Program-made: the position numbers and the translations under genes
The notes under the pieces: generated by a model
The model's database searches: none
The model's input: the letters and a program-made list of their open reading frames with translations, nothing else
Told to the model about the DNA's origin: nothing
Shown here: positions 1 to 64,000 of the stretch, one piece after another
Layout: each line of letters begins with the position of its first letter
Position numbering within the stretch: the first letter of the stretch is position 1
IMG/VR virus record: IMGVR_UViG_3300003691_000004
Span: 1,045 to 65,044 of that record
Origin: a virus
Lineage: Duplodnaviria > Caudoviricetes
Length of the DNA: 64,000 nt
Direction: 5' to 3' (one strand)

Positions 1-265
1 CTTCATCTATATCCTCAAAAAGCAACCATCCATCATCGCGGCGTCGCGTCACGGTGAAGCCATGTTCAAACATCGCTATCTGGAACGCATCAAGTGAAAC
101 GCCCGCGATGTTGAAATTGAAGTCTTCACCCGCATCGTTGGCGTCGATAGATGTGTCGCCTAGTCGATCCGTCGCGACTACCATCGCGCGCGGCGCGATC
201 GGTTGAACATCTACGCGTACGCTTCGAACGCCATCGATGTCGGCCGCTAAGTAGATCCGTTTCAT
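1..265 (-). CDS. hypothetical protein (partial, runs off window)
   Basis: ATG at 265 overlaps the stop of the upstream gene (ATGA); open frame MKRIYLAADIDGVRSV... to base 1. Confidence 0.6.
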   Translation of the reverse strand, partial: MKRIYLAADIDGVRSVRVDVQPIAPRAMVVATDRLGDTSIDANDAGEDFNFNIAGVSLDAFQIAMFEHGFTVTRRRDDGWLLFEDIDE

Positions 266-495
266 TCCTTGCCCTTCTCAATTATTGTTATTTGACCCGG
301 CTTTAATCGCGACGCGCCATCGGGCGCGTCGGTCGTTTTTTGTTCACTAGCAACGTCGGCATGATACTTAATCGACGCCGTAAAGAAGCCGCCTATGCTC
401 AGACAAGCTTCCCAACATCGCCGCGATGCTGACACGTCACGCGCCGCCTTTTTGACTATCGGCATCGCGGCCTTGCCGCTTATTTTTTTGCCCAT
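262..495 (-). CDS. hypothetical protein
   Basis: 77 aa ORF overlapping both neighbours; AAGGA RBS for the next gene at its end. Confidence 0.55.
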   Translation of the reverse strand: MGKKISGKAAMPIVKKAARDVSASRRCWEACLSIGGFFTASIKYHADVASEQKTTDAPDGASRLKPGQITIIEKGKE

Positions 496-1757
496 CTTAA
501 TCCCTTCATCTGTATCCGGTTGAAATACCCAACATCGAACAACCCATCCATCTCGATGGCGTCGGCGTGATGTTGAGCTTCAAAATCCATCGCGCGGTCG
601 ATGTTGCTGAACTGATGCGTAAAGCTTCCGACGTGCGTTTTCGTTGTTAAGCAAAATTCGCGGCGATCGGCGATGCCGATGATGAAGTGAAGCCGCGCGC
701 CCGTCGCGCGGCGGACGTACCCCGCGTCGCCATCCAAAGACCATCCTTTGGTACTGTATAAGCATCGCCCCTCGGCGGCCGCTTCATCGGCGTCATCAGC
801 TTCGAGCGACATCTCAACATCGCGGGCGATGTCAATATCGATGCCGATCGGATGTGCGGCGTCGCGGGCGGCCGTCGCTAGTGTTGGCAACATCGTACGC
901 GCCGCGATATAGGCGACATCGGCATCGCGGGCGGCCGCCGCGCGCGCGGCGTTTTCTGCGATCATAGTGCTAACATCAAAGCCGCGATGCTTGGAGACTG
1001 AAACGGTTACAGCGTCTCGGGCGGCGGTCACATCGGGCGCGTCGCGGGAGTCGCCAACGGCGGCCGCGTACTGCCCATAGGCGGCGTCATCGGCGCGATG
1101 TGTTGTGATATCACCTGCGATGGGCGCGGCGGCTTTGATGGCGGCGTCGGCGGCCTTGGCGGCCGCAACATCGCCCGCGTCGGCTATTCCATCATCGTTG
1201 ATGGCGACGTACCCGATTGAGGTTAAAAACGACCGCGCGGTTTTTTTGGCGGCGGCGCGGCGGGCGTCAAAATCAGTATCGACCGCGACATCGAGCGCGG
1301 CCTGATGGTTTTCCCGGTGACCACGAAAACAGTTTTCGCCGATCGCCTCAACATGATCCTCGGCCATCATCTCGGCGGCGCAAGCGGCGCGATATTCGAT
1401 ATGGTCATTGTCGGCGATGGCCTCAACATGATCCTCGGCCATCATCTCGGCGGCGGCCTCGGCGGCGTGACGCGCCTCCACTTCGCCGCGCGTTTTTTCA
1501 AACGCCGCATCAAGCTTAAGAACTAGCAACGCCGCGCAAGCCTTGCGTGTTGTGCAATAATCGATGGTTTCGACGCCTTCACTGGACAACACGATGCGAT
1601 CGACATCGCCCGTCTTTATTGCTGGGATATCGCGATAGTAAACACGCGCGGTCAATTGCCATTGACCGCCATCGACCTTGATGAAGTCGGCTTTAGTTCT
1701 CGGGTCAAAATAATGGCCCGCCTCAACCTTCACGAATTCAATTTCTAGGCTAGTCAT
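480..1757 (-). CDS. Ala/Asp-rich hypothetical protein with internal repeat
   Basis: Long ORF; start moved to MTSLEIEF (ATG 1757) after purine-rich leader; AAEMMAEDHVEAI occurs twice. Confidence 0.7.
   Translation of the reverse strand: MTSLEIEFVKVEAGHYFDPRTKADFIKVDGGQWQLTARVYYRDIPAIKTGDVDRIVLSSEGVETIDYCTTRKACAALLVLKLDAAFEKTRGEVEARHAAEAAAEMMAEDHVEAIADNDHIEYRAACAAEMMAEDHVEAIGENCFRGHRENHQAALDVAVDTDFDARRAAAKKTARSFLTSIGYVAINDDGIADAGDVAAAKAADAAIKAAAPIAGDITTHRADDAAYGQYAAAVGDSRDAPDVTAARDAVTVSVSKHRGFDVSTMIAENAARAAAARDADVAYIAARTMLPTLATAARDAAHPIGIDIDIARDVEMSLEADDADEAAAEGRCLYSTKGWSLDGDAGYVRRATGARLHFIIGIADRREFCLTTKTHVGSFTHQFSNIDRAMDFEAQHHADAIEMDGLFDVGYFNRIQMKGLRWAKK
1341..1456. repeat. intragenic ~40-bp direct repeat, 75 bp apart
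   Basis: gcctcaacatgatcctcggccatcatctcggcggcg present at ~1345 and ~1420. Confidence 0.9.
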
Positions 1758-2519
1758 CGTTTTCTCTTCTCTTCTCAATCCCTCAAAAACGCCCATCGGC
1801 GGGCGGCGAAACAAACAAACAACAAAAACTACAGCCCTTCTTGTACCGTTGTCGGTAGCGATAGCAATCAATGATAACATCTCATCTCATACGCGGTCGA
1901 CGCCGAGAAGCCGCGATGCGGCCTAAGGTGAGATGTCAATTAAGCTTGAAGCGGCGCGGATTTTTTATTTATTTATTTTTATTTTTATCAATTGAGCGAT
2001 CAAAAAGACCCCGTCGCGGCGGCGCGGATGTCAATCGAGACGATGATGGCGGCAAGGCGGCGATAGGGAGAAGCGGCGATGCGGCTTCTTGGGTGATATC
2101 TCAATTCATTGCACTTAGGACGAAAAACGCACATCGACGCGCCGCCTATACAGTGATAAGGGGGAAGGCTGAAACGCCTAGAATCGGCTTCTGTTGGTGT
2201 TGTGGGCGATCTAAGGGATACTACTTAGACGGGATTAAGGGTTATTACTTAGCGGCGATGCGGCGTCGCGAGATGGGCGCGACTGCTCGATGTTTTTAGT
2301 GTTATAAGTTTCGCTTATGCCTTGCCGCGATGCCATAACGTCAGCTTATAGCTTCATAATAGGGCAAGCTTAGTATTCTCGGCGGAGATGTCGCATTGCC
2401 GCGATGCGGCGGCTCGGCGTCGATTGAGATGTCGATTTACTGAAAAGCCGATTGTCACAGTATTGTCATCGCGGCGTTGTTGATTGAGATGTTGATTGTG
2501 GCACGGTATTTGAGAACTA

Positions 2520-2720
2520 GGTTAAAAATTAACCGCGTAATATCTGCATGGTAGGAAATCGACCGCGTAAAAAAGATGTACGGCTAGAAATTGGCCGCTT
2601 CGCAGATTTGGGAATTCATACGGTGGCCAGAATTTGGCCGCCTTGTTTTGAGGCGTACGAAAAGTGGACATAGGTAGATCTACCTACGTAGAATCACGTA
2701 GGCAAAACTACGTAGGTAGA
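2520..2720. repeat. left boundary element: four 15-bp imperfect palindromes, one arm of a 34-bp inverted repeat, TACGTAG cluster
   Basis: GGTTAAAAATTAACC 2520, GGTAGGAAATCGACC 2550, GGCTAGAAATTGGCC 2582, GGCCAGAATTTGGCC 2625; 2625-2658 is the reverse complement (29/34) of 60267-60300. Confidence 0.85.
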
Positions 2721-2910
2721 ACCCCCCATACCCATGTTTTGTGGGATGGATGCCGTGGGAGGCCTAGCGATTTTTTTGGTATTTTTAGGATCAAAAAGGT
2801 CTAATTACCGAACTAGGTACTAGTAATAGAGGCGATAGCCGCCAGGACGATCACGATAAGGACTAGCGAGGTGAATAATAGATCTCGCTCGAACTCTTTG
2901 CCTGGATCTT

Positions 2911-3114
2911 TCATTTAACCGACCCGTCTGACTCGACGACGTATATAGCCCCGTTTCCGTACTGCCCAGGCTTCTGAATGCCAAAGCCCTTAGCGAATAA
3001 GCGAGTCCCGTCTATCTTGAACTCTACCCTCGCTTGATCCTCGTATTTCCCAGGCCAGCGAAACACTTGGAAGTCTTGGTAGACGAGGGTTCCGGTTTTG
3101 ATTCGAATCTTCAT
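2911..3114 (-). CDS. hypothetical protein
   Basis: 67 aa ORF coupled (ATGA) to upstream gene. Confidence 0.6.
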   Translation of the reverse strand: MKIRIKTGTLVYQDFQVFRWPGKYEDQARVEFKIDGTRLFAKGFGIQKPGQYGNGAIYVVESDGSVK

Positions 3115-3341
3115 AACTCACAATCCCTCAAGGCCTTTTGGGCCATTAACTTCGTGTATTCTGCGTCATTGGGCCTGTAAGGCGGGTAAAGCTTTGTTGA
3201 GTAAGCGATTTCTAGCTGATCTTTGCTATAGATCGATATGGCAGCCTTGACGTAGCCCACGTGATAGGTGCATTTGAATCCGCGCTGCTCTAGAGCTTTG
3301 CAGAGTTCCTTGTAACTGTAACTGGGGTCAAGGTCGCTCAC
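3111..3341 (-). CDS. hypothetical protein
   Basis: 76 aa ORF in coupled minus-strand operon. Confidence 0.6.
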   Translation of the reverse strand: MSDLDPSYSYKELCKALEQRGFKCTYHVGYVKAAISIYSKDQLEIAYSTKLYPPYRPNDAEYTKLMAQKALRDCEL

Positions 3342-3559
3342 CTAGCCCCTTTGTCTATCGATTTGCCAAGCTTAATCCTACGCTTCTCCTGCTCCCTGAG
3401 AATCTCAGTCAGGCGAATGATCCAGACCTTCCCACCTATTTGCTCGCCTATTTGGCCCCTAGTACACATCTGGCGAATGCGACGCTCTGATACGCCTAAG
3501 GCCTCCGCTGTCTCTGAAGTGGAGAAGAGTGTTTTGACGCGAGGTTTCGTTATCTGCAT
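3338..3559 (-). CDS. helix-turn-helix DNA-binding protein (excisionase/HTH_17-like)
   Basis: FSTSETAEALGVSERRIRQMC...G...GKVWII winged HTH; AAGGAG RBS before ATG 3559; divergent from TerL. Confidence 0.8.
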   Translation of the reverse strand: MQITKPRVKTLFSTSETAEALGVSERRIRQMCTRGQIGEQIGGKVWIIRLTEILREQEKRRIKLGKSIDKGAR

Positions 3560-3614
3560 TGCGGCTCCTTTTAGTATAGGATACCCCACTACCCGTAAAG
3601 GAAGCGAGGAATCT

Positions 3615-5036
3615 TTGAGTAGTTTCGTAATCGATCCAGAAACCATGACAGGCCCGACAGGGCTAGCGATTAAGTTCACTCCGCTACAAAAGCAGTTCAT
3701 AACTTCACTTGTGCCGAGGATCGCCCTGTTTGGGGGCTTTGGGTCGGGGAAGACTTTTCCGTTCTGCATGAAGGCTGTAGTTTTGGCTATGGTTCACGGG
3801 AGAGGGTATCGAGGGCAGTTGATCTCGCCGACCTACGATATGTTCCAGAAGGTTTTGCTCCCCACAATACGCGACGACATTTTAATGAAGCTCTGCAACA
3901 CACAGGGCGAAACGCTGTGGGACTTCTGCGATTATTCACCGAGTAAGCGATCAATCACATTCCCTAATGGATTTGTCCTGCTCTTCGGCTCTGCGGACAA
4001 CCCTAACGCGACACGAGGGACGAACCTCGCCTTTATCGGGATAGACGAGGCGACACTTGTGGATAAATTTGAAGCTCTCTACATATCAGCTGGATCTCGC
4101 CTGCGTCGAGCTAGGCCGCACCCGGTTACTGGTGAGCCTATGGCGCAAATGTTCTTGTGTGGAACTCCTGAGCCTGAGGATCGAGTTCACCAGAAGTTTG
4201 TGATTGGTCCCGAGAAGGGCCGGAAGCGTTGGCGTGAAACTCACCAAGTGATCCGAATGTCCACTCTCATGAATCCGGGAATCGACGCTGACTTCATTCG
4301 ACAGCTTCACCTGGGAATTCCAGCCCCGCTTCTGCCTGCTTATTTGCACGGGCAGTCAATCGAGATTTCGACGGGCAGGTGTTATTACAACTTCGACCGA
4401 TCGGTGAATATTAAGCCGGAGGCTGTCTATAATCCCGGCCTCGATTTACATCTTAGTTGGGATTTCAACGTCGACCCAATGAGTGTAAGTGCTTGGCAGG
4501 TATGGGGTTACGGAAAACACAGCATAGCAATGTGCATAAAAGAAGTCTATCTTAGAAACTCAAATACTCCAGCTACCGCTAGAGAAATTGTCCGTGTCTT
4601 TGGTGGGCAGGGGTTAAAACACCAGCGAAATATCTTCATTTACGGTGACGCTTCAGCGGATAAGACTACTTCAGCCTACGACGAAATCGAGGAGTACATT
4701 GGAACGCATTTCCCCGGAACGATAACTAGGCGTGTTCCGAAGTCGAATCCTCGTCACTTACGTCGACTCAAGTCGGTCAACGCTCTATGTAGGAACGCTA
4801 ACGGGGACGTGAGGCTTGGAATTCACCCAGACTGCCGTTTCACTATCCGCGATTTAACGGAGCAGCGTATGGAGCCTACAGGGCGATCCAAAGCGAAGAA
4901 CCAAGAGGGCGACGACGGGACGACCCTTGGTCACTGTTCAGACAATGTCGACTACTTTATCGACACGCTGTTCAGATACACCCGGCCAGATACTCAGCGT
5001 CGACGAAGTAAAATGACTTCGCACATTCACCGTTGA
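3615..5036 (+). CDS. terL: terminase large subunit
   Basis: Walker A GGFGSGKT, RGTNLAFIGIDE Walker B, GTPE coupling motif, nuclease WDFNVDPM, YGDAS, HCSD; TTG start after GAGGA (ATG 3645 alternative). Confidence 0.95.
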   Translation: MSSFVIDPETMTGPTGLAIKFTPLQKQFITSLVPRIALFGGFGSGKTFPFCMKAVVLAMVHGRGYRGQLISPTYDMFQKVLLPTIRDDILMKLCNTQGETLWDFCDYSPSKRSITFPNGFVLLFGSADNPNATRGTNLAFIGIDEATLVDKFEALYISAGSRLRRARPHPVTGEPMAQMFLCGTPEPEDRVHQKFVIGPEKGRKRWRETHQVIRMSTLMNPGIDADFIRQLHLGIPAPLLPAYLHGQSIEISTGRCYYNFDRSVNIKPEAVYNPGLDLHLSWDFNVDPMSVSAWQVWGYGKHSIAMCIKEVYLRNSNTPATAREIVRVFGGQGLKHQRNIFIYGDASADKTTSAYDEIEEYIGTHFPGTITRRVPKSNPRHLRRLKSVNALCRNANGDVRLGIHPDCRFTIRDLTEQRMEPTGRSKAKNQEGDDGTTLGHCSDNVDYFIDTLFRYTRPDTQRRRSKMTSHIHR

Positions 5037-5099
5037 TTTTCGCTTAAGCGTTAATATTAACTGATTCCGGCCAAATGCCTAGTGTATTTGGTCGTTTTC

Positions 5100-5640
5100 T
5101 TTTTGCACTTATGACTTTTCGGGCATACCGCCTGCGGTACAGGCCGATTTTCTGTCTACGCAACACAAGGGCAGTACAGCTTTTTTATTTCGACATGTCC
5201 GCCGAGAATTGATTGTATCGAAATTGTATCAAGTCATAAACCCTTGTGGGGTATGCGAATGCGCCGATTGCAAAAAGCTCGATTCGTAGCAAATGCATAC
5301 CAATGCTCAACTTACAAAAATTGTTCACATTTGCTCGTTTTCGAGCACTTTTTAAGTCGTTACCATTGGCCAACTTACAGAAATTATTCACATTTCGTAA
5401 ACGCAATTCTGTCATAAGTGCTTTAACTGTATTCTTTTCCAAAAATTGTTCACAAGATTATAAATAATAGACACCCCCCCCCTCCAGAGCACTACCCTAG
5501 AAAAAAAATATGACCCTCTAAAAGTCATAAGTCTTATTTACTAACTACTAAAACCTCAAAAATGTGTTGCTACCACTTATTTTTCACATCCCTATTAATA
5601 AAATACCCAAAATTCTGTTGCTACCGATGTTTTTTCGCAC
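5100..5640. repeat. AT-rich iteron/DnaA-box-like repeat cluster (candidate replication origin, left half)
   Basis: caacttacaRaaattRttcacattt twice (5308, 5371), TTGTTCACA again ~5446, GTCATAAG/CTTATGAC several times, tgttgctacc twice, C and A homopolymer runs. Confidence 0.6.
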
Positions 5641-5654
5641 TAGAGATTTTCTAT

Positions 5655-5683
5655 TTCCAATAACAATCACACCTTAGTAAGAT
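5655..5683 (+). promoter_or_regulatory. possible sigma70-type promoter
   Basis: TTCCAA-17 bp-TAAGAT. Confidence 0.3.
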
Positions 5684-5815
5684 CGAAATTGCACCTTAGG
5701 TCGTAACACATTTACGGCACTCGTAGGCAGAACCCAACACTGTCTCTGAGCACTACAGGAGAGAGTTGGTTACTCACTCCGCATCTGTCATGGGGCATAC
5801 TCTGTGCCTCGTCTT

Positions 5816-5848
5816 GAACCTCTAATCCTTGCGATTAGGGGTTCTTTT
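5816..5848 (+). terminator. intrinsic terminator closing a structured leader or small RNA
   Basis: gaacctctaatc-cttgc-gattaggggttc-tttt. Confidence 0.75.
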
Positions 5849-5895
5849 GTGTCTACTCATACGTAGAGGTACTAACCCACTTGAAAGGTTTAATA

Positions 5896-6516
5896 ATGGA
5901 ACACGATCAGAGAGCCGATAAGGCCCTAGATTCATACGCTAAGACTTTAGGCCTGTCTAAGTTCTCCAAAGCAGACAAACAGCACCTAGACTCCCTGTCG
6001 GCCTCCCTACACCAGCAACACCGCGATGCTGCATCGCAGCCTAATAAACCTAACACGATAGTAAATCATGGTTCAACCATGAAGAAGTCTGAGAGTAGAG
6101 ACGGTTGGGTATCTAGAGGAAGAGCGGTAGCTGGATCAAAGGAGCATCAGTTCTTAATGCTCCTACGCACAACAAGCTCCCTAAGCGTCGCTGCGTGGTT
6201 AGGACTAGCAGACTTGTATAAGTCTAAGCAAGACTTCGCTAGGGCTGAGGTGGCCTATGTGGGGGCTAGGTACTGTGATTTGAATTCAAAAGACGTGATG
6301 AGGAAGTGGTTAGCTGTTTATACGATTAATCGTGGTACGAGTATGTCTAAGAGTCAGATTCTTTACGAAGCGAATATTATTAACCAAGCTATGGGAGATG
6401 TCATTTCTGCACCTGTGGATAGACTTCTACATGAGTTACAGATGTTAATCTTTTTCTTAGAGAGGGAGGAAGTGATAGATGCTACAGATGAGTCGATCAC
6501 ACTAATGAGCCAGTGA
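5896..6516 (+). CDS. hypothetical protein (possible single TPR-like motif)
   Basis: GAAAGG RBS before ATG 5896; AWLGLADLYKSKQDFARAEVAY resembles a TPR helix pair. Confidence 0.65.
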   Translation: MEHDQRADKALDSYAKTLGLSKFSKADKQHLDSLSASLHQQHRDAASQPNKPNTIVNHGSTMKKSESRDGWVSRGRAVAGSKEHQFLMLLRTTSSLSVAAWLGLADLYKSKQDFARAEVAYVGARYCDLNSKDVMRKWLAVYTINRGTSMSKSQILYEANIINQAMGDVISAPVDRLLHELQMLIFFLEREEVIDATDESITLMSQ

Positions 6517-6600
6517 CGGTTTTTACTCCCCTACTTTGAAGTCCCAAAATTCTCGGGGGAGAGCTACTTTCAAGTTAACAGCTTTTTGCACTTAGTAAGG

Positions 6601-6885
6601 ATGGAGCACATTATGTTAGAGGTAGGATCAACAGCAATAACACAGGAGTTAAATTCTGAGGGTGAGGAAATAGAGTTAGAGTGGGAAGTGATAGCTGTCA
6701 CACCTAACGCTCGCCAAACTGTGTACACAGTTACGTTTGCGAGATCTGATCTCCCCTTAGAGATGTTAATAGATCCACTAAAGACAGACTTTACGGAGGG
6801 TGATTTACCAGTGGGAATCCCTACAAATGAGAGCGCTCCTGACTTTCCACTCTTCACAACTGATTGTCGTAAGTACGTAAAATGA
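6601..6885 (+). CDS. acidic hypothetical protein
   Basis: ORF with TAAGGA/GGAG upstream; start 6601 or 6613. Confidence 0.6.
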   Translation: MEHIMLEVGSTAITQELNSEGEEIELEWEVIAVTPNARQTVYTVTFARSDLPLEMLIDPLKTDFTEGDLPVGIPTNESAPDFPLFTTDCRKYVK

Positions 6886-6894
6886 CAGAAATAA

Positions 6895-7500
6895 AATCGG
6901 CTAGGATTTTTTTTCTCTCCTGGCGTCTGGGGGGGGGTACCTACCAAAAAAAGAACATCGATGTGAGCGGAAATCATAACCGCAGCGCCGCGTTGCCGTT
7001 ACGACTTATTCTCCAGCACCCCCCTGTGAATAATTTACATAACCTCGCTGACCATCCCTGTTTGCGAAAGCGAGATTTAAAGCTAAATGTGAACAATAGT
7101 CATAAGTATACCCCCCAGAAGGCTGCACTTAGGTTAACACGAATTCACACTCGTCGGGAAACATTGAAGTCCCAAAAATCCGTTTGGAGATGTCATTTAC
7201 GAGATTTTCAACTTAAAGCCCAATTCAGGCACTCTTGCTGGGACAAAACTCTGATACATCTTCCGAAAAGTCCTAACACACGGCCCCTGGGACATGTACT
7301 TATGACTTTTTTCAACCCCTCCGCTAGGCCAATTGTATCAAAATGTACATTTACCCAGATCGCACACGAGCCCAGACGCCGAGCACCTAGAATTTCGTCC
7401 CCAATACATACCAACTCGTCACTTACGAAACACGAATTTGACGTAAAGCTATACCCCAAAGCAACGACTTACAACAACTCCATTCTACGCAACCTCACCA
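6895..7500. repeat. second copy of the origin-like motif cluster (right half, partly inverted)
   Basis: TGTGAATAA ~7025 and TGTGAACAA ~7088 (inverted boxes), GTCATAAGT ~7099, ACTTATGACTTTT ~7298, TTGTATC, CTACGCAAC, G and T runs mirroring the left half. Confidence 0.6.
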
Positions 7501-7518
7501 CAAAACGATAGGAACCCC

Positions 7519-9189
7519 ATGGACCCGAGTGAAATCATAGCAGCAGTCAACGAGGCGCTGCGAAGCGGCGAAGCCGCAACCCCGATCAATCTGCCAGCTG
7601 AGTTCGCTCAGGTGTTGGAGCAAGAACACCCGACGTATAAGTTGAATTTGAAGAAATGGCTGGATATCGACGCGATGGTAAACGATCAGGTCACAGGATC
7701 GGTCCTCGCTTCGTTTCTGCCTCGCGGCACTGACGAGCACCCGTCGGATTACGCTCGGCGAACATCTCTAGCGAATTTCAAAGGTGAGCTGTCGCCTGTG
7801 CTGACTCGCCTAGTTGGAGCGGTTCGCACGAAGCCGCCGACTCGCGACGAGAAGACACTGACTGACTATGGTGACTTCATGAAAAACGTGGACGGTCGCC
7901 ACACGACGCTTTCGAGGTTTATGGAGGACCGGGCGAAGCAGATCCTAGCCCTGGGCGTCGCGCCGTTCATTGTGGATCGCCCGATGGTGGGAGACACTGG
8001 GTTCGCCAGTGAGGAGACGTCGATGGGTTTCACCAGCGCTGAGCAGACTCGCAAGGTCGACGACAAAGAGATTCGACTAACGCCCTACAAGATTCACCAG
8101 GTGATTAACTGGGACCACGGGACGACCGGGGAGCTACATTGGGTCCGTATTCGAGAAGTCACCCAGAACTCAACGCCTTACGGAGCGCCGCAGACGGTGA
8201 CGATCTATCGAGACTGGGATCGCCAGAGCTGGCGAGTGTTCGAGGTCAAAGAGGTCGTGGTTAACGGTCAGCTTAAAAAAGTTGTGCAATTAGTAGGTCA
8301 GGGCGACCACTGGCTGGGAATGGTGCCAATGGTCATGCCGTTCCTAGAGTCGGACGAGCCGATGTCTTTCTTCTCGCCGATGTTCTACGCCGCGAAGCAC
8401 GACATCGACAGATTCAGATCCGACGCGGACTACCAGTACTCGCTTTGGGCGCACGGGAACCCGACCATAAAAAACATCACAAACGACACGCCGAAGCGGC
8501 TGGCTCTGGGGCCGAACGCGCAGATCGAGCGCAACCCTGAGTACGGTGAGGACGTGGAGTACCTCAAGATCCCGATGGACGCCTTCAAGGCGCAACTCCA
8601 AAACAAAGAGGATTCACTGACGGGGCTCCGCCGCGTCGCAGGCGTGGACACACTCTCGGGGCAGGACGACAGTGGGTCACAGAATGCTGTGTCGGGTCGC
8701 AGCCGCGCAGTCTCGTTCTCGATCTCGGAGAGTCGAATCTTGGGGCTTTTGAGTGAGGCGCTGTCAGCTGGCGAGAAACGATTGTTTGAGATCGGTGAGC
8801 GCTGGCGGAGTCCTCGAACGAATTTGACGCCGGACGACACGTTATTTACTGGCGAGACGGTGTACCCGAGGGCTTTTGGTTTGTCGGACGCGGAGCAATC
8901 GATCGCTCAGTGGTTGGAAACTAGAGATTCCATCAACTCGGAGCGCTTCGATCGTGAGCACCAGTATAAACTCATAGATATGACGCTTGGCGACATTTCG
9001 AAGAAAACCCGCGATCTGATCGTGAAAGAGATCAACGCGAACCCGATCCTAGGAGGATCGGCTGCACCAGACCCCTTCGAGGAAGAACTGAGCCTGGACG
9101 CGGACGACCGCGACCCTAGCGACGCTGCTGACGCAATGGCCGAAGCCGACGCGAAATCATTGGAAACGAAGCAGACAGAGAAAATGTAA
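7519..9189 (+). CDS. portal protein (DUF4055/SPP1-like)
   Basis: 556 aa after TerL; FLPR..E...YARR, VINW, GMVPMV, SG.SR motifs typical of this portal family; acidic C-terminus. Confidence 0.85.
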   Translation: MDPSEIIAAVNEALRSGEAATPINLPAEFAQVLEQEHPTYKLNLKKWLDIDAMVNDQVTGSVLASFLPRGTDEHPSDYARRTSLANFKGELSPVLTRLVGAVRTKPPTRDEKTLTDYGDFMKNVDGRHTTLSRFMEDRAKQILALGVAPFIVDRPMVGDTGFASEETSMGFTSAEQTRKVDDKEIRLTPYKIHQVINWDHGTTGELHWVRIREVTQNSTPYGAPQTVTIYRDWDRQSWRVFEVKEVVVNGQLKKVVQLVGQGDHWLGMVPMVMPFLESDEPMSFFSPMFYAAKHDIDRFRSDADYQYSLWAHGNPTIKNITNDTPKRLALGPNAQIERNPEYGEDVEYLKIPMDAFKAQLQNKEDSLTGLRRVAGVDTLSGQDDSGSQNAVSGRSRAVSFSISESRILGLLSEALSAGEKRLFEIGERWRSPRTNLTPDDTLFTGETVYPRAFGLSDAEQSIAQWLETRDSINSERFDREHQYKLIDMTLGDISKKTRDLIVKEINANPILGGSAAPDPFEEELSLDADDRDPSDAADAMAEADAKSLETKQTEKM

Positions 9190-9809
9190 TGATGAGAACA
9201 TTAATGATCGCACTGGCAGCAATTTTACTAATGTCGGGATGTCATCTCCATAGAGTGCCACGCGAGCTGACATTAAATGAGCGACTTGGCCGAGAATGGA
9301 GCGACCCAACCCTCGACAGTGACCCTCCGAGGGAAGGGTACGTCGCCTCGGTCAACGTCGGCTACCTGGGTAACGACTATGAGGCCTACGGTGAGGAAGC
9401 GTCGGCTGACGGCGTCGTGTTTGGAGGTGAGGTGGTCGCATCGGAGTGGTTTCGGCTCGGCGCGGACGTGTCATACGCGAAGGGAGACATCTACGGGGTC
9501 GACCTTAGGCACGCGATCTACACACTCAATGCGAAGGCGTATCCGTTTGGAGCGACTGAGAGCCCGGTACAACCTTACGCCCTACTCGGGTACGCGATGT
9601 CGTGGGGGTCGTTGGAATACTGGGGACAGACGGAATCATTCACGGCGAACGGGGGGGCGATAGGTGTCGGAGTGGATTTCCTATTCCCTGGAACTGACAT
9701 CTTTTCAAGAGCGGAGTATCGAGTGTATGATTGGAGCAGTTCGTCAGACCTCGGTTTAGACGAAGTGGATCAAGACTCGATCTCGCTAAGTATTGGAGTT
9801 CAGTTTTGA
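9189..9809 (+). CDS. outer-membrane beta-barrel protein (OmpA/Ail-like) with lipoprotein-type signal
   Basis: Signal peptide with LMSGC lipobox, amphipathic strands, PYALLGY, GVGVDF, RAEYRVY, C-terminal SIGVQF signature. Confidence 0.8.
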   Translation: MMRTLMIALAAILLMSGCHLHRVPRELTLNERLGREWSDPTLDSDPPREGYVASVNVGYLGNDYEAYGEEASADGVVFGGEVVASEWFRLGADVSYAKGDIYGVDLRHAIYTLNAKAYPFGATESPVQPYALLGYAMSWGSLEYWGQTESFTANGGAIGVGVDFLFPGTDIFSRAEYRVYDWSSSSDLGLDEVDQDSISLSIGVQF

Positions 9810-10105
9810 GTGCGTTTATTTTGGCAACGTCTGATCGGATGCGAATCATCAAAGACAGAATCCAGCATCGCCGCGACGCGATACATGACGCCTTGGTGCT
9901 TACAGATGACTTGTTTAGTCGCGAGGTGATCGCGGCGCGTAAAATATTGCTTGGGGCAACGCACGGTGAATTGGGTTTGATCTCCGCGATGCAGTCGGCT
10001 GCTTTCCTCTTGTCGCTGATGCCAATTCACTCCAAGCCTAACGAGGTAATTTTGTTGCTGAAGAGTGCGATCGATTACCAGCCAGGTGACCCTGAAAGGT
10101 TATAA
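9806..10105 (+). CDS. hypothetical protein
   Basis: Coupled TTG start overlapping previous stop. Confidence 0.55.
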   Translation: MSAFILATSDRMRIIKDRIQHRRDAIHDALVLTDDLFSREVIAARKILLGATHGELGLISAMQSAAFLLSLMPIHSKPNEVILLLKSAIDYQPGDPERL

Positions 10106-10383
10106 TGGTTGCGGTTAACAAAGAGTGGATTCCCTCCGGGGGATTGATGATGATTACATGGCGTGAAGATCTACCACCTAAAAAATACATCTTAGTTACA
10201 GCCATAGATCGCGCCTACATCGCCAGGACTACAACAGGTGAGCTGGTCTTTCGTGACGGCAAACCTGCGTTGTTAATGCTTGAGGAGGGCGCTGTGCACA
10301 TCGACGACATCTACGATATGACTGGCGCGTTCCGGGTCAGCCGAGCAACTAAACAAAAATGGCCTGGAGCTGCGACGCTGTAA
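10105..10383 (+). CDS. hypothetical protein
   Basis: TAATG coupling, 92 aa. Confidence 0.65.
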   Translation: MVAVNKEWIPSGGLMMITWREDLPPKKYILVTAIDRAYIARTTTGELVFRDGKPALLMLEEGAVHIDDIYDMTGAFRVSRATKQKWPGAATL

Positions 10384-10607
10384 TGGAGAACTCAATTGAG
10401 CTATCGAGATTTGACAACTGCGGTAGCTTTCGCGTCTCAGTGGATGACATCTCAATAATACAGCAAGCGGGACCGAGTACGTTAATCATAACAAACAAAC
10501 AGACATCTCTCTTGGTGAAGGAGAGTGTCGCTCAAGTGGAACTTAAAGTAATGGAGGCCAAGAGATCGTGGACGCAGCTAAGAGATGGAATCATAAGAAA
10601 GCGGTAG
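10383..10607 (+). CDS. hypothetical protein
   Basis: TAATG coupling; LLVKESVAQV motif as in FlbD-like small proteins. Confidence 0.55.
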   Translation: MENSIELSRFDNCGSFRVSVDDISIIQQAGPSTLIITNKQTSLLVKESVAQVELKVMEAKRSWTQLRDGIIRKR

Positions 10608-10948
10608 AAGCTCAACCGACAGCGAACAGGTCTGGGTTTTACGTAGGCGCTATGTATGGGCAGCCGGGGATCATGGCTGGACTGAACGCCATAGACGTTA
10701 GTGTTTACGACGTTTGGTGCTTCATTGTCAACGGCCAAGAGATCAATATGGCCCCACCCCCTGATTGCTACCCTTACGAAACGCCACCGTCCCCGCTGCG
10801 AGCCGAGTTAGATTCCGCACTAAAAAGCGCTCTGATCGACAAGCAGGATCTAGAATTAATGAACGTCAGCAGCATCGGTAAGCTTGAAGACGTGATTGAC
10901 ACTTTGAGACTAATGATCCAACTAGACGACCAGGGGCTTTTGTCATGA
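10568..10948 (+). CDS. hypothetical protein
   Basis: ORF in operon; start uncertain. Confidence 0.55.
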   Translation: MDAAKRWNHKKAVEAQPTANRSGFYVGAMYGQPGIMAGLNAIDVSVYDVWCFIVNGQEINMAPPPDCYPYETPPSPLRAELDSALKSALIDKQDLELMNVSSIGKLEDVIDTLRLMIQLDDQGLLS

Positions 10949-11469
10949 CAGAGAGTGAAGACTACACCAAGCAGGACTTGAAGAAGTACTACGGCAAGGA
11001 CAACGCCTTTGACTTCGAGTACTTGCTCGACGACGCTTATCTGAACGTCGCGATGCTGCATGTTGGTTGTGGTAGCGGCGAGATAATGACAAAGTCTCGC
11101 GAGCATTGGGACGGCGTAGATTTCAATGAGAACTTGCATTACCTCTGGGACGAGCTAGACGTCTCCGCCCGCACTGGCGACGTCCGTGATATGCACTGGA
11201 TTAGTCCAGAGCAGTACGACTACACGTTCTCAGTCGATTTCTTCGAGCACCTCAAACCTGAAGACGTGCCGAAGGTGGTAGCTGAGCTGACGCGCGTTGC
11301 ACCGCACGGAATCCACGTCATCGACCGTGCACCGCTGTCATACTTCAGGGGGACAGGGAACAAGAATTTGCACCCCTCAGGCGGCCTGTGTGGGGACGAG
11401 TGGTTAGCTCACTTCCCAACGCACGCGACCATGACTCAAACGAAACGTCACGTAACAATTAAGTGGTAA
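10945..11469 (+). CDS. class I SAM-dependent methyltransferase
   Basis: LHVGCGSG, GVDFN, GDVRDM, YDYTFSVDFFEHL, ELTRV. Confidence 0.85.
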   Translation: MTESEDYTKQDLKKYYGKDNAFDFEYLLDDAYLNVAMLHVGCGSGEIMTKSREHWDGVDFNENLHYLWDELDVSARTGDVRDMHWISPEQYDYTFSVDFFEHLKPEDVPKVVAELTRVAPHGIHVIDRAPLSYFRGTGNKNLHPSGGLCGDEWLAHFPTHATMTQTKRHVTIKW

Positions 11470-11479
11470 GGATCGATTA

Positions 11480-11743
11480 ATGCATCGAACAATTAAAAGA
11501 GCGATTTTCTTCACAGCGCTAGCAACTCTAATCGGCGTCCCTCTCTTTATGGGTGTTGTCACTCACCAAAAAGAGAAGGCTCAATCGACAGCGATCTATG
11601 AGTTAGTTCAGCCGCGAATGAAGAGTCAATTTGTAACGGGAGTCTGGTTTGACGATTTTGGTAGGCCGATCGCTGGCGTAGATCTCACAACAGGATATGA
11701 AGTATTTTTCAGTGGAACTTTCAGATTAAGGGGTCAGCAATGA
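11480..11743 (+). CDS. hypothetical membrane protein
   Basis: TAAGGA RBS; N-terminal TM helix. Confidence 0.65.
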   Translation: MHRTIKRAIFFTALATLIGVPLFMGVVTHQKEKAQSTAIYELVQPRMKSQFVTGVWFDDFGRPIAGVDLTTGYEVFFSGTFRLRGQQ

Positions 11744-12087
11744 GTGCAATGCAATGGATCGATTCGAAGCGCGACGGTTATCCGCAAATGGATTGCGAAA
11801 CCGAGATGTGGTTTACGTGTAACGACTTCAAAGAACAGGGTGTTTACGTATCCGTGCCATTCGAAAGTTTGCGCCGATACAGATACTACTGCCCAGTATC
11901 AACATTGAGTTTACCTGAGATCCCAGAGACGCCGATTTACAGGTATCTAAAGCAGCAAGTGAAAGAACTCAACGAGAGCAGGCCATGCTTAAGCACACTG
12001 TACTATGACGGGCGACTAGACTCGCTTAACCATGCAATTAGCCAAGAAAGAGCAGGTAATTTCGATGAGAAACTTCAAGTGGAATAA
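11740..12087 (+). CDS. hypothetical protein (DUF551-like)
   Basis: MQWID...P...YYCP..LPEIP pattern. Confidence 0.6.
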   Translation: MSAMQWIDSKRDGYPQMDCETEMWFTCNDFKEQGVYVSVPFESLRRYRYYCPVSTLSLPEIPETPIYRYLKQQVKELNESRPCLSTLYYDGRLDSLNHAISQERAGNFDEKLQVE

Positions 12088-12388
12088 GCAATCTGAAACG
12101 CCAGCACCAGCCGACCCACCAGAAGAACACTACTTCATTGGCGCAAACTCCAAACAGGAGATGATGTGCCCAGACGACGTGATAGCAACCAGCGTCCCTG
12201 GTTATTACAATTACTGGGCTGGCCCGTTCATTATCGATGACTACAAAGAGTCCCCTGAGTATTTGAAGTCGTTAGTTAAGTCGATCGAGTACTTCGAAGA
12301 AAGTGGAATCCACGAAAAGGACCAATACAAAAAAGGCGTCCTAGCTGGATACCGCGACGCTGTAGCGCAAATAATGAAAGAGCTATAG
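12065..12388 (+). CDS. hypothetical protein (DUF551-like)
   Basis: FKWNKQSETP...YWAGP pattern; ATG 12065. Confidence 0.6.
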   Translation: MRNFKWNKQSETPAPADPPEEHYFIGANSKQEMMCPDDVIATSVPGYYNYWAGPFIIDDYKESPEYLKSLVKSIEYFEESGIHEKDQYKKGVLAGYRDAVAQIMKEL

Positions 12389-12445
12389 CGCTCTGATCTG
12401 AGAATCGACGTTAGTATTAATTCAACCAATGAAAGCAGGTGAACG

Positions 12446-12646
12446 ATGAGTAGTGAATGGACAGCGGATGTAAGCGCAAGTGTTGGAGGTCTATCCTCGA
12501 CGCTGTTGATTGTTTTTGTAGTACTAAAACTAACAGGTGTCATCGATTGGTCGTGGTGGTGGGTGATGTCTCCATTGTGGATCTCGATGTTGATTGTTGT
12601 GGTTTCCATCGTTGTTTTAGTTTGCATGGCTAGGAGTATGCGATGA
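12446..12646 (+). CDS. small phage membrane protein
   Basis: FVVLKLTGVIDWSWWWVMSPLW, a common phage 2-TM family motif. Confidence 0.75.
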   Translation: MSSEWTADVSASVGGLSSTLLIVFVVLKLTGVIDWSWWWVMSPLWISMLIVVVSIVVLVCMARSMR

Positions 12647-12957
12647 GTAAGATCCGAGTGACGTTCAATGACGGTTCCACCCTGATATTGGAGGACATTT
12701 CCAAGCTTCAAGATAGCGGAAACTGGGTAAACATCGAGCGCATCATGCCTTTGCTGGGCGAGCCTGATACGAGTAATAGCAGAGTAGTGAAGTACAACTT
12801 CAAGGACGACGCTAAAGATCCTTGCTCGATCCGTGTTTGGGATTCATCAATAAGAATGTCTTGCATAAACGACGACAATAGTTGTGTGAGCTTCTCAAAA
12901 GCAATGGCAGCGGAGCTATGGCCTATCGTGAAGAAGTTCGCAGAGGGTGAAGCATGA
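12643..12957 (+). CDS. hypothetical protein
   Basis: ATGA coupling, AGGAG RBS. Confidence 0.65.
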   Translation: MSKIRVTFNDGSTLILEDISKLQDSGNWVNIERIMPLLGEPDTSNSRVVKYNFKDDAKDPCSIRVWDSSIRMSCINDDNSCVSFSKAMAAELWPIVKKFAEGEA

Positions 12958-13322
12958 GCGACATCCCAAATTGCCCCTGCTGCGGCGGTGAGGCTACAGA
13001 GATCGATGACCCCTACGCCCTCGGTGTGCTTTGGTCCGTACGTTGTGTTGACTGTGGGCTAGAGACAGCGCAGTTCAGGGCTAAAGCCGGAGCCATAGCC
13101 GCCTGGAGCAAACGCGCTGACGGTTGGGTGAGTGTTGAGGATCGATTGCCAGAGAATACAAAATATTGGTGCTATGAGGTCTGGCACGATAAGGCCGAAT
13201 ACTTATGGGAAAAGCGCGAGATCAATTGCCGTTGGGATGGTGAGACCTTCCGTTGTGATGACGATCTACCGATTGAAAAAGTGACTCATTGGCGGCTACA
13301 AACGGAAGGCCCGAGCGCATGA
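12954..13322 (+). CDS. Lar-family restriction alleviation Zn-finger fused to DUF551 domain
   Basis: CPCCGGEA...VRCVDCG...AIAAWSKR then WVSVEDRLPE...VTHW. Confidence 0.8.
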   Translation: MSDIPNCPCCGGEATEIDDPYALGVLWSVRCVDCGLETAQFRAKAGAIAAWSKRADGWVSVEDRLPENTKYWCYEVWHDKAEYLWEKREINCRWDGETFRCDDDLPIEKVTHWRLQTEGPSA

Positions 13323-13546
13323 CTGACAACTACTTCGACCCAAACGAAACGGTGACACTTGGGGAACTAAGAAAGCTCCTGCTCGACAAGGTGAAGATCT
13401 TAGATGCTCTAGCGCACCATCACACAGAGAACCACCCAAGCGAAAAGGATTTAATCTTAAGGTTGCGTGAGGGTGGGGCTGTTTGTTTGGAGATTTGGTC
13501 CGAGATTGCAACTATGGACAAACTACCGGAAGGCCCGAGCACATGA
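13319..13546 (+). CDS. hypothetical protein
   Basis: Starts in the junction repeat (ATGA), ends EGPST. Confidence 0.65.
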   Translation: MTDNYFDPNETVTLGELRKLLLDKVKILDALAHHHTENHPSEKDLILRLREGGAVCLEIWSEIATMDKLPEGPST

Positions 13547-13749
13547 AGTCATGTAAAAATTGTGGGGTTGGATCAGACTGGAGTGGTGGTCATATCGATG
13601 ATCTCTGCGATCGGTGCCGAGGAAATCTCATACCTTACGTGCCCATCGATGTAAATCAGGAGGTAGTGAGCCGAATCGTGCCAAAGGCACTGCAAGAAAA
13701 AGTCAGGAAACTAATAGCTAATTGGAAAGAGGAAGGTCCGAGCGCATGA
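13543..13749 (+). CDS. small Zn-finger protein
   Basis: CKNC...CDRC; ends EGPSA. Confidence 0.65.
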   Translation: MKSCKNCGVGSDWSGGHIDDLCDRCRGNLIPYVPIDVNQEVVSRIVPKALQEKVRKLIANWKEEGPSA

Positions 13750-13994
13750 GCAGATTTCAATGCATCGTGTGCGGCACAGAATATGACTACATGCCTGACC
13801 CCTGCCCCTTGTGCTGACCCAAACCCAAATCAATCGAAGACCACGCGAGCGACCTGAAGGCTTGGCTTGTTGAGCGGGAGTTGACGATTGACATCGAAGC
13901 GGGGCAAGTCGATTTGAATTTGCGCGAGACTCATTTCGTGAACCTGCTGGGCTCACTCATTGACGTTGACGAGATCGGATATGGCTGTGAGTAG
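13746..13994 (+). pseudogene. rubredoxin-like Zn-finger gene interrupted by in-frame TGA
   Basis: MSRFQCIVCG...CPLC-TGA(13815)-PKPKSIEDH... same frame stays open to TAG 13994, overlapping next start. Confidence 0.55.
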
Positions 13995-14211
13995 TGCTGA
14001 CGAAACTGTGAAGGCTTTAGTCGCACTTACCGCCTTCTTTACGTGCTTGTTCTGCCTGGCAACATGCAGATTAACCTACAACGTAACCATTAAAAACTAC
14101 AGCCAGATCACCTTCCCCACGCACAACGAATCCGCCACCTACACGCTCACCGAAGACGAGTTGGACAAGGTGCGGGAGTTTAAGATTACGCTTGTTAAGG
14201 AGCGGGAATGA
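13987..14211 (+). CDS. hypothetical membrane protein
   Basis: Hydrophobic N-terminus; GTG start. Confidence 0.55.
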   Translation: MSSADETVKALVALTAFFTCLFCLATCRLTYNVTIKNYSQITFPTHNESATYTLTEDELDKVREFKITLVKERE

Positions 14212-14477
14212 CAAATCCCATCAAAGGTGCAGTTAGAGTACGTAAAAAGTCTCCAGAAGGATGGGCCATACAGTACACGGGAGACAACATTAAAGACGTT
14301 GCCCGGTTGTTAGACAGGAGAGGGTACGCTTCTAAAGTTTGGGTAGAGACTATCGAAAAGCATATACCTATCGGTAACTGGGTTATGAAGTACGACCGCA
14401 AAGGTGAGATAATAGCCAACGACCAAGAGGAATGGTTTTTTAGGATACACGAACTCGTTAAGGAGCGCACAGAATGA
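14208..14477 (+). CDS. hypothetical protein
   Basis: RKK...AIQYTGDN...GNWV...F motif common in phage small proteins; TAAGGAG RBS. Confidence 0.7.
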   Translation: MTNPIKGAVRVRKKSPEGWAIQYTGDNIKDVARLLDRRGYASKVWVETIEKHIPIGNWVMKYDRKGEIIANDQEEWFFRIHELVKERTE

Positions 14478-14671
14478 CTGATAAGATTGAAGACGAAGAC
14501 ACCATCGAAGTGACCTTTGAGGGGTGTAGTGGAGAAAAGTTGACATCCGAGGAAGTCACAGAGCATTCGGATTTAGTTAAGGTCGTTGTAGCTCTTTGGG
14601 AAGATGCTGGTGAAGAGATAGGTTCGAGTAAGTACGATGTGACTATCAGGCTGAAGAGGTGTACAGGATGA
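14474..14671 (+). CDS. hypothetical protein
   Basis: ATGA coupling, TAAGGAG RBS. Confidence 0.65.
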   Translation: MTDKIEDEDTIEVTFEGCSGEKLTSEEVTEHSDLVKVVVALWEDAGEEIGSSKYDVTIRLKRCTG

Positions 14672-14976
14672 CTGACAAACTCCAGTGGCGACGAACTAGC
14701 GATGGTCTGCCCAGTGAGCACTGTGAGAGTGGTAAGTGGTATGTAACGGATTCCTACAAGGGCGGCATAGTAAACGTAACAAACGACAGGAGGGAACTTA
14801 GAAAGTGGGAATACTATTGCCCCTATCCAGTCATCGCGCCACCAGCAAAGCCGGATAGCAAGTTGGTGAAGTGGTTGATGCCGCTGTTCTCTAAGCCTGA
14901 ACATCATAGAAGCACAATCTCAGGGATCTTGCTTCAAACCATATTTGACAAAGCCACGAACGGGGATTTCGATTAG
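14668..14976 (+). CDS. hypothetical protein (DUF551-like)
   Basis: LQWRRTSDGLP...YYCPYP..PP. Confidence 0.6.
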   Translation: MTDKLQWRRTSDGLPSEHCESGKWYVTDSYKGGIVNVTNDRRELRKWEYYCPYPVIAPPAKPDSKLVKWLMPLFSKPEHHRSTISGILLQTIFDKATNGDFD

Positions 14977-15127
14977 GCGTGAAGGTAATTTCATCGATGG
15001 TTTTCTTGACGTAGTAACCAGCGCAGAGCTTGGGATGTTTGTCGCTGTATTCATGTTGGTTTCATTCATTCCGCTTTCCATAATGGCCTGTGCGTTCTTC
15101 AGCGAGAGAAGTAAGTTGAGAAGGTGA
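14945..15127 (+). CDS. small membrane protein
   Basis: One TM helix; start uncertain. Confidence 0.45.
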   Translation: MTKPRTGISIRREGNFIDGFLDVVTSAELGMFVAVFMLVSFIPLSIMACAFFSERSKLRR

Positions 15128-15378
15128 AGATAGTCCCCTACGACTGGAACATGAACACGAACCGAGTCTCGATAAGCGAGTACTTGAAAGCGAAGGAAGC
15201 CGTGAATAACACCCACTTCAGAAACCCACACGAGGAACCATCACCCGAAGACATCGATCACAATCTTGGTGGATGGATGGCCGACTACACGGTCGAGGAA
15301 TTGGAAATGATTCACAGCGACGAGAAACTTCACGAGGCCAAGGACCATCGGGCCATGGAGGAGAATGACAATGAGTGA
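15124..15378 (+). CDS. hypothetical protein
   Basis: GTGA coupling. Confidence 0.6.
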   Translation: MKIVPYDWNMNTNRVSISEYLKAKEAVNNTHFRNPHEEPSPEDIDHNLGGWMADYTVEELEMIHSDEKLHEAKDHRAMEENDNE

Positions 15379-15604
15379 GACATCGAATAACAAAAGTCGC
15401 TACACCTTTTACGCAACGATCGCAGCCAGCCAGCCGGACGGCCCAGGTTGTTACCATATCGAAGTCTCAGCAAGCGACCGCTTCGAGGCCGAGAACGAGG
15501 CTCGGAGGCGAGTCCATGAGCGAACCGAGGGTCGTTGGGCCTTCATGTATGACAGGCTCCTAGACGTCCATAGGCTCGACCGCCGTGTGATTGGATCGTT
15601 GTAA
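15371..15604 (+). CDS. hypothetical protein
   Basis: GGAGGAG RBS; RWAFMY motif. Confidence 0.65.
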   Translation: MSETSNNKSRYTFYATIAASQPDGPGCYHIEVSASDRFEAENEARRRVHERTEGRWAFMYDRLLDVHRLDRRVIGSL

Positions 15605-15930
15605 TGGACAATGGGGACTGGTCAACACCTGAAGCCGACGAGAACATTCAATTCATCCTAGGGTTTCGCGAGTGTTTACTGAGATCAACGAAGAGTAGCG
15701 CCGAGGTAGACGAGGAGATCTCTGAACTCTGCGAAGAGCTTGGTATCCCTAAAAAAGAACTCGTTTACGGCGAAAGATCTTTAGAGAGCCGCCGCAAAGT
15801 AGAACACGTCGCGTATGAGGATCTACCCAAAGGAAAACCCTGTGCACCTGAGGTTTGGGCGGATGAAGCCCTAGCTGAATTGCAGTCTAGTCAGGCTAAA
15901 TACATAGCCAAGAACTTCTTCAAGGATTAG
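15604..15930 (+). CDS. hypothetical protein
   Basis: TAATG coupling, 108 aa. Confidence 0.65.
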   Translation: MDNGDWSTPEADENIQFILGFRECLLRSTKSSAEVDEEISELCEELGIPKKELVYGERSLESRRKVEHVAYEDLPKGKPCAPEVWADEALAELQSSQAKYIAKNFFKD

Positions 15931-15932
15931 AA

Positions 15933-16205
15933 ATGAAGTACAACCACCTCACATGTTGCTTTGAGCACAAAAGGGAAGACGGTACGGTTTTGAGGATACA
16001 CGACAAAGACATCCCCAAGGAAGGCGTTCCCGACCTGATTAACTGGATCGATCCAGCCCAAACCCCTGGAAGTATGGAGTGGATCAAAAAGCACTCACCG
16101 CTAAGTGACAAGCAAGCTGAGCTTGTGCACATGTTATGGGACTCAGGATGGATGGGTATCTGCACAGATGAAATAATGCAAAAGTTGAGGGAAACAACAG
16201 AATAA
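15933..16205 (+). CDS. hypothetical protein
   Basis: AAGGA RBS, 90 aa. Confidence 0.65.
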   Translation: MKYNHLTCCFEHKREDGTVLRIHDKDIPKEGVPDLINWIDPAQTPGSMEWIKKHSPLSDKQAELVHMLWDSGWMGICTDEIMQKLRETTE

Positions 16206-16311
16206 AAGTGCTCGGAATTGAAAGCAGAGTGCATAGCAGAAGAGATCACTAAGAGTAACATCGATGTAGTTGAGCTAACTTTTAATCCACCAACTAACAT
16301 TAAGGAAATCA

Positions 16312-16599
16312 ATGAGTAGCGACGAGGCTCCCGCAAACCACAAACGCCTACCAGGTGAAAGTCGTCAGGTCTACCGCAAGCGAATTAACGCCGAGTTCAA
16401 GTTGTACATGAACCAGTCAAAAGCTTATGATAAGCGGTCGATGTTGCACGATAGGCACCAAGCAAACCTCGCTGAATTTGAACGCAATCGAAAGCGAAAG
16501 AAAGGCGTAATCAACATTGATAAGTGCGAAACGGACAGAGAACAGGTTCGGCTTGACTCTGAAGTACTACCGACTGAAGAACAAACTGACGCTACGTGA
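16312..16599 (+). CDS. hypothetical protein
   Basis: TAAGGA RBS; basic. Confidence 0.55.
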   Translation: MSSDEAPANHKRLPGESRQVYRKRINAEFKLYMNQSKAYDKRSMLHDRHQANLAEFERNRKRKKGVINIDKCETDREQVRLDSEVLPTEEQTDAT

Positions 16600-17002
16600 G
16601 GCTTGCGTTTTCTTAGGTATGCCAACAACAACTCTCTCCGGGGTAGAGAACGGAAGGGCGGACCCGTTAACCATTGAGCAGATGCGATTGGCTGCTAATG
16701 GTTATTCAAAGGGAATGTCCGAGAGCCGCGAGGTGTTGTTTGACAGGCTTCGCGTCTTAGCTGTCAAGCAGAGGCGTCAGTCATACGGCGGAGTGATGCT
16801 GTACAGCGACGGCGCGAAAGACGAATCGCTAGCAGACATGCTCGGTGTGTTGTGGCCATTAAATGAAGAGCAATTTAACGCGGTGTCAAACGCTCTGATC
16901 GCAGCAACTGACGTAGAGTACAAAGACGACAATGGGGCATGGAAGCTCGCCGAAGGTAGACCATCAAATGAAATGGACAAACGCTTTGAAGATAAGAACT
17001 AA
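16517..17002 (+). CDS. XRE-family HTH transcriptional regulator
   Basis: FGLTLKYYRLKNKLTLREACVFLGMPTTTLSGVENGR. Confidence 0.85.
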   Translation: MISAKRTENRFGLTLKYYRLKNKLTLREACVFLGMPTTTLSGVENGRADPLTIEQMRLAANGYSKGMSESREVLFDRLRVLAVKQRRQSYGGVMLYSDGAKDESLADMLGVLWPLNEEQFNAVSNALIAATDVEYKDDNGAWKLAEGRPSNEMDKRFEDKN

Positions 17003-17450
17003 AGAGAGCATCTTAAAGACTATGAGACTTGGCGACTGGATGTTCCTGGATCAAATTAGTCTGAGGTCTGGGGTTTCGAAGGCTGTAGCAACTGCACATC
17101 TCAAGCAAATGGAAGACGACGAGTCGTATAGGCTTATCGGTGAGTTTGGTCGTTTCGATACAAGTTGTAGGCGGGTGGTGAAGAGGTGGAGGTTGCTCGC
17201 AAAGGGGGAGCGGCGACCATCTGGCGAGAGTAAGCCGACGAAGATCAAAGAGATCGAGTCCGTGTTGGTTAACAATAAGGGGGAGTGGTTATTCACAGCA
17301 CAGGTGGCGGAATTAACGAAGTCGACAGTTGAGCATACTCGAAAAACCTTAAAGAAGCTCCAGATCGAAAACCCTCCGAAAGTGGAGAGTGAGATGGGTT
17401 TCTTTGGCAATCAACAGCGCAAGACGTTAAAGTGGAGATCTGTTAATTGA
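16932..17450 (+). CDS. tandem winged-helix protein
   Basis: Two related halves, each W...I/V A..S/T..S...L...W R; start uncertain. Confidence 0.6.
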   Translation: MGHGSSPKVDHQMKWTNALKIRTKESILKTMRLGDWMFLDQISLRSGVSKAVATAHLKQMEDDESYRLIGEFGRFDTSCRRVVKRWRLLAKGERRPSGESKPTKIKEIESVLVNNKGEWLFTAQVAELTKSTVEHTRKTLKKLQIENPPKVESEMGFFGNQQRKTLKWRSVN

Positions 17451-17749
17451 CTACTAACTTTGACAGGGTGCATTGCCACTTCGACGAGTGCGCCCTTTAC
17501 ACAAAGTGCTCAAGAGCTGTAGATTTCAACGATTTCGGACTAAACCTCGTAGGAATGTATTTGTTCTCCAATGAGCCGAAGTGTTTCAAGGAAAAGGACG
17601 CGGATGCCAACTCCAGAACAGCTAATGTCTCTAATGGACTACCCATTATGGGTGAACGAGTCCGCGATTACTTCGCAGATACCGGAGGACCGGGACTCTG
17701 TGAGGTCGGCGATAGTGAAGCTGTCGAACATAGAGAACTCACCAATTGA
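17447..17749 (+). CDS. Cys-rich hypothetical protein
   Basis: C....CAL...C.R N-terminus; overlaps next ORF. Confidence 0.4.
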   Translation: MTTNFDRVHCHFDECALYTKCSRAVDFNDFGLNLVGMYLFSNEPKCFKEKDADANSRTANVSNGLPIMGERVRDYFADTGGPGLCEVGDSEAVEHRELTN

Positions 17750-18305
17750 AGGTCTTTACGTAGAGGGCGAGTACCAAGTATGGCGTCTGACAGAAGAGTC
17801 GAAACGAGCCTTGAGCGTGAAATCCGCGAAAGCAAAGAGCAAGAGCCCTGCATGTTTTGCGACGGAGAAGACGGAGACGAAAACGCCGGAATGCGATGTG
17901 GATCTTGCGGACGAAGGATTACGGAAGGTTAGTATCTACCGTTCGATGCGTTGGTTTGTAAAGTCTGAACATTTTATCAACACAGAGAACACCTTGATCG
18001 AATTGATATCTAGAGTTTGCCCACACTTCACAGAGAACAATGGTGGGATAATCAACCACGAGGGCGGGTCTTTAGTATCAGCGTTTGACAGCGGACGCTT
18101 CCTAAGCGCCCATTCAGTAAGAGGTTCCGACGGAGAAACTGAGCAGTACGTCATAGTTTCTGTCACGGTCGTAGAGGTCTGGCATGAAGGTGAGTATGAC
18201 GGGGAGATGGAACTCCGGTTCGCCAGGTACGGAGAGTGGATCAAATTAAACTACTCCGCTAAAGAGATAATTAGAGATGACGATAATTTCAATTTGACTC
18301 TGTGA
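17604..18305 (+). CDS. hypothetical protein
   Basis: AAGGA RBS before MPTPEQL. Confidence 0.65.
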   Translation: MPTPEQLMSLMDYPLWVNESAITSQIPEDRDSVRSAIVKLSNIENSPIEGLYVEGEYQVWRLTEESKRALSVKSAKAKSKSPACFATEKTETKTPECDVDLADEGLRKVSIYRSMRWFVKSEHFINTENTLIELISRVCPHFTENNGGIINHEGGSLVSAFDSGRFLSAHSVRGSDGETEQYVIVSVTVVEVWHEGEYDGEMELRFARYGEWIKLNYSAKEIIRDDDNFNLTL

Positions 18306-18339
18306 GGGTCAAGTGGTAATCATCTAGTTCTGGGACTTG

Positions 18340-18462
18340 CTCTAAATCGGGAGATTTGTGCACGTTACAGACACCAGGGTTGGCGAGGCACCGACCCTGT
18401 CACCGAATCGAGCGGAACCTCGACACCATCTGAGTGGACTCTCAGCCGTACACGGAGGCCCC
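18340..18462 (+). promoter_or_regulatory. structured 5' leader of scaffold gene with GGA-loop hairpins
   Basis: aaatc-ggga-gattt; cagggttgg-cgaggca-ccgaccctg; tcgag-cggaac-ctcga; ctgag-tggact-ctcag. Confidence 0.55.
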
Positions 18463-19239
18463 GTGCAAAATAAGCAAATATTCAGACTACCTTTCAACGC
18501 AGAAATCGTCGCAGCTGAGCCTGAAGAAGGATCAGACGAGCAGAAGCCGAGCTACATGACCGCTTCTGACTTCAATAAAGCGATGTCTTCGAGAGAAGCC
18601 AAGATGTTATCAAGGATTGAGACCTTGATTAGCGCATCGACCCCGGAAGCGGCTTCGGACGCTTTCGACATGGACAAACTCGACGTCATGATTGAGAAGC
18701 TCGTTGACTCTGGCCCCCAGACTCAACAAATGAGCGACGACGACAGCGAAGCACCGAGCCACAAGGGCGACCGAGCAGAGGTCGACCAAATTCGACGCCA
18801 GATGAAAAAGCTCCAAGATCGACTAGACGTGTCCGTTCAGGACTCAGAGGACAAAGACAAGAAGATGGTCGCGCAACGCCGCCGCCATACCTTGCTCGAC
18901 AACCTCAACAAAGCGTCGGCGATCAATTCGGAGCAAGTTTCGAAGCTTCTTTTTGACCAGATCGTAAATGACGACGAGCTTGGCGATGCAATTTCTGTCA
19001 CAACGGAGACAGGCGAGGATCTTGTATCAGTCGAGAAGTACATTCCGATCTTCAAAGAGGACAATCCGCACCTATTCCAAGGTGATGGACCGAACAAGTC
19101 TGGAAGCGGATCAGGTGGCGGAGGTGCTGCGAAGGGTCAGGCTGTAGTTACGTCAGAGTCCTTAGCCAATATGTCTCAAGCGGATTACGAGTCCCAACGG
19201 GCCAAAATCCACGATAGTTTAGAGGCAAACCGAGGCTAA
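18463..19239 (+). CDS. capsid scaffolding protein
   Basis: Coiled-coil, NPHLF..GSGSGGG, LANMSQADY C-terminus; directly before major capsid; GGAGG RBS + GTG. Confidence 0.85.
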   Translation: MQNKQIFRLPFNAEIVAAEPEEGSDEQKPSYMTASDFNKAMSSREAKMLSRIETLISASTPEAASDAFDMDKLDVMIEKLVDSGPQTQQMSDDDSEAPSHKGDRAEVDQIRRQMKKLQDRLDVSVQDSEDKDKKMVAQRRRHTLLDNLNKASAINSEQVSKLLFDQIVNDDELGDAISVTTETGEDLVSVEKYIPIFKEDNPHLFQGDGPNKSGSGSGGGGAAKGQAVVTSESLANMSQADYESQRAKIHDSLEANRG

Positions 19240-19266
19240 CTCCGACGACAAGTCAGGAGTCTTTAG

Positions 19267-20187
19267 ATGCCAGCACTGAATACCGTATACCCGCCCGAGA
19301 TTTGGGCACGCGAGTCATTGATGCTTACAAAGCAGTCAATGGTCGCTGCAAATCTAGTCCACACAGATTTCAAAAACGAGGTCGCTCAACACGGTGACGT
19401 CGTAACGACTCGAAAGCGCGACAAGTTCTCGATCGGGACGTTAGCCAACACAATCACGGCTTCGATGAATGTCGTAGCAGCGACCGCTACAAACGTATCG
19501 GTCACTCTAGACACTCACAACGTGGTCGCCTTTGCGATTACTGGACGTGACCAAGACACCTCAATCAAGAACTTGGTTGAGGAGTTCATGGAGCCTGCGA
19601 TCATCCCGTTGGCCGAGGCTGTAGATAACGACCTATTGGATAAAGCCAATGGTGGACTCTGTTCTACGGCTCATGTTGTTACCGCGAATGCTACCTTAGA
19701 CCTCAGCGATTTCGCTGGAGTTCGGCAGCAATTGCGAACAAACCAAGTGCCGCTAACCTCACCGGGTGGAACCCCGAGGGTGAACCTCGTCCTTGGTGTT
19801 GAGCACGAAGCGTCCGCTCTAGTCATCCCTGAGTTGATTACAGCGAACCAGTCAGGTGTAAGCACCCCAGCGACCGCCACTGGTTACATCAACACGATTT
19901 ACGGCATGGGTGTTTACGCTGACCAAGGTGTACCCACCGGGACAACAGCTGGGCACGGTCAAAGTGTAGCGTTCCACCGCGACGCGATGACTTTGATTAC
20001 TCGTCCACTGGAGCAAGTTGGATCTGACTTTGGAATCCGCTCCAGCGTAGTTAGTGCTGACGGCGTATCCTTGCGGGTCATGCAAAGCTTCCAACACGTC
20101 AATGCGCGTTGGTTGGTTTCGCTCGACATGCTTTACGGCAAGAAGATGCTCAATGGAGATCTTGCTGTCCTCCTGTCCGATGGCTAA
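19267..20187 (+). CDS. major capsid protein (P22-coat/HK97 fold)
   Basis: PEIWA, GDVVT, VTLD, AFHRDA, DMLYG motifs; AGGAG RBS. Confidence 0.9.
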   Translation: MPALNTVYPPEIWARESLMLTKQSMVAANLVHTDFKNEVAQHGDVVTTRKRDKFSIGTLANTITASMNVVAATATNVSVTLDTHNVVAFAITGRDQDTSIKNLVEEFMEPAIIPLAEAVDNDLLDKANGGLCSTAHVVTANATLDLSDFAGVRQQLRTNQVPLTSPGGTPRVNLVLGVEHEASALVIPELITANQSGVSTPATATGYINTIYGMGVYADQGVPTGTTAGHGQSVAFHRDAMTLITRPLEQVGSDFGIRSSVVSADGVSLRVMQSFQHVNARWLVSLDMLYGKKMLNGDLAVLLSDG

Positions 20188-20231
20188 TAGGGCATAGGTT
20201 GATCCTTTGCCTACATGGAAAGGCTCAACCA

Positions 20232-21014
20232 TTGTCAGCAAAAAACATTGAAGAACTATTCAGACCCTACGACAGCCGCTTAGCGGTAATCGTGGGGTCT
20301 GGTACATCTCTGAGATCGTTCGACTTCAAACAGCTCGCCAAGAATGACATCTTCACCTTCGCAATCAACCACGAGCCATGGCGTGGCGCTGAACACTACA
20401 GGGCTAACGCACTTATATATTGCGACGCTGCCCTTTCTGCGATGCACATAGACACCCCGTGTCCAACTTGCGGGGGGACTTTCTCTAATTTAGAAGTCGA
20501 CCACATATTCACATCTAGGGAAGAAGTAAAACGACTTGAGCTTAGAGGTGTAGAAGCTGAGTGTGTGCTATCTAAAGCTTATAAATTTGAAGTGACAAGA
20601 GGATCATGGTCCCCTGGATGTGGGAAAGCCTTCATGGATAGGACGACAGCCACAGCTGCGTTATCGATGGCCATAGAGATGGGGTTCAAGGATATCGCGA
20701 TGATCGGCGTAGACCTCTACTCGGAGGATGAGCAGTATTACTACACAGGTGGAAAACCGAGCCCATTCAAAAGAGCTGGATCAACGAAGCTGTCCGACGG
20801 TCGCTACATGGAGGACAGGCACAGCGGAATGTTGGCTGCATTCTTACAGGTGGGAAACAAATTGAAAGTTTCCAATTGGGACGGAAACATCTACCAGTGC
20901 TCAAAGTGGTCTCCACTAGAGATCTTTAATAAAGTGTCGTTTAGCGAGGTCATTAGGCGTAGAAGCTCACCTGAGTCAGTCATGGCTAGATTGGAAATGA
21001 AGAATGGCGAATAG
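20232..21014 (+). CDS. Maf/DUF115 (CstII-like) glycosyltransferase-fold protein
   Basis: AVIVGSGTSL, FAINH, YCD, T..AAL..A..MGFKDIAMIGVDL. Confidence 0.75.
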   Translation: MSAKNIEELFRPYDSRLAVIVGSGTSLRSFDFKQLAKNDIFTFAINHEPWRGAEHYRANALIYCDAALSAMHIDTPCPTCGGTFSNLEVDHIFTSREEVKRLELRGVEAECVLSKAYKFEVTRGSWSPGCGKAFMDRTTATAALSMAIEMGFKDIAMIGVDLYSEDEQYYYTGGKPSPFKRAGSTKLSDGRYMEDRHSGMLAAFLQVGNKLKVSNWDGNIYQCSKWSPLEIFNKVSFSEVIRRRSSPESVMARLEMKNGE

Positions 21015-21627
21015 GAAAGACGGCGGACGAAAAACCGGCTGCGGCCTAACTGTCCCCAGGACTGATTCGATCTTAGATTTCGACATGGACCGTAGAACTC
21101 GCTGGGACCACTGCAAGCCGTTGTACTGCCATGGCATAGCTGAGGTCAAAGGCCCAGTGAAGGGCTACAGATCGTTCTACAGTAGAACCCTAGAGGAGAT
21201 GCGAATGTCTCTAGGTTGGTTGGAGATTGACAGCAAAGAAATATTTATATCCATCGAGGACTGGCCGCCATTTGAGTCGTTATTCTTCGTAGAGGCTCCA
21301 ATTGCCTACTCCAGGACTTGCGACAAGTACGTTTTCGACTCTTGCAGGTTTTACCCTGCCACGATCACGACAGACACCATGGACCACACTATCAGGTGCG
21401 CAGTGTTCGACTTCAGGAGGGAGAATAAGTTAAGGGCAAGGTCGCACACTAAGGGCGCAGCGCAACTAGACTCTGGTCGCGGAAACATGGGATTTCAAAT
21501 AATAGTTGAAGAAGTAGAGCAGGAGTTTTTCGATGGTGAGGAATCGCACGAGGTTGAGATCGAATTCGTACAGAGAGTCTCTAGTGTCAAACGGAATCGA
21601 AAGCCTAAGGGGGCGACACCAGGGTAA
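21004..21627 (+). CDS. hypothetical protein
   Basis: 207 aa ORF in operon. Confidence 0.65.
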   Translation: MANRKDGGRKTGCGLTVPRTDSILDFDMDRRTRWDHCKPLYCHGIAEVKGPVKGYRSFYSRTLEEMRMSLGWLEIDSKEIFISIEDWPPFESLFFVEAPIAYSRTCDKYVFDSCRFYPATITTDTMDHTIRCAVFDFRRENKLRARSHTKGAAQLDSGRGNMGFQIIVEEVEQEFFDGEESHEVEIEFVQRVSSVKRNRKPKGATPG

Positions 21628-22321
21628 AGTTGGCGCAATAATAGGTACTGGAGTATCTCTAGACCTAACCAGTGTCAGCGGGCTTTTATCTAAGATGCAT
21701 CGCCGCGTAGTCACAATCGGCATGAACATGAGCTGCATAGTCCACAAGTCCGACTACCATGTAATCATGGACGAAGTCGCTATGTATAAAAGTTGGCAAT
21801 TCTGGGGCAAGGGAACGTCCCTAGTAATGTCCGAGTCGGCTGCGAGGGTCGCGGTAGAGTCTCCGCCATTTGACGTCCTCGACAGGAAACAGTTCGACGA
21901 AACGTTGAAGAGTAGGAAATGCTACACTGCACAAATGAGCGTAGACCACGAGAGGGGGAAAGTCGGGCATTTGTACGCTAACGCGAGTGTCGTAACCGCA
22001 GCGCTGTCTCTAGCTAAACACCTCGGACTTGAGCGGGTTTACCTACTCGGGGTAGATCTATATCGACACGAAGACAGGGCGTACACTACGGGAACTGGCG
22101 GAACCAAGATTGAGGAACTGATACCGATAAGGCACGACCCTCAAACCGAGCAGAGGTTTACGACTGCCGCTTTTATAGAGATGTCAAAATGGATAGAGAA
22201 GGGGAGGTCCGCCGAGATATGGCCTAACGTAGTTATCAATCTATCTAGGTACTCCGAGCTGAAAGCGTTCCCGATCGATGAGTATTATTCGCTCCCAACA
22301 CTCAAACCCTGGTATAACTAA
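21584..22321 (+). CDS. second Maf/DUF115-like glycosyltransferase-fold protein
   Basis: LRGRHQGKVGAIIGTGVSL, TIGMN, D, SV..AL.LA..LG...VYLLGVDL, VINLS. Confidence 0.75.
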   Translation: MSNGIESLRGRHQGKVGAIIGTGVSLDLTSVSGLLSKMHRRVVTIGMNMSCIVHKSDYHVIMDEVAMYKSWQFWGKGTSLVMSESAARVAVESPPFDVLDRKQFDETLKSRKCYTAQMSVDHERGKVGHLYANASVVTAALSLAKHLGLERVYLLGVDLYRHEDRAYTTGTGGTKIEELIPIRHDPQTEQRFTTAAFIEMSKWIEKGRSAEIWPNVVINLSRYSELKAFPIDEYYSLPTLKPWYN

Positions 22322-22431
22322 CAAAGCCCAAGCGACAGTCTCTAGCTTCGTGGGCACTTAGCTGAGCAGCTTGGGACAGGCTGGGGGTTTCGGGTATTCC
22401 CCCAGTCGCTTTTTAACCAAAGGAGAGAATT

Positions 22432-22647
22432 TTGAAACTAAGGGACTTCCTCGGTGTGCTGTCGGTGCACGGTGTGTGCGACGAGGGATCAAAGGTAATA
22501 ATTTCAGGAAAGCACGCAGTTGAGTTGCGCGATCAACTACAGGAGTTATTCGACCTCTCTAAATCAACAATCAGTTGGAACGACATTGGTCCCCTGTTCC
22601 TAGACATACTCACACCGATTGAGTTGCCAAAAAAGAAGGGCAAGTGA
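22432..22647 (+). CDS. hypothetical protein
   Basis: AAGGAG RBS + TTG. Confidence 0.6.
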   Translation: MKLRDFLGVLSVHGVCDEGSKVIISGKHAVELRDQLQELFDLSKSTISWNDIGPLFLDILTPIELPKKKGK

Positions 22648-23204
22648 TGAAACCGTGGATGGGTTCGTACCACATAGAGTTGATCCTAGACGCTGTCAAG
22701 AGTCGGCAAATATGCCAAGTGCTTGAGTGGGGGTCTGGTGGCTCAACGATCGCGTTAACTGAAGCTGTAAACTCAGTGAATGGCAGGTTGGTCAGCGTAG
22801 AGCACAGTCGCGAGTGGTACGAGAAAACAAAGGTGGGTCTCCTTGGGTCTGAGATAGACACCACATGCACGTCGCTTTATTTGATAGAAGACTCAGAGCA
22901 CTACGTAAGCACACCACTTCTACACAAAGGGTTTTACGACGTAGTTGTGATAGACGGCTGGTTTGGCAGGCGCATTGCTTGCTTGGAGGCTGTAGCTCCA
23001 TACGTAACCCCTGGCGGAGTTGTATTTGTACATGACTCGCAAAACCCAAGGTACGATTGCACAATAAGCGACCTGTACGACACGGTGATCTCGTCTCACC
23101 CAGATGATACATTTGAGAATAAGAAGACAGAACTTTGGTGCGGAACACCAAAGCGAACCAGGGTTCCAACGCCTGACTTAGATTGGATAAACGATGAATC
23201 TTAA
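22644..23204 (+). CDS. class I SAM methyltransferase (O-methyltransferase-like)
   Basis: VLEWGSGGST, SVEHSREW, YDVVVIDG, PGGVVFVHD. Confidence 0.85.
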   Translation: MMKPWMGSYHIELILDAVKSRQICQVLEWGSGGSTIALTEAVNSVNGRLVSVEHSREWYEKTKVGLLGSEIDTTCTSLYLIEDSEHYVSTPLLHKGFYDVVVIDGWFGRRIACLEAVAPYVTPGGVVFVHDSQNPRYDCTISDLYDTVISSHPDDTFENKKTELWCGTPKRTRVPTPDLDWINDES

Positions 23205-23550
23205 CGGAGAGCCAGGGAAACCACTAAGCGCTGACAAGCAGAGCGCCTACGATTCACTAATGGAGGATCTAGACAAAGACGTGCGGGAGTCCTACCTGCG
23301 AATTAGGAATAAGGCAGAGGCTTTAAACGATGCTGAGTTCTTAACAATGCTTCTAGGGCGAGGGCTACTCGCAATGGACTCCCAGCTAGAGAAGGCGAGA
23401 AAGGCTAGGGCTGGAGCACCTGCGGCACGAGCATCTAGAGCTAGGAACCAACAAAACGTCCTCAGTGGACAAGAGGCACTAGAACAAATCCACGGCGGCG
23501 GTGGTGGAATTCAACAAGGGTTCGTTTCAAATAAGATCAAGGGTAACTGA
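23194..23550 (+). CDS. hypothetical protein
   Basis: 118 aa ORF in operon. Confidence 0.6.
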   Translation: MNLNGEPGKPLSADKQSAYDSLMEDLDKDVRESYLRIRNKAEALNDAEFLTMLLGRGLLAMDSQLEKARKARAGAPAARASRARNQQNVLSGQEALEQIHGGGGGIQQGFVSNKIKGN

Positions 23551-23876
23551 TGAAAACAGAAGACGAGATAGCAATAGAGTTGTCCGATCGAGTGGTCGAA
23601 GTTTCCAGGTCTGCGATCGAGACGTTCGGCGTAGAGTGCCAATTAATGAAATCGATAGAGGAGTTAGCGGAGCTTGGCGCTTCTTTGTGTAGGTACTTAG
23701 TTGATCCAGATAGTTTATCGAATCTAGCTAGCGTCCATGAGGAACTAGCAGACGTCACAATCATGACAACTCAACTAAACATGATAATGGACGACGAGTC
23801 GGTTTGTGAAGTCATCCGGGAGAAGTTAGACAGGTTGGAATCCAAGATCGCCGAAGAAAAGAAAGGGGATGGGTAA
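23550..23876 (+). CDS. MazG-like NTP pyrophosphohydrolase
   Basis: FG...Q..K.IEELAEL ... EELADV ... KLDRL. Confidence 0.8.
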   Translation: MKTEDEIAIELSDRVVEVSRSAIETFGVECQLMKSIEELAELGASLCRYLVDPDSLSNLASVHEELADVTIMTTQLNMIMDDESVCEVIREKLDRLESKIAEEKKGDG

Positions 23877-24079
23877 TGTCAGACGACGAAACGCTGTATC
23901 TTCCAGAGGGTTTCGGCGAGGAGTTCCTAGGGACGATCACTCGCGTCGAGGTGAAGTTAGACGGTTGGAATGAGGATCTTGAGGAACTAGATATGACCGT
24001 CGCTATCACGATGTCCACTGGTAGCGTGAAGGTCAAGAAGGTTAGCGTTGAGCTTGGGGACGTGATTAGGGTCGACTAA
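23876..24079 (+). CDS. hypothetical protein
   Basis: TAATG coupling. Confidence 0.6.
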   Translation: MSDDETLYLPEGFGEEFLGTITRVEVKLDGWNEDLEELDMTVAITMSTGSVKVKKVSVELGDVIRVD

Positions 24080-24252
24080 TGGTAACCTACACCTGCGACC
24101 TTTGTGGCAGCAGTAAAGAGTTTAACTCAGTAAAACAAATTGGATCGCCGCCACAACGATGGCAGGTGGTCGGCATCAAATTAATTTGCCCATCGTGCGT
24201 GACTTGGATCGAGAAGGAATCGATTAGGCGCAAAGAAATAAGGGACGGCTAA
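24079..24252 (+). CDS. small Zn-finger protein (not in ORF track)
   Basis: MVTYTCDLCG...ICPSC, 57 aa, TAATG coupling. Confidence 0.65.
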   Translation: MVTYTCDLCGSSKEFNSVKQIGSPPQRWQVVGIKLICPSCVTWIEKESIRRKEIRDG

Positions 24253-24253
24253 G

Positions 24254-24484
24254 ATGGTTCGAGTTGTAAAAATAAACTGCGACTTCTGTGAGGCTGGATG
24301 CCTAGAGCAGAACTCAGTCAACAGGCATGGTCTAGATTGCTGCGACGACTGTTTGCTGGTTGCCTTCCAAAGAATGAAGGAAAGCCCAGTCAAACCACAC
24401 GTCGTTGTCAACGACGAGGGGACTGGAGACATCTCCGCCACGAACTCTAAAGTCGACGAACTAATGGCAAAGGCTGGATTTTGA
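24254..24484 (+). CDS. small Zn-finger protein
   Basis: CDFC...CDDC. Confidence 0.6.
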   Translation: MVRVVKINCDFCEAGCLEQNSVNRHGLDCCDDCLLVAFQRMKESPVKPHVVVNDEGTGDISATNSKVDELMAKAGF

Positions 24485-25440
24485 TAGATAACCCAGACAT
24501 AAAAATTCTCTTCAGGACGACGACCCCGCTATCTGGAATGCCCTACAGAACAGCTTTGGTTTGCGACAAAGCTCTAGAGAAATCGGGCGGTTCCGGCTGG
24601 TTCCATCATATCGCCACAGAGGGGTATGGAGAGGGTGCGGCCAGTTTCCCTGTCAACTATGGGAACCCACCCTGCGACCCCGACTTGCTGATAGTTCCGT
24701 CCTACGGCTGCCCTGAGGCCCGTGAGTACGACGCTCCAGTGGTTACACACTACTCAACCGAGCATTCGATGTGGAGCGACAAGAACCCTCAAAGCGGATC
24801 GGGGACAGTGGTTGCGCAATATCAAGCTAGATTTGCGCCGAAGTTAGAGGTTATGCCGAACTGTGTGCCGATAGACAATGAGATGTTTAAGCCTGGGGAG
24901 AAGCCGACCGACCGAGTGGTGATCCTGTATACGCCGTCAAATCGCGTGGAGTCAGGATGGAAAACGAAGGGGTTTCGAGAAACATGTAAAATATTGAGCG
25001 GAATCGTCGCAGACTCCAGGGCTGGAAAACTCCCAGCGGTGGAGGTGATAATGTTAGAAAACCAGAAATACGAAGACGTCCTAGCTGTGCGGAGAATCGC
25101 CCACATATCGATAGACGAGTGCGTCACAGGGTCGTATCATTCGGTGTCAGTAGAGTCTATGTCCGCTGGTTGTGCGACTTTCGCGAATATAGATGGACTA
25201 ACTAACGACGCCCTAGTTAGACTAGTCGGACAAGAAGCTACAGACGAGATGCCACTAAATAGATCTACGATGACGTCTCTGTCTAGCCGACTTCGAACCT
25301 TAATCCAGTCCCCTATGCTGTTGGACTGCATTTGTTCAGACAGTAGAAAATGGATGGAAAAATGGTATTCGGAGACTTTCCAGGCGGAGACATGGCTAAA
25401 CTGGCACAACAACTTCCTGAAGACGTCAGGAAGAGGTTAG
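24481..25440 (+). CDS. GT-B glycosyltransferase (GT4-like)
   Basis: PNCVP, ILYTPS, KG, HISIDECVTGSY..VSVESMSAG. Confidence 0.8.
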   Translation: MIDNPDIKILFRTTTPLSGMPYRTALVCDKALEKSGGSGWFHHIATEGYGEGAASFPVNYGNPPCDPDLLIVPSYGCPEAREYDAPVVTHYSTEHSMWSDKNPQSGSGTVVAQYQARFAPKLEVMPNCVPIDNEMFKPGEKPTDRVVILYTPSNRVESGWKTKGFRETCKILSGIVADSRAGKLPAVEVIMLENQKYEDVLAVRRIAHISIDECVTGSYHSVSVESMSAGCATFANIDGLTNDALVRLVGQEATDEMPLNRSTMTSLSSRLRTLIQSPMLLDCICSDSRKWMEKWYSETFQAETWLNWHNNFLKTSGRG

Positions 25441-25583
25441 AATCGATCCTGTCGAAAGCCGAGCTTCTTAAGCAAGATTGCGACATAGACGTAGCCATCG
25501 ACATGGTGAAGGAATTGGTCGCAGAAATAGAAATTTTGAAAGGCGAAAGCGATGGGAATCAACGAGAACGGTCACAATCCTAA
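25392..25583 (+). CDS. hypothetical protein
   Basis: GGAG RBS + ATG; helical. Confidence 0.5.
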   Translation: MAKLAQQLPEDVRKRLESILSKAELLKQDCDIDVAIDMVKELVAEIEILKGESDGNQRERSQS

Positions 25584-26220
25584 CACCATGCAACTACCTG
25601 TAAAACAACGAGTTACGGTTGCACTCTTCGATGGTGAGGCGAAATACAAGACGACCCTTGGTGAAATGAGCGCCAAAGGTATTCAAGAGTACATCTCTAA
25701 CGGTGGGATGAAACACGACCTCGGCCCAGTAGCGTTGAGCGGAAAGTCACAAATCCATTGCGAGTCTCAGGGATTTCACGAGGCCGTGGCGAACTTGTAT
25801 CTTGAGCCAGTGAACCTGAAATACGTCGAGCGAACTCACAACGTGATTACGCAGCTAGGCTTAAACGCCATGGCTGACAAGATCATTGGTGGCACAGCGA
25901 CTACGTTGCCTCTAGGCATGGAGCTAGGGTCGAGCACTCAAGCGGCTTCGCTGGGCGACACAGGTAGGGTTTCAACCATCATTGCCGCTGGATTCCAGAC
26001 GTGGGCTTTAACATTTCCGTCAGTCTCTACTAGCACTGCGAGCTGGAAAGCTGAGTGGGGTGCTGGCGAGGCACAGGTGCCGTCGATAACCGAGGTAGTC
26101 ATGGTCACAGCCGCTTCTGCGGCGAACGCGATATCTCGAATCGTCTTCACGGCGATCGACAAGTCCGGCGCGAACGATACGCTCGCAATCACCATCAATT
26201 GGGCGATGAGCGAAGCGTAA
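25552..26220 (+). CDS. virion structural protein (fibre/decoration N-terminal-like fold)
   Basis: HNVITQLG..., ITE, SRIVFTAIDK...DTL.I.W pattern common in phage virion proteins. Confidence 0.65.
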   Translation: MGINENGHNPNTMQLPVKQRVTVALFDGEAKYKTTLGEMSAKGIQEYISNGGMKHDLGPVALSGKSQIHCESQGFHEAVANLYLEPVNLKYVERTHNVITQLGLNAMADKIIGGTATTLPLGMELGSSTQAASLGDTGRVSTIIAAGFQTWALTFPSVSTSTASWKAEWGAGEAQVPSITEVVMVTAASAANAISRIVFTAIDKSGANDTLAITINWAMSEA

Positions 26221-26236
26221 ACAAGAAGTATATTGC

Positions 26237-26276
26237 AGGGCAAATGGTCTTGAGAACGCCATTTGCCCTTTTTTTT
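26237..26276 (+). terminator. intrinsic terminator
   Basis: agggcaaatgg...ccatttgccct followed by T run. Confidence 0.85.
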
Positions 26277-26306
26277 CTATGTGACGAGGCATAGGAAGAA
26301 AAAAAG

Positions 26307-26759
26307 ATGTCAAAAATCGTGTCAATGGTGTTGGTATTTATCTGTGGGTGCTACGGCACCTCTGTAACTTTAGATGTAAATCGATCATTCCCCAGCGAAT
26401 TCTCTGGTTCAGGTAGCACCTCGGACCCATACAACCCGGATCTTGGATATATTAATTCTTACGGGATATCTATAACTACATGGATCGACAAGCCGAGCGT
26501 TAGGGTAGAATTACCAAAAGTCGAATTAGACATCCCCCACGAAGTCCTAGACATCCCCTACCGGATCGTAGATAGTCTAAAAGCTAGGCCAGTCGTAGCT
26601 AAGCAGACTGAGAAGTCGGAAAAGCCAGGCTACGTTGGAGCACTCGATTCTCTAGGTTCTTGGGACACAGGTAAAATAATAGCCCTGACCCTGCCGATCT
26701 TAGCCATTTCGTTCGGGATGTACCTGCTTTACAGACATAGAAAGTCAAACGATGCCTGA
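26307..26759 (+). CDS. putative lipoprotein/membrane protein
   Basis: Signal with ICGC; C-terminal TM and basic tail. Confidence 0.6.
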   Translation: MSKIVSMVLVFICGCYGTSVTLDVNRSFPSEFSGSGSTSDPYNPDLGYINSYGISITTWIDKPSVRVELPKVELDIPHEVLDIPYRIVDSLKARPVVAKQTEKSEKPGYVGALDSLGSWDTGKIIALTLPILAISFGMYLLYRHRKSNDA

Positions 26760-27051
26760 CTTAGTAGACCGCCTAATGGGTGTCAACTTGGAACATGGAG
26801 TGCCAAGTGGAACCAGGATTCCCATCCATGGGTTCTGTTCTGTTTTAGCAGAATACATCCGTGGAGGATTAACAGGTGCTGAAGCTACAGCACTTTGGGA
26901 CATGACAGCTGCGCAAATAAGCCAGGCGCAAGCGTTAATCGTGAAGATGCAAGCGGGCGACATTGATCGCAAGCACCTAAAGGATGTTTTGTACCTTGCA
27001 GAGCTTGGTGAATACGATAGATCTAAAGTTCTAGCTAGGTTGGGATTCTAA
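26752..27051 (+). CDS. hypothetical virion-associated protein
   Basis: 99 aa preceding fibre genes. Confidence 0.65.
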   Translation: MPDLVDRLMGVNLEHGVPSGTRIPIHGFCSVLAEYIRGGLTGAEATALWDMTAAQISQAQALIVKMQAGDIDRKHLKDVLYLAELGEYDRSKVLARLGF

Positions 27052-27054
27052 GTA

Positions 27055-28311
27055 ATGTATTACCGCCAAGCTTTCGCCACTAGGTTGAATTCGGAAGGCA
27101 CTGGACCTCAAACGATCCAAGTGGATAACGGTGCAGGGCAAAGGCTTGGATTCGCCCCATCAGCTATGATTATCACTGTAACTGAACAAGCTACAGACAC
27201 AGGTGGTTCCAACTGCCTAAATCACAGCACAGGTGTAACTGACGGTACGCTTAGTAGGGTGATTAGCCATCGCAGTGAAAATGGAATAACCACAGTAACG
27301 AATGCGGCGCTATATACAGATGATGGATTCGTTGTTTACGTAAAAACCAATGGTACAAATGTAACAGGATCATCTGGCGATGCTACATTGACATCCTTCA
27401 ATGCAACAGACTCAGTCACTATAAACTGGGGAACAACTGTAGCTTTAGATTGCCGTATAAAAGTTGAATTTTTCTACCTTGAAGCTGGCGAAGAAGTTTC
27501 AGCAGATTTCAATCTTTACACAGCTACAGTATTCACAACAGGGTTTAGGCCTAGCTTCACTCTCCACTGGGAATGCTATGCAGGATCTCCGACCTCTGCA
27601 TCTAATCGTCCAGATACGAAAATGAACGTAGGGATGTCAGCAGAGGATGAGTTCTCTACGATAGACCAATTCTCTCATAAATTGTTCTCAAACGATGGGG
27701 ATTCAACATCTAATGTTAGAGAATGCTTAACAACTTCTGATATCCAGTGTGGGGAGGCTTACAACCAAAGGCGCAACGTAACCTACCAAGCAGATGATAC
27801 AGGTTACACACTAAATCAAGTTGCAGGTGGTGTGATATCGTCTATGACTCTAGCAGTGAAATGCACAAACAAAGTTAAGCTTGTACGGGGATCATACAAC
27901 ACAGCGAACCAGACGATAACAGGTGCTGGGTTCACACCAGGCGCTGTCATCATGAATATGTCTACAACAACAACGACAAATGCAGGTGTCTTGTCAGGTG
28001 GAGGGTCAATAACAAGGGGTTGTTACGATGGCTACGAGAGTATCTTAGATTACGCATTTGAGAGTGACAGCGTAGCAACAACAGTAACAGATGCATTCAT
28101 AAACACAGGGAAGCTGTTCCGTGCTGAAGAACCAAGTGGGACGAAGTGGGCTGGTGGTTTCAATGCGTTCACTGCCGACGGGATGACAACCACAACAACA
28201 ACCACAGCAGCAAAGGGTTCAGGTTACATAGCGTTGTTCATTGAAGAGCTAGCAGCCCCCGCTGGGATCTCGATACCCGTAGTTTACCACCACAGACAAA
28301 GGAACGTATAA
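27055..28311 (+). CDS. Thr/Gly-rich virion protein
   Basis: Three GF.P repeats (LGFAPS, TGFRPS, AGFTPG), beta-rich. Confidence 0.7.
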   Translation: MYYRQAFATRLNSEGTGPQTIQVDNGAGQRLGFAPSAMIITVTEQATDTGGSNCLNHSTGVTDGTLSRVISHRSENGITTVTNAALYTDDGFVVYVKTNGTNVTGSSGDATLTSFNATDSVTINWGTTVALDCRIKVEFFYLEAGEEVSADFNLYTATVFTTGFRPSFTLHWECYAGSPTSASNRPDTKMNVGMSAEDEFSTIDQFSHKLFSNDGDSTSNVRECLTTSDIQCGEAYNQRRNVTYQADDTGYTLNQVAGGVISSMTLAVKCTNKVKLVRGSYNTANQTITGAGFTPGAVIMNMSTTTTTNAGVLSGGGSITRGCYDGYESILDYAFESDSVATTVTDAFINTGKLFRAEEPSGTKWAGGFNAFTADGMTTTTTTTAAKGSGYIALFIEELAAPAGISIPVVYHHRQRNV

Positions 28312-30977
28312 TGTCTCAAATCATAAGATTTGACTCTACGCAAGAGATAACGATAGGGCCAGTCGTAGACTCAACTGATGGCAACACCCCATACACGACA
28401 AATGACATCCTATACACAGAAGTCATGGTCAATGTAAGTGGTGTTACGTTCGCAGCGAAGATCGATACAGTCGACCCTGTACATTTAGGCGGTGGTTTCT
28501 TCAGGGTTCGGTTGGGCACAGCTGACACGTTTATTGGTCAGATGCAAGTGTATATACATAAAGCCAACACCCTGTGCGCCGTCAGCAGATTCCAATGCAT
28601 AACCAACGATGCTTACACTGCTCAGTACACAACTACGTCTGTTGGGTACGCGGGAGAGAGGGAGCTATACGACGCAATAAACTACTTGAGTGAGTTTGCG
28701 GGCGCTACGTCCACTAGGTATGTCCCGGCCACGGTTGCCGTTGGCGTGGGGTCAGGAGTGAACACAGGGTCGCTTGCAGATATACATGTATTAGACGGGA
28801 ACTTCATGGAGGTGTTCTCTCTCACAACGAGTGAGTCGTCTATAACAATAGATTTCCAGTCTGGAAATGAGGTGCCGACAGCCGTAGTACTGTCTTCTAT
28901 TTGGTCCGGCCCACAAGACGTGCACCTACCTATACAAGGTTGGGATTGGGATCTTAATGCAGGCGTTGGCGACTGGGTGAATATTGGGGAGATATCAGTG
29001 TCTAGGTCAACGGGCTTAGCTACAGAACCAGTAAAACCAGCGACTAGGCAGATACTGATAACGCCAGGTATGGGCAATGGGGTAGCAGGTAACGCCGGGG
29101 TCGTTAGGATTAGGTGTTACGCAGCAGAAGGTCAGTCTTACGACTTCAAGCTACACAGGGCACTGCTATCGGTGGAACATGACTGGTCGTTATTAGCGAC
29201 CAGTATAGAGGCTGGCGATATCCAAGGACGCCTACCTGCTACGCTGTCTGCAAACAGCTTAATGCGAAGCGACGTTCAAGAAATCTCAGAGGACGCAGTG
29301 GCTGCGGACAACTTAGAGGCTATGTACGACGGGACCGGGTACACAACATCCGACACGGCTCCAGCTAGTAGGTCACAAGTAGACAGCATTGGCGCTTCCT
29401 CCGGAGGCTCGGTTAACATTGAAGCCACGGAAGACAATACTGCTGGTTCTATTACTCCATTAGCCACAGTTAAAGCTTGGGCCACCGCTACTGGAACCCT
29501 TGTCAATACTGAGTCTGAAGATGGAGTAACCCACGACTTCACTAAGGCTGGCTTTGACATTGACCACGTCTACGGTTACAGCATTGGGGGCGCAAGGACA
29601 TCCACCGCTGTTTCTATATTGGTATCCGTCGGAGCCAAGAACGACACGGTGAAGGTGAAAGCGTTCAACCATCCGGGTAACTCCTGGGATACGATTGGTA
29701 CGATTGTTGGTGGCGGCGCTACTGTTTACCAAAACCTTGAGTTCGCGCTACTTGGCAAACACACTGGTTCTGGAACGGAAATTGGCAAGACGTACATTCG
29801 CTTCGACTCTGAGGCCACAGACACAAATACAATTAGCATTGATAAGTGCTTAATATCCGCTGTCAACATTGGTCAATCAGTGGGGTACGCGCTAGGTCGT
29901 GTTTGGATTGATACGAACAGTACGGTTACTGAAACGGAAGCGTTCGTTAATGGAGTTGCTGATAATCCATGCGACACCATTGGCCATGCTATAACAGTGG
30001 CTGACAATGTTGGGTTGAAGGAGTTGAACGTATCACCAGACTCGACAATTACACTTGTTGCGAATTTGCAGAATAAGAACGTCTACGGTGTTGGTTACAC
30101 ATTGGCTTTTGGTGGGCAAGATTGTTCAGGAACGCACTTCTACCATGCGAAATGCTCAGGCACTGTACTTAGCACAGCTGGTGACCACGTAGACATCCTC
30201 GACAGCATTGTCGGGAACGTGACTGTCAACGATTCACATTTCACGAACTGTACATTTACAGGCACAGTAACACTCGACGCGGTGGCTGGTGACGTGAAGG
30301 TCGTAAATAGTAGGTCAGGTATCGCAGGTGGATCGACACCTATATTTGACTTCGGGGTAAGCGTAGCCACTAACCACAATGCAACTTTTGCTAACTGGCA
30401 AAATGGAATAGAGATTCGCAACTTCAACGCAACCACTGGTGGTGGAACAGACCTACTCTCCCTGTCGGGAACAGGTCAAATTATAATTGACTCCACTTGC
30501 GACGGCGGAACTATCCACCTGCGCGGGCAGTGGAGAGTGACGAACAACAGTGGCGACGTAGGGAACCCGGTAACGGTCATTTACGACGACGTCCACTCAG
30601 ACGTTATCACAATCATGGAGGACACGAGCACCACGATCCCAGGACTACTACCACTTTCATTAGTCGGTGGTCGTATGGACTCGAACGTGAGTGCGATCAA
30701 CAATGACAATGCGTCCGCGATCGCATTAGCGTTATCAACTGGCCAAATCGTTGTGGGAGTGGTAGCAGCAGGAACCCACTCGGCGACAGTGTTCGGAACA
30801 GACCTCACCCAGGCGGTGCCAGACCACTTCAACGGGAGGATCGTGATTTTCACCTCAGGGACACTAGAGGGCCAAGCGACAGATATCACAGACTACGCAG
30901 CTGGGGCGACTGGTGAAATAACAGTAACCGCCCTAACATCTGCTCCACTGGCTGGTGTTGCGTTTGTGATTGTGTAA
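28311..30977 (+). CDS. large virion fibre/decoration protein with beta-helix-like region
   Basis: 888 aa; IGP.VD..DG.T N-terminus, AADNLE..YDG, FNGR.V.FTSG...GQ...ITDY C-terminus. Confidence 0.75.
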   Translation: MSQIIRFDSTQEITIGPVVDSTDGNTPYTTNDILYTEVMVNVSGVTFAAKIDTVDPVHLGGGFFRVRLGTADTFIGQMQVYIHKANTLCAVSRFQCITNDAYTAQYTTTSVGYAGERELYDAINYLSEFAGATSTRYVPATVAVGVGSGVNTGSLADIHVLDGNFMEVFSLTTSESSITIDFQSGNEVPTAVVLSSIWSGPQDVHLPIQGWDWDLNAGVGDWVNIGEISVSRSTGLATEPVKPATRQILITPGMGNGVAGNAGVVRIRCYAAEGQSYDFKLHRALLSVEHDWSLLATSIEAGDIQGRLPATLSANSLMRSDVQEISEDAVAADNLEAMYDGTGYTTSDTAPASRSQVDSIGASSGGSVNIEATEDNTAGSITPLATVKAWATATGTLVNTESEDGVTHDFTKAGFDIDHVYGYSIGGARTSTAVSILVSVGAKNDTVKVKAFNHPGNSWDTIGTIVGGGATVYQNLEFALLGKHTGSGTEIGKTYIRFDSEATDTNTISIDKCLISAVNIGQSVGYALGRVWIDTNSTVTETEAFVNGVADNPCDTIGHAITVADNVGLKELNVSPDSTITLVANLQNKNVYGVGYTLAFGGQDCSGTHFYHAKCSGTVLSTAGDHVDILDSIVGNVTVNDSHFTNCTFTGTVTLDAVAGDVKVVNSRSGIAGGSTPIFDFGVSVATNHNATFANWQNGIEIRNFNATTGGGTDLLSLSGTGQIIIDSTCDGGTIHLRGQWRVTNNSGDVGNPVTVIYDDVHSDVITIMEDTSTTIPGLLPLSLVGGRMDSNVSAINNDNASAIALALSTGQIVVGVVAAGTHSATVFGTDLTQAVPDHFNGRIVIFTSGTLEGQATDITDYAAGATGEITVTALTSAPLAGVAFVIV

Positions 30978-30980
30978 CCC

Positions 30981-32093
30981 ATGGCTCAAATTACGTCACT
31001 CTCACCACTAGGATCACCGGGACGTAAGTACACCTTCGTCGCAAAGGGCGTAGCTGTAGGCATACCGTACAACCGCGTGTTTAACGAGTCGGTTAACGCG
31101 ACTGAGTCCCATGCGTTCCTACGGGCGATCGATTTCTCAGAATCATTTAACGCAACCGAAAGCCACAGGCTTTTGCGGGAGATCGACTTCTCGGAATCGG
31201 TTAACGCAACCGAGGGTCTACAGCTATCGAGGGCAGTAGAGTTCACCGAAAACTTGAACTCTACTGAAAACCTTCTAGCTGACCGTGTAATCCTCAGGTC
31301 TTTCTCGGAGTCAGTCTCGATATCTGAGTCTTCGGCTTACGACCGGGCGATATTCATATCGTTCCTGGAGTCGTTGTTGGCTGGGGAATCATCTGTAACC
31401 TCGTCCTCTTCTGGGAACGACGTGGTGCTCTCGTTCTTAGAGTCGCTATCGGCGAACGAATCAATAACCGTCGACTCTGGATTCGTGAGGTCTTTCTCTG
31501 AGACTTTGGCTGCAACTGAGTCATCGTCTACTGCGAGTGAGATCGTTAGATCCTTCTCAGAGACATTGCAGGCGAATGAGTCTGTATTCCGAGAAAAAGG
31601 GCTCATATTCAACGAGGCACTCAATGTATCTGAGTCGCTATCAAAAGACGTTGGAGTCCAATTTGACGAGTCAGTTACCGTTGGCGAGGGCGTCCTCTTT
31701 GATAGAGTTGTAAATTTAACATTCACAGCAACGGTCAACGCAACAGAGTCGGCGAACATTGGTGGAGTCTCCGCTGACAACCTGACCATAAATGAGACGA
31801 TCGGCGCGTCTCAATCGATATCTATATCGAGAGAAGTTGTGTTCAACGAGAGCGTTGGGATCTCAGAGGCTATCTACAAAGACATGGCGATTGAGCTTTC
31901 GGAGGCAGTCAGCGCAGTAGAGTCTCAACTGAGAACTCCGTTAGTATTCACAACGATAGTTCAAGTCTCAGAAAGTACAGCTATCATAGCTGTCACGCAG
32001 GATCAGATTCCATTACAGATCAAGGGGCGCAGCGCCTCAATGCAGGTTTCGGGGCGAAGCGCTTCGATCAGTTTGATTGGTAGGAGCGCATGA
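30981..32093 (+). CDS. Ser/Glu-rich repetitive virion protein
   Basis: About 15 copies of F.ES...(A)TES at 18-24 aa spacing. Confidence 0.75.
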   Translation: MAQITSLSPLGSPGRKYTFVAKGVAVGIPYNRVFNESVNATESHAFLRAIDFSESFNATESHRLLREIDFSESVNATEGLQLSRAVEFTENLNSTENLLADRVILRSFSESVSISESSAYDRAIFISFLESLLAGESSVTSSSSGNDVVLSFLESLSANESITVDSGFVRSFSETLAATESSSTASEIVRSFSETLQANESVFREKGLIFNEALNVSESLSKDVGVQFDESVTVGEGVLFDRVVNLTFTATVNATESANIGGVSADNLTINETIGASQSISISREVVFNESVGISEAIYKDMAIELSEAVSAVESQLRTPLVFTTIVQVSESTAIIAVTQDQIPLQIKGRSASMQVSGRSASISLIGRSA

Positions 32094-32434
32094 GTCGCCC
32101 AGACGCAATAATCGAAGACAGTCAACAGATAGCAGTCGGCACAAGCATGTTGCTCGCAGTGGATTTCCGGGAGATCGACGGGCAGTCGTTCACGATCTCG
32201 TCTGCTACTGTGACGATCCATGACGCTAACAAAGCAGAGGTTGACCCAAACCTAACAAACCTTGCAGCTGGCGTGACGACGGGTGATTTCTCTGGCGAGG
32301 TTAGAGTTCAGAGAATCTTAGCGGCTGCGGATATGAATATTGCCGTAGGTATCTACTCGGCGTTGTGGTCTCTTGTCTTCTTGGACGGTCAAACTAGACT
32401 TGTAAGGCAAGCCTTAGAGATGAGAGCGGTATGA
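32090..32434 (+). CDS. virion protein (Ig-like, fibre adaptor-like)
   Basis: VDF..I.G.S.TISSAT; position before neck genes. Confidence 0.6.
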   Translation: MSRPDAIIEDSQQIAVGTSMLLAVDFREIDGQSFTISSATVTIHDANKAEVDPNLTNLAAGVTTGDFSGEVRVQRILAAADMNIAVGIYSALWSLVFLDGQTRLVRQALEMRAV

Positions 32435-32862
32435 GTGACCACGAGGGAGTTCTATTGGGCACACTAGGGTCGTCGGACTTTAGGGGCTTTACGGCTTACG
32501 AGCCTTTGACGCCTGAGGAATTTCGATCGCTTAGCGAAGCTGACATAGTAAAAAACATGCCAGACGCCAAAATGACTAGGCTTTGGTTGGTTCCAATCCA
32601 GCGCATGTTGCAGCAGTCGTTCCAGATCGACCAACGTAGCTACAGCACGGGCACAGTACCGACACTGGCGGAGTTGGACGAAGACTTCAAAGTAGCAACG
32701 GTCATTTGCATTGATAAATTCTCACTTAATGAGTCTGAGCTGTCTGGTAACGAGTCCGTCTCTGGATCAGGTTCAATGACTTGGGACAATAAGGTTCCGC
32801 CTAGGGCTGAGCAGCTTCTTGCTCGGTACAAAAACAGGGGCGGAAGAATAGGCAGGGCTTAG
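32431..32862 (+). CDS. head-tail connector/adaptor
   Basis: K.A..I, SG.GS..W, VPP.A..LL..Y C-terminus of gp6/gp15-like adaptors. Confidence 0.6.
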   Translation: MSDHEGVLLGTLGSSDFRGFTAYEPLTPEEFRSLSEADIVKNMPDAKMTRLWLVPIQRMLQQSFQIDQRSYSTGTVPTLAELDEDFKVATVICIDKFSLNESELSGNESVSGSGSMTWDNKVPPRAEQLLARYKNRGGRIGRA

Positions 32863-34017
32863 TTGGCTGGTCCAAGAAAAGACACATCTATCAGCAAGCG
32901 AGAACGAGAGCGGCTCGTGAAGTTCTACAAAGAGGCTATGGAGAGTATAGCTGAGTCTATTGTGCTCAACGTACTAGACTCCGATCGCCCTCGATTCGTA
33001 GCCTTACTACAGGAGACGGAGGCGACCCTCTTTTTACTGGACAAGAAAGCTGCGAAGTGGGCGAGGCGGAACATCACAAAGCTCTACCGTGGAAACCTCA
33101 AATTCGTCGACCGTAAGATCAAGGTTGACGGCAAGAAGTTAAATCGAGTGGGCTCAGCTTCAGCGAACGCAGGCGTGCATGACGCTATAATTCGAGATCT
33201 AATTTTAAATCCTGAAAATGGTCTAGGACCCAGGCTCAAAGCTGCTAGTGACGGCGTCAGGAAATCAATAAAAGGTTACGTGAAAAGCCATAGAGCTTTA
33301 CTTCGGCAGATAGAGACAACAAATAGATCGCTAGCGTCGAGCATACTCAAGGGTGAGACCGCGCCAGTGACCGCAGACGCCGTCCTTTCAGCTTTCTCTG
33401 GTGAGAGTAGCTCTACGTTCATGGGGCTGCCAACGACCCGCGTGACAAACCTGGCGAAGGGGTTGATCGACGCACCGTTTGTGACCTACGCTAATGGCAA
33501 AAAGGTTTCGCTCGATCACTACGTCCGAATGCTTAGTGTGACAAAGGAGTCTGAAGTTAGAACTCGTTCGAGAAACGCAAGGCTACAGGAGCGTGGGTTA
33601 GACCTCGTACAGGTCACTCCAAACCCACCGATCACGCCGGACGCTTGCTCGCTATACGCTGGGAGAGTATTCGCTTTGACCCGTGAAGCTTCTGCGAGAA
33701 CTGGCTATCCGATGCTGTCACAGACCCCGAATGGGGGGCCTCCATTCCACCCATTTTGCACACACTCAACGCTGCCATGGATAGAAGAGTTGCAAACTAA
33801 AAGTGAGGTAGACGACGCTGAGGGTAGCAATATCAAAGGGTTAAGTACGACGAAGGGGGTTCCTAATGCGATCCTCGACGTAGATTTCAAACAAGCGAAC
33901 GCCTACTTCAAGAAAAAGGGTGGAATGAAGTTCGCCGCCAAGCAAAATCCGCAACTGAAGAAGGCGCAAGTTTCTTCAGTCGCAAATAAAGAAGTCAGGG
34001 ACGCTCTGGAGCCCTAA
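32863..34017 (+). CDS. minor capsid/head morphogenesis protein (MuF/minor capsid 2-like)
   Basis: SLDHYVRM, DLVQV, C..Y.GRVF.L, PPFHPFCTHS. Confidence 0.8.
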   Translation: MAGPRKDTSISKRERERLVKFYKEAMESIAESIVLNVLDSDRPRFVALLQETEATLFLLDKKAAKWARRNITKLYRGNLKFVDRKIKVDGKKLNRVGSASANAGVHDAIIRDLILNPENGLGPRLKAASDGVRKSIKGYVKSHRALLRQIETTNRSLASSILKGETAPVTADAVLSAFSGESSSTFMGLPTTRVTNLAKGLIDAPFVTYANGKKVSLDHYVRMLSVTKESEVRTRSRNARLQERGLDLVQVTPNPPITPDACSLYAGRVFALTREASARTGYPMLSQTPNGGPPFHPFCTHSTLPWIEELQTKSEVDDAEGSNIKGLSTTKGVPNAILDVDFKQANAYFKKKGGMKFAAKQNPQLKKAQVSSVANKEVRDALEP

Positions 34018-34517
34018 CCGCCCTCTGCTTCAATGGAGTCAGCCATAGACTGGATGGCCGCTGGTTTTAGGGTGACTCTTGAAGAGTTCGTTTCAGGGCC
34101 ATCCATGCCGAGCGCTACGATCTCTTCGAAGAACCTGCGGGCGCGAAACTCGCTCCCCAACAAAACAGACATCACGTATTTAGTAACCCCCTTATCCCTG
34201 GAAAGCCTCGATAACACAGCCTCCCTCTCCGCCACGGTCATATCACCTAGGTTCCAATCCTCCTGAGCTTTGTCCCCCTTGGGCGCGATATTTCGAGAGA
34301 TCCTGACCCGCGCAGCGTGCACGCTTTTCTTGGACTGTTTTATTAGGTCAGCGTCACCGCACAAGTCCGCCAGCGGGCAACGGTCACAAATCTTTTGATA
34401 ATCAACTCCGTTCTTAGCCATCGTCCGTTTGATTTTATTTAATTCACAGACGGGATCTCGTCTGCCTAAGAGTTTGCAAAACAACGTCTTAACACCAAGT
34501 TCCTTAGCGGATATCAA
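34014..34517 (-). CDS. hypothetical Cys-motif protein on opposite strand
   Basis: C...C...CDRCPLADLC; isolated convergent gene with non-coding upstream region. Confidence 0.55.
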   Translation of the reverse strand: MISAKELGVKTLFCKLLGRRDPVCELNKIKRTMAKNGVDYQKICDRCPLADLCGDADLIKQSKKSVHAARVRISRNIAPKGDKAQEDWNLGDMTVAEREAVLSRLSRDKGVTKYVMSVLLGSEFRARRFFEEIVALGMDGPETNSSRVTLKPAAIQSMADSIEAEGG

Positions 34518-34696
34518 ATCTCACCAGTCTTTGCGATTAGGGTTTAGCGCCACCCAAACCTAGCCGAATAGGTATCTTATGGGTTTTGCGCACATTTTTA
34601 GTGGTAGTACATACACTAACACGGATAAAAAGCAGCAGAGCGTATTTCTCTTGAAGTTTCTGCAAGATACAATCTAGGTTAGAGATAGGAGACGCC

Positions 34697-35026
34697 ATGC
34701 GAACCAACAGGGTCGTAAACATAAAGAGGCAAGCCGCGAGGTCTGGACTTGAGGCTGGTCGGTCGTTGCAGATGTACAAGCCTGCGGTCAGAGCGTGGAT
34801 ACACATCTCCGCTGGGGTTTTAGAGACAAATCTAGGGGAGCAGTTAGACACCAATGGCACAATAAAAATGCCAGGAAACGTCCTGAGGTCAGGTGACGTG
34901 ATCGAGGTGATCCCTGAGGTGAATAATAAGTACCGAGTTGAAGGCGTTGAGCAGATCCTCTCCCCAGCTGGGCGAGTTGTCGCTATGCGAGGAGTCCTAA
35001 TCAGAGACTCTAGTTTGGAGGGTTAG
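34697..35026 (+). CDS. head closure/stopper protein
   Basis: AGGAG RBS; GD.I...Y.V..V pattern; neck position. Confidence 0.55.
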   Translation: MRTNRVVNIKRQAARSGLEAGRSLQMYKPAVRAWIHISAGVLETNLGEQLDTNGTIKMPGNVLRSGDVIEVIPEVNNKYRVEGVEQILSPAGRVVAMRGVLIRDSSLEG

Positions 35027-35028
35027 TC

Positions 35029-35649
35029 ATGGCTAAGGGTCCATTGAAGTCAGCTGGGTTCAAGGTTTCCACAAAGAACCTCGATGCCAAAATAAAGGAA
35101 CTTCAAAAGCGGTTTGGAAAAAAGAAAACCAGGCAGGTTCTAGAGATATTGGCGGAGCGCGTCTTAGCTAGATCGAAGAAGCGAGCGCCGTTAATGTTTG
35201 GGGGCCTCCGCGACGCCGAGTACATCAAGAAAGCCAAGAGGGGTGGTGTTAGGTTTGGGTTCAACAAGAAGTATGCATCGGTTATGGACCTTGGATTCAA
35301 GAAGTCCGTAATCAGGCCGATCAGGGGTCAGTTCCTTAAGATCCCTATCTCGGATCGCGCGAAGCGTGGTTTAGTTAAATCTAAAAAAAGAAGTATATTC
35401 AGCCGTCTGTCGAGGAAACCAAAAGGTATACCTAGCGGCAAGGGTCGTGGGGCGCGTACAATAAAGGGCAGGCAGAACCCTGATTTCATCTACGTGAAGC
35501 AAGTGCGCACGCCAAAAGCTGTTAAGTTTCAAAAATCAGGTCCAAATATGTTCTTTTCTGGTACTCTGAAAGGGCAAGCAAGAAATGGTACTCTGTTAAA
35601 GTCACTAGCGAAGATAGCAGAAGCTAGGCTTTTCAAAGGCAAGAAATGA
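35029..35649 (+). CDS. tail completion/neck protein (HK97 gp10-like)
   Basis: Basic; AP...G.LR, YA...D.G, IRP..G..L.IP. Confidence 0.65.
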   Translation: MAKGPLKSAGFKVSTKNLDAKIKELQKRFGKKKTRQVLEILAERVLARSKKRAPLMFGGLRDAEYIKKAKRGGVRFGFNKKYASVMDLGFKKSVIRPIRGQFLKIPISDRAKRGLVKSKKRSIFSRLSRKPKGIPSGKGRGARTIKGRQNPDFIYVKQVRTPKAVKFQKSGPNMFFSGTLKGQARNGTLLKSLAKIAEARLFKGKK

Positions 35650-36071
35650 CAAGTACAACAGGATTCATATCTGCTTTGGCGAACCACCTCGCAAGTTTGC
35701 CAGAACTCAGCCTAACGGTGGGGACTAACCTCTTCGCCGAGAGTTTGCTAGATGATCCTGCTGTAGGTGAAGGATCTGTAATCCTTTACGACCGAGGGTC
35801 GGAGTTGTTGCCTAACTACTACCACCCTCAAATGTTCTGGACTATCAGTATTTCTATGGTTGGGAAAACGAGACTTACAGTAATGGAGTCCGTTCGATCA
35901 ATCATGGATACGGTGGTCGGCACGAAGTTTCGTTCAGAGTCAGACTCAAACGAGAGCTTCAAAATTTTAGCTGTGACTCCGGTTGAACCCGGCGTTTCAC
36001 TAATCGAAAAACTGGACTCAGGCCGCTTCCTCGCTGAGGCTCTAATCCAGGTCCACGTCATACCCACTTAG
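35646..36071 (+). CDS. tail terminator
   Basis: LA.HL....L.VGTNLF; directly before tail tube. Confidence 0.6.
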   Translation: MTSTTGFISALANHLASLPELSLTVGTNLFAESLLDDPAVGEGSVILYDRGSELLPNYYHPQMFWTISISMVGKTRLTVMESVRSIMDTVVGTKFRSESDSNESFKILAVTPVEPGVSLIEKLDSGRFLAEALIQVHVIPT

Positions 36072-36084
36072 AAAGGACTGACTA

Positions 36085-36846
36085 ATGGTCGGTTACTTAG
36101 GCGGGAATGTCGACAGGAACGTAGAGATCGCTGGAGGCATTCGGATCTTCTTCCGAAAGTCTGGCACTGCAAATTTCGAGAACTTCGGTGACGTTTCCGA
36201 TGTTTCCTCGAACCCTCTCGTTGAATATGTCGACTTCCTGAGTGCACAAGATGGAACAGAGGCTTTAGCCAAGAAGCTGACCAAGACAAAAGGTCTAGCT
36301 ATTGAGATTACAGCCAACGAGGTCACCCCAACGACCCTTCAGTACGCTTACGGGGCTAGCGCTCCAGTGAGTGGATCGATCAATGCGCCCGCCTCAGATA
36401 CTCCAAAGAGGGTTGGTACTACAGGTGGAACCTACACACTAAAGGATGCCACGATCGTAGCCGCCATCTCCGTCCGCAGTGAAGACGGCGCGACTGTTTT
36501 CACAGAAGGAACGCACTACTCCATAGCCGGGAACGTCCTGACTGACCTGGAGAGCACAGGCGGGTCAATGGGTGCCGCTACTGGAGACAAAATTCACGTG
36601 CTGTACGACGTCGCTTACGGCGCTGCGCAGGTAATGGAGATCTTGGACGACGACAACATCGAGGGTGCTATGCAGTTCCAAATCATCAATCAAGATGGTG
36701 GAATGACACAGATCCTTGAGATTGACTCCGTCAAAGTCGAAGTCACTGACACAATCGACTTCTCAACTGACTCTAACCAATCCCTTTCCATGAAACTGAC
36801 AGCGCAGGTTGTCGGCGGACAGATCGGGCGACTCTACATCAAGTAA
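36085..36846 (+). CDS. tail tube protein
   Basis: G.I.F....F...G.V; EG.HY insertion; position before chaperone and TMP. Confidence 0.75.
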   Translation: MVGYLGGNVDRNVEIAGGIRIFFRKSGTANFENFGDVSDVSSNPLVEYVDFLSAQDGTEALAKKLTKTKGLAIEITANEVTPTTLQYAYGASAPVSGSINAPASDTPKRVGTTGGTYTLKDATIVAAISVRSEDGATVFTEGTHYSIAGNVLTDLESTGGSMGAATGDKIHVLYDVAYGAAQVMEILDDDNIEGAMQFQIINQDGGMTQILEIDSVKVEVTDTIDFSTDSNQSLSMKLTAQVVGGQIGRLYIK

Positions 36847-36871
36847 GTAGCAAGACGACGAGGTACAGAAA

Positions 36872-37417
36872 ATGGCCCATGACAATGTAACGCCCGTCCG
36901 CCGTGCGTTTGGTATCGAGGCAGATATCAAGCTGGACAGCGGTCGGGAATTGCGTCTCCAGAAATGGAGCGTATCGAAGACGATAAAGCTAGGCATGACG
37001 GTTTCAAGGATCTTCGCAGAAGGTCTTTCGATCCTGAAAAGACAATCACAACTCTCATTCGACAAAGCCTGCAAAGAAGCGAAAGCTGAAGGCTACGAAG
37101 AAGGGGATGACGGTTGGCCTATTGAGTCTGAGTTGGACATCTTGAGAACGTCCGACATCGTAGCGACACTGCCCGAGCTAATCCTCAAATCAACAGAGGA
37201 TATCGCCGAGTTCATTGAGTCCTCACTAACACTCAAGGGCGGAGTCAAGCAGTTAACTAAGGAGCAAATCCTTGGTGAGTCCGAAGACGACGAGAAGAAT
37301 CTAGACCTGGACGAATTCCCAGATCTACTTCGCTTAATCATCGAGCGGAACTTGACTGCTAAAACTGTAAAAAAGTGGAAAGCTCTGTTCGCGAGCGGGG
37401 CGAGTCTACTGAGGTAG
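36872..37417 (+). CDS. tail assembly chaperone (G-like)
   Basis: Between tube and TMP; ends just after slippery site. Confidence 0.75.
   Translation: MAHDNVTPVRRAFGIEADIKLDSGRELRLQKWSVSKTIKLGMTVSRIFAEGLSILKRQSQLSFDKACKEAKAEGYEEGDDGWPIESELDILRTSDIVATLPELILKSTEDIAEFIESSLTLKGGVKQLTKEQILGESEDDEKNLDLDEFPDLLRLIIERNLTAKTVKKWKALFASGASLLR
37369..37375 (+). other. -1 programmed ribosomal frameshift site A AAA AAG
   Basis: In frame GTA AAA AAG; -1 frame opens into 37375..37821. Confidence 0.85.
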
Positions 37418-37821
37418 ATGAAGACCTAGCAGACATGCTCCAAGAGCAATCGCTTGAAGACATGCTGCTTTTTCTGATCGAAAATGGATTGCCCTATGAC
37501 GCTGTTTACGGATTCCACGACGGATGGGATTTCGAACGGCTTTACAGGGCTTTCCTATACTTCAAAACTCGCGAGACTGAAAACCTGAGAAGCGCAGCAC
37601 ACGCAGCGGTCATCGGTGCTTCTGTTATGGGGTCCACCAAAGGGTGGGAGTCATTCATGAAGAAGACTGGCGAGGTGTTGTCAGGGATCAAAGGTGAACG
37701 CTTCGACGGAGATGAGCGTTGGACGCGTCATGAGAAGCAAAAGAAAGCCGCAGATTTGACACGTCAATTCCAGAAGCTTGCAGGCTTGGTCGTTGGAAAG
37801 CAGAAAGGTAAACAACTGTGA
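37375..37821 (+). CDS. tail assembly chaperone frameshift extension (GT-like)
   Basis: -1 frame relative to 36872 ORF; overlaps TMP start. Confidence 0.75.
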   Translation: MESSVRERGESTEVDEDLADMLQEQSLEDMLLFLIENGLPYDAVYGFHDGWDFERLYRAFLYFKTRETENLRSAAHAAVIGASVMGSTKGWESFMKKTGEVLSGIKGERFDGDERWTRHEKQKKAADLTRQFQKLAGLVVGKQKGKQL

Positions 37822-40640
37822 CAGCGATATCAGTAGGCTCACTAGAGGCGGAGTTCACGCTCGATATTACGGAGCTGAAGGAGTCTTTGCGTGAGACTAA
37901 ATCCAAGCTAAAGGAATTCGCCGATGACGTAGATAAGCAAATGAAAAAGTCCACTAGGGCGACCAAGAAGTTTGTTAGGGCTGCAAATAGGATAGCTCCG
38001 TCTATAGCCAGGGGGGCTAGAGCTTTAAGCTTAATGGCTAGGACGGTGTCAGTTCTAAAGGGGGCGCTAGTAGCGGCAGTTGCAGGGTTCGGTGCTCTAA
38101 AGTTAGCTGGGCTGGCGGCTGAAGTTAGTAACGCCGAGCAGTCGTTTGGCACGCTAACTAGGAGTATCGGAGGTGACGCCACAGAGGCGATGGCCTTGTT
38201 GAGAAAAGCCACCAAAGGAACGGTGGACGACCTAACGATCATGCAGCAGACAAACCAGGCGATAATCCTGGGTGTTGGTAAAAACGTCCAAGAGATCGCT
38301 AAGTTAGCAGAGGCTGCACGTAGGCTAGGTAAAGCGACAGGTCGAACAGCGGCTCAGGGCATGGCTGACCTCGCCGTGGGAATCGGACGTCAATCACGTC
38401 TCATCCTAGACAACTTGGGTATCATAGTTCGAGTGGAAGCTGCGAACAAGAAGTACGCCGACTCTATAAATAAGACAGTAACAGAACTAACAGCTCAAGA
38501 GCTACAAGCGTCCTTTAACCTCGCAGTAATGGACGCTATCGACGTGAAGCTCAACAAGCTTGGCGAGGACACGTTAACATTCGCAGACGTGTTCGCTAGG
38601 GCTAACGCCTCGATGACTAACTTTTTCACGAACTTAGCAAGGAATGTAACTCCAGCGCTAACAAACCTTGGCAACACCTTACAGGCGATTGACGGAAGTG
38701 GCGCGTCTTCGCGACTCGGTACGGCGCTAAGTGACGTATTTGATAGCATGGCTGTTTTCGTTGGGGCGAATTCAAATCGCATAACGAACTTCATTAATAC
38801 GTTAGCTGTTGGTTTTGGCGTACTCCTAAAGGTGATAAAAGACTTCTCACTAAACACCTTCAATGACTTAATGTTGATACTTAGCGGTGATACGACAAAA
38901 GCTGGGGAGGGACTCGGAGGAGTGGTTGGAAGGATTCTGGCTATACCTTTCAAGATAGGCGTCGAGCTTGCTCACGGAATTTTCGCTGCTTTTCAAAGCC
39001 CAGAAGCAGCGGCTGCGATAAAAGCTTTCGCTAACGCCATGAAGTCTGAGTTCTTAGGCATAGGCCCTAGTAAGGGTGAAATTGGAGTACTACAGAGCGC
39101 ACTAGACGGCGCTACTAATTTGTTTGTATCGAGTTTCTTCTCAGGGAGGGCTAGCTTTGGAGGGGGAGCGCAAAGAGAAAGAGCAGCCCAGGCAGCGATC
39201 GAACGATCCAGGGCCAGGAAGTTTGGCGCTAAAGCTGTCGTTGGCAAATTGGTTGCTGGTACAACTGAGTCAATCGACAGCTTTATAGATAGAGTTAAGA
39301 AAGCAGTCAATCTTAAGCCAACATTCGACAAAAGCTTAGTTAGTAGATCTGAAGCCTTAAAGAAGGCTACTGAAGAGTTGGCGAGGTTGTCAAATGAAAC
39401 ACCTGAGTCACTAGCGAAGTCTACGGACAAGTTTGAGGATCTAAAGAATGCTGTAAATGAAGTCTCCGCAGCTATCGGTTTGTCAGGCTCAAGGGGTGCT
39501 AAAGAATTAGTAAACAAGACTCAGTCCGAGATAGATCGACTAGAGCAGGCGAGGGAAGCTGCGAAGTTCATTGGCGGTAGTCCGAACGCTGGAGCCGCAC
39601 AAATCTTTGACGCTATATCAGCAAACCAAGACGCTAGGAATAGACTCGCCTCTATAGAGGCTGCGGCAGAAGCTGAGGGGAAGCTTACAGCCGCAAGGGC
39701 GATACAGGAAAAGCAGGGCCTAGCTCGTCAAGCTAGGTTGAAAGAGGAGAAGATCGAACTGCGCAACGCTGCGGATTTCCAAGCGCGAGCGGCGTTAGCT
39801 GACAACCAGAACAAGAAGCGATTAAAGTCGTTGATCGGAGATGTTACCGAAGGTGAGTTTTTACGGCAGTCGATCGCTATTGGAAACATAAAGCTCAGTG
39901 AGCGAGAAAACGACTTAGTTGAGAAGTCACTAGGTTTCATTGAGGCTAGGCTAGATAAGACTGGGATCGTTGGCGATGCCAGGGAGTTAGAGCTAGCGAA
40001 CTACAAAGAGCTTCTAGAACTAGCTGCTAAGATCACAGCAGAGATCAAACGCCGCGAAGCCGCGACCCGTGACGGAATAAAAACCGCGAAAGAGCTAGCA
40101 GACGCTGAGGGGAAGATACTCAAGGAACAGCAGGACGCCTTAGTCGAGACTTCCAGGGCTCTAGCTAAAGACGTTGGATTTGGACTGTTAGACGCTTTCA
40201 GGGAAGGTTCCTCAGCGGTCACAGCGCTAGCGGACGCGTTCACTAACGCACTAGAGCGACAACTAGGTCAACTGTTAGACAACATGGCGAAAGACTTAGC
40301 CCTCCTATTGGAGGAGAGTATCTCAACGTCTATGGGGAAAGCGATCAGCGGAACACTCGGCGTCGCTGCTTTGATCGGGCTAGCCGCATTAGATAGATCA
40401 AAGAACAAAGGGTCCGAAGAGCGAGAGCTAGCGTTCGACGAGATCGCAACGGACTCAGCTACAGCTGTTCGTGGCGTAGTTGCGGGGCCAGAGAACATAG
40501 CGATCGGCCAAGCCGGGAACGCGATACGTGAAGCGAATCGGGGAGTCGAAAGTCTCCTGTCTGATATTTTGAACCAACTACAAGCGATGTCTGGATTCGG
40601 CCTTGAGCCGGGCGGCGTCGGGTCGACAGGAGCAGTGTAA
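37818..40640 (+). CDS. tape measure protein
   Basis: 940 aa Ala-rich helical; VGSL..EF.LD N-terminus; GRQS..ILDNLGI motif. Confidence 0.9.
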   Translation: MTAISVGSLEAEFTLDITELKESLRETKSKLKEFADDVDKQMKKSTRATKKFVRAANRIAPSIARGARALSLMARTVSVLKGALVAAVAGFGALKLAGLAAEVSNAEQSFGTLTRSIGGDATEAMALLRKATKGTVDDLTIMQQTNQAIILGVGKNVQEIAKLAEAARRLGKATGRTAAQGMADLAVGIGRQSRLILDNLGIIVRVEAANKKYADSINKTVTELTAQELQASFNLAVMDAIDVKLNKLGEDTLTFADVFARANASMTNFFTNLARNVTPALTNLGNTLQAIDGSGASSRLGTALSDVFDSMAVFVGANSNRITNFINTLAVGFGVLLKVIKDFSLNTFNDLMLILSGDTTKAGEGLGGVVGRILAIPFKIGVELAHGIFAAFQSPEAAAAIKAFANAMKSEFLGIGPSKGEIGVLQSALDGATNLFVSSFFSGRASFGGGAQRERAAQAAIERSRARKFGAKAVVGKLVAGTTESIDSFIDRVKKAVNLKPTFDKSLVSRSEALKKATEELARLSNETPESLAKSTDKFEDLKNAVNEVSAAIGLSGSRGAKELVNKTQSEIDRLEQAREAAKFIGGSPNAGAAQIFDAISANQDARNRLASIEAAAEAEGKLTAARAIQEKQGLARQARLKEEKIELRNAADFQARAALADNQNKKRLKSLIGDVTEGEFLRQSIAIGNIKLSERENDLVEKSLGFIEARLDKTGIVGDARELELANYKELLELAAKITAEIKRREAATRDGIKTAKELADAEGKILKEQQDALVETSRALAKDVGFGLLDAFREGSSAVTALADAFTNALERQLGQLLDNMAKDLALLLEESISTSMGKAISGTLGVAALIGLAALDRSKNKGSEERELAFDEIATDSATAVRGVVAGPENIAIGQAGNAIREANRGVESLLSDILNQLQAMSGFGLEPGGVGSTGAV

Positions 40641-41432
40641 ATGACAATCGGACAATTCATTGGAAATTTCCAACTAGACGACGTTTTGACGTTTGCATTC
40701 TTGCGTCGAGGTGAAGATGGAACGCAAGGCTGGGCGACTGAAGCTCCAGCTTTCTACGACGTAATGGAGCTAAGCTTAACAGGGGCAGCTCCAGCTGTGA
40801 TTTTCAACAACGGAGCAATGACACACAGGAGCGTGCAGGTCAGCGAGCTTTACTGCCCCAGCGGTACATTAGAGACATTGAGCACCGCGAACGGCTACGA
40901 AGAAGGTCGGACCTACGTGGTGGTTGTGAAGTCTGATAACGACGCGATCCCGACACTTGCATCTATGATGCACTTCAGAATAGACGTCCAGAAGTCAATT
41001 GTCGATGACACTCAACTACTGTTCGACGTTGAGACCACAGATAGCGCAGCGGAAACGAAAGCTAATTCAACCATAGGTCGCTTGCAGACCCTCGAAAGGA
41101 ATCATGAAGATGTCATCTTCCCAAGAACTAAACGACTACTTGGATTACTTGGAGAGCACCAGCTCGTCGATGGATATCTCTATGACGACGACGGTAACCC
41201 CACTACTTTGCGAATTAGAATCTTCGACACTCTCGCAAATAAGGACGCAGCTTCAATCTGGCGCGACCGTCAAAACGACGCCGACCCCACGGCGGGCTCA
41301 CTTGAAACCGGAGAAATTGCAAGATATAGCTCAGTCATTACAAGCCTTCTGCCCAGGAATCTAAGAACAACCTACCAACAAACAATCGACTCTGAGCAGA
41401 TCGACAACAACCACACAGGATCGGTGATTTAA
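40641..41432 (+). CDS. tail-associated protein
   Basis: Follows TMP. Confidence 0.6.
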   Translation: MTIGQFIGNFQLDDVLTFAFLRRGEDGTQGWATEAPAFYDVMELSLTGAAPAVIFNNGAMTHRSVQVSELYCPSGTLETLSTANGYEEGRTYVVVVKSDNDAIPTLASMMHFRIDVQKSIVDDTQLLFDVETTDSAAETKANSTIGRLQTLERNHEDVIFPRTKRLLGLLGEHQLVDGYLYDDDGNPTTLRIRIFDTLANKDAASIWRDRQNDADPTAGSLETGEIARYSSVITSLLPRNLRTTYQQTIDSEQIDNNHTGSVI

Positions 41433-42379
41433 TGCACGCTCAGCGCTTTTGCGACAACAACACTGCGACGTTGGCGTCCGTAAACGCGCTGACTCATTGC
41501 CCGCAGCCACCACACTGTATCCCAAGGCGGTCTGGTGAACCTCTCAGTTACGTCGCTGTCGAGAATGACGACTTAGCCACCAGGACATTCACTCAGTCAG
41601 GATTAGTCTACGTCGCCTACGTAGGGGCTAATCCGTGGCTTGAGGATGTCAAAAGGTTGTGGGTGGACACGAACGACGGTAACGGGCTGCAACTATTCTA
41701 CAGGTCAACAGATGCAGCAGTCGCGAGCGCGACGGCAGTGGATGGGGAGTGGTCGTTCCAGGTCGCAAGCAGCTTCTTGTTGATACACTCAAAACTAGGG
41801 AACCCAACTAGCCAAGGGTGGACGATAATCCGCGATGCCGACGTGGCTGTGCACGCAGACCACCACAGCACAAGGAACCTGCAACGACACAGATGGATAT
41901 CTCACCCAGCTCTAGGTGAGTTCGAGTACCCGTCGCCGCCAAATAGGACTGTGAACTATTGGAGGTCTGCGATCCGTGGGTATGACGTCCAGGCTTCGAA
42001 GACCCTCCGGGGCTCTGTGACAACTAGGGACATCCAGCAGTGGGAGGACATTGTAATCACTGAGGTCTGGGAGGGTGGTGGTGACCGTGTGTCGATGCTT
42101 GCGGAGTTCTTCGATGCCCTGCATCTGGTTATGATTACAGAGCCAGCAATCGGTAGATATGTCGGTTGGGCTCCGCAAGACCTGAGTTACCAACGCCACA
42201 TGATACTACCGCTCGCAATAACTGTCGGTAGCTCAAAGGGTGGGGTAGATATCAAAGAATGGCGAGCTAGGCAGAACACAGCCGTCGATTCCTACATAGA
42301 CAACCAGGTGAACTTTAGCTTTCGACTGATAAGGCCAGCCAGGCTAGTCGACTCATTCCTTATCGCTGGAGGTTGGTGA
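41432..42379 (+). CDS. tail protein (distal tail-like)
   Basis: Position and size. Confidence 0.55.
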   Translation: MHAQRFCDNNTATLASVNALTHCPQPPHCIPRRSGEPLSYVAVENDDLATRTFTQSGLVYVAYVGANPWLEDVKRLWVDTNDGNGLQLFYRSTDAAVASATAVDGEWSFQVASSFLLIHSKLGNPTSQGWTIIRDADVAVHADHHSTRNLQRHRWISHPALGEFEYPSPPNRTVNYWRSAIRGYDVQASKTLRGSVTTRDIQQWEDIVITEVWEGGGDRVSMLAEFFDALHLVMITEPAIGRYVGWAPQDLSYQRHMILPLAITVGSSKGGVDIKEWRARQNTAVDSYIDNQVNFSFRLIRPARLVDSFLIAGGW

Positions 42380-44298
42380 TGTCGAGTTTGATACCATTAG
42401 AGCCTGTACAGAACGCTGTCTCATTCCGTGACCGAGTCTCAATAAAGCTGAATAGATCTGGGACGGAACTCCTCAACCCCATCGCTGGTAGTGACCGAAA
42501 TGGTAACGGCGGCGTCGGTGGTCACGGAGTCCAGTTAAAAGGTCACCTGCAAGACGCTGCCGAAACAGTCGACTCCGCGACGGCGCGAATCGTCGACGAC
42601 GACGGTGTGTCCATCTCAACTTACAATTTCAAATCTGAACTATCTCTAGATATATCGAACTTGTTATTTTCTGCGAATTTGATCGCTGGCGTGCACTTGC
42701 CAGTAGGCCGAAACGAAGTGACGATCTCGTTCAACACGGGTCGGATCATCAAGCAGCGAATCTACGTCGCCGAAAACCTGCACGCTGTAGCAATCAACGG
42801 TGAGACGACAACTGAAACGGTTCCGGTCACGATCTTCATGGAGGCGATCGACGGTAATATAGAGGTTAGCTGGGGTGTTAGTTTTTACCCGAGCTGGAAC
42901 GACGAGATCGGTCGTCAGCACGGCGCGAATGTAGAGGCGCTAGGTGGCGCGATCGTGAAGCCTTACGGCGGCGCGAAAACGGTAGAGATCTATCGCGTGG
43001 GGGCGGTGCATTTATCTGAGCGTAACTGTGAAACCTTGAACAGGATGTCATGGACCCCAACAGGGTCTGGAGAGATCCAAACATTCGAGTGCCGATTTAG
43101 AAGTCTAACAGGGTCTGCGAATTGGGTTTGGGCTCAATTCAAGGTTAAGTTCGTCGCTTGTCCAGAAGAAGGCGCTCCAGTAACAACGGTAACTGAGACC
43201 TACGACAATAACCCGAAGATCAACCTCCCCACAACTCCGCCGGACACCCCGAGAATCCCACCAGAGGACGGATACGTCCACCCTGGACCAGGCGATGAGG
43301 TTAGGGTCCACGTTGCAGATATCGGCCACAGGCTTGGCGAACTCACAGACGCGGCGACGGGTCGAATTCGACTGAGAGGTTACAAAGGCGGAATTTCAGA
43401 CGACGGATCAACGATGCTGTCAGGTGTCTACACTGGTGAGCAAATTGTTGCGATCGCCACAGTAGACGTTGGAACAGACGTGACAATCACTTTAGCTTCT
43501 GGGGACATTGGTTCCCCAACCATGGTGGTTGCTGAGATACAAGTCGACGATGGAGCGGGAGGATGGATAAGTGGTAACTCGATCATCCACTACCTCGACG
43601 AAAGTGACGTGGGTAGTCTTCCAGACGCTCCAACAGTTTCGTCTGTCAGTTTCAGCTACGGTACAGACACGTTATCGTATACGTTAGACGATTACGGTTG
43701 GATTAACGAAGACGTCACCCTACACATCAAACCACTCTCCTCAGTCATTGCGAACAAGTCTGGCTTAGTCCAAGTCGTGGCTGACATGGGGATTGAAACA
43801 GGAGGAGCTGAAACGACGAGTACAGTCCTTTACTCTTCCGGCACTGGAGCTAAGACGTTCGCCTACAACACGACGAACAACGAGGCGATTTGTGTGTGGT
43901 TTACGAATTCATACGGAGCCTCTTCGACGATCTCGTTCTTCGACAAGAGTGTTTCGAATGGGAACGTAATCAAACAAGGGCCGACGATTTCAGCAGCTTC
44001 CCTACAGGGCGCTCTTACGCCGAGGAGCCGAGTAGACTTCACACTTGACGCCGACGGCGGACACTTATCAAACCTCACTCCGGTCTTAATAATCGTGGAC
44101 TCCGCGCAAGATCAAGTGCAGGTTACGATGTCTGCGATCACAACAGGCTCAGGTTCGAGATCGTTCAACCTCAATACTGGGCACGTAGACATCGACGGTC
44201 ACTACTACTTAGGTCTGGTTGGTGCGCAAGGTGGCATGGCTTCGAACATGTTACATATCGACAACACAGTTCTAGGAACTAACACACTTCTAGCTTAG
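42373..44298 (+). CDS. tail protein with Ig-like domains
   Basis: 641 aa beta-rich, L.VG.N..TI motif, Pro-rich linker. Confidence 0.6.
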   Translation: MVMSSLIPLEPVQNAVSFRDRVSIKLNRSGTELLNPIAGSDRNGNGGVGGHGVQLKGHLQDAAETVDSATARIVDDDGVSISTYNFKSELSLDISNLLFSANLIAGVHLPVGRNEVTISFNTGRIIKQRIYVAENLHAVAINGETTTETVPVTIFMEAIDGNIEVSWGVSFYPSWNDEIGRQHGANVEALGGAIVKPYGGAKTVEIYRVGAVHLSERNCETLNRMSWTPTGSGEIQTFECRFRSLTGSANWVWAQFKVKFVACPEEGAPVTTVTETYDNNPKINLPTTPPDTPRIPPEDGYVHPGPGDEVRVHVADIGHRLGELTDAATGRIRLRGYKGGISDDGSTMLSGVYTGEQIVAIATVDVGTDVTITLASGDIGSPTMVVAEIQVDDGAGGWISGNSIIHYLDESDVGSLPDAPTVSSVSFSYGTDTLSYTLDDYGWINEDVTLHIKPLSSVIANKSGLVQVVADMGIETGGAETTSTVLYSSGTGAKTFAYNTTNNEAICVWFTNSYGASSTISFFDKSVSNGNVIKQGPTISAASLQGALTPRSRVDFTLDADGGHLSNLTPVLIIVDSAQDQVQVTMSAITTGSGSRSFNLNTGHVDIDGHYYLGLVGAQGGMASNMLHIDNTVLGTNTLLA

Positions 44299-44306
44299 GG
44301 GTAGCA

Positions 44307-45971
44307 ATGGGCGTCGACGCTCTGCGAGGCACACAACTAGATGCGTTATGGTCTAGCGACCAAGAGCGTCGCCCAGCCTTCGCTGTGTATATATGGAACC
44401 CCAGACAGGTCACGATCCAAGACGTCGTTAAGGGTGAGTGGCTCGGTGCTCGATTAGACATTTCCGATTTCGTAAAATCTCTACAGGTTTCACAAAATCA
44501 GGTGTTCGAGAACTCTGAGGACGCTGTCTCTTCGAGGTGTTCCCTAGTAATCGAGCACTCGACTGAGGGGATGGTTGTAGGTAATGGCCGAAGGATCAGT
44601 ATCGATCAAGATCTATTCCGAGACGGCACTGCGATCCAAATCGTAGAGGGTGACCGAAGGATTCACCGAGACGGTTGGCCTCCAATATTTACAGGTGTTA
44701 TCAAGGGGTTCCCATCCGCGAACACTGCGCTTAGAGGTGAGTCGAGGAAGATTAGAATTCAGTGTTTCGGTAGGGCAGCTGTCTACCAGAAGCAAATAAT
44801 CGTAGGCCAGTCATGGCCGTTCGACACAGACCTTGGTGACATGGCTGTCTCGGTAGCTATGGAAGAGTTAGCTCTCGATCGTGAAGAGATCCGATTTGGT
44901 GAGTTTAACTTCAAGACTCAACACAAAGCGAATCAGCTCACGCAGATCGGTAAAATGCAGGGGCTGTACGAGATCATGAAGCACGTCGACCGGAAGCCAT
45001 ACTTCGACGCTTCAGGGTTCTTGGTGTCACACGACACAGACTTCGATAAACCGCCAACGTACATCTACAACAAGTCTGTGTTAGTGAAGTCGATCAAGAG
45101 GTCGCAGCAACTGAAATCGATCGTGAACTCGGTTGAGGTTACAGGCCTTAACTCAACGATGGATAAGATCACTCAGCCGGTTAGGGATATCAAAGAGGTC
45201 ACAGTAACTACTGGTTACTTCGACCATTCGTACCGTGAGAACTTCTACTACTCAGACGATCGCACTCGGCGAGTTCAAAACACTTCAGTCCACCGCAAGC
45301 ACGGCGGAGGGCTCGGGCAAGATGTTGAATGGCTTGAGATCGATGAGTTCCATGGCCGACTAACGATAGACACGGGTTACGCCCCGTGGATAGTCCCGTT
45401 GATCGTAGCTGTTTGGGTTCTCATAGCGATTGCAGAGTACGTCTTAGATGAGTTGATCTCACTGCTGACGTCCGCGTCGCAAGCTGAGGCTGTTATACCA
45501 TTGACGGTCATGAGGTTGACGTTACAGATGTCAAAAGCCGCCACAATGGTAACGCTACTAACGACACTGACGAAGCTAGGTCGTTACAGGATCACCATCC
45601 AAGGCGAGCCGTTCGAATACGTTTACCAAGAGAACCGTGCGATCGCGGCGCTCAAGGGTGTGCACGTCGCTGACATGAACGAGCTAAAGCTGACAATGCC
45701 TTGGCTCAACACACCTGAACTCTCAAAAGAGAAAGCTAAAAAAGCTCTACGGCGAGAGCTTGTAAAAGGGCAGCAGTACACGATCGCGCTGTTCAGTAAC
45801 GGGCTCTTAGAGGTGGACGACATTGTCGTAATCCGCGACCCTAAACACCTACCAAACGATAAGTACTGGCACTTCTATATCAACACGATCCAGAAGTCAT
45901 TCACCAGGGGAAGCGGCGACGCCGAGATGCAGATAACGGCGTGGCACTGCAAGTCAACGGACTCGGTATGA
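44307..45971 (+). CDS. tail hub/tip protein with hydrophobic insertion
   Basis: IFTGVI, I.C.GRA, PYFD.SG.L, N.VEVTG, LEVDD.V hub-like motifs; hydrophobic WIVPLIVAVWVLIAIAEYVL. Confidence 0.65.
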   Translation: MGVDALRGTQLDALWSSDQERRPAFAVYIWNPRQVTIQDVVKGEWLGARLDISDFVKSLQVSQNQVFENSEDAVSSRCSLVIEHSTEGMVVGNGRRISIDQDLFRDGTAIQIVEGDRRIHRDGWPPIFTGVIKGFPSANTALRGESRKIRIQCFGRAAVYQKQIIVGQSWPFDTDLGDMAVSVAMEELALDREEIRFGEFNFKTQHKANQLTQIGKMQGLYEIMKHVDRKPYFDASGFLVSHDTDFDKPPTYIYNKSVLVKSIKRSQQLKSIVNSVEVTGLNSTMDKITQPVRDIKEVTVTTGYFDHSYRENFYYSDDRTRRVQNTSVHRKHGGGLGQDVEWLEIDEFHGRLTIDTGYAPWIVPLIVAVWVLIAIAEYVLDELISLLTSASQAEAVIPLTVMRLTLQMSKAATMVTLLTTLTKLGRYRITIQGEPFEYVYQENRAIAALKGVHVADMNELKLTMPWLNTPELSKEKAKKALRRELVKGQQYTIALFSNGLLEVDDIVVIRDPKHLPNDKYWHFYINTIQKSFTRGSGDAEMQITAWHCKSTDSV

Positions 45972-46315
45972 TAGAGGGCGACTTCGTAAATATCGTCTAC
46001 AAGGTGGATAAGTTCTACAGGAGAAATTGGTCCGTTGAGATCTTGAAAGTTCCAGGTCGCATAAGAGCGATTGAGGGTGAATCTGCTTGGGTTTACTTCT
46101 ACGGCGAGGCAACTCACTTTGGTAGGCTACCAGGGGGGATTTCGCTTTACTGTGAAAAGCGGAACCTCGTAGATCTTGAGATTCGCCAAGAGGAGATGGA
46201 CGACCCTATGGAATTCTATTGGGCTGGAGAGTCGGCTGGTTTAGCGTCTGCGGTCAGAGACACACCTCTGTCGAAAAAAGAAAGCCTAGTTTCACGGCTG
46301 AAGAGGGAGGATTAA
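45968..46315 (+). CDS. hypothetical protein
   Basis: ATGA coupling. Confidence 0.55.
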   Translation: MIEGDFVNIVYKVDKFYRRNWSVEILKVPGRIRAIEGESAWVYFYGEATHFGRLPGGISLYCEKRNLVDLEIRQEEMDDPMEFYWAGESAGLASAVRDTPLSKKESLVSRLKRED

Positions 46316-46318
46316 CAA

Positions 46319-46993
46319 GTGTCCCAACTAGCGACGATCAGCGACATCAAACAGCTCGCTGCGATCGAGGCTTTGTCCGCCAATAGAAAGATCCTCGGAG
46401 TCACGTTAACTCAGGCGAGGTACGAATCATTCCCAGATGCCAGCGACCCCACGTCGGTCAAAGAGTTCGTAACGGACATCTTCGTTTTGAACTCGCCGAC
46501 GCAAGCGGTAGTCCTAGGTCTTGCAGGTGGATACCGCAGAATCAACAATGTTTTGATCGGTACGACCGCGCAAGGTGATTTGATTAGCGACTTTAACGTC
46601 CCTGTTGAAGTTGTGAAAAACTCCACGGGGCAGTTAATGATCATCGGGCGGGCAAAAGTCTCGCTCCCGACGCTTCGTGTGGACGAGTATGGATATCGTG
46701 ATCTACAGGTCGGCCACATATCTGAGCTTAAATACGTGGACGGGAGATGGATCGATCCATTTGGTTACCCAGTTCTGCCTTCACACACTTCCAGCGACTT
46801 CGGAGCTGTTGTAAGCTTGGAGACGTCAGCAGCTGGCAGACTGTCTCGGTTTGACGAGTTGGACAAAGACGACGACGGGAACGTCATCGGACTAGATATC
46901 AATCCATTCCAAAGGACGATCGTAGAATCGCCCAGGATTTGGACAGTCAACGCCACTGAGACGGTTGGCGTAACCGAAACGGAGACAACCTAA
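46319..46993 (+). CDS. tail-associated protein
   Basis: GGAGG RBS + GTG. Confidence 0.65.
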   Translation: MSQLATISDIKQLAAIEALSANRKILGVTLTQARYESFPDASDPTSVKEFVTDIFVLNSPTQAVVLGLAGGYRRINNVLIGTTAQGDLISDFNVPVEVVKNSTGQLMIIGRAKVSLPTLRVDEYGYRDLQVGHISELKYVDGRWIDPFGYPVLPSHTSSDFGAVVSLETSAAGRLSRFDELDKDDDGNVIGLDINPFQRTIVESPRIWTVNATETVGVTETETT

Positions 46994-47919
46994 TGGCATT
47001 TAACGCGCCGAGTTTAAACCAAGTGGCAGCAGCAGACACTGATTACCGCACCAAAATAAACAACAACACCACCTCAATTGAGGATGCGTTCAACTCAATT
47101 GAGACCACATTTGCGGCATCGCAGGATGGCACGGCGGAGCAGATCTCAACGGATCACTACAGGCGCACAGCTGGTAGCGATCCGATCGGAGGGGTGATCG
47201 GTACGCTGTCGTGCGTGTTCGACGGATCGGTCGCTGATGTCGTGACGTTAAAGGCCTCTAACTTGGACTTGTCTAGCAACGCCGTCATGAGTGGGACGCG
47301 CAGGTCGAAGATTGGTGACATATCAATTGATTTGACAGCACTAGGCCTCGCAAACGTCAACGACCAGACGATATTCGTAGGGCTCAACACACTATCCTCA
47401 GCGAGCTTCGACGGCGTGGCCGCGTCGCTAGCCTCAGGTATGGCCCTTGCCCTATATGAGGTCGTGGTGGACGTTGCAGCTGGTGTCTACACTGTGACGA
47501 AGGTGAAGCGCGTCCCGAGGACATTGATCTGGGACAACACGGTGCAGCAGGAGATGCTAGAGCGCCCACAGACGTTGACCTATTCGATCTCAGCTATGGC
47601 GGCGTCAGAAGACTTCCTCTTCCCGTTGCCGTTTGACTGCTCGATTAAAAAAATGTCGTGGTTTAATAAAACGGCCTACGTAGCGACGCTATCGGCGATA
47701 GAGATAAAAGATTCCGCTGGCGCAACGAGCTACCTGACAATCACGCAGGCAAACCCAGTAGCAAACACGGTATACTCGGCGAACGTGTTGGCGATCTGGG
47801 ACGGAGTTGTTTTCGCGGAGGGCACCGTGCTAGAAATCAGTAGAAGCGCAGAAGGCGTATCCTCGGACGCGATCTTCACAATTGAACTCTTACCCGCTTA
47901 CAATATGCCTACTCAATAG
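46993..47919 (+). CDS. tail fibre/receptor-binding-like protein
   Basis: KIN.N...I N-terminus; C-terminal beta domain; last tail gene. Confidence 0.6.
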   Translation: MAFNAPSLNQVAAADTDYRTKINNNTTSIEDAFNSIETTFAASQDGTAEQISTDHYRRTAGSDPIGGVIGTLSCVFDGSVADVVTLKASNLDLSSNAVMSGTRRSKIGDISIDLTALGLANVNDQTIFVGLNTLSSASFDGVAASLASGMALALYEVVVDVAAGVYTVTKVKRVPRTLIWDNTVQQEMLERPQTLTYSISAMAASEDFLFPLPFDCSIKKMSWFNKTAYVATLSAIEIKDSAGATSYLTITQANPVANTVYSANVLAIWDGVVFAEGTVLEISRSAEGVSSDAIFTIELLPAYNMPTQ

Positions 47920-47936
47920 TAGGAGAATCGTAATCC

Positions 47937-48614
47937 ATGGACAGTAACGAGGAGAATTTTGAGTTGGCCAACAATTCTAACAAAGGCAGCTCGGAGCGCA
48001 TCGCCGCCTTGGAGGTCTCCCATGAGATGCTCACAAACGACGTCCGAAGCCTCGCCAAGTCCGTCAGGGACGTAGCTAGACAAAACCAAGAGTCCATGAA
48101 CGCCCTCAGCAAGGAGCTATCACACTCCATCGAGGCCGTGACAGATAGGATATCAAGCACAACGAAAACACCGTGGGCGAACCTTCTCGCAGGTGTGGGA
48201 ATAATCCTCGTTGTCGCTGGAGCTTTCTGTTCTGGTTACTTGCGCGACCAAGGTCGTATTGAACGTACCGTTTACGACATACAAAAAAGCTTGGGCGATC
48301 ACCTGAGCAGTAAGGGTCATTTCAGGACTGAGGCAAACGAGAAAGCTATCCGTGAATTAGATGTCGTTCTACAGCGGGAAATGCGACTTTTAGACGCACG
48401 GGCAGACACAGAGATCAAAGCGATCAGTGAACGCCTACACAGGGAGATGGAGTTGCAGGGCAGGGCCTTGAAAATCCAAGCAGATCTTTCGCAAGCGCAG
48501 ATCTCTAAAAATCTGAGGTGGCAAGAAGAGCACGACCAACGCGTGGTCGGTTTGAACGCCTCACAAAACGAGCGCCTCAAAGCACTTGAGCGCGAAACTT
48601 ACATTAAGGACTAA
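47937..48614 (+). CDS. coiled-coil membrane protein of lysis region
   Basis: ERIAALE coiled coil, single TM. Confidence 0.6.
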   Translation: MDSNEENFELANNSNKGSSERIAALEVSHEMLTNDVRSLAKSVRDVARQNQESMNALSKELSHSIEAVTDRISSTTKTPWANLLAGVGIILVVAGAFCSGYLRDQGRIERTVYDIQKSLGDHLSSKGHFRTEANEKAIRELDVVLQREMRLLDARADTEIKAISERLHREMELQGRALKIQADLSQAQISKNLRWQEEHDQRVVGLNASQNERLKALERETYIKD

Positions 48615-48616
48615 TC

Positions 48617-48814
48617 ATGGCAAGTTGGAAAAGTACAGCACTTGGAATCATCGGAGGCATTGGAATCTTGGCTACTCAATTAACGGCACTACTGGACTCT
48701 GATCCAGCAACGGTATTCGACATCTCCGTCGCGATCGGTGCCCTTGGAGTATTCGGCCTCGGTGTTGTGGCGCGAGACAATGGCGTTTCTTCGGAAGACG
48801 TTGGCGCTAAGTAA
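48617..48814 (+). CDS. holin-like protein
   Basis: SWKST..G, two TMs, G...ARD..VSSE. Confidence 0.7.
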   Translation: MASWKSTALGIIGGIGILATQLTALLDSDPATVFDISVAIGALGVFGLGVVARDNGVSSEDVGAK

Positions 48815-49017
48815 TGGGTTGGATCGTTGAGGTTTTAGCAGGTCTTGGCGCTTTCCTTCGTGAGTTACTGCCAGCACTCAGAGAAAGACGAGGCGTAGAC
48901 TATGCAGGTGACCAGAAAACTTTTGATGTGCTCAATGATGACATTGATGCTGCTATCGAGCGGCTGCGGGTTGATTCAGATGTTCGATCCGACGACGATA
49001 GTGAAAGCACCGGATAG
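48814..49017 (+). CDS. i-spanin-like membrane protein
   Basis: N-terminal amphipathic/TM helix; overlapped by lipoprotein gene. Confidence 0.45.
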   Translation: MGWIVEVLAGLGAFLRELLPALRERRGVDYAGDQKTFDVLNDDIDAAIERLRVDSDVRSDDDSESTG

Positions 49018-49165
49018 TCCGATGCTTGTGATTCAAGTAGGATGGACAAAGGCCAAAGTCGCCGTGTTTGATCCCAAAACGAATGCACTCACTACATACG
49101 GGTGGATTGAACTGGAGTCGATCAAAGGCCTTACATTGCACAAGTACGATTGGAACAAGCGCTAG
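48902..49165 (+). CDS. o-spanin-like lipoprotein
   Basis: Signal ending LLSSGC; overlapping frame; true start may be ~48935. Confidence 0.55.
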   Translation: MQVTRKLLMCSMMTLMLLSSGCGLIQMFDPTTIVKAPDSPMLVIQVGWTKAKVAVFDPKTNALTTYGWIELESIKGLTLHKYDWNKR

Positions 49166-49169
49166 AGGG

Positions 49170-49445
49170 CTCCTCTTGTGCGAATCGGTTTTTCGATTTC
49201 GGAAAATGCTGTAGCGGTTCGCACTAGACCGGGAAAGCGAGGTGTGAAATCTGAGTCAAGTCTAACTACCGTAGACTATGCACACCTAGCCGATCTGGCT
49301 TGAGCCCCCAGATCGGTTATTTCTTTTGACGGTTGCGCTCCGATTGAAAATGATCGTGTAAGCTACAAAAAGATGAGTCAACTCCTCTTCCCCTGACTCT
49401 ACACTTGCGCCCGAACCCTTGCCCCAGGGTTCGGGTTCTTTACTC
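49170..49445 (+). ncRNA. candidate structured non-coding RNA(s)/terminators
   Basis: Stems gtgcgaatcg/cggttcgcac, aggtgtg/cacacct with inner agtcta/tagact, tagccgatctgg/ccagatcggtta, gagtca/tgactc, cccgaaccct/agggttcggg. Confidence 0.45.
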
Positions 49446-49456
49446 TCAGGAGACAG

Positions 49457-50935
49457 ATGCACCAAGAACCATTCAAGGTGAAAACCACACCTTACTCTCA
49501 CCAAGTCGACAGCTACTACCGGGTGAAGTCACTACTGAAACAACGTGGTGGAATGGCGATACTCTCTGAGCAGGGCACAGGGAAGAGTAAAGTCTTAATC
49601 GACTACTTAGATTCACTGGCAGACGAAACAGGATACCTAGGGATGCATCTTATCGTTGCCCCTAACGTAGTAGTCGAAAACTGGCGCGACGAAATCGCGA
49701 TTCACTCTAGGTACTACGGCGAGCACGTTCATATACTTAGGCAAGTTCGCAAGAAGAGAATAGAGCTAGCAACTAGCGGCAAGCCTGGCATTTACGTTAT
49801 CAACTACGAAGGTATCAGGACGCTTAAGTATAAAGGTGGCGGCAAAAAGGTCATCGCAAATCACCACTTAGCTAAGCAGCCATGGGACACAGTGGCCTGT
49901 GACGAGATCACTCGAATAAATAGTAGATCGTCGCAACAGAGTCGCGGTATGCACGACTTCACAAAATGGTGCCCTAAGGCCAAACGCATAGGTATGACAG
50001 GGACGCCGATCACAGACGAGCCTATGAATATCTTCTCAATATTCAGGTTTATTGACCCAACTGTATTCGGCACAGACTACTACGCGTTCGAGCACAGGTA
50101 CGCCGAAACGCAAAAGGAGATTATCTATATCGGCGGCAAGCCTCGCGAAGTGAAAAACATTTGCGGGTACAAGAACGAGGACGAGCTTTCAAAGAAGATG
50201 TACGAAAGCTCAGTTCGTTGGATGAAAAAAGACTGCCTAGACCTACCTGAGCGCACATGGCAGACGCGGCTCATCCCATGGGATAAAGACCAGAAGCGTA
50301 TTTACGAGGACATGCAAAAAGACATGTTATCCGAGATAGGTAACGATCAGTGGATCAGTAGCGCGAATGCCATAGCTAACTTAATCAAGTTACGACAGAT
50401 CACCCAAGGTTGGGTTTACACAGACCGCGAAGGCTCGTACAAGATGGTCTGCAAGAATCCGCCGAAGCTGAAAGCCCTCAAGGAAGCAATAGAGGACTCA
50501 GCGGGACAGGTGCTAGTCTTCTTCACGTTCAAAGCGGACTTGAAGATCATAAAAGAGTTCTTCGACAAAAATAAAATCACCTACGCTGTCATCGCTGGCG
50601 AGGTCTCTATGGAGGGTCGCAGCGATGCAGCGAAGCAGATACAAAACGGCTCAGTTCGCGTTGGCCTATGTCAAACGAAAGTCACTCAGTTCGGCTTAAC
50701 TTTGACGGCGGCAAGCACGGCGATTTACTACTCTAACGGCTTTGGCATGGAAGAGCGGTTGCAGTCGCAGGATAGAATTCACAGGATCGGACAGAAGTGC
50801 AAGGTCACCTACATCGACTTGTGCATGGAAGATTCGATCGACGTGTCTATCTGTAAGATGCACCGAAAGAAGGTCAAGATAGCCGAACGAATTACTATGA
50901 CCCAGTTTAGACAACTGGCGAAGGGGTTTGCATGA
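49457..50935 (+). CDS. SNF2-family helicase
   Basis: EQGTGKS, INYEG, CDE, MTGTP, LRQI, GLTLT, QSQDRIHRIGQ. Confidence 0.92.
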   Translation: MHQEPFKVKTTPYSHQVDSYYRVKSLLKQRGGMAILSEQGTGKSKVLIDYLDSLADETGYLGMHLIVAPNVVVENWRDEIAIHSRYYGEHVHILRQVRKKRIELATSGKPGIYVINYEGIRTLKYKGGGKKVIANHHLAKQPWDTVACDEITRINSRSSQQSRGMHDFTKWCPKAKRIGMTGTPITDEPMNIFSIFRFIDPTVFGTDYYAFEHRYAETQKEIIYIGGKPREVKNICGYKNEDELSKKMYESSVRWMKKDCLDLPERTWQTRLIPWDKDQKRIYEDMQKDMLSEIGNDQWISSANAIANLIKLRQITQGWVYTDREGSYKMVCKNPPKLKALKEAIEDSAGQVLVFFTFKADLKIIKEFFDKNKITYAVIAGEVSMEGRSDAAKQIQNGSVRVGLCQTKVTQFGLTLTAASTAIYYSNGFGMEERLQSQDRIHRIGQKCKVTYIDLCMEDSIDVSICKMHRKKVKIAERITMTQFRQLAKGFA

Positions 50936-51564
50936 AAACATACAATAAGGGCGATCGCGTTGCTGGTAAGTGCGACGGCCAGACCTATGTGGGCACAGTG
51001 ATGGCCTTCAAGAACGAGGACGGCCTTCCGACTTACGCTATCGAAACAGACAGCGGCGAGATGTTGGTGCTCGTAGTCACTAAGGAGAACTGCACTATTC
51101 GCAAGAGCCGCAAAAAAAAACTAACACAGGAAGAGCAAGATTTAGCCTCGGCAACTCACGTCGAAGATGAGATCTTGGTCGACGTGTTACTTCGCTACGA
51201 TGCGGCGTTGTTGGAAGCGGCGGAGTTGAAGAAGCAGCACGCAGCGAAGATCGAAGAGTCTAAGGAAATCCTTTGGAAAGCAAAGGAGATCATGGACGAG
51301 CAGAAATTGAAGAACTGCAAATACACAAAAGAAGATGGCTCCGATCGCCTTTGTTACCGTATGGTGAAAAAGAGCCCGACAGTAGCGGAAAAAGATCAAT
51401 TCGAAGCATGGTGCGAAGGTGCGGGTGTTGACCGTGCTCAGTTCACAATGCCTAGCCCTGGAAAATTCAAGGCTTGGTATAACGAGCGCGAGAAAACGGA
51501 AATGGGCTTGCCACTTGGTGTAGAAGTTTTTGAAGAGGAAAAGTTAAGCTTTCGAAACGCTTAA
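50932..51564 (+). CDS. Gp157/Gam-like coiled-coil protein
   Basis: Coiled coil and C-terminal P.GVEVF....LS.R. Confidence 0.5.
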   Translation: MKTYNKGDRVAGKCDGQTYVGTVMAFKNEDGLPTYAIETDSGEMLVLVVTKENCTIRKSRKKKLTQEEQDLASATHVEDEILVDVLLRYDAALLEAAELKKQHAAKIEESKEILWKAKEIMDEQKLKNCKYTKEDGSDRLCYRMVKKSPTVAEKDQFEAWCEGAGVDRAQFTMPSPGKFKAWYNEREKTEMGLPLGVEVFEEEKLSFRNA

Positions 51565-51581
51565 CATGAAAGGTAATTAAA

Positions 51582-52583
51582 ATGTCAAACGAGCTAATGA
51601 TTAAACGCTCAGCAGAACTTGCGGCGCTTGATCCTGAACTAGCAGCAATGATGGAAAGCCAAGCGTCAGAGTACCTTGGCAACATGCCAACTGACGAGGT
51701 GAAGATCCCTCGCATCGTTCTCATGCAAGGGTTGAGTGGGTTTGTCGGTGACGGCATCGCCCGCGTTGGGCAGTTCGCTCACTCCGTGTCAGCGCACATC
51801 TACCTTGAGAACCCATCGGATTCACTCACGATTATTCCGCTCTACTACTGGCGGTCGCGAGTGTGGTCGCGCCCGATCAACGAGGAGGGTGGCGCTTTTT
51901 GCAGAAGTGACAACGCTCTAACCTCTATCGGGCCTGAATTCGTTGGCCGAGACTGTAGCGGGTGCCCTATGAAGGAATGGTCTGAAGGCGAAGAGCAAAA
52001 AGACCGTGCTCCGAAGTGCAGTATTAATCACAACTGGGCAGTCATGCTACCAGATGAAGAGAACGAGGAGCACAAGGTCGCAGTGTTGCAGATGTCAAAA
52101 ACATCCTACACGGCTGGCAAGGAGTTCAACAACAGGCTCCGACCCATGAAGGGTGCTCCATTCTTTCACCAGTTCCAAATGGGTTCTAAGCAGGACGAGA
52201 GTGGTCCATTCAAGTATTGGGTTCCTGAGTTCCGCAAGTTCTCTGACACGAACAAGTACGACAAGGACACGATCTCACGCGACGATTGGCAAACGGTTCT
52301 GCCAGAAGCGAAGAAGTACGCCGAGCACTTCAAATTGTTGTTTGAGTCCAGCTTGAAAGATCCGACGTTTGACGAGAGTTCAGCCAACGCTCCAGACGCG
52401 CCGGAGTTCGGTTGGAACAGCGGGGACGACCCCTTGGGTGAGCCCAAGAAGGCCAAAGAGGTTGTTGTTCAAGCGAAGGCGAAAGCCGTTGAGAAACATG
52501 TTCCTGAAAAAGCTGTAGCCATTGAGGCTCCGAAAAAAGATGTGCTACCTAGCGATGAAGACTTTGACTTCGACGACATGTAA
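51582..52583 (+). CDS. SSB/annealing-like replication protein
   Basis: IPRI.L.Q.LS, C..CP...W...P.C, acidic tail DEDFDFDDM; between helicase and primase. Confidence 0.6.
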   Translation: MSNELMIKRSAELAALDPELAAMMESQASEYLGNMPTDEVKIPRIVLMQGLSGFVGDGIARVGQFAHSVSAHIYLENPSDSLTIIPLYYWRSRVWSRPINEEGGAFCRSDNALTSIGPEFVGRDCSGCPMKEWSEGEEQKDRAPKCSINHNWAVMLPDEENEEHKVAVLQMSKTSYTAGKEFNNRLRPMKGAPFFHQFQMGSKQDESGPFKYWVPEFRKFSDTNKYDKDTISRDDWQTVLPEAKKYAEHFKLLFESSLKDPTFDESSANAPDAPEFGWNSGDDPLGEPKKAKEVVVQAKAKAVEKHVPEKAVAIEAPKKDVLPSDEDFDFDDM

Positions 52584-52594
52584 AGGGCTGCGAA

Positions 52595-54334
52595 ATGGCT
52601 GGGGATTTTCATTCTCTCTACCACGACGTAGTCAGGAAGTCTAAGAAGGCTGGCGGCGATTGGTGGAACGGGTTCTGCCCGTTCCACGAGGGTCCAAATT
52701 CTAAGTCTCCTAGCTTCGGGTGGAACGAGAGCACAGGCGGTTTCAACTGCCAGGGGTGTAATCGAACAGGCTCAGCGGTTGAGTTCTATGGACTAATAAA
52801 CATCTCGACCTACTCAGGGACCGATCAAGATAAAAAAGATGCATTCAAAGAGTTAGTGAAATTAATCCCGGCTATCGGTACGCCAGGGTTCAAAGCGAAT
52901 CAGAAAAGGGATTCTGGGAATGCTGTAGCGAAATCCAGTCTCCCAACTAAAGAAGAAATCGAGAAGTGGCATAGCGATCTACTCGCCAGCCCAGAGAAGT
53001 TAGACGTTCTCCTAAACAAACGTCACTGGTCACTCGAAGAGATAAAGAAGCGGCAAGTCGGCATTGCCAGCTTCAAAGAGAAGGACGGGGAAGCGTTCGT
53101 AGATCGCGAACGGTACTCGATCCCTATCTACTACGGCAGACGTCTCAAGAATGTGCGGAAGTACATCCCGGGCGCGAAGAAGCCGATAGTGAAAATTAAA
53201 GGTATTTTTGGACGCAATGAAAATCAGTGCTTCCCGGTAGAGGCGTTCGATTCAAAAACCGTTTTTTTGGTCGAAGGTGAACCGGATTGTTTAGCTGCTC
53301 GCTCGTGCGGTCTAAACGCCATGACCTTTACCGGGGGCGCTGGTAAAATACCTGTAGATTCAGAGTCGCTCTTTAAGGATCACAAGGTGGTCATTATTTA
53401 CGACTACGACTACGGGATTGACGCTAACGGAGCTGTCAAAACCAAAGGTCAAGTCGGAGCGATCCAGGTCGCTGAGAAATTAAAGGGACATGCCGAGAGC
53501 GTTCGGATCATGGACATCGGCCCGCTAGTCGACGTCACTCTGCACGAGAAAGATATCACCGACGTCATCGCTAAAATCGGTGGCATAGGCCTCAAGCGAT
53601 GGATTAAAAAAGAGCTTCCCAACGTACCAGTGTTCCAGGCGAAAGCTTCGGACACTAGCGACGCCAGGGAGGTGTCTTTCTCCAGCGCGACATCTGCGGA
53701 AAATGTCAGCGCGTCGCATAAGATATCATTCTCAGCCATCGTTATGGGTGCAGCTCAACAGCCATACGATGCGATCTCTAAGTTGTCGGCGACGTGCGAG
53801 CAGGCTGGATCAAAGGACAAGTGCGCTTACTGCCCACTAGCTCTAGGTAAGGCGGTCGCTGATCTAGACTTGCTTAGCGATGACATGCTCGCCCAGATTC
53901 GAACAACCAAAGGGATTAAGAATAAAACCCTACAGCGCGGCGCAGGGTTCGGTTGCGAGGCTTGGCGTATCGACCCACAGGCGACAGAGCGAACGTCGAT
54001 TCACGAGGTTATCATCGGCCCGGAAATAGACAGGTCAATCGTAGATGACGACGCGCTAGGTGACGGCGAAATGGGGATCAATCAGAGGACTGTATTCGTG
54101 CACATCAACGGGCAAGGTCCACTCCAACTAAATAACTCATACAGATTCGAAGGTGTGTCTGTACCGCAGCCATGGAATCAGGCTGTGACACACATCTTTG
54201 ACGTGGCGAAGAAGGTCGATAGCGACGTCGAGACTTTTGATCTTTCAGAAGAAGAGCAAGAATCACTAAGGCATTGGGTCGAGGCCATTGGTGGTGTGAA
54301 CGCAGAACCAACAACAGAGAGGCTTGAATACTAA
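52595..54334 (+). CDS. DNA primase (CHC2 Zn finger + TOPRIM) with C-terminal MCM-N-like domain
   Basis: CPFH...SF....FNCQGC, VEGEPD, YDYD, KDITD; C-terminal C...C..C...C cluster and OB-like Y.FEG...P.P. Confidence 0.85.
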   Translation: MAGDFHSLYHDVVRKSKKAGGDWWNGFCPFHEGPNSKSPSFGWNESTGGFNCQGCNRTGSAVEFYGLINISTYSGTDQDKKDAFKELVKLIPAIGTPGFKANQKRDSGNAVAKSSLPTKEEIEKWHSDLLASPEKLDVLLNKRHWSLEEIKKRQVGIASFKEKDGEAFVDRERYSIPIYYGRRLKNVRKYIPGAKKPIVKIKGIFGRNENQCFPVEAFDSKTVFLVEGEPDCLAARSCGLNAMTFTGGAGKIPVDSESLFKDHKVVIIYDYDYGIDANGAVKTKGQVGAIQVAEKLKGHAESVRIMDIGPLVDVTLHEKDITDVIAKIGGIGLKRWIKKELPNVPVFQAKASDTSDAREVSFSSATSAENVSASHKISFSAIVMGAAQQPYDAISKLSATCEQAGSKDKCAYCPLALGKAVADLDLLSDDMLAQIRTTKGIKNKTLQRGAGFGCEAWRIDPQATERTSIHEVIIGPEIDRSIVDDDALGDGEMGINQRTVFVHINGQGPLQLNNSYRFEGVSVPQPWNQAVTHIFDVAKKVDSDVETFDLSEEEQESLRHWVEAIGGVNAEPTTERLEY

Positions 54335-55668
54335 TGAATCCAGTCGTCGAACAGTTAGATAAGATCTATGAGGATCTAGAGTCTAACGTAATCGGGATCA
54401 AGAACAGGCGTGAGTTGATGTTCGCGGTAGACATCTGCTACCACTCAGTCTTACGCTTCCCATTCCAGGGGAGAGTACTAGAAAAGGGGATTTGTGAAGC
54501 GCTCGTCGTCGGAGACACCAGGACCGGAAAGTCGCACACTGTCAGAGCGCTACTTAAACACTACGGACTCGGAGATTTCATCCACGGGGAAAGCTGTACG
54601 CTCGCCGGTCTGCTTGGAGGGATTGATGAAGGAGCAAATGGCAATCGATTTGTACGATGCGGAAGATTGCCTATGTCACATCGAGGTCTTGTCGTCATTG
54701 ATGAAGCTAATGAACTCGACCCTGAGACAGTCGGAAAAATGTCAGGAATTAGATCTTCGGGGGTTGTTGACATCGTTAAAATCATCAATCAAAAAATTCC
54801 ATGCAGAACTCGGCTCATATGGATCGCAAACCCCAGGGCAATGAAATCTATGGCGCAGTTCAGTTACGGCGTGGAGTCGATCGTCGACGTGATTGGAAAG
54901 CCAGAGGATATCGCTCGCTTTGACATAGCTGTGACAGTAGCGCATGGAGATGTCGATCGAAACGCGCTCTACAAGACAAGCGTGAAGTCTAGCGTCCCAC
55001 ACCTCGCGACGTCGCAGCGCTGCAACGCCCTAATCAAATGGGTGTGGTCTAGGCGTCCGTCCCAGGTTGTTTTGTCAGACGGTGTCGAACGTCGGATTCT
55101 AGACGTCTGCAAGGAACTGTCGGAGATCTACTCCGAAACGATCCCATTGGTCGTCGAGACTGAACAGCGCAACAAGGTCGCGAAGATGGCGGTAGCGGTG
55201 GCAGCCAGAACTATGAGCCACTCGAACTGGGAGAAAATAGTAGTCACCCCGGACCATGTAGACGCAGCGATCTACTACCTGCGGCGATGCTACGACGCTA
55301 CGAGCATGGACTACCGGAACTACACAGTGTTTAAGAAGTCGCAGCGGATCGACGAAAAGAAAATGGATAACGTACTGCACGCGATCGGTCGAAATGGTGC
55401 GCTCTTAGTGCTGAACAATGGTCCGTCAAAAGAGATGTTGCGCAACGTGTTCGGAGATAACGATGCAGTGGTGAAGGCTTGCTGGCAAGAATTGGTTTCC
55501 TGCAATGCTCTAGAGTATGACAGAATCCGCAGGATGTGGAATCTTACGGGGGCTGGTGTTCAAGCTCTCAAACAATCGCAGTCGCTAGGTAGCGGCATCG
55601 CAGAGTTGCCCGATCCATTGAGGATGGTTGCTCTCTCGCCCTACGAAGAGATGAATGTCTGGAACTGA
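54334..55668 (+). CDS. MCM-family AAA+ replicative helicase motor domain
   Basis: VVGDTRTGKS, AGLLG, G.L....G...IDE, ANP, ARFD, V...HV..A. Confidence 0.88.
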   Translation: MNPVVEQLDKIYEDLESNVIGIKNRRELMFAVDICYHSVLRFPFQGRVLEKGICEALVVGDTRTGKSHTVRALLKHYGLGDFIHGESCTLAGLLGGIDEGANGNRFVRCGRLPMSHRGLVVIDEANELDPETVGKMSGIRSSGVVDIVKIINQKIPCRTRLIWIANPRAMKSMAQFSYGVESIVDVIGKPEDIARFDIAVTVAHGDVDRNALYKTSVKSSVPHLATSQRCNALIKWVWSRRPSQVVLSDGVERRILDVCKELSEIYSETIPLVVETEQRNKVAKMAVAVAARTMSHSNWEKIVVTPDHVDAAIYYLRRCYDATSMDYRNYTVFKKSQRIDEKKMDNVLHAIGRNGALLVLNNGPSKEMLRNVFGDNDAVVKACWQELVSCNALEYDRIRRMWNLTGAGVQALKQSQSLGSGIAELPDPLRMVALSPYEEMNVWN

Positions 55669-55865
55669 TGAAAAAGGAACACGCGCTAAGGATACTTGAT
55701 TGGTGTAGTATCAAAAGGAACACCCCGTTTTACGCGCTAGGTGAGTACGCACAATCTGAGGTCTTGGCTTGGGCTATCTCGTGTAATTACCATGTTAAAA
55801 AAGACAGCCCTTACGGTAGGGATCAGGCTTTTTTCAATAAGCTAAAGAAGGTAGCATTTCACTAA
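55668..55865 (+). CDS. hypothetical protein
   Basis: TGATG coupling. Confidence 0.55.
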   Translation: MKKEHALRILDWCSIKRNTPFYALGEYAQSEVLAWAISCNYHVKKDSPYGRDQAFFNKLKKVAFH

Positions 55866-55921
55866 AAACAACGCTCGGATCTCAGTCGGTCGTCTAAAAT
55901 GAACTTAGAAAGAGGGACATC

Positions 55922-56542
55922 ATGAAAATCGAAGACCTGGTAGGCAAACGTAAACAGCTTCGCGAGGACTCACCCTTGAAGGGTTGCGGCTATGCGTCAA
56001 TGGAGTTCTGCACTGACGAATTTAAGATCATTAAGTTGGCAGACGAGAAGCACCTCGTTGGACTACTTGGTAAGGTTGCGCCAGACCTAGTCCCAGTACT
56101 CGAAACGATCGAGGGCATAGGACCAAAGCGTTCTTATGTGGCGTGGGTTTCCGCGACAATGCGGGCGCTCACGCTACGTGGCGTTGAACTCGATTGGTTC
56201 TTAGAGTACACGCTCGCAGGTAAGGACGATCTTGGTGGCATGAAGGTTGATGGTGACGATCCAGACGCTGCGGCAGAACGCAAACGTCAAAAAGCGATCG
56301 CTCCGATCATCATGGTGATGACTAAGAAGAACGTCCCCGTCGAGCAAGTGGTTAAGATGCTCGTCGTCGGCCTTGGTGAGAAGAAGGACAAGGACGAGTG
56401 GAAGGATGAAAAAGTCGTTACTGCAAAAGTTGTAGGTTTTATCGCTTCATGCGACGAAGGTCGGAGTGATTGGACTGTCGTCCGTGACGGAAGCAAAGTG
56501 ACCCTGGTTGAGAAAACACAGTTCGGGGGATTAGATGAGTAA
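55922..56542 (+). CDS. hypothetical protein
   Basis: GAGGG RBS, 206 aa. Confidence 0.7.
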   Translation: MKIEDLVGKRKQLREDSPLKGCGYASMEFCTDEFKIIKLADEKHLVGLLGKVAPDLVPVLETIEGIGPKRSYVAWVSATMRALTLRGVELDWFLEYTLAGKDDLGGMKVDGDDPDAAAERKRQKAIAPIIMVMTKKNVPVEQVVKMLVVGLGEKKDKDEWKDEKVVTAKVVGFIASCDEGRSDWTVVRDGSKVTLVEKTQFGGLDE

Positions 56543-56906
56543 TCTATCAGACGCCATCGATAGTTTGCGCGAGGCGATCCAAATACTAGGTGACACCTGC
56601 AATCCAGACCTCCGCCTGCGAGTCACGAACCTCTGCGAAGCTTCCAAGATCCAGCTGGAGAAATCTGGTGTCGAGCACCAGCGCAGTACCGGGAGCGGTG
56701 GCGGCACTTCGAGCGGACCGAAGAAGAAGGCGGTATCCGAAGAGGAGATCGAACTCACAAATAAGATGTTAGATAAGCTGTCCAGTATGGACATCCAGGC
56801 TAGCGAGTTCATAGACTCGTTGGCTACCGGGTTTGATAAGTACGGATCGTTGACGATTGGCCAATACAACGCCTTGAAAAAGGTGTACGCTAAGGAAGTC
56901 GGGTAG
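56535..56906 (+). CDS. hypothetical protein
   Basis: FIDSL...F...G.LT..Q motif. Confidence 0.65.
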   Translation: MSNLSDAIDSLREAIQILGDTCNPDLRLRVTNLCEASKIQLEKSGVEHQRSTGSGGGTSSGPKKKAVSEEEIELTNKMLDKLSSMDIQASEFIDSLATGFDKYGSLTIGQYNALKKVYAKEVG

Positions 56907-56996
56907 GCAACCCCCGACAAGGTTGATCCGAACACCCGTCCGGCGTTTGATGCGCGTCGGGCGGTTTAGACAATCTTTGGCATGATTGACCCTTCG

Positions 56997-57031
56997 GCCC
57001 ACTCTTCGTTAGCGCGTTGAGTGGGTTTTTT
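56997..57031 (+). terminator. terminator at convergence point
   Basis: gcccactc...gagtgggt then T run. Confidence 0.7.
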
Positions 57032-57773
57032 ATTTATTGAAGTCAGCCGCGTCGTCCGCTTCAAACTCCTCATTGTCCTTGTCGTCGTCCCCACCCTCAT
57101 CGTCCTCGGCCATGATCTTGTCCATGAGCACTTTCGCGTCTGGGATGTCGACCTCTGGCGCGTCAGCCGGATCAGTGTAGGCCTCCTTGAAGAACCCACT
57201 GAGATTGATATCGATCACGTCGACGTCTTCAGCCTCGTCGATGACCATTAGGCCGCTCAACGTCGCCTCATATTTGTCCCAGTCGAGTATCTGTCGGATC
57301 AGAGGTGAGACCTCACCCAGAACACTCTCGTATTTAACCTCGGTGGTCGTGCTCTCCAACCCGTCGTTGCGTTTGTACTTGCTAATCTTGAGACGCTTGA
57401 CACCTTTCCCTCCACTGTCCGCGTCCTCCTGCATCGCCTTCTGTACTAACCCCAAGAGGATCTGCTTCGCATTGTTCGCGGCGTCGGTGTGTTTGCGAAG
57501 TCCGTCAGCACGGCTCAGCTTCGGGGCCATGTATTTCCCGTACAGGTCCATTCCGTGACGAACCTGCCTGGGCGAGATGTTCTTTCTGTTTGGGTACTTC
57601 TCGTTGTACTCGTTAGCGATCTGCTCGATCGTCTTCGAACCAACGGTGCTCTCCTGCCACCAACCACGATAAATAGCTCTGCGCTCCGGCGTGATCGACA
57701 CACTTGCGGTCTTGCTGGTGGCAGACTTCAGGAGTGATCTCGGTTTAGGTGGCTTCGGTGGCTTACCTGTCAT
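57030..57773 (-). CDS. putative terminase small subunit
   Basis: N-terminal HTH (TIEQIA...ISPRQV), helical middle, L.GL motif, acidic tail; downstream of ParB. Confidence 0.5.
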   Translation of the reverse strand: MTGKPPKPPKPRSLLKSATSKTASVSITPERRAIYRGWWQESTVGSKTIEQIANEYNEKYPNRKNISPRQVRHGMDLYGKYMAPKLSRADGLRKHTDAANNAKQILLGLVQKAMQEDADSGGKGVKRLKISKYKRNDGLESTTTEVKYESVLGEVSPLIRQILDWDKYEATLSGLMVIDEAEDVDVIDINLSGFFKEAYTDPADAPEVDIPDAKVLMDKIMAEDDEGGDDDKDNEEFEADDAADFNK

Positions 57774-57901
57774 TTCTTAGCGTTCGCTTTCTCCTTGAGC
57801 TGAACCAAAGCCTTCGCCATAAACGCACGCTTAGCGAGGTCTTTGTCGCCAGTCTTCCGAGCTTCAGCCAACATCGAATCGATCTTCTTTGAAACGTCCA
57901 T
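57770..57901 (-). CDS. small hypothetical protein (43 aa)
   Basis: MDVSKKIDSM..., coupled at both ends. Confidence 0.6.
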   Translation of the reverse strand: MDVSKKIDSMLAEARKTGDKDLAKRAFMAKALVQLKEKANAKK

Positions 57902-58158
57902 TACACAGTCCCGTCGTAGACACGCCACTTGCCGTTGATCGCATCTTCTCCAACGATGGAGTAGAGCTTTGCGAATCGGGCGAGATGTTCGCCAGTAATC
58001 CTAACATCCTTGAGCAAACCGTCGTCGTCCATGACTAAGATCTGCACCTGACCGACCCCGTGGATGTGGTAGATCATACCAGCCGCGTCGCCGTCGTGCT
58101 CTTGGCACCTGGGGTGCACGCCTCGGTAGCCTCTTATCTGCTGAATTGAGTTGTCCAT
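57901..58158 (-). CDS. hypothetical protein
   Basis: TAATG coupling. Confidence 0.6.
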   Translation of the reverse strand: MDNSIQQIRGYRGVHPRCQEHDGDAAGMIYHIHGVGQVQILVMDDDGLLKDVRITGEHLARFAKLYSIVGEDAINGKWRVYDGTV

Positions 58159-58913
58159 TATTTCCTCGCGTCTAAGTACTCAGCGCAGATCATCGCGATC
58201 GCCGTAGCGACCGTTGATCCACCAGCGTTATTAACCTGCATCCACTCCGTCGCAGCTGCCTGGACGGTTTCGTAGTGGTCTTCTTGAATGGCGACCTTGT
58301 AGAATTGTATTGGTGCGTCAGGAATCCTCGGCGGCTCAGCGGCGCGGCGTCGCTCAGTCTCACCACGCTCAATCTCGTCGTCGTCCACACCACCCATGGC
58401 GTCAAAGCTACTGGCGTCCGGTTCAACCTCTATCGCCACAGGATTCTCTCTCGCTGGGGTAGGTGAAGCCAAGTTGTCGCTCAGGTCAAAAGCCTCCTGA
58501 ATGAAACTTGCGCTCTCGTACTCATCAAAACCGGTGACGTCAAGGTTAAACGAGTCGTCGTTCAAGGCGCACATGAGATCGCTCAGGACGTCGTCGTCCC
58601 ATTCGGCTAGTTCACCACACCGATTGTCTGCGATGCCGCGAGCGGTGGCTGAGGTGTCGTCCTCGTCCACGATAACAGCAGCGATTTGATCCCAACCAAG
58701 CAGCTTCGCGGCTTCGCAGGTTCCGTTCCCAGCTCGGATAACCATTCCGTCACGCTGAACAACGATCGGTCGGTGCTGGCCGAACTCTTCGAGCGAGAGT
58801 TTTATCGCAGCGATGTTTTTGGTGCTGTGTTTGCGGGCGTTGGTCGGGTCGTAAGTTAATTCTGAGATGTTAATCAACAGAGGCTTAAGGCCCTCTACTA
58901 CGTTAGACGTCAT
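58158..58913 (-). CDS. ParB/Srx N-terminal domain protein
   Basis: DPTNARKH, SLEEFGQ..PIVV, AGNG, ADNR..ELAEWD. Confidence 0.9.
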   Translation of the reverse strand: MTSNVVEGLKPLLINISELTYDPTNARKHSTKNIAAIKLSLEEFGQHRPIVVQRDGMVIRAGNGTCEAAKLLGWDQIAAVIVDEDDTSATARGIADNRCGELAEWDDDVLSDLMCALNDDSFNLDVTGFDEYESASFIQEAFDLSDNLASPTPARENPVAIEVEPDASSFDAMGGVDDDEIERGETERRRAAEPPRIPDAPIQFYKVAIQEDHYETVQAAATEWMQVNNAGGSTVATAIAMICAEYLDARK

Positions 58914-59418
58914 TAGTCTTTGGACCTTCCGTTATCAATGAAACAGCCCGCTCGTCTCCACGGACAAATAGGGCGTTAGGGCAAAATAGCCCAGCGTCAA
59001 GCTCTCGGAGATACACGACCTCGCAGCCATCACCAGCGACGTAAATAGCATGGTCAACAAGCTCTAGATTTAACCTATTCGCCACGAAGGCCGCCACCAT
59101 GGTCATGTCTTTGTCCTCTTTGCTGAACTCCGCGACTCCGCTTGGGTGGTTGTGGAAGAGCGCGAACTTAGTCCACTCGTCAAACTCCAGCAGTCGCCTA
59201 AGATCAACGCTGACACACTTGGGTCCTTTCCTAACAGAGATGTCTATCACCTTCCCGCCACCCACCGCTAGACATTTCTCTATCTGTGCTTCGTTTGCCG
59301 CTTCAAGGGTTCTAAATACAGTGGGCAACAGGGGTCCGACACCGCTAAAGAAGTTACTTCCCTTCCCTCGGTTGCCAAACGCAGCAATAGCCGGATATCT
59401 TTCCTCGTTCTCGCACAT
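58903..59418 (-). CDS. JAB/RadC-like protein
   Basis: HNHPSG...S.ED...T...LVDH. Confidence 0.85.
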   Translation of the reverse strand: MCENEERYPAIAAFGNRGKGSNFFSGVGPLLPTVFRTLEAANEAQIEKCLAVGGGKVIDISVRKGPKCVSVDLRRLLEFDEWTKFALFHNHPSGVAEFSKEDKDMTMVAAFVANRLNLELVDHAIYVAGDGCEVVYLRELDAGLFCPNALFVRGDERAVSLITEGPKTNDV

Positions 59419-59642
59419 ACTGAAATCCCTCCTGATTGAGTTATCTGTTGAGACCTAAATCGCTGCAACTTCGACAGCGTACCGATCTTTGTCTTAAGCT
59501 CTATGCCTACGAAAAAACCCCCAGGTAGACAGCACAAAATGTCAGGTGTGCCGGACTCTACAGGGGGGCAGGTTTTAACCGCGTAACAGCCGTTAGAACG
59601 CAAGTGGTTGAGCGTCCAACTCGCGAATCCGCTTTCCTTCAT
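59280..59642 (-). CDS. VRR-NUC nuclease
   Basis: E, GTPDI, F.GIELK, G.LS.LQ. Confidence 0.85.
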   Translation of the reverse strand: MKESGFASWTLNHLRSNGCYAVKTCPPVESGTPDILCCLPGGFFVGIELKTKIGTLSKLQRFRSQQITQSGGISVCARTRKDIRLLLRLATEGREVTSLAVSDPCCPLYLEPLKRQTKHR

Positions 59643-60009
59643 TCGTCGACAACCTATACAGCGCAGGGTCGCAGCGTCGTTGCACTTCTATTTCGCCGCG
59701 TAGTTCTGTCTCTAGGTTAGAGACCTTTATTTCTTCGCGGCCATGCGGGCGAGTTTGAGCGGTTACTTTCTTACCCTCTGATCGTAGACCTTGCGCCAAG
59801 ACACGAGCAGTCTCAATAGCTTGCACTCTATCGGGGGCTCTGTAAACAGAATAGTCTCCGTCGATATCGATCTCACTTGTCCCGTCTTCAGCTTCGCAGG
59901 CAGGCCAGATCTCAATGCGCCAATCGTAAGACGTGTTCTCTTCTGAAGATTCGTTGCGGTCGACGTTCGGGAATACTTGGATGAAGATATCGTTTAACAT
60001 TGTGTCCAA
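59593..60009 (-). CDS. hypothetical protein
   Basis: First gene of minus-strand operon; start 60009 or 60000. Confidence 0.55.
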   Translation of the reverse strand: MDTMLNDIFIQVFPNVDRNESSEENTSYDWRIEIWPACEAEDGTSEIDIDGDYSVYRAPDRVQAIETARVLAQGLRSEGKKVTAQTRPHGREEIKVSNLETELRGEIEVQRRCDPALYRLSTNEGKRIRELDAQPLAF

Positions 60010-60194
60010 CTTTCATTTGCTAAAATTAATGGTCATTTTGAAAAGGGCATCGCAGATCATATCCCCTCACAGGGTGACTTTTGATCTCAAAACCAAAAAA
60101 TGGTTTTCAAAAATGCTCTAGAGCCAGGGATGATGTAAAAAAAAAGGGGGTATGGCGCACCTCCGGGCGCTTCGCGCGGCTGTCCAGGATTTGG

Positions 60195-60405
60195 ACATAC
60201 GTAGTTTTACGTACGTAGTTTTACGTACGTAGAAATACCTACGTAGTTCTACGTAGTACGAAAAGTGTACGCCTCAAAATGAGGCGGCCAGATTTTGACC
60301 GCGTCAAAACGAGGCGGGCGTTTTTTGACCGCGTCAAAATAAGGCGGGCGTTTTTTGACCGTCCACTTTCTGGCCATGCAAAAATTGCATGGTTAAAAAA
60401 TAGCC
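60195..60405. repeat. right boundary element: TACGTAG cluster, 34-bp inverted repeat arm, 30-bp tandem repeat x3 with 15-bp palindrome-like boxes
   Basis: gcStcaaaaYRaggcggSc...tttgacc x3 (60271-60360), gtccactttctggcc 60361, ggttaaaaaatagcc 60391. Confidence 0.9.
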
Positions 60406-60603
60406 GATTCTCATAATTGGGATTTTTTTACGTCGGCAAATTGTCAATGAACAAGTTTTTTTTGAGATTGTCAAAATCAATTGACATCTCAACCGCCGCC
60501 GCCGCTTAATCGACTACTCAATTAAGTCACAACCGCGCGCCGCCGCTATACTTGCGACATCTGGAGAGTACCATAATCGGTATACGCACGCAAGCGCTTA
60601 AGC

Positions 60604-60636
60604 AAAAAAAAACGCCCGCCCTTGCAAGGCGGGCGC
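60604..60636 (-). terminator. terminator ending the flank operon
   Basis: A run followed by cgcccgcc-cttgcaa-ggcgggcg. Confidence 0.75.
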
Positions 60637-60655
60637 GTCGCGGGCGGCAAGCCGC

Positions 60656-60856
60656 CTATTCGCCCGCCTTGCCGCCATCATCGGTATCAACAGCGGCGGC
60701 GGGCGTGACCGCCTTGCCGCGCCGCTTGCCGCCTTGCAGCACATCGGCGGCAAGCCGGATGACGATGTCGCATCCGTCGGCGCGAACCTCGACCGCGCCG
60801 TCGCGTTTCATAGTCCGCATCATCTCGGCGTTTAGTTCAATTTCTGCACGTCGCAT
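60656..60856 (-). CDS. hypothetical protein
   Basis: AGGA upstream; ends just before terminator. Confidence 0.55.
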   Translation of the reverse strand: MRRAEIELNAEMMRTMKRDGAVEVRADGCDIVIRLAADVLQGGKRRGKAVTPAAAVDTDDGGKAGE

Positions 60857-61216
60857 CTAATTCATCCTATCGCAAGAGAAGCCGCCCGCGTCGCGCCCCT
60901 GAATAGGGCAAAAACGCCGCATCGCGGCGTCGCTATGGTATCCATCGAATATCGGGCGGCAAGGCGGCGGCGCGGTTGAGGCGGCTTCTTTTTTGTTTGT
61001 TAAAACACAAACAAACAAACACGCCCGATGCTGTTGACGCGTGCAGTTCATTTTTTGGCGGCGTCGCGGCGGCGCGGCTTGTTTGTCAATATGTAAACAA
61101 ACATCGCGATGAAAGTATCGACCATCGACTCGGGCCTAGGCCGATCGGCCTAAGATGACAAAAAGCCGCGCCGCTCAATTAAGGGCGGCGCGGCTCTGAT
61201 TTTGTTTGTTTGTCGA

Positions 61217-62578
61217 TTAAGTTTTCGGCCGCCCTCGCAATGCCGCGAACAACGCCGACATCTCAATATCGCCGATGGCCTCGGCGTTGTCTATTTGCAA
61301 GCCGCCGCTGTTTTCGGCGATGGATCGCAAGCCGGGAGCATCGGCATCTGGTGATATGGCGAATATGAAAAGCCGGGTCCCTATCTTTTCAAACGCCGCC
61401 GATGCGCGCTCAACCGCGACATCATCTATCTCATGATCCCAACCATCGGCCGCATCGCCGTTATATCTCAATCGATCGTCACCATCGGTTATGAGGACGA
61501 TATCAGCATCGTCGGCGATGCCGTTAACGGCCGCCGATAGTGCTGGTTTGAATTTAGTTCCGCCGCGCGCGCGCGTTGACAATATATCGTCGATCGCGCC
61601 AACGCTAGCGATGCCGCCTTTGATGTCGACGATGTGATGTTCCATTACGGTGTTATTGTAGGGGATTAATTTAAAGTCGCGCCCGCCGTCGCGGCATATT
61701 CGCAACAATGCAAGCGCAAATGCCGATGCGAAGTCATCGCGCGTCGCGCCATCCATCGCGGGTTCTAACATCGACGATGACTTGTCAATTAAGACCACCA
61801 TCGGGCCTGCGCCTTGATGCTTGTTCTCTGCTATCTTAAATTGCATCAAGGATCGATCTAAGAATTTACGATCGAACATCGAATCGGGCATCGCGAATTG
61901 AGATGCCAGGACGCGCGACGGCGTCGCGCCTAGTTCAACGCCGACAATCTGCGACGCGGTAAGCGTTGCGCATCGTTTCTTACCCATCGCATCGACAATC
62001 TTAAAGCGTCCGATTAGATCGGCGATGGTTTTGAATTGCCCATCGCGCATCATGTTCGCAAGCTGCAACCGCGCCGCGATAGATGCGCCATCGGTCGTAT
62101 CGTCATCGCTATCGCCCGCGAAGCCGCCGCCCATCGTTTGTTCGATGAAGTCGTTTAACGTGTCTGATGCATCCGTCGCGGCGTCGGCGGCGCGCGCGGT
62201 CGATTGTCGCGCGGTCGACTCTTTCATCTCATCGTCGGCGGCGTCGACCGCCATCATCGCATCTGTTAGCGCATCCGTCGCCAACACGGATTCTACAGCA
62301 TCACCCATAGTAGATTCTCGCATTGCCTCAAAGGCGGGCGTTGCCATAACAGATGCAAGCGCATCGCTATGCTCAAGGGTCGCATCGATGTTTTCGTCGA
62401 TGTCGTTTTTGTACAGCGCAAAAAACGCATCGCGCGTCGCGTCGACGCCCGCCTTGTTTGTCGCTACTGTTAGCGCGGTTGACATCGTCTTGAATCCATC
62501 ATAAAGGTCGCGCGCGGTATCTGTGATGTTAAGCGCACTAGCGCCGCCGTATGAATCAGAGCCAAAGTGACCCATCAT
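61217..62578 (-). CDS. VWA-domain protein (ViaA/CoxE-like)
   Basis: MIDAS DKSSSM, GGT.F, LITDG; GVELG..P. Confidence 0.88.
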   Translation of the reverse strand: MMGHFGSDSYGGASALNITDTARDLYDGFKTMSTALTVATNKAGVDATRDAFFALYKNDIDENIDATLEHSDALASVMATPAFEAMRESTMGDAVESVLATDALTDAMMAVDAADDEMKESTARQSTARAADAATDASDTLNDFIEQTMGGGFAGDSDDDTTDGASIAARLQLANMMRDGQFKTIADLIGRFKIVDAMGKKRCATLTASQIVGVELGATPSRVLASQFAMPDSMFDRKFLDRSLMQFKIAENKHQGAGPMVVLIDKSSSMLEPAMDGATRDDFASAFALALLRICRDGGRDFKLIPYNNTVMEHHIVDIKGGIASVGAIDDILSTRARGGTKFKPALSAAVNGIADDADIVLITDGDDRLRYNGDAADGWDHEIDDVAVERASAAFEKIGTRLFIFAISPDADAPGLRSIAENSGGLQIDNAEAIGDIEMSALFAALRGRPKT

Positions 62579-62646
62579 TGTTTCCTATTCTTAATTGAGT
62601 AGTCGATTGAGCGGCGGCAAGGGAGCCGCCGCCCGCGATGTTTGCT

Positions 62647-63792
62647 TTAGCTTGCTATGCTGATGCCGCCCGTCAACGACGCGGCTAAGCGCCGCTTGAG
62701 CGGCTTAATCGAGGCGACCAAGTCGCCAACATCGCCCGCGATGCCGCCGCTGATATTAAACTCGGGACCCTTGACCATCATCTCGATGTCGCGCGCCCGC
62801 GCCAACAATTCGCCCGCCTTCCCAGAGTCGCCCCCATCGGCCGCCTTGAACAATCCAAAATCCTCAATCAAAGCATCACACATCGAGCGCAAGCGCTCAA
62901 TTTGAGGGATACAGAAGGCGTTGACGATGCGCTTGATCCCTCGCAATTGTTGCGGCGTCTCCCAGATAGCATCCGCGATAATGGCAAGGTCGATAGGTTC
63001 AACGATTGTTCCCCCTCTTAGCCAGCAGTGCGCTTTTGCAAGCGCGCATCCGCGCGACCCGACAAGTTTATTCAAGCGGCGGATGTCACAGTTAAAACCC
63101 TTATCAATCAAAGCCGCGCGCATCTCGAATAGTGTTTGTTTCGCATCATCTGACACGTCGAACGCCGATGCGGCGTCGCGGGCGTCGGCGAAATCGGCAA
63201 GCGACAGCGCGCCGGGTTTGATGCGTCGCGGCGCGTTAAACAGGATGCCCTTGATGGCGGCCTCGTCTCGAAGCGGCTTCACTTCATAACGCAAGCTGAA
63301 ACGCGAGAACATCGCCGCCAGATCATCTTCTTGAGCTAGTTCATTTGACGCGCCGATTAGGGTCTTTAGTGGAACATCGACCATCGACGCGCCGTTGGTG
63401 AATTCGCGTTGTGACATCATCCTCAAAAAACCGTTCAACGTCACAGACCCGCCTTTGAATACTTCATCGAGGAAAACGACATCCGCATCGATGGATGTGT
63501 TTTCGGTGAAGCGCTTGCAATTGCCTTTTTTGTACGCGTCGATGTCGATCGGCCCGAATACTTCATCCGGTGTAGTCGACCGCATCATTAGAAAGTCAAA
63601 CAATTTTGCGTCACCTATCATAGCCATCAATGTTTGCACAATTTCAGTTTTTGCGGTTCCTGGTTCACCGATAACGAATAGATGCGACTCGGCGATGATG
63701 CTGATTATCAACCCACGGATAAAAGCGTTTCGTTCCGGGTAAATGCTATTTAAAGCGGCTTCAATTTTTAGCAGTTTGGCGTTATTCGACAT
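62647..63792 (-). CDS. MoxR/RavA-family AAA+ ATPase
   Basis: GEPGTAKT, P.EVFGP, FLDEVFK, GASNE, RF. Confidence 0.92.
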   Translation of the reverse strand: MSNNAKLLKIEAALNSIYPERNAFIRGLIISIIAESHLFVIGEPGTAKTEIVQTLMAMIGDAKLFDFLMMRSTTPDEVFGPIDIDAYKKGNCKRFTENTSIDADVVFLDEVFKGGSVTLNGFLRMMSQREFTNGASMVDVPLKTLIGASNELAQEDDLAAMFSRFSLRYEVKPLRDEAAIKGILFNAPRRIKPGALSLADFADARDAASAFDVSDDAKQTLFEMRAALIDKGFNCDIRRLNKLVGSRGCALAKAHCWLRGGTIVEPIDLAIIADAIWETPQQLRGIKRIVNAFCIPQIERLRSMCDALIEDFGLFKAADGGDSGKAGELLARARDIEMMVKGPEFNISGGIAGDVGDLVASIKPLKRRLAASLTGGISIAS

Positions 63793-63880
63793 TTTGATTA
63801 CTCTTTTCTTTTTGCTTCAATTAGTTGACGCCGCGCGACGCCGCGCGGCTTGTTTGTTTCAATCTTAGCGCGGCCGAGAC

Positions 63881-64000
63881 CTATTCGAACAGGTCGCTAA
63901 AATCGATGTCATCATCGGCGATATCATCAACCGCTACTGGTTCAACCGCTACTGGTTCAACCGCTACTGGTTCAACCGCTACTGGTTCAACCGCTACTGG
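63881..64000 (-). CDS. partial gene ending (PVAVE)n-PVAVDDIADDDIDFSDLFE
   Basis: Minus-strand frame open from window edge to TAG at 63881. Confidence 0.6.
   Translation of the reverse strand, partial: PVAVEPVAVEPVAVEPVAVEPVAVDDIADDDIDFSDLFE
63928..64000. repeat. 15-bp tandem repeat, about 5 copies, truncated by window edge
   Basis: caaccgctactggtt repeated. Confidence 0.95.

What the first reader, a model, noticed from the sequence alone, without database searches (positions are those of the whole stretch)
1..2520. Compositionally distinct genome domain (both flanks) that looks purged of many short motifs
Seen: 1-2.5 kb and 60.4-64 kb share a composition unlike the core, saturated in CGCG, GGCG, ATCG/CGAT and CATC and poor in CAG/CTG, GAG, GGA, CAC/GTG. 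My manual scan found only 6 CAG on the + strand of the 1.36 kb VWA gene, so CTG Leu codons are nearly absent despite high GC. The proteins are skewed to Ala/Asp/Met with Asp far above Glu. All flank genes are on the minus strand, starting near 1.8 kb and terminating at 60.6 kb, as if one operon wraps round a circular map. Known: T5 transfers its DNA in two steps and its first-entering segment is under distinct selection against restriction sites. Inference: this is a first-injected segment or long terminal repeat that has lost many asymmetric m6A-type recognition words (Type I/III/IIG/BREX) even at the cost of amino-acid choice, while the core is protected by another route.
Basis: partly seen in the sequence, partly recalled or inferred. 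Interest (0 to 1): 0.85.

Follow-up and report, generated by a model that had tools for sequence, protein, structure and literature searches.

The report
Odd-composition gene cassette in a phage
A 65-kb phage genome carries one sharply bounded 7-kb block of accessory genes whose DNA "dialect" differs completely from the rest, most likely a cassette with its own evolutionary history and not a restriction-proofed first-injected end.

Summary
The two flanks are one domain of about 7.1-7.4 kb on the circular map of a 65,044-bp tailed-phage contig. Its dinucleotide signature lies 262 (x10^-3) from the core, against at most 91 for size-matched core pieces; CpG o/e is 1.66 against 1.08. An unsupervised segmentation puts the switches at window 2497 and 60277, inside a mirrored pair of repeat-rich boundary elements.

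The domain encodes a leftward operon: an ORFan, small ORFs, DUF6744, a MoxR AAA+ ATPase and a VWA partner, ending in a strong terminator. No protein has a relative above 34% identity.

After Markov or codon-aware correction, only palindromes are specifically depleted (GATC, CATG, CCGG, CCGCGG), not asymmetric words. The core is itself heavily purged: 11 hexamer palindromes are absent. The domain shares 20 of those absences, yet holds all 12 CGGCCG and all 16 GCGCGC of the genome.

Best reading (about 0.5): a mosaic accessory cassette that evolved on another replicon in the same restriction environment and was swapped in at conserved boundary elements. A terminal-repeat or first-entry role could not be tested, because no reads were available.

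The scan noted odd-composition cassettes before in other phage genomes (e1-5320252, e1-2023714).

The parts
1..2497 (.). Right arm of the compositionally distinct domain. It continues leftward into contig bases 1-1044, which lie outside the window.
   Evidence: Segmentation cut at window 2497; distance and CpG profiles.
60277..64000 (.). Left arm of the same domain. It joins the right arm through the contig ends.
   Evidence: Segmentation cut at window 60277; 24-nt end overlap within a 15-bp tandem repeat.
2420..2740 (+). Right boundary element. From the inside outward: TTGAGATGTCRATT copies, four 15-bp near-palindromic boxes at about 30-bp spacing (2520-2641), GCCTTGTTTTGAGGCGTAC, a CTACGTAG cluster, and CCATACCC.
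   Evidence: Inverted local alignment score 65, against a maximum of 29 in 300 shuffles and 31 in 300 random core pieces.
60160..60492 (-). Left boundary element, the mirror image of the right one with the same order of motifs. Its best segment, 60300-60204, aligns with 2625-2722.
   Evidence: The 20-mer GGCCGCCTYRTTTTGAGGCG occurs only at the two boundaries; 0 matches were expected in 100 shuffles.
480..1880 (-). First gene of the domain operon. It is an Ala/Asp-rich ORFan of 466 aa; the source called 438 aa from 1796.
   Evidence: No family in Pfam, PHROGs, PADLOC or NCBIfam. It is the only hit to itself among 5.8 billion proteins. The Atlas model has pLDDT 0.49.
262..495 (-). 77-aa ORF without a family.
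1..265 (-). 116-aa ORF without a family. Its 3' end lies in contig bases 959-1044, before the window.
   Evidence: queried as L001:959-1309.
63881..64000 (-). 3' end of the DUF6744 gene: the (PVAVE)n repeat and an acidic tail. The rest of the gene is contig bases 1-966, before the window.
   Evidence: PF20529 E = 5.7e-10; translation across the junction; model pLDDT 93.8 with no PDB match at E <= 0.001.
62647..63792 (-). MoxR-type AAA+ ATPase, 381 aa.
   Evidence: PF20030 bpMoxR E = 1.5e-42 and AAA_5 E = 2.8e-18; RavA model E = 2.1e-37, below its cut-off; best homologue 34% identical.
61217..62578 (-). VWA-domain partner protein, 453 aa.
   Evidence: VWA_2 E = 1.5e-6; ViaA model E = 1.1e-8, below its cut-off; a VWA gene lies downstream of MoxR in 23 of 80 related loci.
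60656..61051 (-). Two small ORFs (64 and 66 aa) at the end of the operon.
60612..60636 (-). Intrinsic-terminator-like hairpin (11 pairs, 8 G-C, followed by a T run) closing the domain operon.
1881..2419 (.). Non-coding leader of the domain with short direct repeats. It carries the domain signature. The 142-aa + strand ORF here is probably not a gene.
   Evidence: delta* is 142 to the domain and 268 to the core; repeats; promoter-like site at 1900-1871 on the minus strand, 9 of 12; Arg-rich translation.

Best explanation
The domain is a mosaic accessory cassette of about 7.1-7.4 kb in a tailed phage. It holds eight leftward genes and a non-coding leader: an ORFan, small ORFs, DUF6744, a MoxR AAA+ ATPase and its VWA partner. 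It has a promoter-like start and a strong terminator, and it sits between two mirror-image, repeat-rich boundary elements.

Its DNA evolved for a long time under a mutation and selection regime different from the rest of the genome. That most likely happened on another replicon (another phage, plasmid or similar element) living under the same set of host restriction enzymes. The block then entered this phage, probably by recombination at the conserved boundary elements.

What is shown: the composition step, the boundaries, the gene content, and the shared and unshared site avoidance. What is inferred: the foreign history and the recombination route.

The cassette's function is probably a MoxR-VWA chaperone-like remodelling module with DUF6744 as a third partner, used as an accessory function. 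This too is inferred from family membership only.
For: 1. The step is sharp, and every measure changes together.
- delta* is 262 against at most 91 for core pieces.
- Codon choice differs: GAT 0.62 vs 0.31, GGC 0.59 vs 0.25, AGG 0.05 vs 0.26.
- Amino-acid usage differs.
- Word-level trends run in opposite directions. GATC is 21 observed vs 32 expected in domain genes but 302 vs 214 in core genes. CATC/GATG is 215 vs 149 in the domain but 303 vs 387 in the core.

2. The signature covers all eight genes and the 520-bp non-coding leader.

3. Amino-acid composition of the MoxR protein is an outlier among 119 homologues. That needs many substitutions and therefore long evolution under this bias. 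The adjacent core genes show none of it.

4. The switches fall in the box arrays of a significant inverted repeat pair, as expected for a module with defined ends.

5. The domain lacks all 20 hexamer palindromes that the core avoids. It has 0 observed against 23.2 expected, and 0 of 1000 synonymous shuffles reached 0. This argues for the same host restriction environment and against an assembly chimera with an unrelated organism.

6. The domain nevertheless holds every CGGCCG (12) and GCGCGC (16) of the contig. It alone avoids GATC, CATG and CCGG. So the two parts do not share one history.

7. It has a terminator at its end and a promoter-like site at its start.

8. The order DUF6744-MoxR-VWA recurs elsewhere: VWA in 23 of 80 loci and DUF6744 in 3 of 80. 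The genes therefore form a transferable unit.
Against: - No donor was found. The best relatives are 34% (MoxR) and 28% identical (DUF6744), and the ORFan has none.
- The signature is more extreme than any of the 75 prokaryote loci sampled: minimum delta* 109, maximum CpG 1.52 against 1.66. 'Ordinary foreign composition' is therefore not demonstrated.
- No relative of the phage could be found with or without the cassette, so gain was not observed.
- No recombinase or transposase lies in the cassette.
- The full sharing of 20 avoided sites would also fit long residence in this phage under a region-specific pressure.
- No reads were available to exclude a terminal repeat or an assembly error.
Confidence: 0.5

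Rival explanations
1. Terminal or first-entering early region. The domain is a long direct terminal repeat, or the last-packaged and first-ejected end. The mirrored boundary arrays are processing or injection-stop signals like the paired inverted repeats of the T5 terminal repeat. The special composition is maintained by selection on DNA that is exposed first.
For: - The right boundary lies just upstream of the packaging genes (large terminase from about 3645), where cos or pac sites usually sit.
- The operon reads away from that boundary and ends in a strong terminator followed by the second array.
- T5-like phages have two 131-bp inverted repeats, 1.9-4.3 kb apart, bracketing a poorly conserved coding stretch in the terminal repeat (10.1101/866236; abstract and passages read).
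- The domain is depleted of three 4-bp palindromes that the core keeps.
- The bias holds in non-coding DNA and at the cost of protein composition.
Against: - The domain carries 28 copies of two hexamer palindromes that the 57.9-kb core lacks entirely, and 30 of 33 CGCGCG. That is the reverse of a better-protected segment.
- No asymmetric word is specifically purged.
- No homologue of T5 dmp, A1 or A2 or any other early-function family was matched among the 10 domain ORFs.
- No DnaA box lies in either boundary; 0 of the 8 window matches are there.
- Terminal redundancy is untested.
Confidence: 0.15
2. Long-resident regulatory island, analogous to the lambda immunity region. The two arrays of palindromic boxes are operators bound by one dimeric regulator that loops or insulates the 7-kb block. 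The composition is kept by region-specific selection or by repeated module exchange among related phages.
For: - Each boundary has four near-palindromic 15-bp boxes at about 30-bp spacing, in mirror arrangement.
- A promoter-like site (10 of 12) faces outward just beyond the right array.
- An HTH protein gene lies next to the right boundary (3338-3769, PHROG excisionase-type hit E = 3e-5).
- The 20 avoided palindromes are shared in full with the core.
Against: - No repressor family lies inside the block.
- No matching outward promoter was found at the left boundary.
- Region-specific selection able to hold a delta* of 262 in non-coding DNA has no known basis.
- The boxes occur nowhere else in the window for comparison.
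Confidence: 0.15
3. Non-autonomous transposon or other inserted mobile element with long, degenerate terminal inverted repeats and sub-terminal binding sites.
For: - An inverted repeat pair sits exactly at the composition switches.
- Each end has several repeated boxes, as at Tn7 or Mu ends (recalled).
- The element interrupts a leftward gene string between the 2813-3769 genes and the 57030-60009 genes.
Against: - No transposase, integrase or recombinase family is present among the domain ORFs.
- The Atlas gave only TM 0.15-0.28 matches for the ORFan.
- The boxes are palindromic, unlike typical transposase sites.
- I saw no clear target-site duplication when reading; there is only a weak 9-10-nt resemblance at unequal distances.
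Confidence: 0.1
4. Assembly chimera: a 7-kb piece of another genome was joined into the phage contig.
For: - The genome is a metagenome-type singleton.
- The contig breaks inside the domain in an unresolved tandem repeat.
- In another assembly a 99%-identical MoxR gene sits on a contig of only 1,593 bp.
Against: - A chimera would need two independent false joins.
- The joins coincide with two diverged copies (about 72% over 98 bp) of one element, too different to mislead an assembler.
- The domain lacks the same 20 palindromes as the core.
- A domain motif (TTGAGATGTCRATT) occurs both in the boundaries and in the interior.
Confidence: 0.05

Closest known systems
Morons and mosaic accessory modules of tailed phages (lambdoid and HK97-type; definition recalled from Juhala et al. 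2000, not read here)
   Same: - A block of non-essential-looking genes whose nucleotide composition differs from its neighbours.
- A terminator at its end and a promoter-like site at its start.
- Sharp edges.
   Different: - Much larger than a classical moron (eight ORFs, 7 kb).
- The signature is extreme: delta* 262, CpG o/e 1.66.
- It is bounded by a mirrored pair of repeat arrays.
- No relatives exist to show presence or absence.
Hyperplastic regions of T4-type phages, shuffled through repeated promoter/stem-loop cassettes (named in earlier finding e1-5320252; the paper was not read)
   Same: A variable gene block of odd composition, delimited by repeated regulatory sequences that could serve as recombination substrates.
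   Different: Here there are only two boundary copies, in inverted order, and no family of related genomes to show shuffling.
T5 first-step-transfer region and left terminal repeat, with paired inverted repeats around the injection stop signal (10.1101/866236; abstract and passages read)
   Same: - Complex non-coding regions of repeats, palindromes and a pair of long inverted repeats bracket a poorly conserved coding stretch.
- That segment's DNA is under special constraints.
   Different: - No terminal redundancy was shown here.
- There are no dmp, A1 or A2 relatives and no DnaA boxes in the boundaries.
- The block is not poorer in the sites that the rest of the genome avoids.
MoxR-VWA pairs: RavA-ViaA of E. 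coli, and the MoxR-vWA chaperone pairs of jumbo phages and of the Acidianus two-tailed virus (PMC7824862 and PMC3357382, passages read; PMC7159879, listing only)
   Same: - An adjacent MoxR AAA+ gene and VWA gene.
- In phage 0305phi8-36 such a pair lies in a deletable island (PMC3357382).
   Different: - Identity is at most 34%.
- A DUF6744 gene lies upstream in place of a beta-propeller or peptidase.
- The scores are far below the RavA and ViaA equivalog cut-offs.
Lambda immunity region between OL and OR (recalled)
   Same: - Mirror-image arrays of palindromic sites flank a block of distinct composition.
- Operons leave the block on either side.
   Different: - No repressor was identified.
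- The block is three times longer.
- The promoters are not established.

Membership tests
Moron / mosaic accessory cassette | Nucleotide composition distinct from flanking phage genes | tested here: met
   delta* is 262 against at most 91 for core pieces. Codon usage differs. Segmentation cuts at 2497 and 60277.
Moron / mosaic accessory cassette | Own promoter and factor-independent terminator | tested here: inconclusive
   The terminator-like hairpin at 60636-60612 is strong. The promoter-like site at 1900-1871 scores only 9 of 12 in a scan that finds as many sites in shuffles.
Moron / mosaic accessory cassette | Absent from otherwise related phages | not testable with these tools
T5-type first-step-transfer region / long terminal repeat | Terminal redundancy (double coverage, defined physical ends) | not testable with these tools
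   No sequencing run was listed.
T5-type first-step-transfer region / long terminal repeat | Pre-early genes (dmp, A1, A2 relatives) | tested here: not met
   Of the 10 domain ORFs, 8 had no PHROG family. The other two hit only 'ATPase' and unknown-function families. Pfam gave DUF6744, MoxR and VWA only.
T5-type first-step-transfer region / long terminal repeat | Injection-stop region with paired inverted repeats carrying DnaA boxes | tested here: inconclusive
   Paired inverted repeats are present. None of the 8 TTWTNCACA matches in the window lies in a boundary.
T5-type first-step-transfer region / long terminal repeat | Fewer restriction sites than the rest of the genome | tested here: not met
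   All 12 CGGCCG, all 16 GCGCGC and 30 of 33 CGCGCG lie in the domain. The core itself lacks 11 hexamer palindromes. The domain is poorer only in GATC, CATG and CCGG.
MoxR-VWA (RavA-ViaA-like) pair | MoxR-type AAA+ domain | tested here: met
   PF20030 E = 1.5e-42 and PF07728 E = 2.8e-18.
MoxR-VWA (RavA-ViaA-like) pair | Adjacent VWA-domain partner | tested here: met
   PF13519 E = 1.5e-6 in the next gene. The same order occurs in 23 of 80 loci.
MoxR-VWA (RavA-ViaA-like) pair | Equivalog-level similarity to RavA and ViaA | tested here: not met
   129 bits against a cut-off of 681, and 35 bits against a cut-off of 500.
Transposon with terminal inverted repeats | Transposase or recombinase gene, and a target-site duplication | tested here: not met
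   No such family was found in four libraries. No clear duplication flanks the repeats when searches are read.
Lambda-type immunity region | Repressor gene between mirrored operator arrays with outward promoters | tested here: inconclusive
   The mirrored palindromic arrays are present. No repressor family lies inside the block. An outward promoter-like site occurs at the right boundary only.

The most novel reading that the evidence does not exclude
The block is not foreign. It is a resident, terminally placed early region, either first ejected or terminally redundant, whose ends are marked by mirror-image protein-binding arrays. Its whole DNA text, coding and non-coding, is held by selection in a separate 'dialect': CpG-rich, free of GATC, CATG and CCGG, and free of the 20 hexamers the phage avoids. 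A single phage genome would then run two restriction-evasion strategies, one for each stage of DNA entry.
Probability: 0.12. Interest if true: 0.75.

Novelty: new variant of a known kind. Interest (0 to 1): 0.5.

Why it matters
- **A clean test case.** Two parts of one phage genome share the complete loss of 20 restriction-type palindromes but differ in everything else: dinucleotide signature, codon and amino-acid usage, 4-bp palindromes and CG runs. This separates two forces, restriction pressure from the host environment and the mutational or selective 'grammar' of the replicon.
- **A caution for composition-based calls.** A strikingly foreign signature need not mean a foreign host.
- **If the boundary arrays are exchange or processing sites,** they would be a new example of defined module borders in phage mosaicism.
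- **A candidate module for study.** The cassette links DUF6744, which gives a confident new-looking fold, to a MoxR-VWA pair in a phage.
- **A separate feature of note.** The palindrome purge in the core is itself among the more extreme I can recall.

Tried and rejected
**Host DNA or prophage flank.** Rejected. The whole record is a 65-kb virus contig that closes on itself.

**Strand effect.** Rejected. All measures were strand-symmetric, and the neighbouring minus-strand genes at 57030-60009 are core-like.

**Codon usage alone.** Rejected. The word biases persist under synonymous and codon-order shuffles and in non-coding DNA.

**Purge of asymmetric words.** No non-palindromic 5-7-mer reaches z < -3 in the domain or the core. 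Power in 7 kb is low, so this is absence of evidence.

**Half-site idea.** I considered that the depleted trinucleotides are halves of the hexamers avoided by the core. The fit is mixed. GAG/CTC and GGA/TCC fit. But the three most enriched classes (CGC/GCG, CCG/CGG, GCC/GGC) are also halves of avoided hexamers (my own reading). Dropped.

**Chi-like polar word.** CGCGACGC and GACGCCGC occur 9-13 times on the coding strand, in all three frames, against about 2 expected. With thousands of words tested and all genes on one strand, I do not claim a function.

**Search for a donor or relatives.** None was close:
- blastn and tblastn against phage records;
- IMG/VR scans with MoxR, portal, VWA and the boundary 24-mer;
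- two JGI metagenome scans;
- a genome scan with a MoxR alignment;
- three searches of 5.8 billion proteins;
- one HMMER pass over 1.84 billion representatives.

**Host guess.** The core encodes an outer-membrane beta-barrel protein and a Pam3 gp34-like protein. This hints at a Gram-negative, possibly cyanobacterial host, but that was not established.

**Function of the unknown proteins.** The ORFan model is poor. The DUF6744 model is good but has no PDB match at E <= 0.001 among 807 listed. PADLOC gave only one weak hit. Rfam gave nothing, and no tRNA was found.

**Sequencing runs.** None was listed.

**Not used.** Complex prediction was not used, because no binding claim is made.

**Supplements.** Supplementary files of papers were closed. 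The supplement of 10.1101/866236 describes further T5 repeats that I could not see.

Full report
**What the record is.** The window is bases 1045-65044 of a single 65,044-bp contig that the tools treat as a virus record. The contig begins and ends in the same 15-bp tandem repeat, with a 24-nt exact overlap. Read on the minus strand, the repeat encodes (PVAVE)n in frame. On one side is a DUF6744 domain (contig 1-966) and on the other a short acidic tail (window 63881-64000).

The rest of the genome is a tailed phage. It has a large terminase (3351/3645-5036), portal (7519-9189), SNF2-type helicase (49457-50935), primase (52595-54334), MCM-like ATPase, ParB-like protein (58158-58913) and RadC-like protein. 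Nothing in GenBank phage records is close at the DNA level. The portal has no tblastn hit there, and the helicase reaches only 34% identity.

- Eight of 66 overlapping 2-kb windows have a strand-symmetric tetranucleotide distance of 37-58 and CpG o/e of 1.57-1.71. The other 58 have 16-33 and 0.78-1.35.
- An unsupervised search for the two cut points that maximise the Jensen-Shannon divergence of strand-symmetric trinucleotides gives window 2497 and 60277.
- Karlin's dinucleotide distance between domain and core is 262.5 x 10^-3. Fifteen size-matched core pieces give a mean of 42.5 and a maximum of 90.7.
- In the domain, CG (1.66), GC (1.44), AT (1.43) and AA/TT (1.32) are in excess. AG/CT (0.64), AC/GT (0.72) and CC/GG (0.74) are short. 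The core is nearly flat.
- The minus-strand genes at 57030-60009 are core-like, so the feature is neither a strand effect nor the whole leftward block.

**The bias is a DNA-level property that has reshaped the proteins.** Codon choice differs strongly: Asp GAT 0.62 vs 0.31, Gly GGC 0.59 vs 0.25, Ala GCT 0.09 vs 0.34, Arg AGG 0.05 vs 0.26. Ala, Asp and Met are 1.5-1.8 times the core level.

When protein sequence and codon usage are kept and synonymous codons shuffled, several words are still below all or nearly all of 500 shuffles. These are CAG/CTG (80 vs 108), GAG/CTC (83 vs 120), GGA/TCC (89 vs 130) and GTA/TAC (66 vs 88). CGCG (132 vs 89) and CATC/GATG (215 vs 149) are above all of them. 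The 520-bp non-coding leader has the same signature.

Against 119 homologues, the MoxR protein has the lowest Glu (5.5% against a mean of 10.7%). It has the highest Gly, Met and Phe, and a D/E ratio of 1.38 against a family maximum of 1.33. Such a shift needs many amino-acid replacements, so the genes have lived under this regime for a long time.

**What is and is not 'purged'.** Most of the trinucleotide shortage follows from the dinucleotide signature, though not all of it. GGA is 0.54, CAC 0.57 and CAG 0.65 of first-order Markov expectation.

With maximal-order Markov expectations, the significantly depleted tetranucleotides in the domain are palindromes. GATC is 24 vs 74, CATG 8 vs 44 and CCGG 9 vs 38.5, each below the minimum of 500 simulations. 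They remain depleted under codon-aware nulls. No non-palindromic 5-, 6- or 7-mer stands out, although power is low in 7 kb. The specific claim of lost asymmetric m6A-type words is therefore unsupported.

**The core is the more obviously restriction-shaped part.** Eleven hexamer palindromes are absent from its 57.9 kb: GGATCC, CTGCAG, CTCGAG, GAGCTC, GGCGCC, CCGCGG, CGGCCG, GCGCGC, GCATGC, GCCGGC and GGGCCC. Each has 3-14 copies expected. About fifteen more are at 0.3 of expectation or less, under both Markov and synonymous-shuffle nulls. Among 2,071 hexamer classes with at least 5 expected, all 7 with z < -3 are palindromes. That is classical Type II site avoidance (my own knowledge; the enzyme names are recalled). 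GATC, by contrast, is over-represented in core genes (302 vs 214).

**Shared and unshared avoidance.**
- Shared: the domain genes contain none of 20 core-avoided hexamers, although 23.2 are expected under synonymous shuffles, and 0 of 1000 shuffles reach zero. Leaving out the three G+C-only words, the figures are 0 observed vs 9.2 expected, again 0 of 1000.
- Unshared: all 12 CGGCCG, all 16 GCGCGC and 30 of the 33 CGCGCG of the contig lie inside the domain. Only the domain avoids GATC, CATG and CCGG.

Domain and core have thus faced largely the same restriction enzymes, but they do not share one sequence history. This argues against a chimera with an unrelated organism. It also argues against the idea that the domain is the specially protected part.

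**The boundaries.** I followed a lead from another note on this window (e1-6216823) and tested it. The two switches lie in a mirrored pair of non-coding elements, 2420-2740 and 60492-60160. From the inside outward, both carry the same order of motifs:
- TTGAGATGTCRATT copies;
- four near-palindromic 15-bp boxes at about 30-bp spacing;
- the palindrome-containing GCCTYRTTTTGAGGCGTAC;
- a CTACGTAG cluster;
- CCATACCC.

The 20-mer core occurs only at these two places, with 0 expected in 100 shuffles. The inverted local alignment scores 65, against a maximum of 29 in 300 shuffles and 31 in 300 random core pieces. A strong terminator-like hairpin (60636-60612) ends the domain operon just inside the left element. 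A weak promoter-like site (1900-1871) precedes the first gene. There are no DnaA boxes in the boundaries and no Rfam family anywhere.

**Gene content.** All genes are on the minus strand:
- a 466-aa (or 438-aa) Ala/Asp-rich ORFan;
- ORFs of 77 and 116 aa;
- DUF6744, with the repeat and an acidic tail;
- a MoxR AAA+ ATPase (bpMoxR E = 1.5e-42);
- a VWA protein;
- two small ORFs.

The MoxR-to-VWA order recurs in 23 of 80 prokaryote loci found with a MoxR alignment, and DUF6744 lies next to MoxR in 3 of them. So the triad is a unit known elsewhere, though uncharacterised; 'DUF6744' occurs in none of the papers searched.

The best relatives are 34% (MoxR) and 28% identical (DUF6744). The ORFan has none. 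A DUF6744 model is confident (pLDDT 93.8) but matches nothing in the PDB at E <= 0.001. In phages, MoxR-VWA pairs have been read as chaperone pairs for assembly, and in phage 0305phi8-36 they lie in a deletable island (PMC7824862 and PMC3357382; passages read).

**Interpretation.** The simplest account is a mosaic accessory cassette. The whole block, coding and non-coding, acquired its signature and skewed proteins on another replicon exposed to the same restriction enzymes. It now sits in this phage between two conserved boundary elements that could have served as recombination sites. I give this about 0.5.

It is weakened by three things. No donor was found. No sister genomes were available. 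And the signature is extreme: none of 75 prokaryote loci of at least 5 kb is nearer than delta* 109, and the highest CpG among them is 1.52.

Two points favour it. The block abuts the packaging genes. T5-like phages have paired inverted repeats around a variable stretch of the terminal repeat (10.1101/866236). Against it, the site counts run the wrong way, no T5-type genes or DnaA boxes are present, and redundancy could not be tested because no run was listed. An operator-bounded resident island (0.15), a non-autonomous transposon (0.1) and a chimera (0.05) remain.

**Verdict.** The thing itself is a new variant of a known kind: a phage mosaic cassette with unusually extreme composition and unusually well-marked mirrored borders. 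What makes it worth a second look is the combination of complete sharing of 20 avoided palindromes with total disagreement in every other compositional measure.

Noticed in passing
window 2498-60276 (core): The core lacks 11 hexamer palindromes completely, and about 15 more are at 0.3 of expectation or less. All 7 hexamer classes with z < -3, out of 2,071 tested, are palindromes. Seven hexamers are absent from the whole 65-kb genome: CCGCGG, GGCGCC, GCCGGC, GGATCC, CTGCAG, CTCGAG and GAGCTC.
   Followed up: yes
window 2498-60276 (core genes): GATC is over-represented in core genes (302 vs 214 under synonymous shuffles, z = 7.8), although GGATCC and TGATCA are avoided (0 and 1 copies). CGATCG and GATATC are about twice their expectation. 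This may point to protective or functional GATC methylation.
   Followed up: partly
window 63881-64000 and L001 1-100 (contig ends): A 15-bp tandem repeat of at least 8 copies encodes (PVAVE)n, followed by an acidic tail ending in DIDFSDLFE that resembles SSB-type C-terminal tips (recalled). The assembly broke in this repeat, so the copy number is unknown.
   Followed up: partly
L001 1-966 (minus strand): The DUF6744 domain gives a confident AlphaFold model (pLDDT 93.8, pTM 0.82) with no PDB match at E <= 0.001. It is possibly a new fold that partners MoxR-VWA pairs.
   Followed up: partly
window 3338-3769 (-) and 3351-5036 (+): The long terminase ORF overlaps an antisense gene for an HTH (excisionase/MerR-like) protein. 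The first 98 or so codons of the terminase ORF look non-coding, and a start at 3645 (MTGPTG...) is more likely. That gives a divergent promoter region near 3.6 kb.
   Followed up: partly
window 9189-9809 (+): A phage-encoded outer-membrane beta-barrel protein (PF13505, E = 1.1e-12) lies directly after the portal gene. Together with a Pam3 gp34-like protein at 51582-52583, it hints at a Gram-negative, possibly cyanobacterial host.
   Followed up: no
domain, coding (minus) strand: The word CGCGACGC / GACGCCGC (composite CGCGACGCCGC) occurs 12-13 times on the coding strand against 2-3 on the other. Copies fall in all three reading frames, against about 2 expected under synonymous shuffles.
   Followed up: partly
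window 804, 1928, 2424, 2484, 60479, 60508, 62595 and others: TTGAGATGTCRATT-like sites number 12 with up to 2 mismatches, against 1.0 expected. They cluster in the domain leader, in both boundaries and before the VWA gene, and may be a cassette-specific operator or promoter element.
   Followed up: partly
other assemblies (no DNA fetched): Variants of about 99% identity or more of the MoxR (379 of 381 identical), outer-membrane and capsid proteins are recorded on ENA contigs of 1,593, 47,732 and 10,233 bp. A sister population of this phage therefore exists in public data.
   Followed up: no

What the first reader, a model, noticed from the sequence alone, without database searches (positions are those of the whole stretch)
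2520..60405. Mirror-image boundary elements sit exactly at both composition switches
Seen: from outside inward, both ends show the same order: an array of 15-bp GG-N11-CC palindrome-like boxes at about 30-bp period (2520, 2550, 2582, 2625; 60286, 60316, 60346, 60391), a 34-bp inverted repeat (2625-2658 vs 60267-60300, 29/34), a TACGTAG cluster (2685-2716; 60198-60256) and CCATACCC next to a C/G run. GTACGAAAAGTG occurs at both. No transposase, integrase or invertase is in the window. Inference: these are phased binding arrays for one protein marking both ends of a long terminal repeat (terminase cut sites) and/or an injection-stop signal. Together with the flank composition this may be an undescribed staged-entry/packaging system. 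Alternative: recombination sites inverting the flank relative to the core.
Basis: partly seen in the sequence, partly recalled or inferred. Interest (0 to 1): 0.85.

Follow-up and report, generated by a model that had tools for sequence, protein, structure and literature searches.

The report
Mirror-image ends of a phage gene cassette
Two roughly 250-base mirror-image repeat regions in an uncultured phage genome mark the exact ends of one 7.4-kb block of early genes whose DNA composition is foreign to the rest of the phage, so they look more like the ends of an inserted or swapped gene cassette than like DNA-packaging ends, although that could not be tested with reads.

Summary
The record is a circular-looking 65,044-bp phage assembly. 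Its "terminal repeat" is only a 24-bp overlap inside a coding 15-bp tandem repeat. The two "flanks" are therefore ONE contiguous 7.4-kb segment.

Its ends are diverged terminal inverted repeats of about 250 bp. Each has a 34-bp tip (29/34), then 4-5 dyad boxes about 30 bp apart, then an inward promoter-like motif. The composition switch falls on the tips to within about 50 bp.

New points:
- The same 7-mer GAAAAGT abuts both tips on the outside in DIRECT orientation, which is the geometry of a target-site duplication or attL/attR.
- The TACGTAG clusters read as two halves of one array.
- The segment has its own codon and oligonucleotide "dialect", absent from all five relatives tested.
- No recombinase was found in 59 ORFs scanned.

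Best reading (0.4): these are the ends of a horizontally acquired, non-autonomous cassette carrying DUF6744-MoxR-VWA genes.

Rivals:
This is untestable here because no sequencing runs were listed. The nearest cultured TerL relatives package by headful.
- Looping or regulatory arrays.
- A scar of an inversion.
- An invertible switch.

The scan has noted composition-deviant early islands in terminal repeats, and array pairs enclosing gene slots, on other DNA (e1-206656, e1-196807, e1-2426145).

The parts
60267..60300 (+). Right-boundary 34-bp inverted-repeat tip. This is one end of the cassette; it starts GTACGCCTCAAAA and contains the hairpin GCCTCAAAATGAGGC.
   Evidence: It is 29/34 complementary to 2625-2658. 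The composition sign change falls here.
2625..2658 (+). Left-boundary 34-bp inverted-repeat tip, the other end of the cassette.
60260..60266 (+). 7-mer GAAAAGT immediately outside the right tip. It is the direct-repeat partner of 2659-2665.
   Evidence: Read. The 12-mer GTACGAAAAGTG is direct at 60256 and 2655.
2659..2665 (+). 7-mer GAAAAGT immediately outside the left tip, in the same orientation as 60260-60266.
   Evidence: Read.
60270..60405 (+). Right subterminal array. It has a 30-bp unit x 3.1, with boxes at 60286, 60316, 60346, 60361 (other strand) and 60391. It contains the 17-bp palindrome TTTTGACCGCGTCAAAA twice.
2520..2640 (+). Left subterminal array of four GG-N11-CC boxes (2520, 2550, 2582, 2625), spaced 30, 32 and 43 bp. 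It is co-linear with the right array when inverted.
   Evidence: TRF does not detect it.
60191..60256 (+). Right half of the TACGTAG cluster (5 units, 14-bp period). It lies outside the cassette and has core-like composition.
2664..2720 (+). Left half of the TACGTAG cluster (3-4 units). It lies outside the cassette. A sigma-70-like TGGACA-18-TAGAAT lies at 2665-2694.
60148..60155 (+). GGGTATGG next to a G run and an A9 run. It is the weak mirror partner of CCATACCC at 2726-2733.
2726..2733 (+). CCATACCC next to a C6 run. A T7 run follows at about 2773.
60480..60493 (+). Inward-facing promoter-like motif TTGACATCTCAAC, about 215 bp from the right tip. It is followed by a 29-bp copy of the VWA leader (60498-60526, inverted copy of 62590-62618).
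2423..2495 (-). Inward-facing copies of the same motif (2423-2435 and 2483-2495), about 165-235 bp from the left tip. A further copy at 1927-1939 lies just upstream of the first cassette gene.
   Evidence: The motif has 16 matches against 1.67 expected, and 8 of the 16 lie in the cassette.
60612..60636 (-). Strong intrinsic terminator (11-bp GC stem plus T9) ending the cassette operon just inside the right array.
61217..62578 (-). VWA-domain protein (cassette gene).
   Evidence: PF13519. It is 34% identical to the L093 homologue.
62647..63792 (-). MoxR-type AAA+ ATPase (cassette gene).
   Evidence: PF20030, 1.5e-42. The best foreign homologue is 34% identical.
63881..64000 (-). 3' part of the DUF6744 gene, which runs across the contig ends (contig 1-966). 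It holds the 15-bp tandem repeat where the assembly was cut.
480..1796 (-). 438-aa Ala/Asp-rich ORFan. It is the first gene of the cassette operon; the ORF could start at 1880.
   Evidence: Only itself was found among 1.84 billion representatives.
3338..3559 (-). 73-aa HTH_17 / excisionase-like protein, divergent from TerL. It lies outside the cassette and is a candidate array binder.
   Evidence: Homologues are in the same place in 6 of the 9 related loci examined, and in L093 and L095 (2 of 3 further loci).
3615..5036 (+). Large terminase subunit. The TTG start at 3615 is inferred from the homologue alignment and the RBS.
58158..58913 (-). ParB-like protein. It lies outside the cassette, has core composition, and is a second candidate array binder.
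   Evidence: phrog_620, 7.8e-36.

Best explanation
The two elements are the diverged terminal inverted repeats (about 250 bp) of one discrete cassette. Tip to tip, the cassette is 7,412 bp: window 60267-64000, then contig 1-1044, then window 1-2658.

The cassette is a horizontally acquired early-gene operon. It carries a 438-aa ORFan, two small ORFs, DUF6744, a MoxR ATPase, a VWA protein, two more small ORFs and a terminator. It sits in the middle of a dyad-symmetric TACGTAG array of the phage.

Each end reads, from outside to inside: a 34-bp tip; 4-5 dyad-symmetric boxes about 30 bp apart, which I take as sites for a dimeric DNA-binding protein loading cooperatively; and an inward-facing promoter-like motif.

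The same 7-mer abuts both tips in direct orientation. I infer that the cassette arrived by a cut-and-join reaction at its tips. That reaction would be either transposition with a 7-bp target duplication, or site-specific recombination with a 7-bp overlap (attL/attR geometry). The enzyme would have been supplied in trans, because the cassette and the phage encode no recognisable recombinase. This would make it a non-autonomous 'mobile insertion cassette'-like element in a phage.

Shown: the inverted repeats, the direct 7-mer, the split array, the sharp compositional discontinuity, and the absence of a recognisable recombinase.

Inferred: the insertion event itself, protein binding to the boxes, and which enzyme acted.
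For: 1. Terminal inverted repeats. The inverted alignment of the inner 290 bp scores 81 vs 21.6 +/- 3.2. The whole elements score 111 vs 21.1 +/- 3.3. Co-linear k-mers run out to about 225 bp.

2. Flanking direct repeat. GAAAAGT lies directly outside both tips in direct orientation. For fixed tips, a 7/7 match has probability about 6e-5 (my arithmetic).

3. Composition break at the tips.
- It falls within about 50 bp of the tips.
- The segment differs from the core AND from the adjacent same-strand block 57030-60009. CAG, CAC, CTC and GGA have O/E about 0.4-0.5; CGCG is 4.2x and CATC 4.3x.
- Codon use differs: GAT 62% vs 18-30%, GGC 58% vs 23-26%, GCT 9% vs 33-36%.
- Dinucleotides differ: CG 1.66, AG/CT 0.63.

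4. The dialect is absent from relatives G001, L093, L099 and L003.

5. The TACGTAG clusters outside the tips are orientation-neutral and core-like. Together with the mirrored GGGTATGG/CCATACCC they read as two halves of one dyad-symmetric site.

6. The 438-aa gene has no homologue in 1.84 billion representatives. The cassette MoxR has nothing above 34% identity apart from its own cluster.

7. No recombinase was found in 59 ORFs, which fits a non-autonomous element.
Against: 1. Gene order. DUF6744-MoxR-VWA followed by the 120-aa nuclease gene is conserved in relatives that have no such repeats (G001; L093). The trio therefore sits in its family-typical relative position. A random insertion would reproduce that only if the target array happened to lie upstream of that operon and the orientation (1 in 2) was right. 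Replacement of a resident module by recombination would explain it better than transposition.

2. No second copy of the tip or of the array unit was found anywhere. The 22-specified-base tip pattern gave 0 hits in viral, metagenome and genome contigs. The 22-base array-unit pattern gave 0 hits in genome contigs. Mobility is therefore not demonstrated, and no empty site was seen.

3. Relative G001 also has inverted long-period arrays (49 bp x 15 and x 3.3 or more) bracketing 1.1 kb of NATIVE-looking genes between direct 10-bp arrays upstream of TerL. Other relatives have unrelated arrays in the same place. This hints at a family-wide functional architecture rather than a one-off insertion.

4. 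The island's strong codon-context bias (CATC z +9.8, GCAGC 1 vs 15.7 expected; core controls have at most one |z|>4 each among the 4-mers) could reflect selection on this DNA rather than foreign origin.

5. MoxR and VWA are fast-evolving across the family (23-34% identity between lineages). Low identity alone is therefore no evidence of xenology.
Confidence: 0.4

Rival explanations
1. Long direct terminal repeat. The 7.4-kb segment is present at both ends of the packaged DNA and collapsed to one copy in the assembly. The mirror elements, with the direct 12-mer GTACGAAAAGTG, are the terminase recognition and cut sites at the two repeat boundaries. The right element may also act as a pause or stop for staged DNA entry, as in T5.
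For: - Long repeats bounded by short inverted repeats are known in Twort-like phages (PMC7596081, passage). T5-like phages have paired 131-bp inverted repeats 1.85-4.26 kb apart around poorly conserved ORFs in the terminal repeat, next to tandem arrays (10.1101/866236, passages).
- The segment lies just upstream of TerL.
- Its operon, and then the next operon (138 aa to 247 aa), are transcribed away from the left tip in one direction. This would suit transcription in the order of entry.
- A strong terminator sits just before the right array.
- A direct 12-mer at both boundaries would suit one asymmetric cut site.
- Codon-context bias beyond codon usage could be motif purging of the first-entering DNA. 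The scan noted a similar island in a Wifcevirus repeat (e1-206656, unchecked).
- Relatives carry arrays upstream of TerL, and 7 of 13 related contigs end in them.
Against: - There is no read evidence at all.
- The record's 'DTR' is a 24-bp overlap in a tandem repeat.
- Contigs ending in arrays are what tandem repeats do to short-read assemblies.
- Nearest cultured TerL relatives (24-27% identity) include headful packagers (PMC10783031). No genome above 77 kb appeared among the 15 best and 40 spread rows shown, so no T5-sized phage was seen.
- 0 of 8 DnaA boxes fall in the elements.
- The TACGTAG units lie before the 12-mer on the right and after it on the left. The two boundaries therefore look like two halves of one site, not two complete sites.
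- The compositional dialect is absent from relatives with the same genes.
Confidence: 0.2
2. Paired cis-regulatory or architectural arrays, unrelated to mobility or packaging. A dimeric phage protein (candidates: the 73-aa HTH, ParB, or a small cassette protein) coats both arrays and pairs them. This loops out and insulates or silences the early operon, in the manner of mirrored operator sets flanking an exchangeable control region. The foreign composition would then come from a module swap by recombination in the flanking arrays.
For: - Dyad-symmetric 15-17-bp boxes lie at about 30-bp phasing in both arrays.
- Promoter-like motifs lie next to the arrays.
- A ParB-like gene and a conserved HTH gene lie nearby.
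- G001 has its own inverted arrays bracketing two native genes, and L012 has many inverted and direct promoter-like repeats in the same region.
- Conserved gene order across the right boundary fits a module swap.
Against: - The exact 7-mer direct repeat at the tips is left unexplained.
- No repressor-like gene was found in the cassette. Pfam found nothing for the 116-aa and 77-aa ORFs, and the two small ORFs at the right end (64 aa and 66 aa) were not scanned.
- The promoter-like motifs face inward, not outward from operators.
- The boxes have no -10 partner by my reading.
- L093 has the same genes and no arrays.
Confidence: 0.15
3. Scar of an old rearrangement. The about 10.5-kb early block is inverted in this phage compared with relatives. 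An inversion with staggered breaks, or fold-back template switching at a repeat array, left an inverted duplication of one operon-start module at both ends of the segment. The copies have since drifted and have no present function as a pair.
For: - The block 57030 to 2600 is inverted relative to G001, L003, L010, L015 and L093.
- The left element lies at one inversion junction.
- The right end carries an inverted copy of an operon-start (promoter-like motif plus VWA leader) that faces no credible gene.
- The copies are only about 65-85% alike.
Against: - The other inversion junction (about 56.95 kb) has no related repeat.
- The right element lies inside the inverted block, at the conserved VWA/120-aa junction.
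- It explains neither the composition break at the tips nor the direct 7-mer.
Confidence: 0.12
4. Invertible segment. The 34-bp inverted repeats are crossover sites for a site-specific invertase that flips the 7.4-kb segment.
For: Inverted repeats of 34 bp bracket a gene block. Inward promoters at both ends could read out differently after a flip.
Against: - No serine or tyrosine recombinase was found in 59 ORFs.
- The arms are 5/34 diverged.
- The 7-mer next to the arms is direct. For a spacer, that would give excision, not inversion.
- The composition break would be unexplained.
Confidence: 0.04

Closest known systems
IS-derived mobile insertion cassettes (MICs) / non-autonomous transposons (concept: PMC3913671 and PMC4337579, seen only in the search listing and abstracts)
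   Same: Passenger genes lie between terminal inverted repeats. A short direct repeat abuts both ends. There is no transposase inside. The composition is foreign.
   Different: The ends here are about 250 bp long, with 4-5 phased boxes, which resembles Tn7, Mu, Tn552 or IS21 ends as I recall them. No parent IS or second copy with these ends was found anywhere. The host replicon is a phage without an integrase. The gene order matches that of relatives.
attL/attR of integrative elements that use a recombinase supplied in trans (IMEX elements, Acinetobacter dif modules; recalled, and scan note e1-4182882)
   Same: Inverted arms flank an identical 7-bp core in direct orientation at both junctions. 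Joining the outer half-sites would give a dyad-symmetric 'empty' site. No recombinase lies in the element.
   Different: I saw no similarity to dif (comparison with a recalled consensus only). No host genome is known. No circular or empty form has been observed.
LTR boundaries of Twort-like (Kayvirus) staphylococcal phages (PMC7596081, passage read)
   Same: Short inverted repeats sit at the two extremities that separate a multi-kb terminal repeat from the unique genome. Early genes lie in the repeat, and the structural genes including TerL begin nearby (the gene layout is recalled).
   Different: Those are 12-bp perfect repeats conserved across a genus, with termini shown experimentally. Here the elements are 34-bp tips plus arrays, are unique to one genome, and have no termini data. 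The TerL is unrelated.
T5 injection-stop region: IRC-spacer-IRD and IRD'-spacer-IRC' (bioRxiv 10.1101/866236, abstract and passages read)
   Same: Two inverted repeats of more than 100 bp lie kilobases apart, bracket poorly conserved early ORFs, and sit next to tandem arrays. A protein-binding array function has been proposed.
   Different: The T5 arms carry paired DnaA boxes, whereas none occur here. Both T5 arms lie inside a proven 10-kb terminal repeat. The T5 repeats are conserved across 25 phages, whereas here the sequence is unique.
Lambda OL/OR operator sets flanking the immunity region (recalled, not from a call)
   Same: Mirror-image sets of dyad-symmetric sites flank an exchangeable module of different composition. 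The two sets pair by looping.
   Different: The lambda operators overlap outward promoters, and the repressor gene lies between them. Here the promoter-like motifs face inward and no repressor was identified.

Membership tests
Transposon / mobile insertion cassette | Terminal inverted repeats at both ends | tested here: met
   The tips match 29/34. The inverted alignment of the inner 290 bp scores 81 vs 21.6 +/- 3.2.
Transposon / mobile insertion cassette | Direct target-site duplication abutting both ends | tested here: met
   GAAAAGT lies at 60260-60266 and 2659-2665, directly outside the tips. Whether it arose by duplication cannot be shown.
Transposon / mobile insertion cassette | Other copies of the ends, or a parent element with a transposase, elsewhere | tested here: not met
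   The tip pattern gave 0 hits in viral, metagenome and genome contigs. The array-unit pattern gave 0 hits in genome contigs. One 17-base hit lay in a coding region and looks like chance. No transposase was found in 59 ORFs.
Transposon / mobile insertion cassette | Empty site in a relative or in reads | not testable with these tools
No runs were listed.
Long direct terminal repeat (T5 / Twort-like type) | Twofold read depth over the repeat and read ends at its boundaries | not testable with these tools
   The look-up of sequencing runs listed no run.
Long direct terminal repeat (T5 / Twort-like type) | Terminase related to those of exact-end DTR packagers | tested here: inconclusive
   The nearest cultured hits are 24-27% identical: Jerseyvirus, Kagunavirus, Dhillonvirus and Vibrio SSP002-like phages. 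Jerseyvirus packages by headful (PMC10783031). The identity is too low to transfer the mechanism.
Long direct terminal repeat (T5 / Twort-like type) | Boundary motifs conserved among relatives | tested here: not met
   The left element gave no match in 4 related records. Relatives have arrays at the same position but of unrelated sequence, and L093 has none.
T5 injection-stop signal | Paired DnaA boxes in each inverted-repeat arm | tested here: not met
   TTWTNCACA has 8 matches in the window, none within 2400-2800 or 60100-60500.
Site-specific invertible segment (Gin/Hin/Cin type) | Invertase gene in or next to the segment | tested here: not met
   No Resolvase or Phage_integrase hit in 59 ORFs.
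Site-specific invertible segment (Gin/Hin/Cin type) | Both orientations present in a population | not testable with these tools
   No reads are available.
ParB-parS centromere / spreading arrays | ParB-family protein plus palindromic sites it binds (and usually ParA) | tested here: inconclusive
   A ParB-like gene is present. The palindromic boxes TTTTGACCGCGTCAAAA are present. No ParA was found in the scanned ORFs. Binding was not tested.
Known structured RNA | Rfam match at gathering score | tested here: not met
   Nothing reached gathering score in 59900-61300 or 1800-3700. The sub-threshold hits sit on the terminator at about 60600-60700 and on a hairpin at about 61160-61290, not on the elements.

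The most novel reading that the evidence does not exclude
The segment is a first-entry terminal repeat of a new phage family. Its two boundaries would carry mirror-image protein-loading arrays around an identical 7-nt cut core. Its DNA would have been purged or recoded, down to codon context, because it is the first DNA exposed in the cell. That would be an undescribed staged-entry and packaging design, with a MoxR-VWA conflict module as its pre-early cargo.
Probability: 0.15. Interest if true: 0.8.

Novelty: new variant of a known kind. Interest (0 to 1): 0.55.

Why it matters
If the cassette reading holds, this is a clean example of a recombinase-less, inverted-repeat-bounded gene cassette moving a MoxR-VWA 'conflict' module into a phage with no recognisable integrase. 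That would be a route of phage mosaicism distinct from homologous or illegitimate recombination. The ends would give a sequence handle to look for such cassettes.

If the terminal-repeat reading holds instead, it would give a new phage family with a T5-like pre-early domain whose boundaries are marked by symmetric arrays. The composition of that domain would record selection on first-entering DNA.

Read mapping to the source sample would separate the two readings. The oligonucleotide 'dialect' of the segment is stronger than codon usage can explain, and is unexplained in either case.

Tried and rejected
- Read evidence: the look-up of sequencing runs on window 1-6000 listed no run.
The 71-kb contig of TerL homologue P0002 (55% identity), and the 3-6 other contigs that hold identical proteins, could therefore not be read.
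- A single-protein TerL scan of viral contigs found nothing. The alignment-based scans gave only relatives with 53% TerL identity or less.
- DNA searches with the tip and array patterns: 0 hits in viral, metagenome and genome contigs. One coding-region chance hit came from the 17-base pattern. There were 18 single, non-arrayed hits of the 17-bp palindrome in viral contigs, near chance and not followed up.
- blastn of both halves of the segment against plasmids and phages gave nothing, except a tandem-repeat hit in a Mesomycoplasma adhesin gene. megablast of 2000-8000 against phages gave nothing.
- Donor search: the cassette MoxR has no homologue above 34% identity apart from its own cluster. 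The 438-aa ORF has none at all. Its ESM Atlas model is poor (pLDDT 0.49) and all TM scores are 0.28 or lower, so the integrase-like rows there mean nothing.
- Rfam: nothing at the elements.
- Terminator reading of the tips: the hairpins are only moderate (z -1.6 to -4.9). A much better terminator lies at 60612-60636, so I do not read the tips as terminators.
- Operator-over-promoter reading of the boxes: I found no -10 partner at the right distance from the TTGAC halves, by reading the sequence.
- Second inversion junction (56850-57090): no related repeat.
- Periodicity of TACGTAG units across a hypothetical empty site is irregular by my arithmetic, so it neither supports nor refutes insertion.
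- Supplementary files of papers were not consulted. The supplements of 10.1101/866236 describe further T5 repeats that I did not see.

Full report
WHAT THE RECORD IS

The window is bases 1045-65044 of a 65,044-bp virus record that IMG/VR classes as having direct terminal repeats. That repeat is only a 24-bp identity of the two contig ends. It lies inside a 15-bp tandem repeat that encodes AVEPV repeats of a gene. The assembly is therefore simply circular-looking, with uncertain repeat copy number at the cut.

The genome is a tailed phage.
- TerL is at 3615-5036. The start is placed from 14 homologues of 461-483 aa and an RBS.
- Portal, scaffold and major capsid genes, and helicase/primase genes, lie on the + strand.
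- A minus-strand block runs from 57030, across the contig ends, to about 3559.
- No tRNA was found.
- The nearest cultured relatives are remote: TerL 24-27% identity and capsid 25-30%.

THE OBSERVATION

- The left element aligns with the reverse complement of the right one over about 210 bp. The score is 111, against 21.1 +/- 3.3 (maximum 34) in 300 shuffles.
- When the parts inside and outside the 34-bp tips are separated, the inner 290 bp align inverted with score 81 (shuffles 21.6 +/- 3.2) and direct with only 42.
- The outer flanks align equally well inverted (60) and direct (58), because their TACGTAG units are palindromic.
- Co-linear exact words run from the tip (GTACGCCTCAAAA, at distance 0 in both) to GACATCTCAA at about 216-225 bp.
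- The right array is a clean 30-bp x 3.1 tandem repeat, and the right TACGTAG cluster is a 14-bp x 4.1 repeat.
- The left array is too degenerate for TRF, although its four boxes are plain to the eye.
- GG-N11-CC as a bare pattern occurs 200 times in the window, so it is not itself evidence.

The 12-mer GTACGAAAAGTG is direct at both boundaries. Dissected against the inverted repeat, it consists of the last four bases of the left arm plus GAAAAGT(G) on the left, and GTAC plus GAAAAGT plus the first base of the right arm on the right. So the 7-mer GAAAAGT lies immediately outside both tips in the same orientation (2659-2665 and 60260-60266).

Inverted arms abutted by an identical short direct repeat is the geometry of a transposon with a target-site duplication. 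Equally, it is the geometry of attL/attR around a 7-bp overlap.

Joining the outer half-sites would give a dyad-symmetric site. It would read TCTACGTAGTAC, then the 7-mer, then GGACATAGGTAGA, in the middle of a single TACGTAG array. That array is itself flanked by GGGTATGG/CCATACCC and by A/T runs.

COMPOSITION

The segment between the arms (7,344 bp; 7,412 bp tip to tip) is a sharp island.
- A 4-mer log-likelihood ratio was trained on its interior (ends excluded) against the core. It flips within one 200-bp step of each element.
- A 3-mer profile changes sign at about 60250-60300 and 2600-2660, which is at the tips.
- The island differs from the core and also from the adjacent minus-strand block 57030-60009, which is core-like.
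- CAG, CAC, CTC and GGA are at O/E 0.38-0.47. CGCG is 4.2x and CATC 4.3x.
- Dinucleotides: CG 1.66, GC 1.44, AT 1.43, AG/CT 0.63, AC/GT 0.72.
- Codons: GAT 62% vs 18-30%, CAT 61% vs 19-26%, GGC 58% vs 23-26%, GCT 9% vs 33-36%, TTG 38% vs 16-24%.
- Synonymous codons were permuted among positions, which keeps proteins and codon usage fixed. This still leaves extreme context bias: CATC z +9.8, CGGA z -6.2, and GCAGC/GCTGC 1 observed vs 15.7 expected. Three core gene sets of like size have a z spread of about 1.3-1.45 and at most one |z|>4 each among the 4-mers.
- None of G001, L093, L099 or L003 shows this dialect anywhere.

CONTENT OF THE SEGMENT

In its direction of transcription (minus strand, from the left element) the segment holds:
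- several copies of a promoter-like motif TTGACATCTCAAT (16 matches in the window vs 1.67 expected, 8 of them in the segment);
- a 438-aa Ala/Asp-rich ORFan, which matches only itself among 1.84 billion representatives and has no usable fold;
- 77-aa and 116-aa ORFs with no Pfam hit;
- a DUF6744 protein;
- a MoxR-type ATPase (PF20030, 1.5e-42) and a VWA protein;
- two small ORFs;
- a strong terminator at 60636-60612.

The right end also carries an inward-facing copy of the promoter-like motif, followed by a 29-bp inverted copy of the VWA leader. It faces no credible gene.

No transposase, integrase or invertase appeared in 59 distinct ORFs scanned.

RELATIVES

Thirteen viral-contig loci with TerL 47-53% identical were found, and more in metagenomes.

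G001, a complete 65.2-kb record, is syntenic over most genes. There, and in L093, the order DUF6744/MoxR-VWA, 120-aa nuclease, 247 aa, ParB, then (HTH on the other strand) TerL lies on one strand. L003, L010 and L015 show the TerL-proximal part of it. Three things follow.
1. The whole about 10.5-kb early block of this phage is inverted relative to its relatives.
2. The trio sits in its family-typical position relative to the nuclease gene.
3. MoxR and VWA evolve fast in the family (23-34% identity between lineages), so low identity is not evidence of foreign origin.

The element sequences themselves are not found in relatives. Arrays at the same place are common, however. Seven of 13 related contigs end in tandem arrays 0.9-1.7 kb upstream of TerL, each lineage having different units.

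G001 has, upstream of TerL, the following layout:
- a 10-bp x 23 array;
- a 49-bp x 15 array;
- a palindrome;
- two small genes with native promoters;
- a 10-bp x 10 array;
- the 49-bp array again in INVERTED orientation (3.3 or more copies, at the contig cut);
- a 10-bp x 23 array in direct orientation.

L012 has many direct and inverted promoter-like repeats there. L093 has none.

So 'short-period arrays outside, inverted long-period arrays inside, genes between' recurs in a second lineage. There the cargo is native.

WEIGHING THE READINGS

The cassette reading is the only one that explains the direct 7-mer (about 6e-5 for fixed tips), the split array and the tip-exact composition break together. 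The lack of a recombinase fits a non-autonomous element.

Its weak points are these:
- the conserved gene order across the right boundary, which argues for replacement of a resident module or a site-specific landing, not random transposition;
- the absence of any second copy of the ends;
- the G001 architecture, which hints at function.

I give it 0.4.

The terminal-repeat/staged-entry reading has genuine precedents.
- T5-like phages have two 131-bp inverted repeats 1.85-4.26 kb apart around poorly conserved ORFs, next to tandem arrays (10.1101/866236, abstract and passages).
- It gives a coherent picture of entry-ordered transcription from the left tip.

It has no data behind it here.
- No run was listed.
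- The nearest cultured TerL relatives include proven headful packagers (PMC10783031, passages; Kenya-K57 and K53 are among my hits).
- DnaA boxes are absent from the elements.
- The two boundaries look like halves of one site.

I give it 0.2. Pure regulatory or looping arrays get 0.15, a rearrangement scar 0.12, and an invertible switch 0.04.

COMPARISON AND NOVELTY

In form this is closest to a mobile insertion cassette or an att-bounded element mobilised in trans. In position and array style it resembles the repeat-boundary regions of T5-like and Twort-like phages.

It fails one defining test of each family that could be tested: no other copies or parent element, no DnaA boxes, no invertase, and no conserved boundary motif.

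I class it as a new variant of a known kind. It carries an unexplained and unusually strong sequence dialect.

Searches for 'DUF6744' in the paper library returned nothing. I made no broader claim-of-absence searches.

Earlier notes of this scan (unchecked AI notes) describe composition-deviant early islands in terminal repeats (e1-206656), the T5 stop region (e1-196807), array pairs enclosing gene slots (e1-2426145) and dif-bounded modules (e1-4182882). They shaped the list of rivals but are not evidence.

Noticed in passing
contig 1-63 and window 63927-64000 (contig ends): The record's 'direct terminal repeat' is a 24-bp overlap within a 15-bp tandem repeat (about 4-5 or more copies at each end). 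The repeat encodes AVEPV repeats near the acidic C-terminus of the DUF6744 protein. Copy number is therefore uncertain, and the label says nothing about the packaged ends.
   Followed up: yes
window 60301-64000, contig 1-1044, window 1-2624: The segment has an oligonucleotide 'dialect' far beyond codon usage. After synonymous-codon permutation, CATC/GATG has z +9.8, CGGA/TCCG has z -6.2, and GCWGC is 1 observed vs 15.7 expected. The dinucleotides AG/CT and AC/GT are depleted, while GA/TC and CA/TG are not. The cause is unknown (foreign signature or selection against motifs).
   Followed up: partly
window 57030-64000 and 1-2600: The whole early block (247 aa, ParB, RadC-like, VRR-NUC-like nuclease, VWA, MoxR, DUF6744) is inverted relative to G001, L093, L003, L010 and L015, where it is co-directional with TerL.
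   Followed up: partly
G001 (L083:1-2300 reversed and L086 end; rotated coordinates 6650-9260): The relative has very large tandem arrays upstream of TerL. They are 49 bp x 15 and, inverted, x 3.3 or more, flanked by 10-bp x 23 C-rich arrays in direct orientation. They bracket two small genes, one of which looks DUF2958-like to me (recalled, not tested). The assembly is cut inside the 49-bp array (82-bp overlap).
   Followed up: partly
window 3338-3559 (-) and 3615-5036 (+): A small excisionase-like HTH gene lies back to back with TerL, with only about 55 bp between the starts. The mechanical TerL ORF overlaps it. The arrangement is conserved in 6 of 9 related loci and in L093 and L095, 2 of 3 further loci.
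   Followed up: partly
window 60498-60526 vs 62590-62618; 2041-2060 vs 60664-60683: There are further inverted repeats inside the segment. One is a 29-bp pair (28/29) linking the right subterminal region to the VWA leader. The other is a perfect 20-bp pair about 400-600 bp inside the two ends.
   Followed up: partly
window 480-1796 (-): The 438-aa Ala/Asp-rich protein has an internal 75-bp-spaced direct repeat (1340-1380 / 1415-1455). It has no homologue at E<=0.001 among 1.84 billion cluster representatives.
   Followed up: yes
L095:175-1017 and 1875-2717: One relative carries two tandem ParB-like paralogues upstream of TerL, each preceded by an about 120-bp direct repeat (84% identical).
   Followed up: no
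window 4058, 4531, 5384, 5580, 7025: Five of the 8 consensus DnaA boxes in the window cluster between 4.0 and 7.1 kb (TerL to the portal region). Overall there are 8 matches vs 3.55 expected.
   Followed up: no
G001, about 15 or more sites (for example rotated 8113-8271, 9588-9738, 20731-20874, 52819-52970): The relative has a 100-150-bp promoter-plus-leader module dispersed through its early regions at 90-97% identity. This is the likely source of many of its direct and inverted repeats.
   Followed up: no
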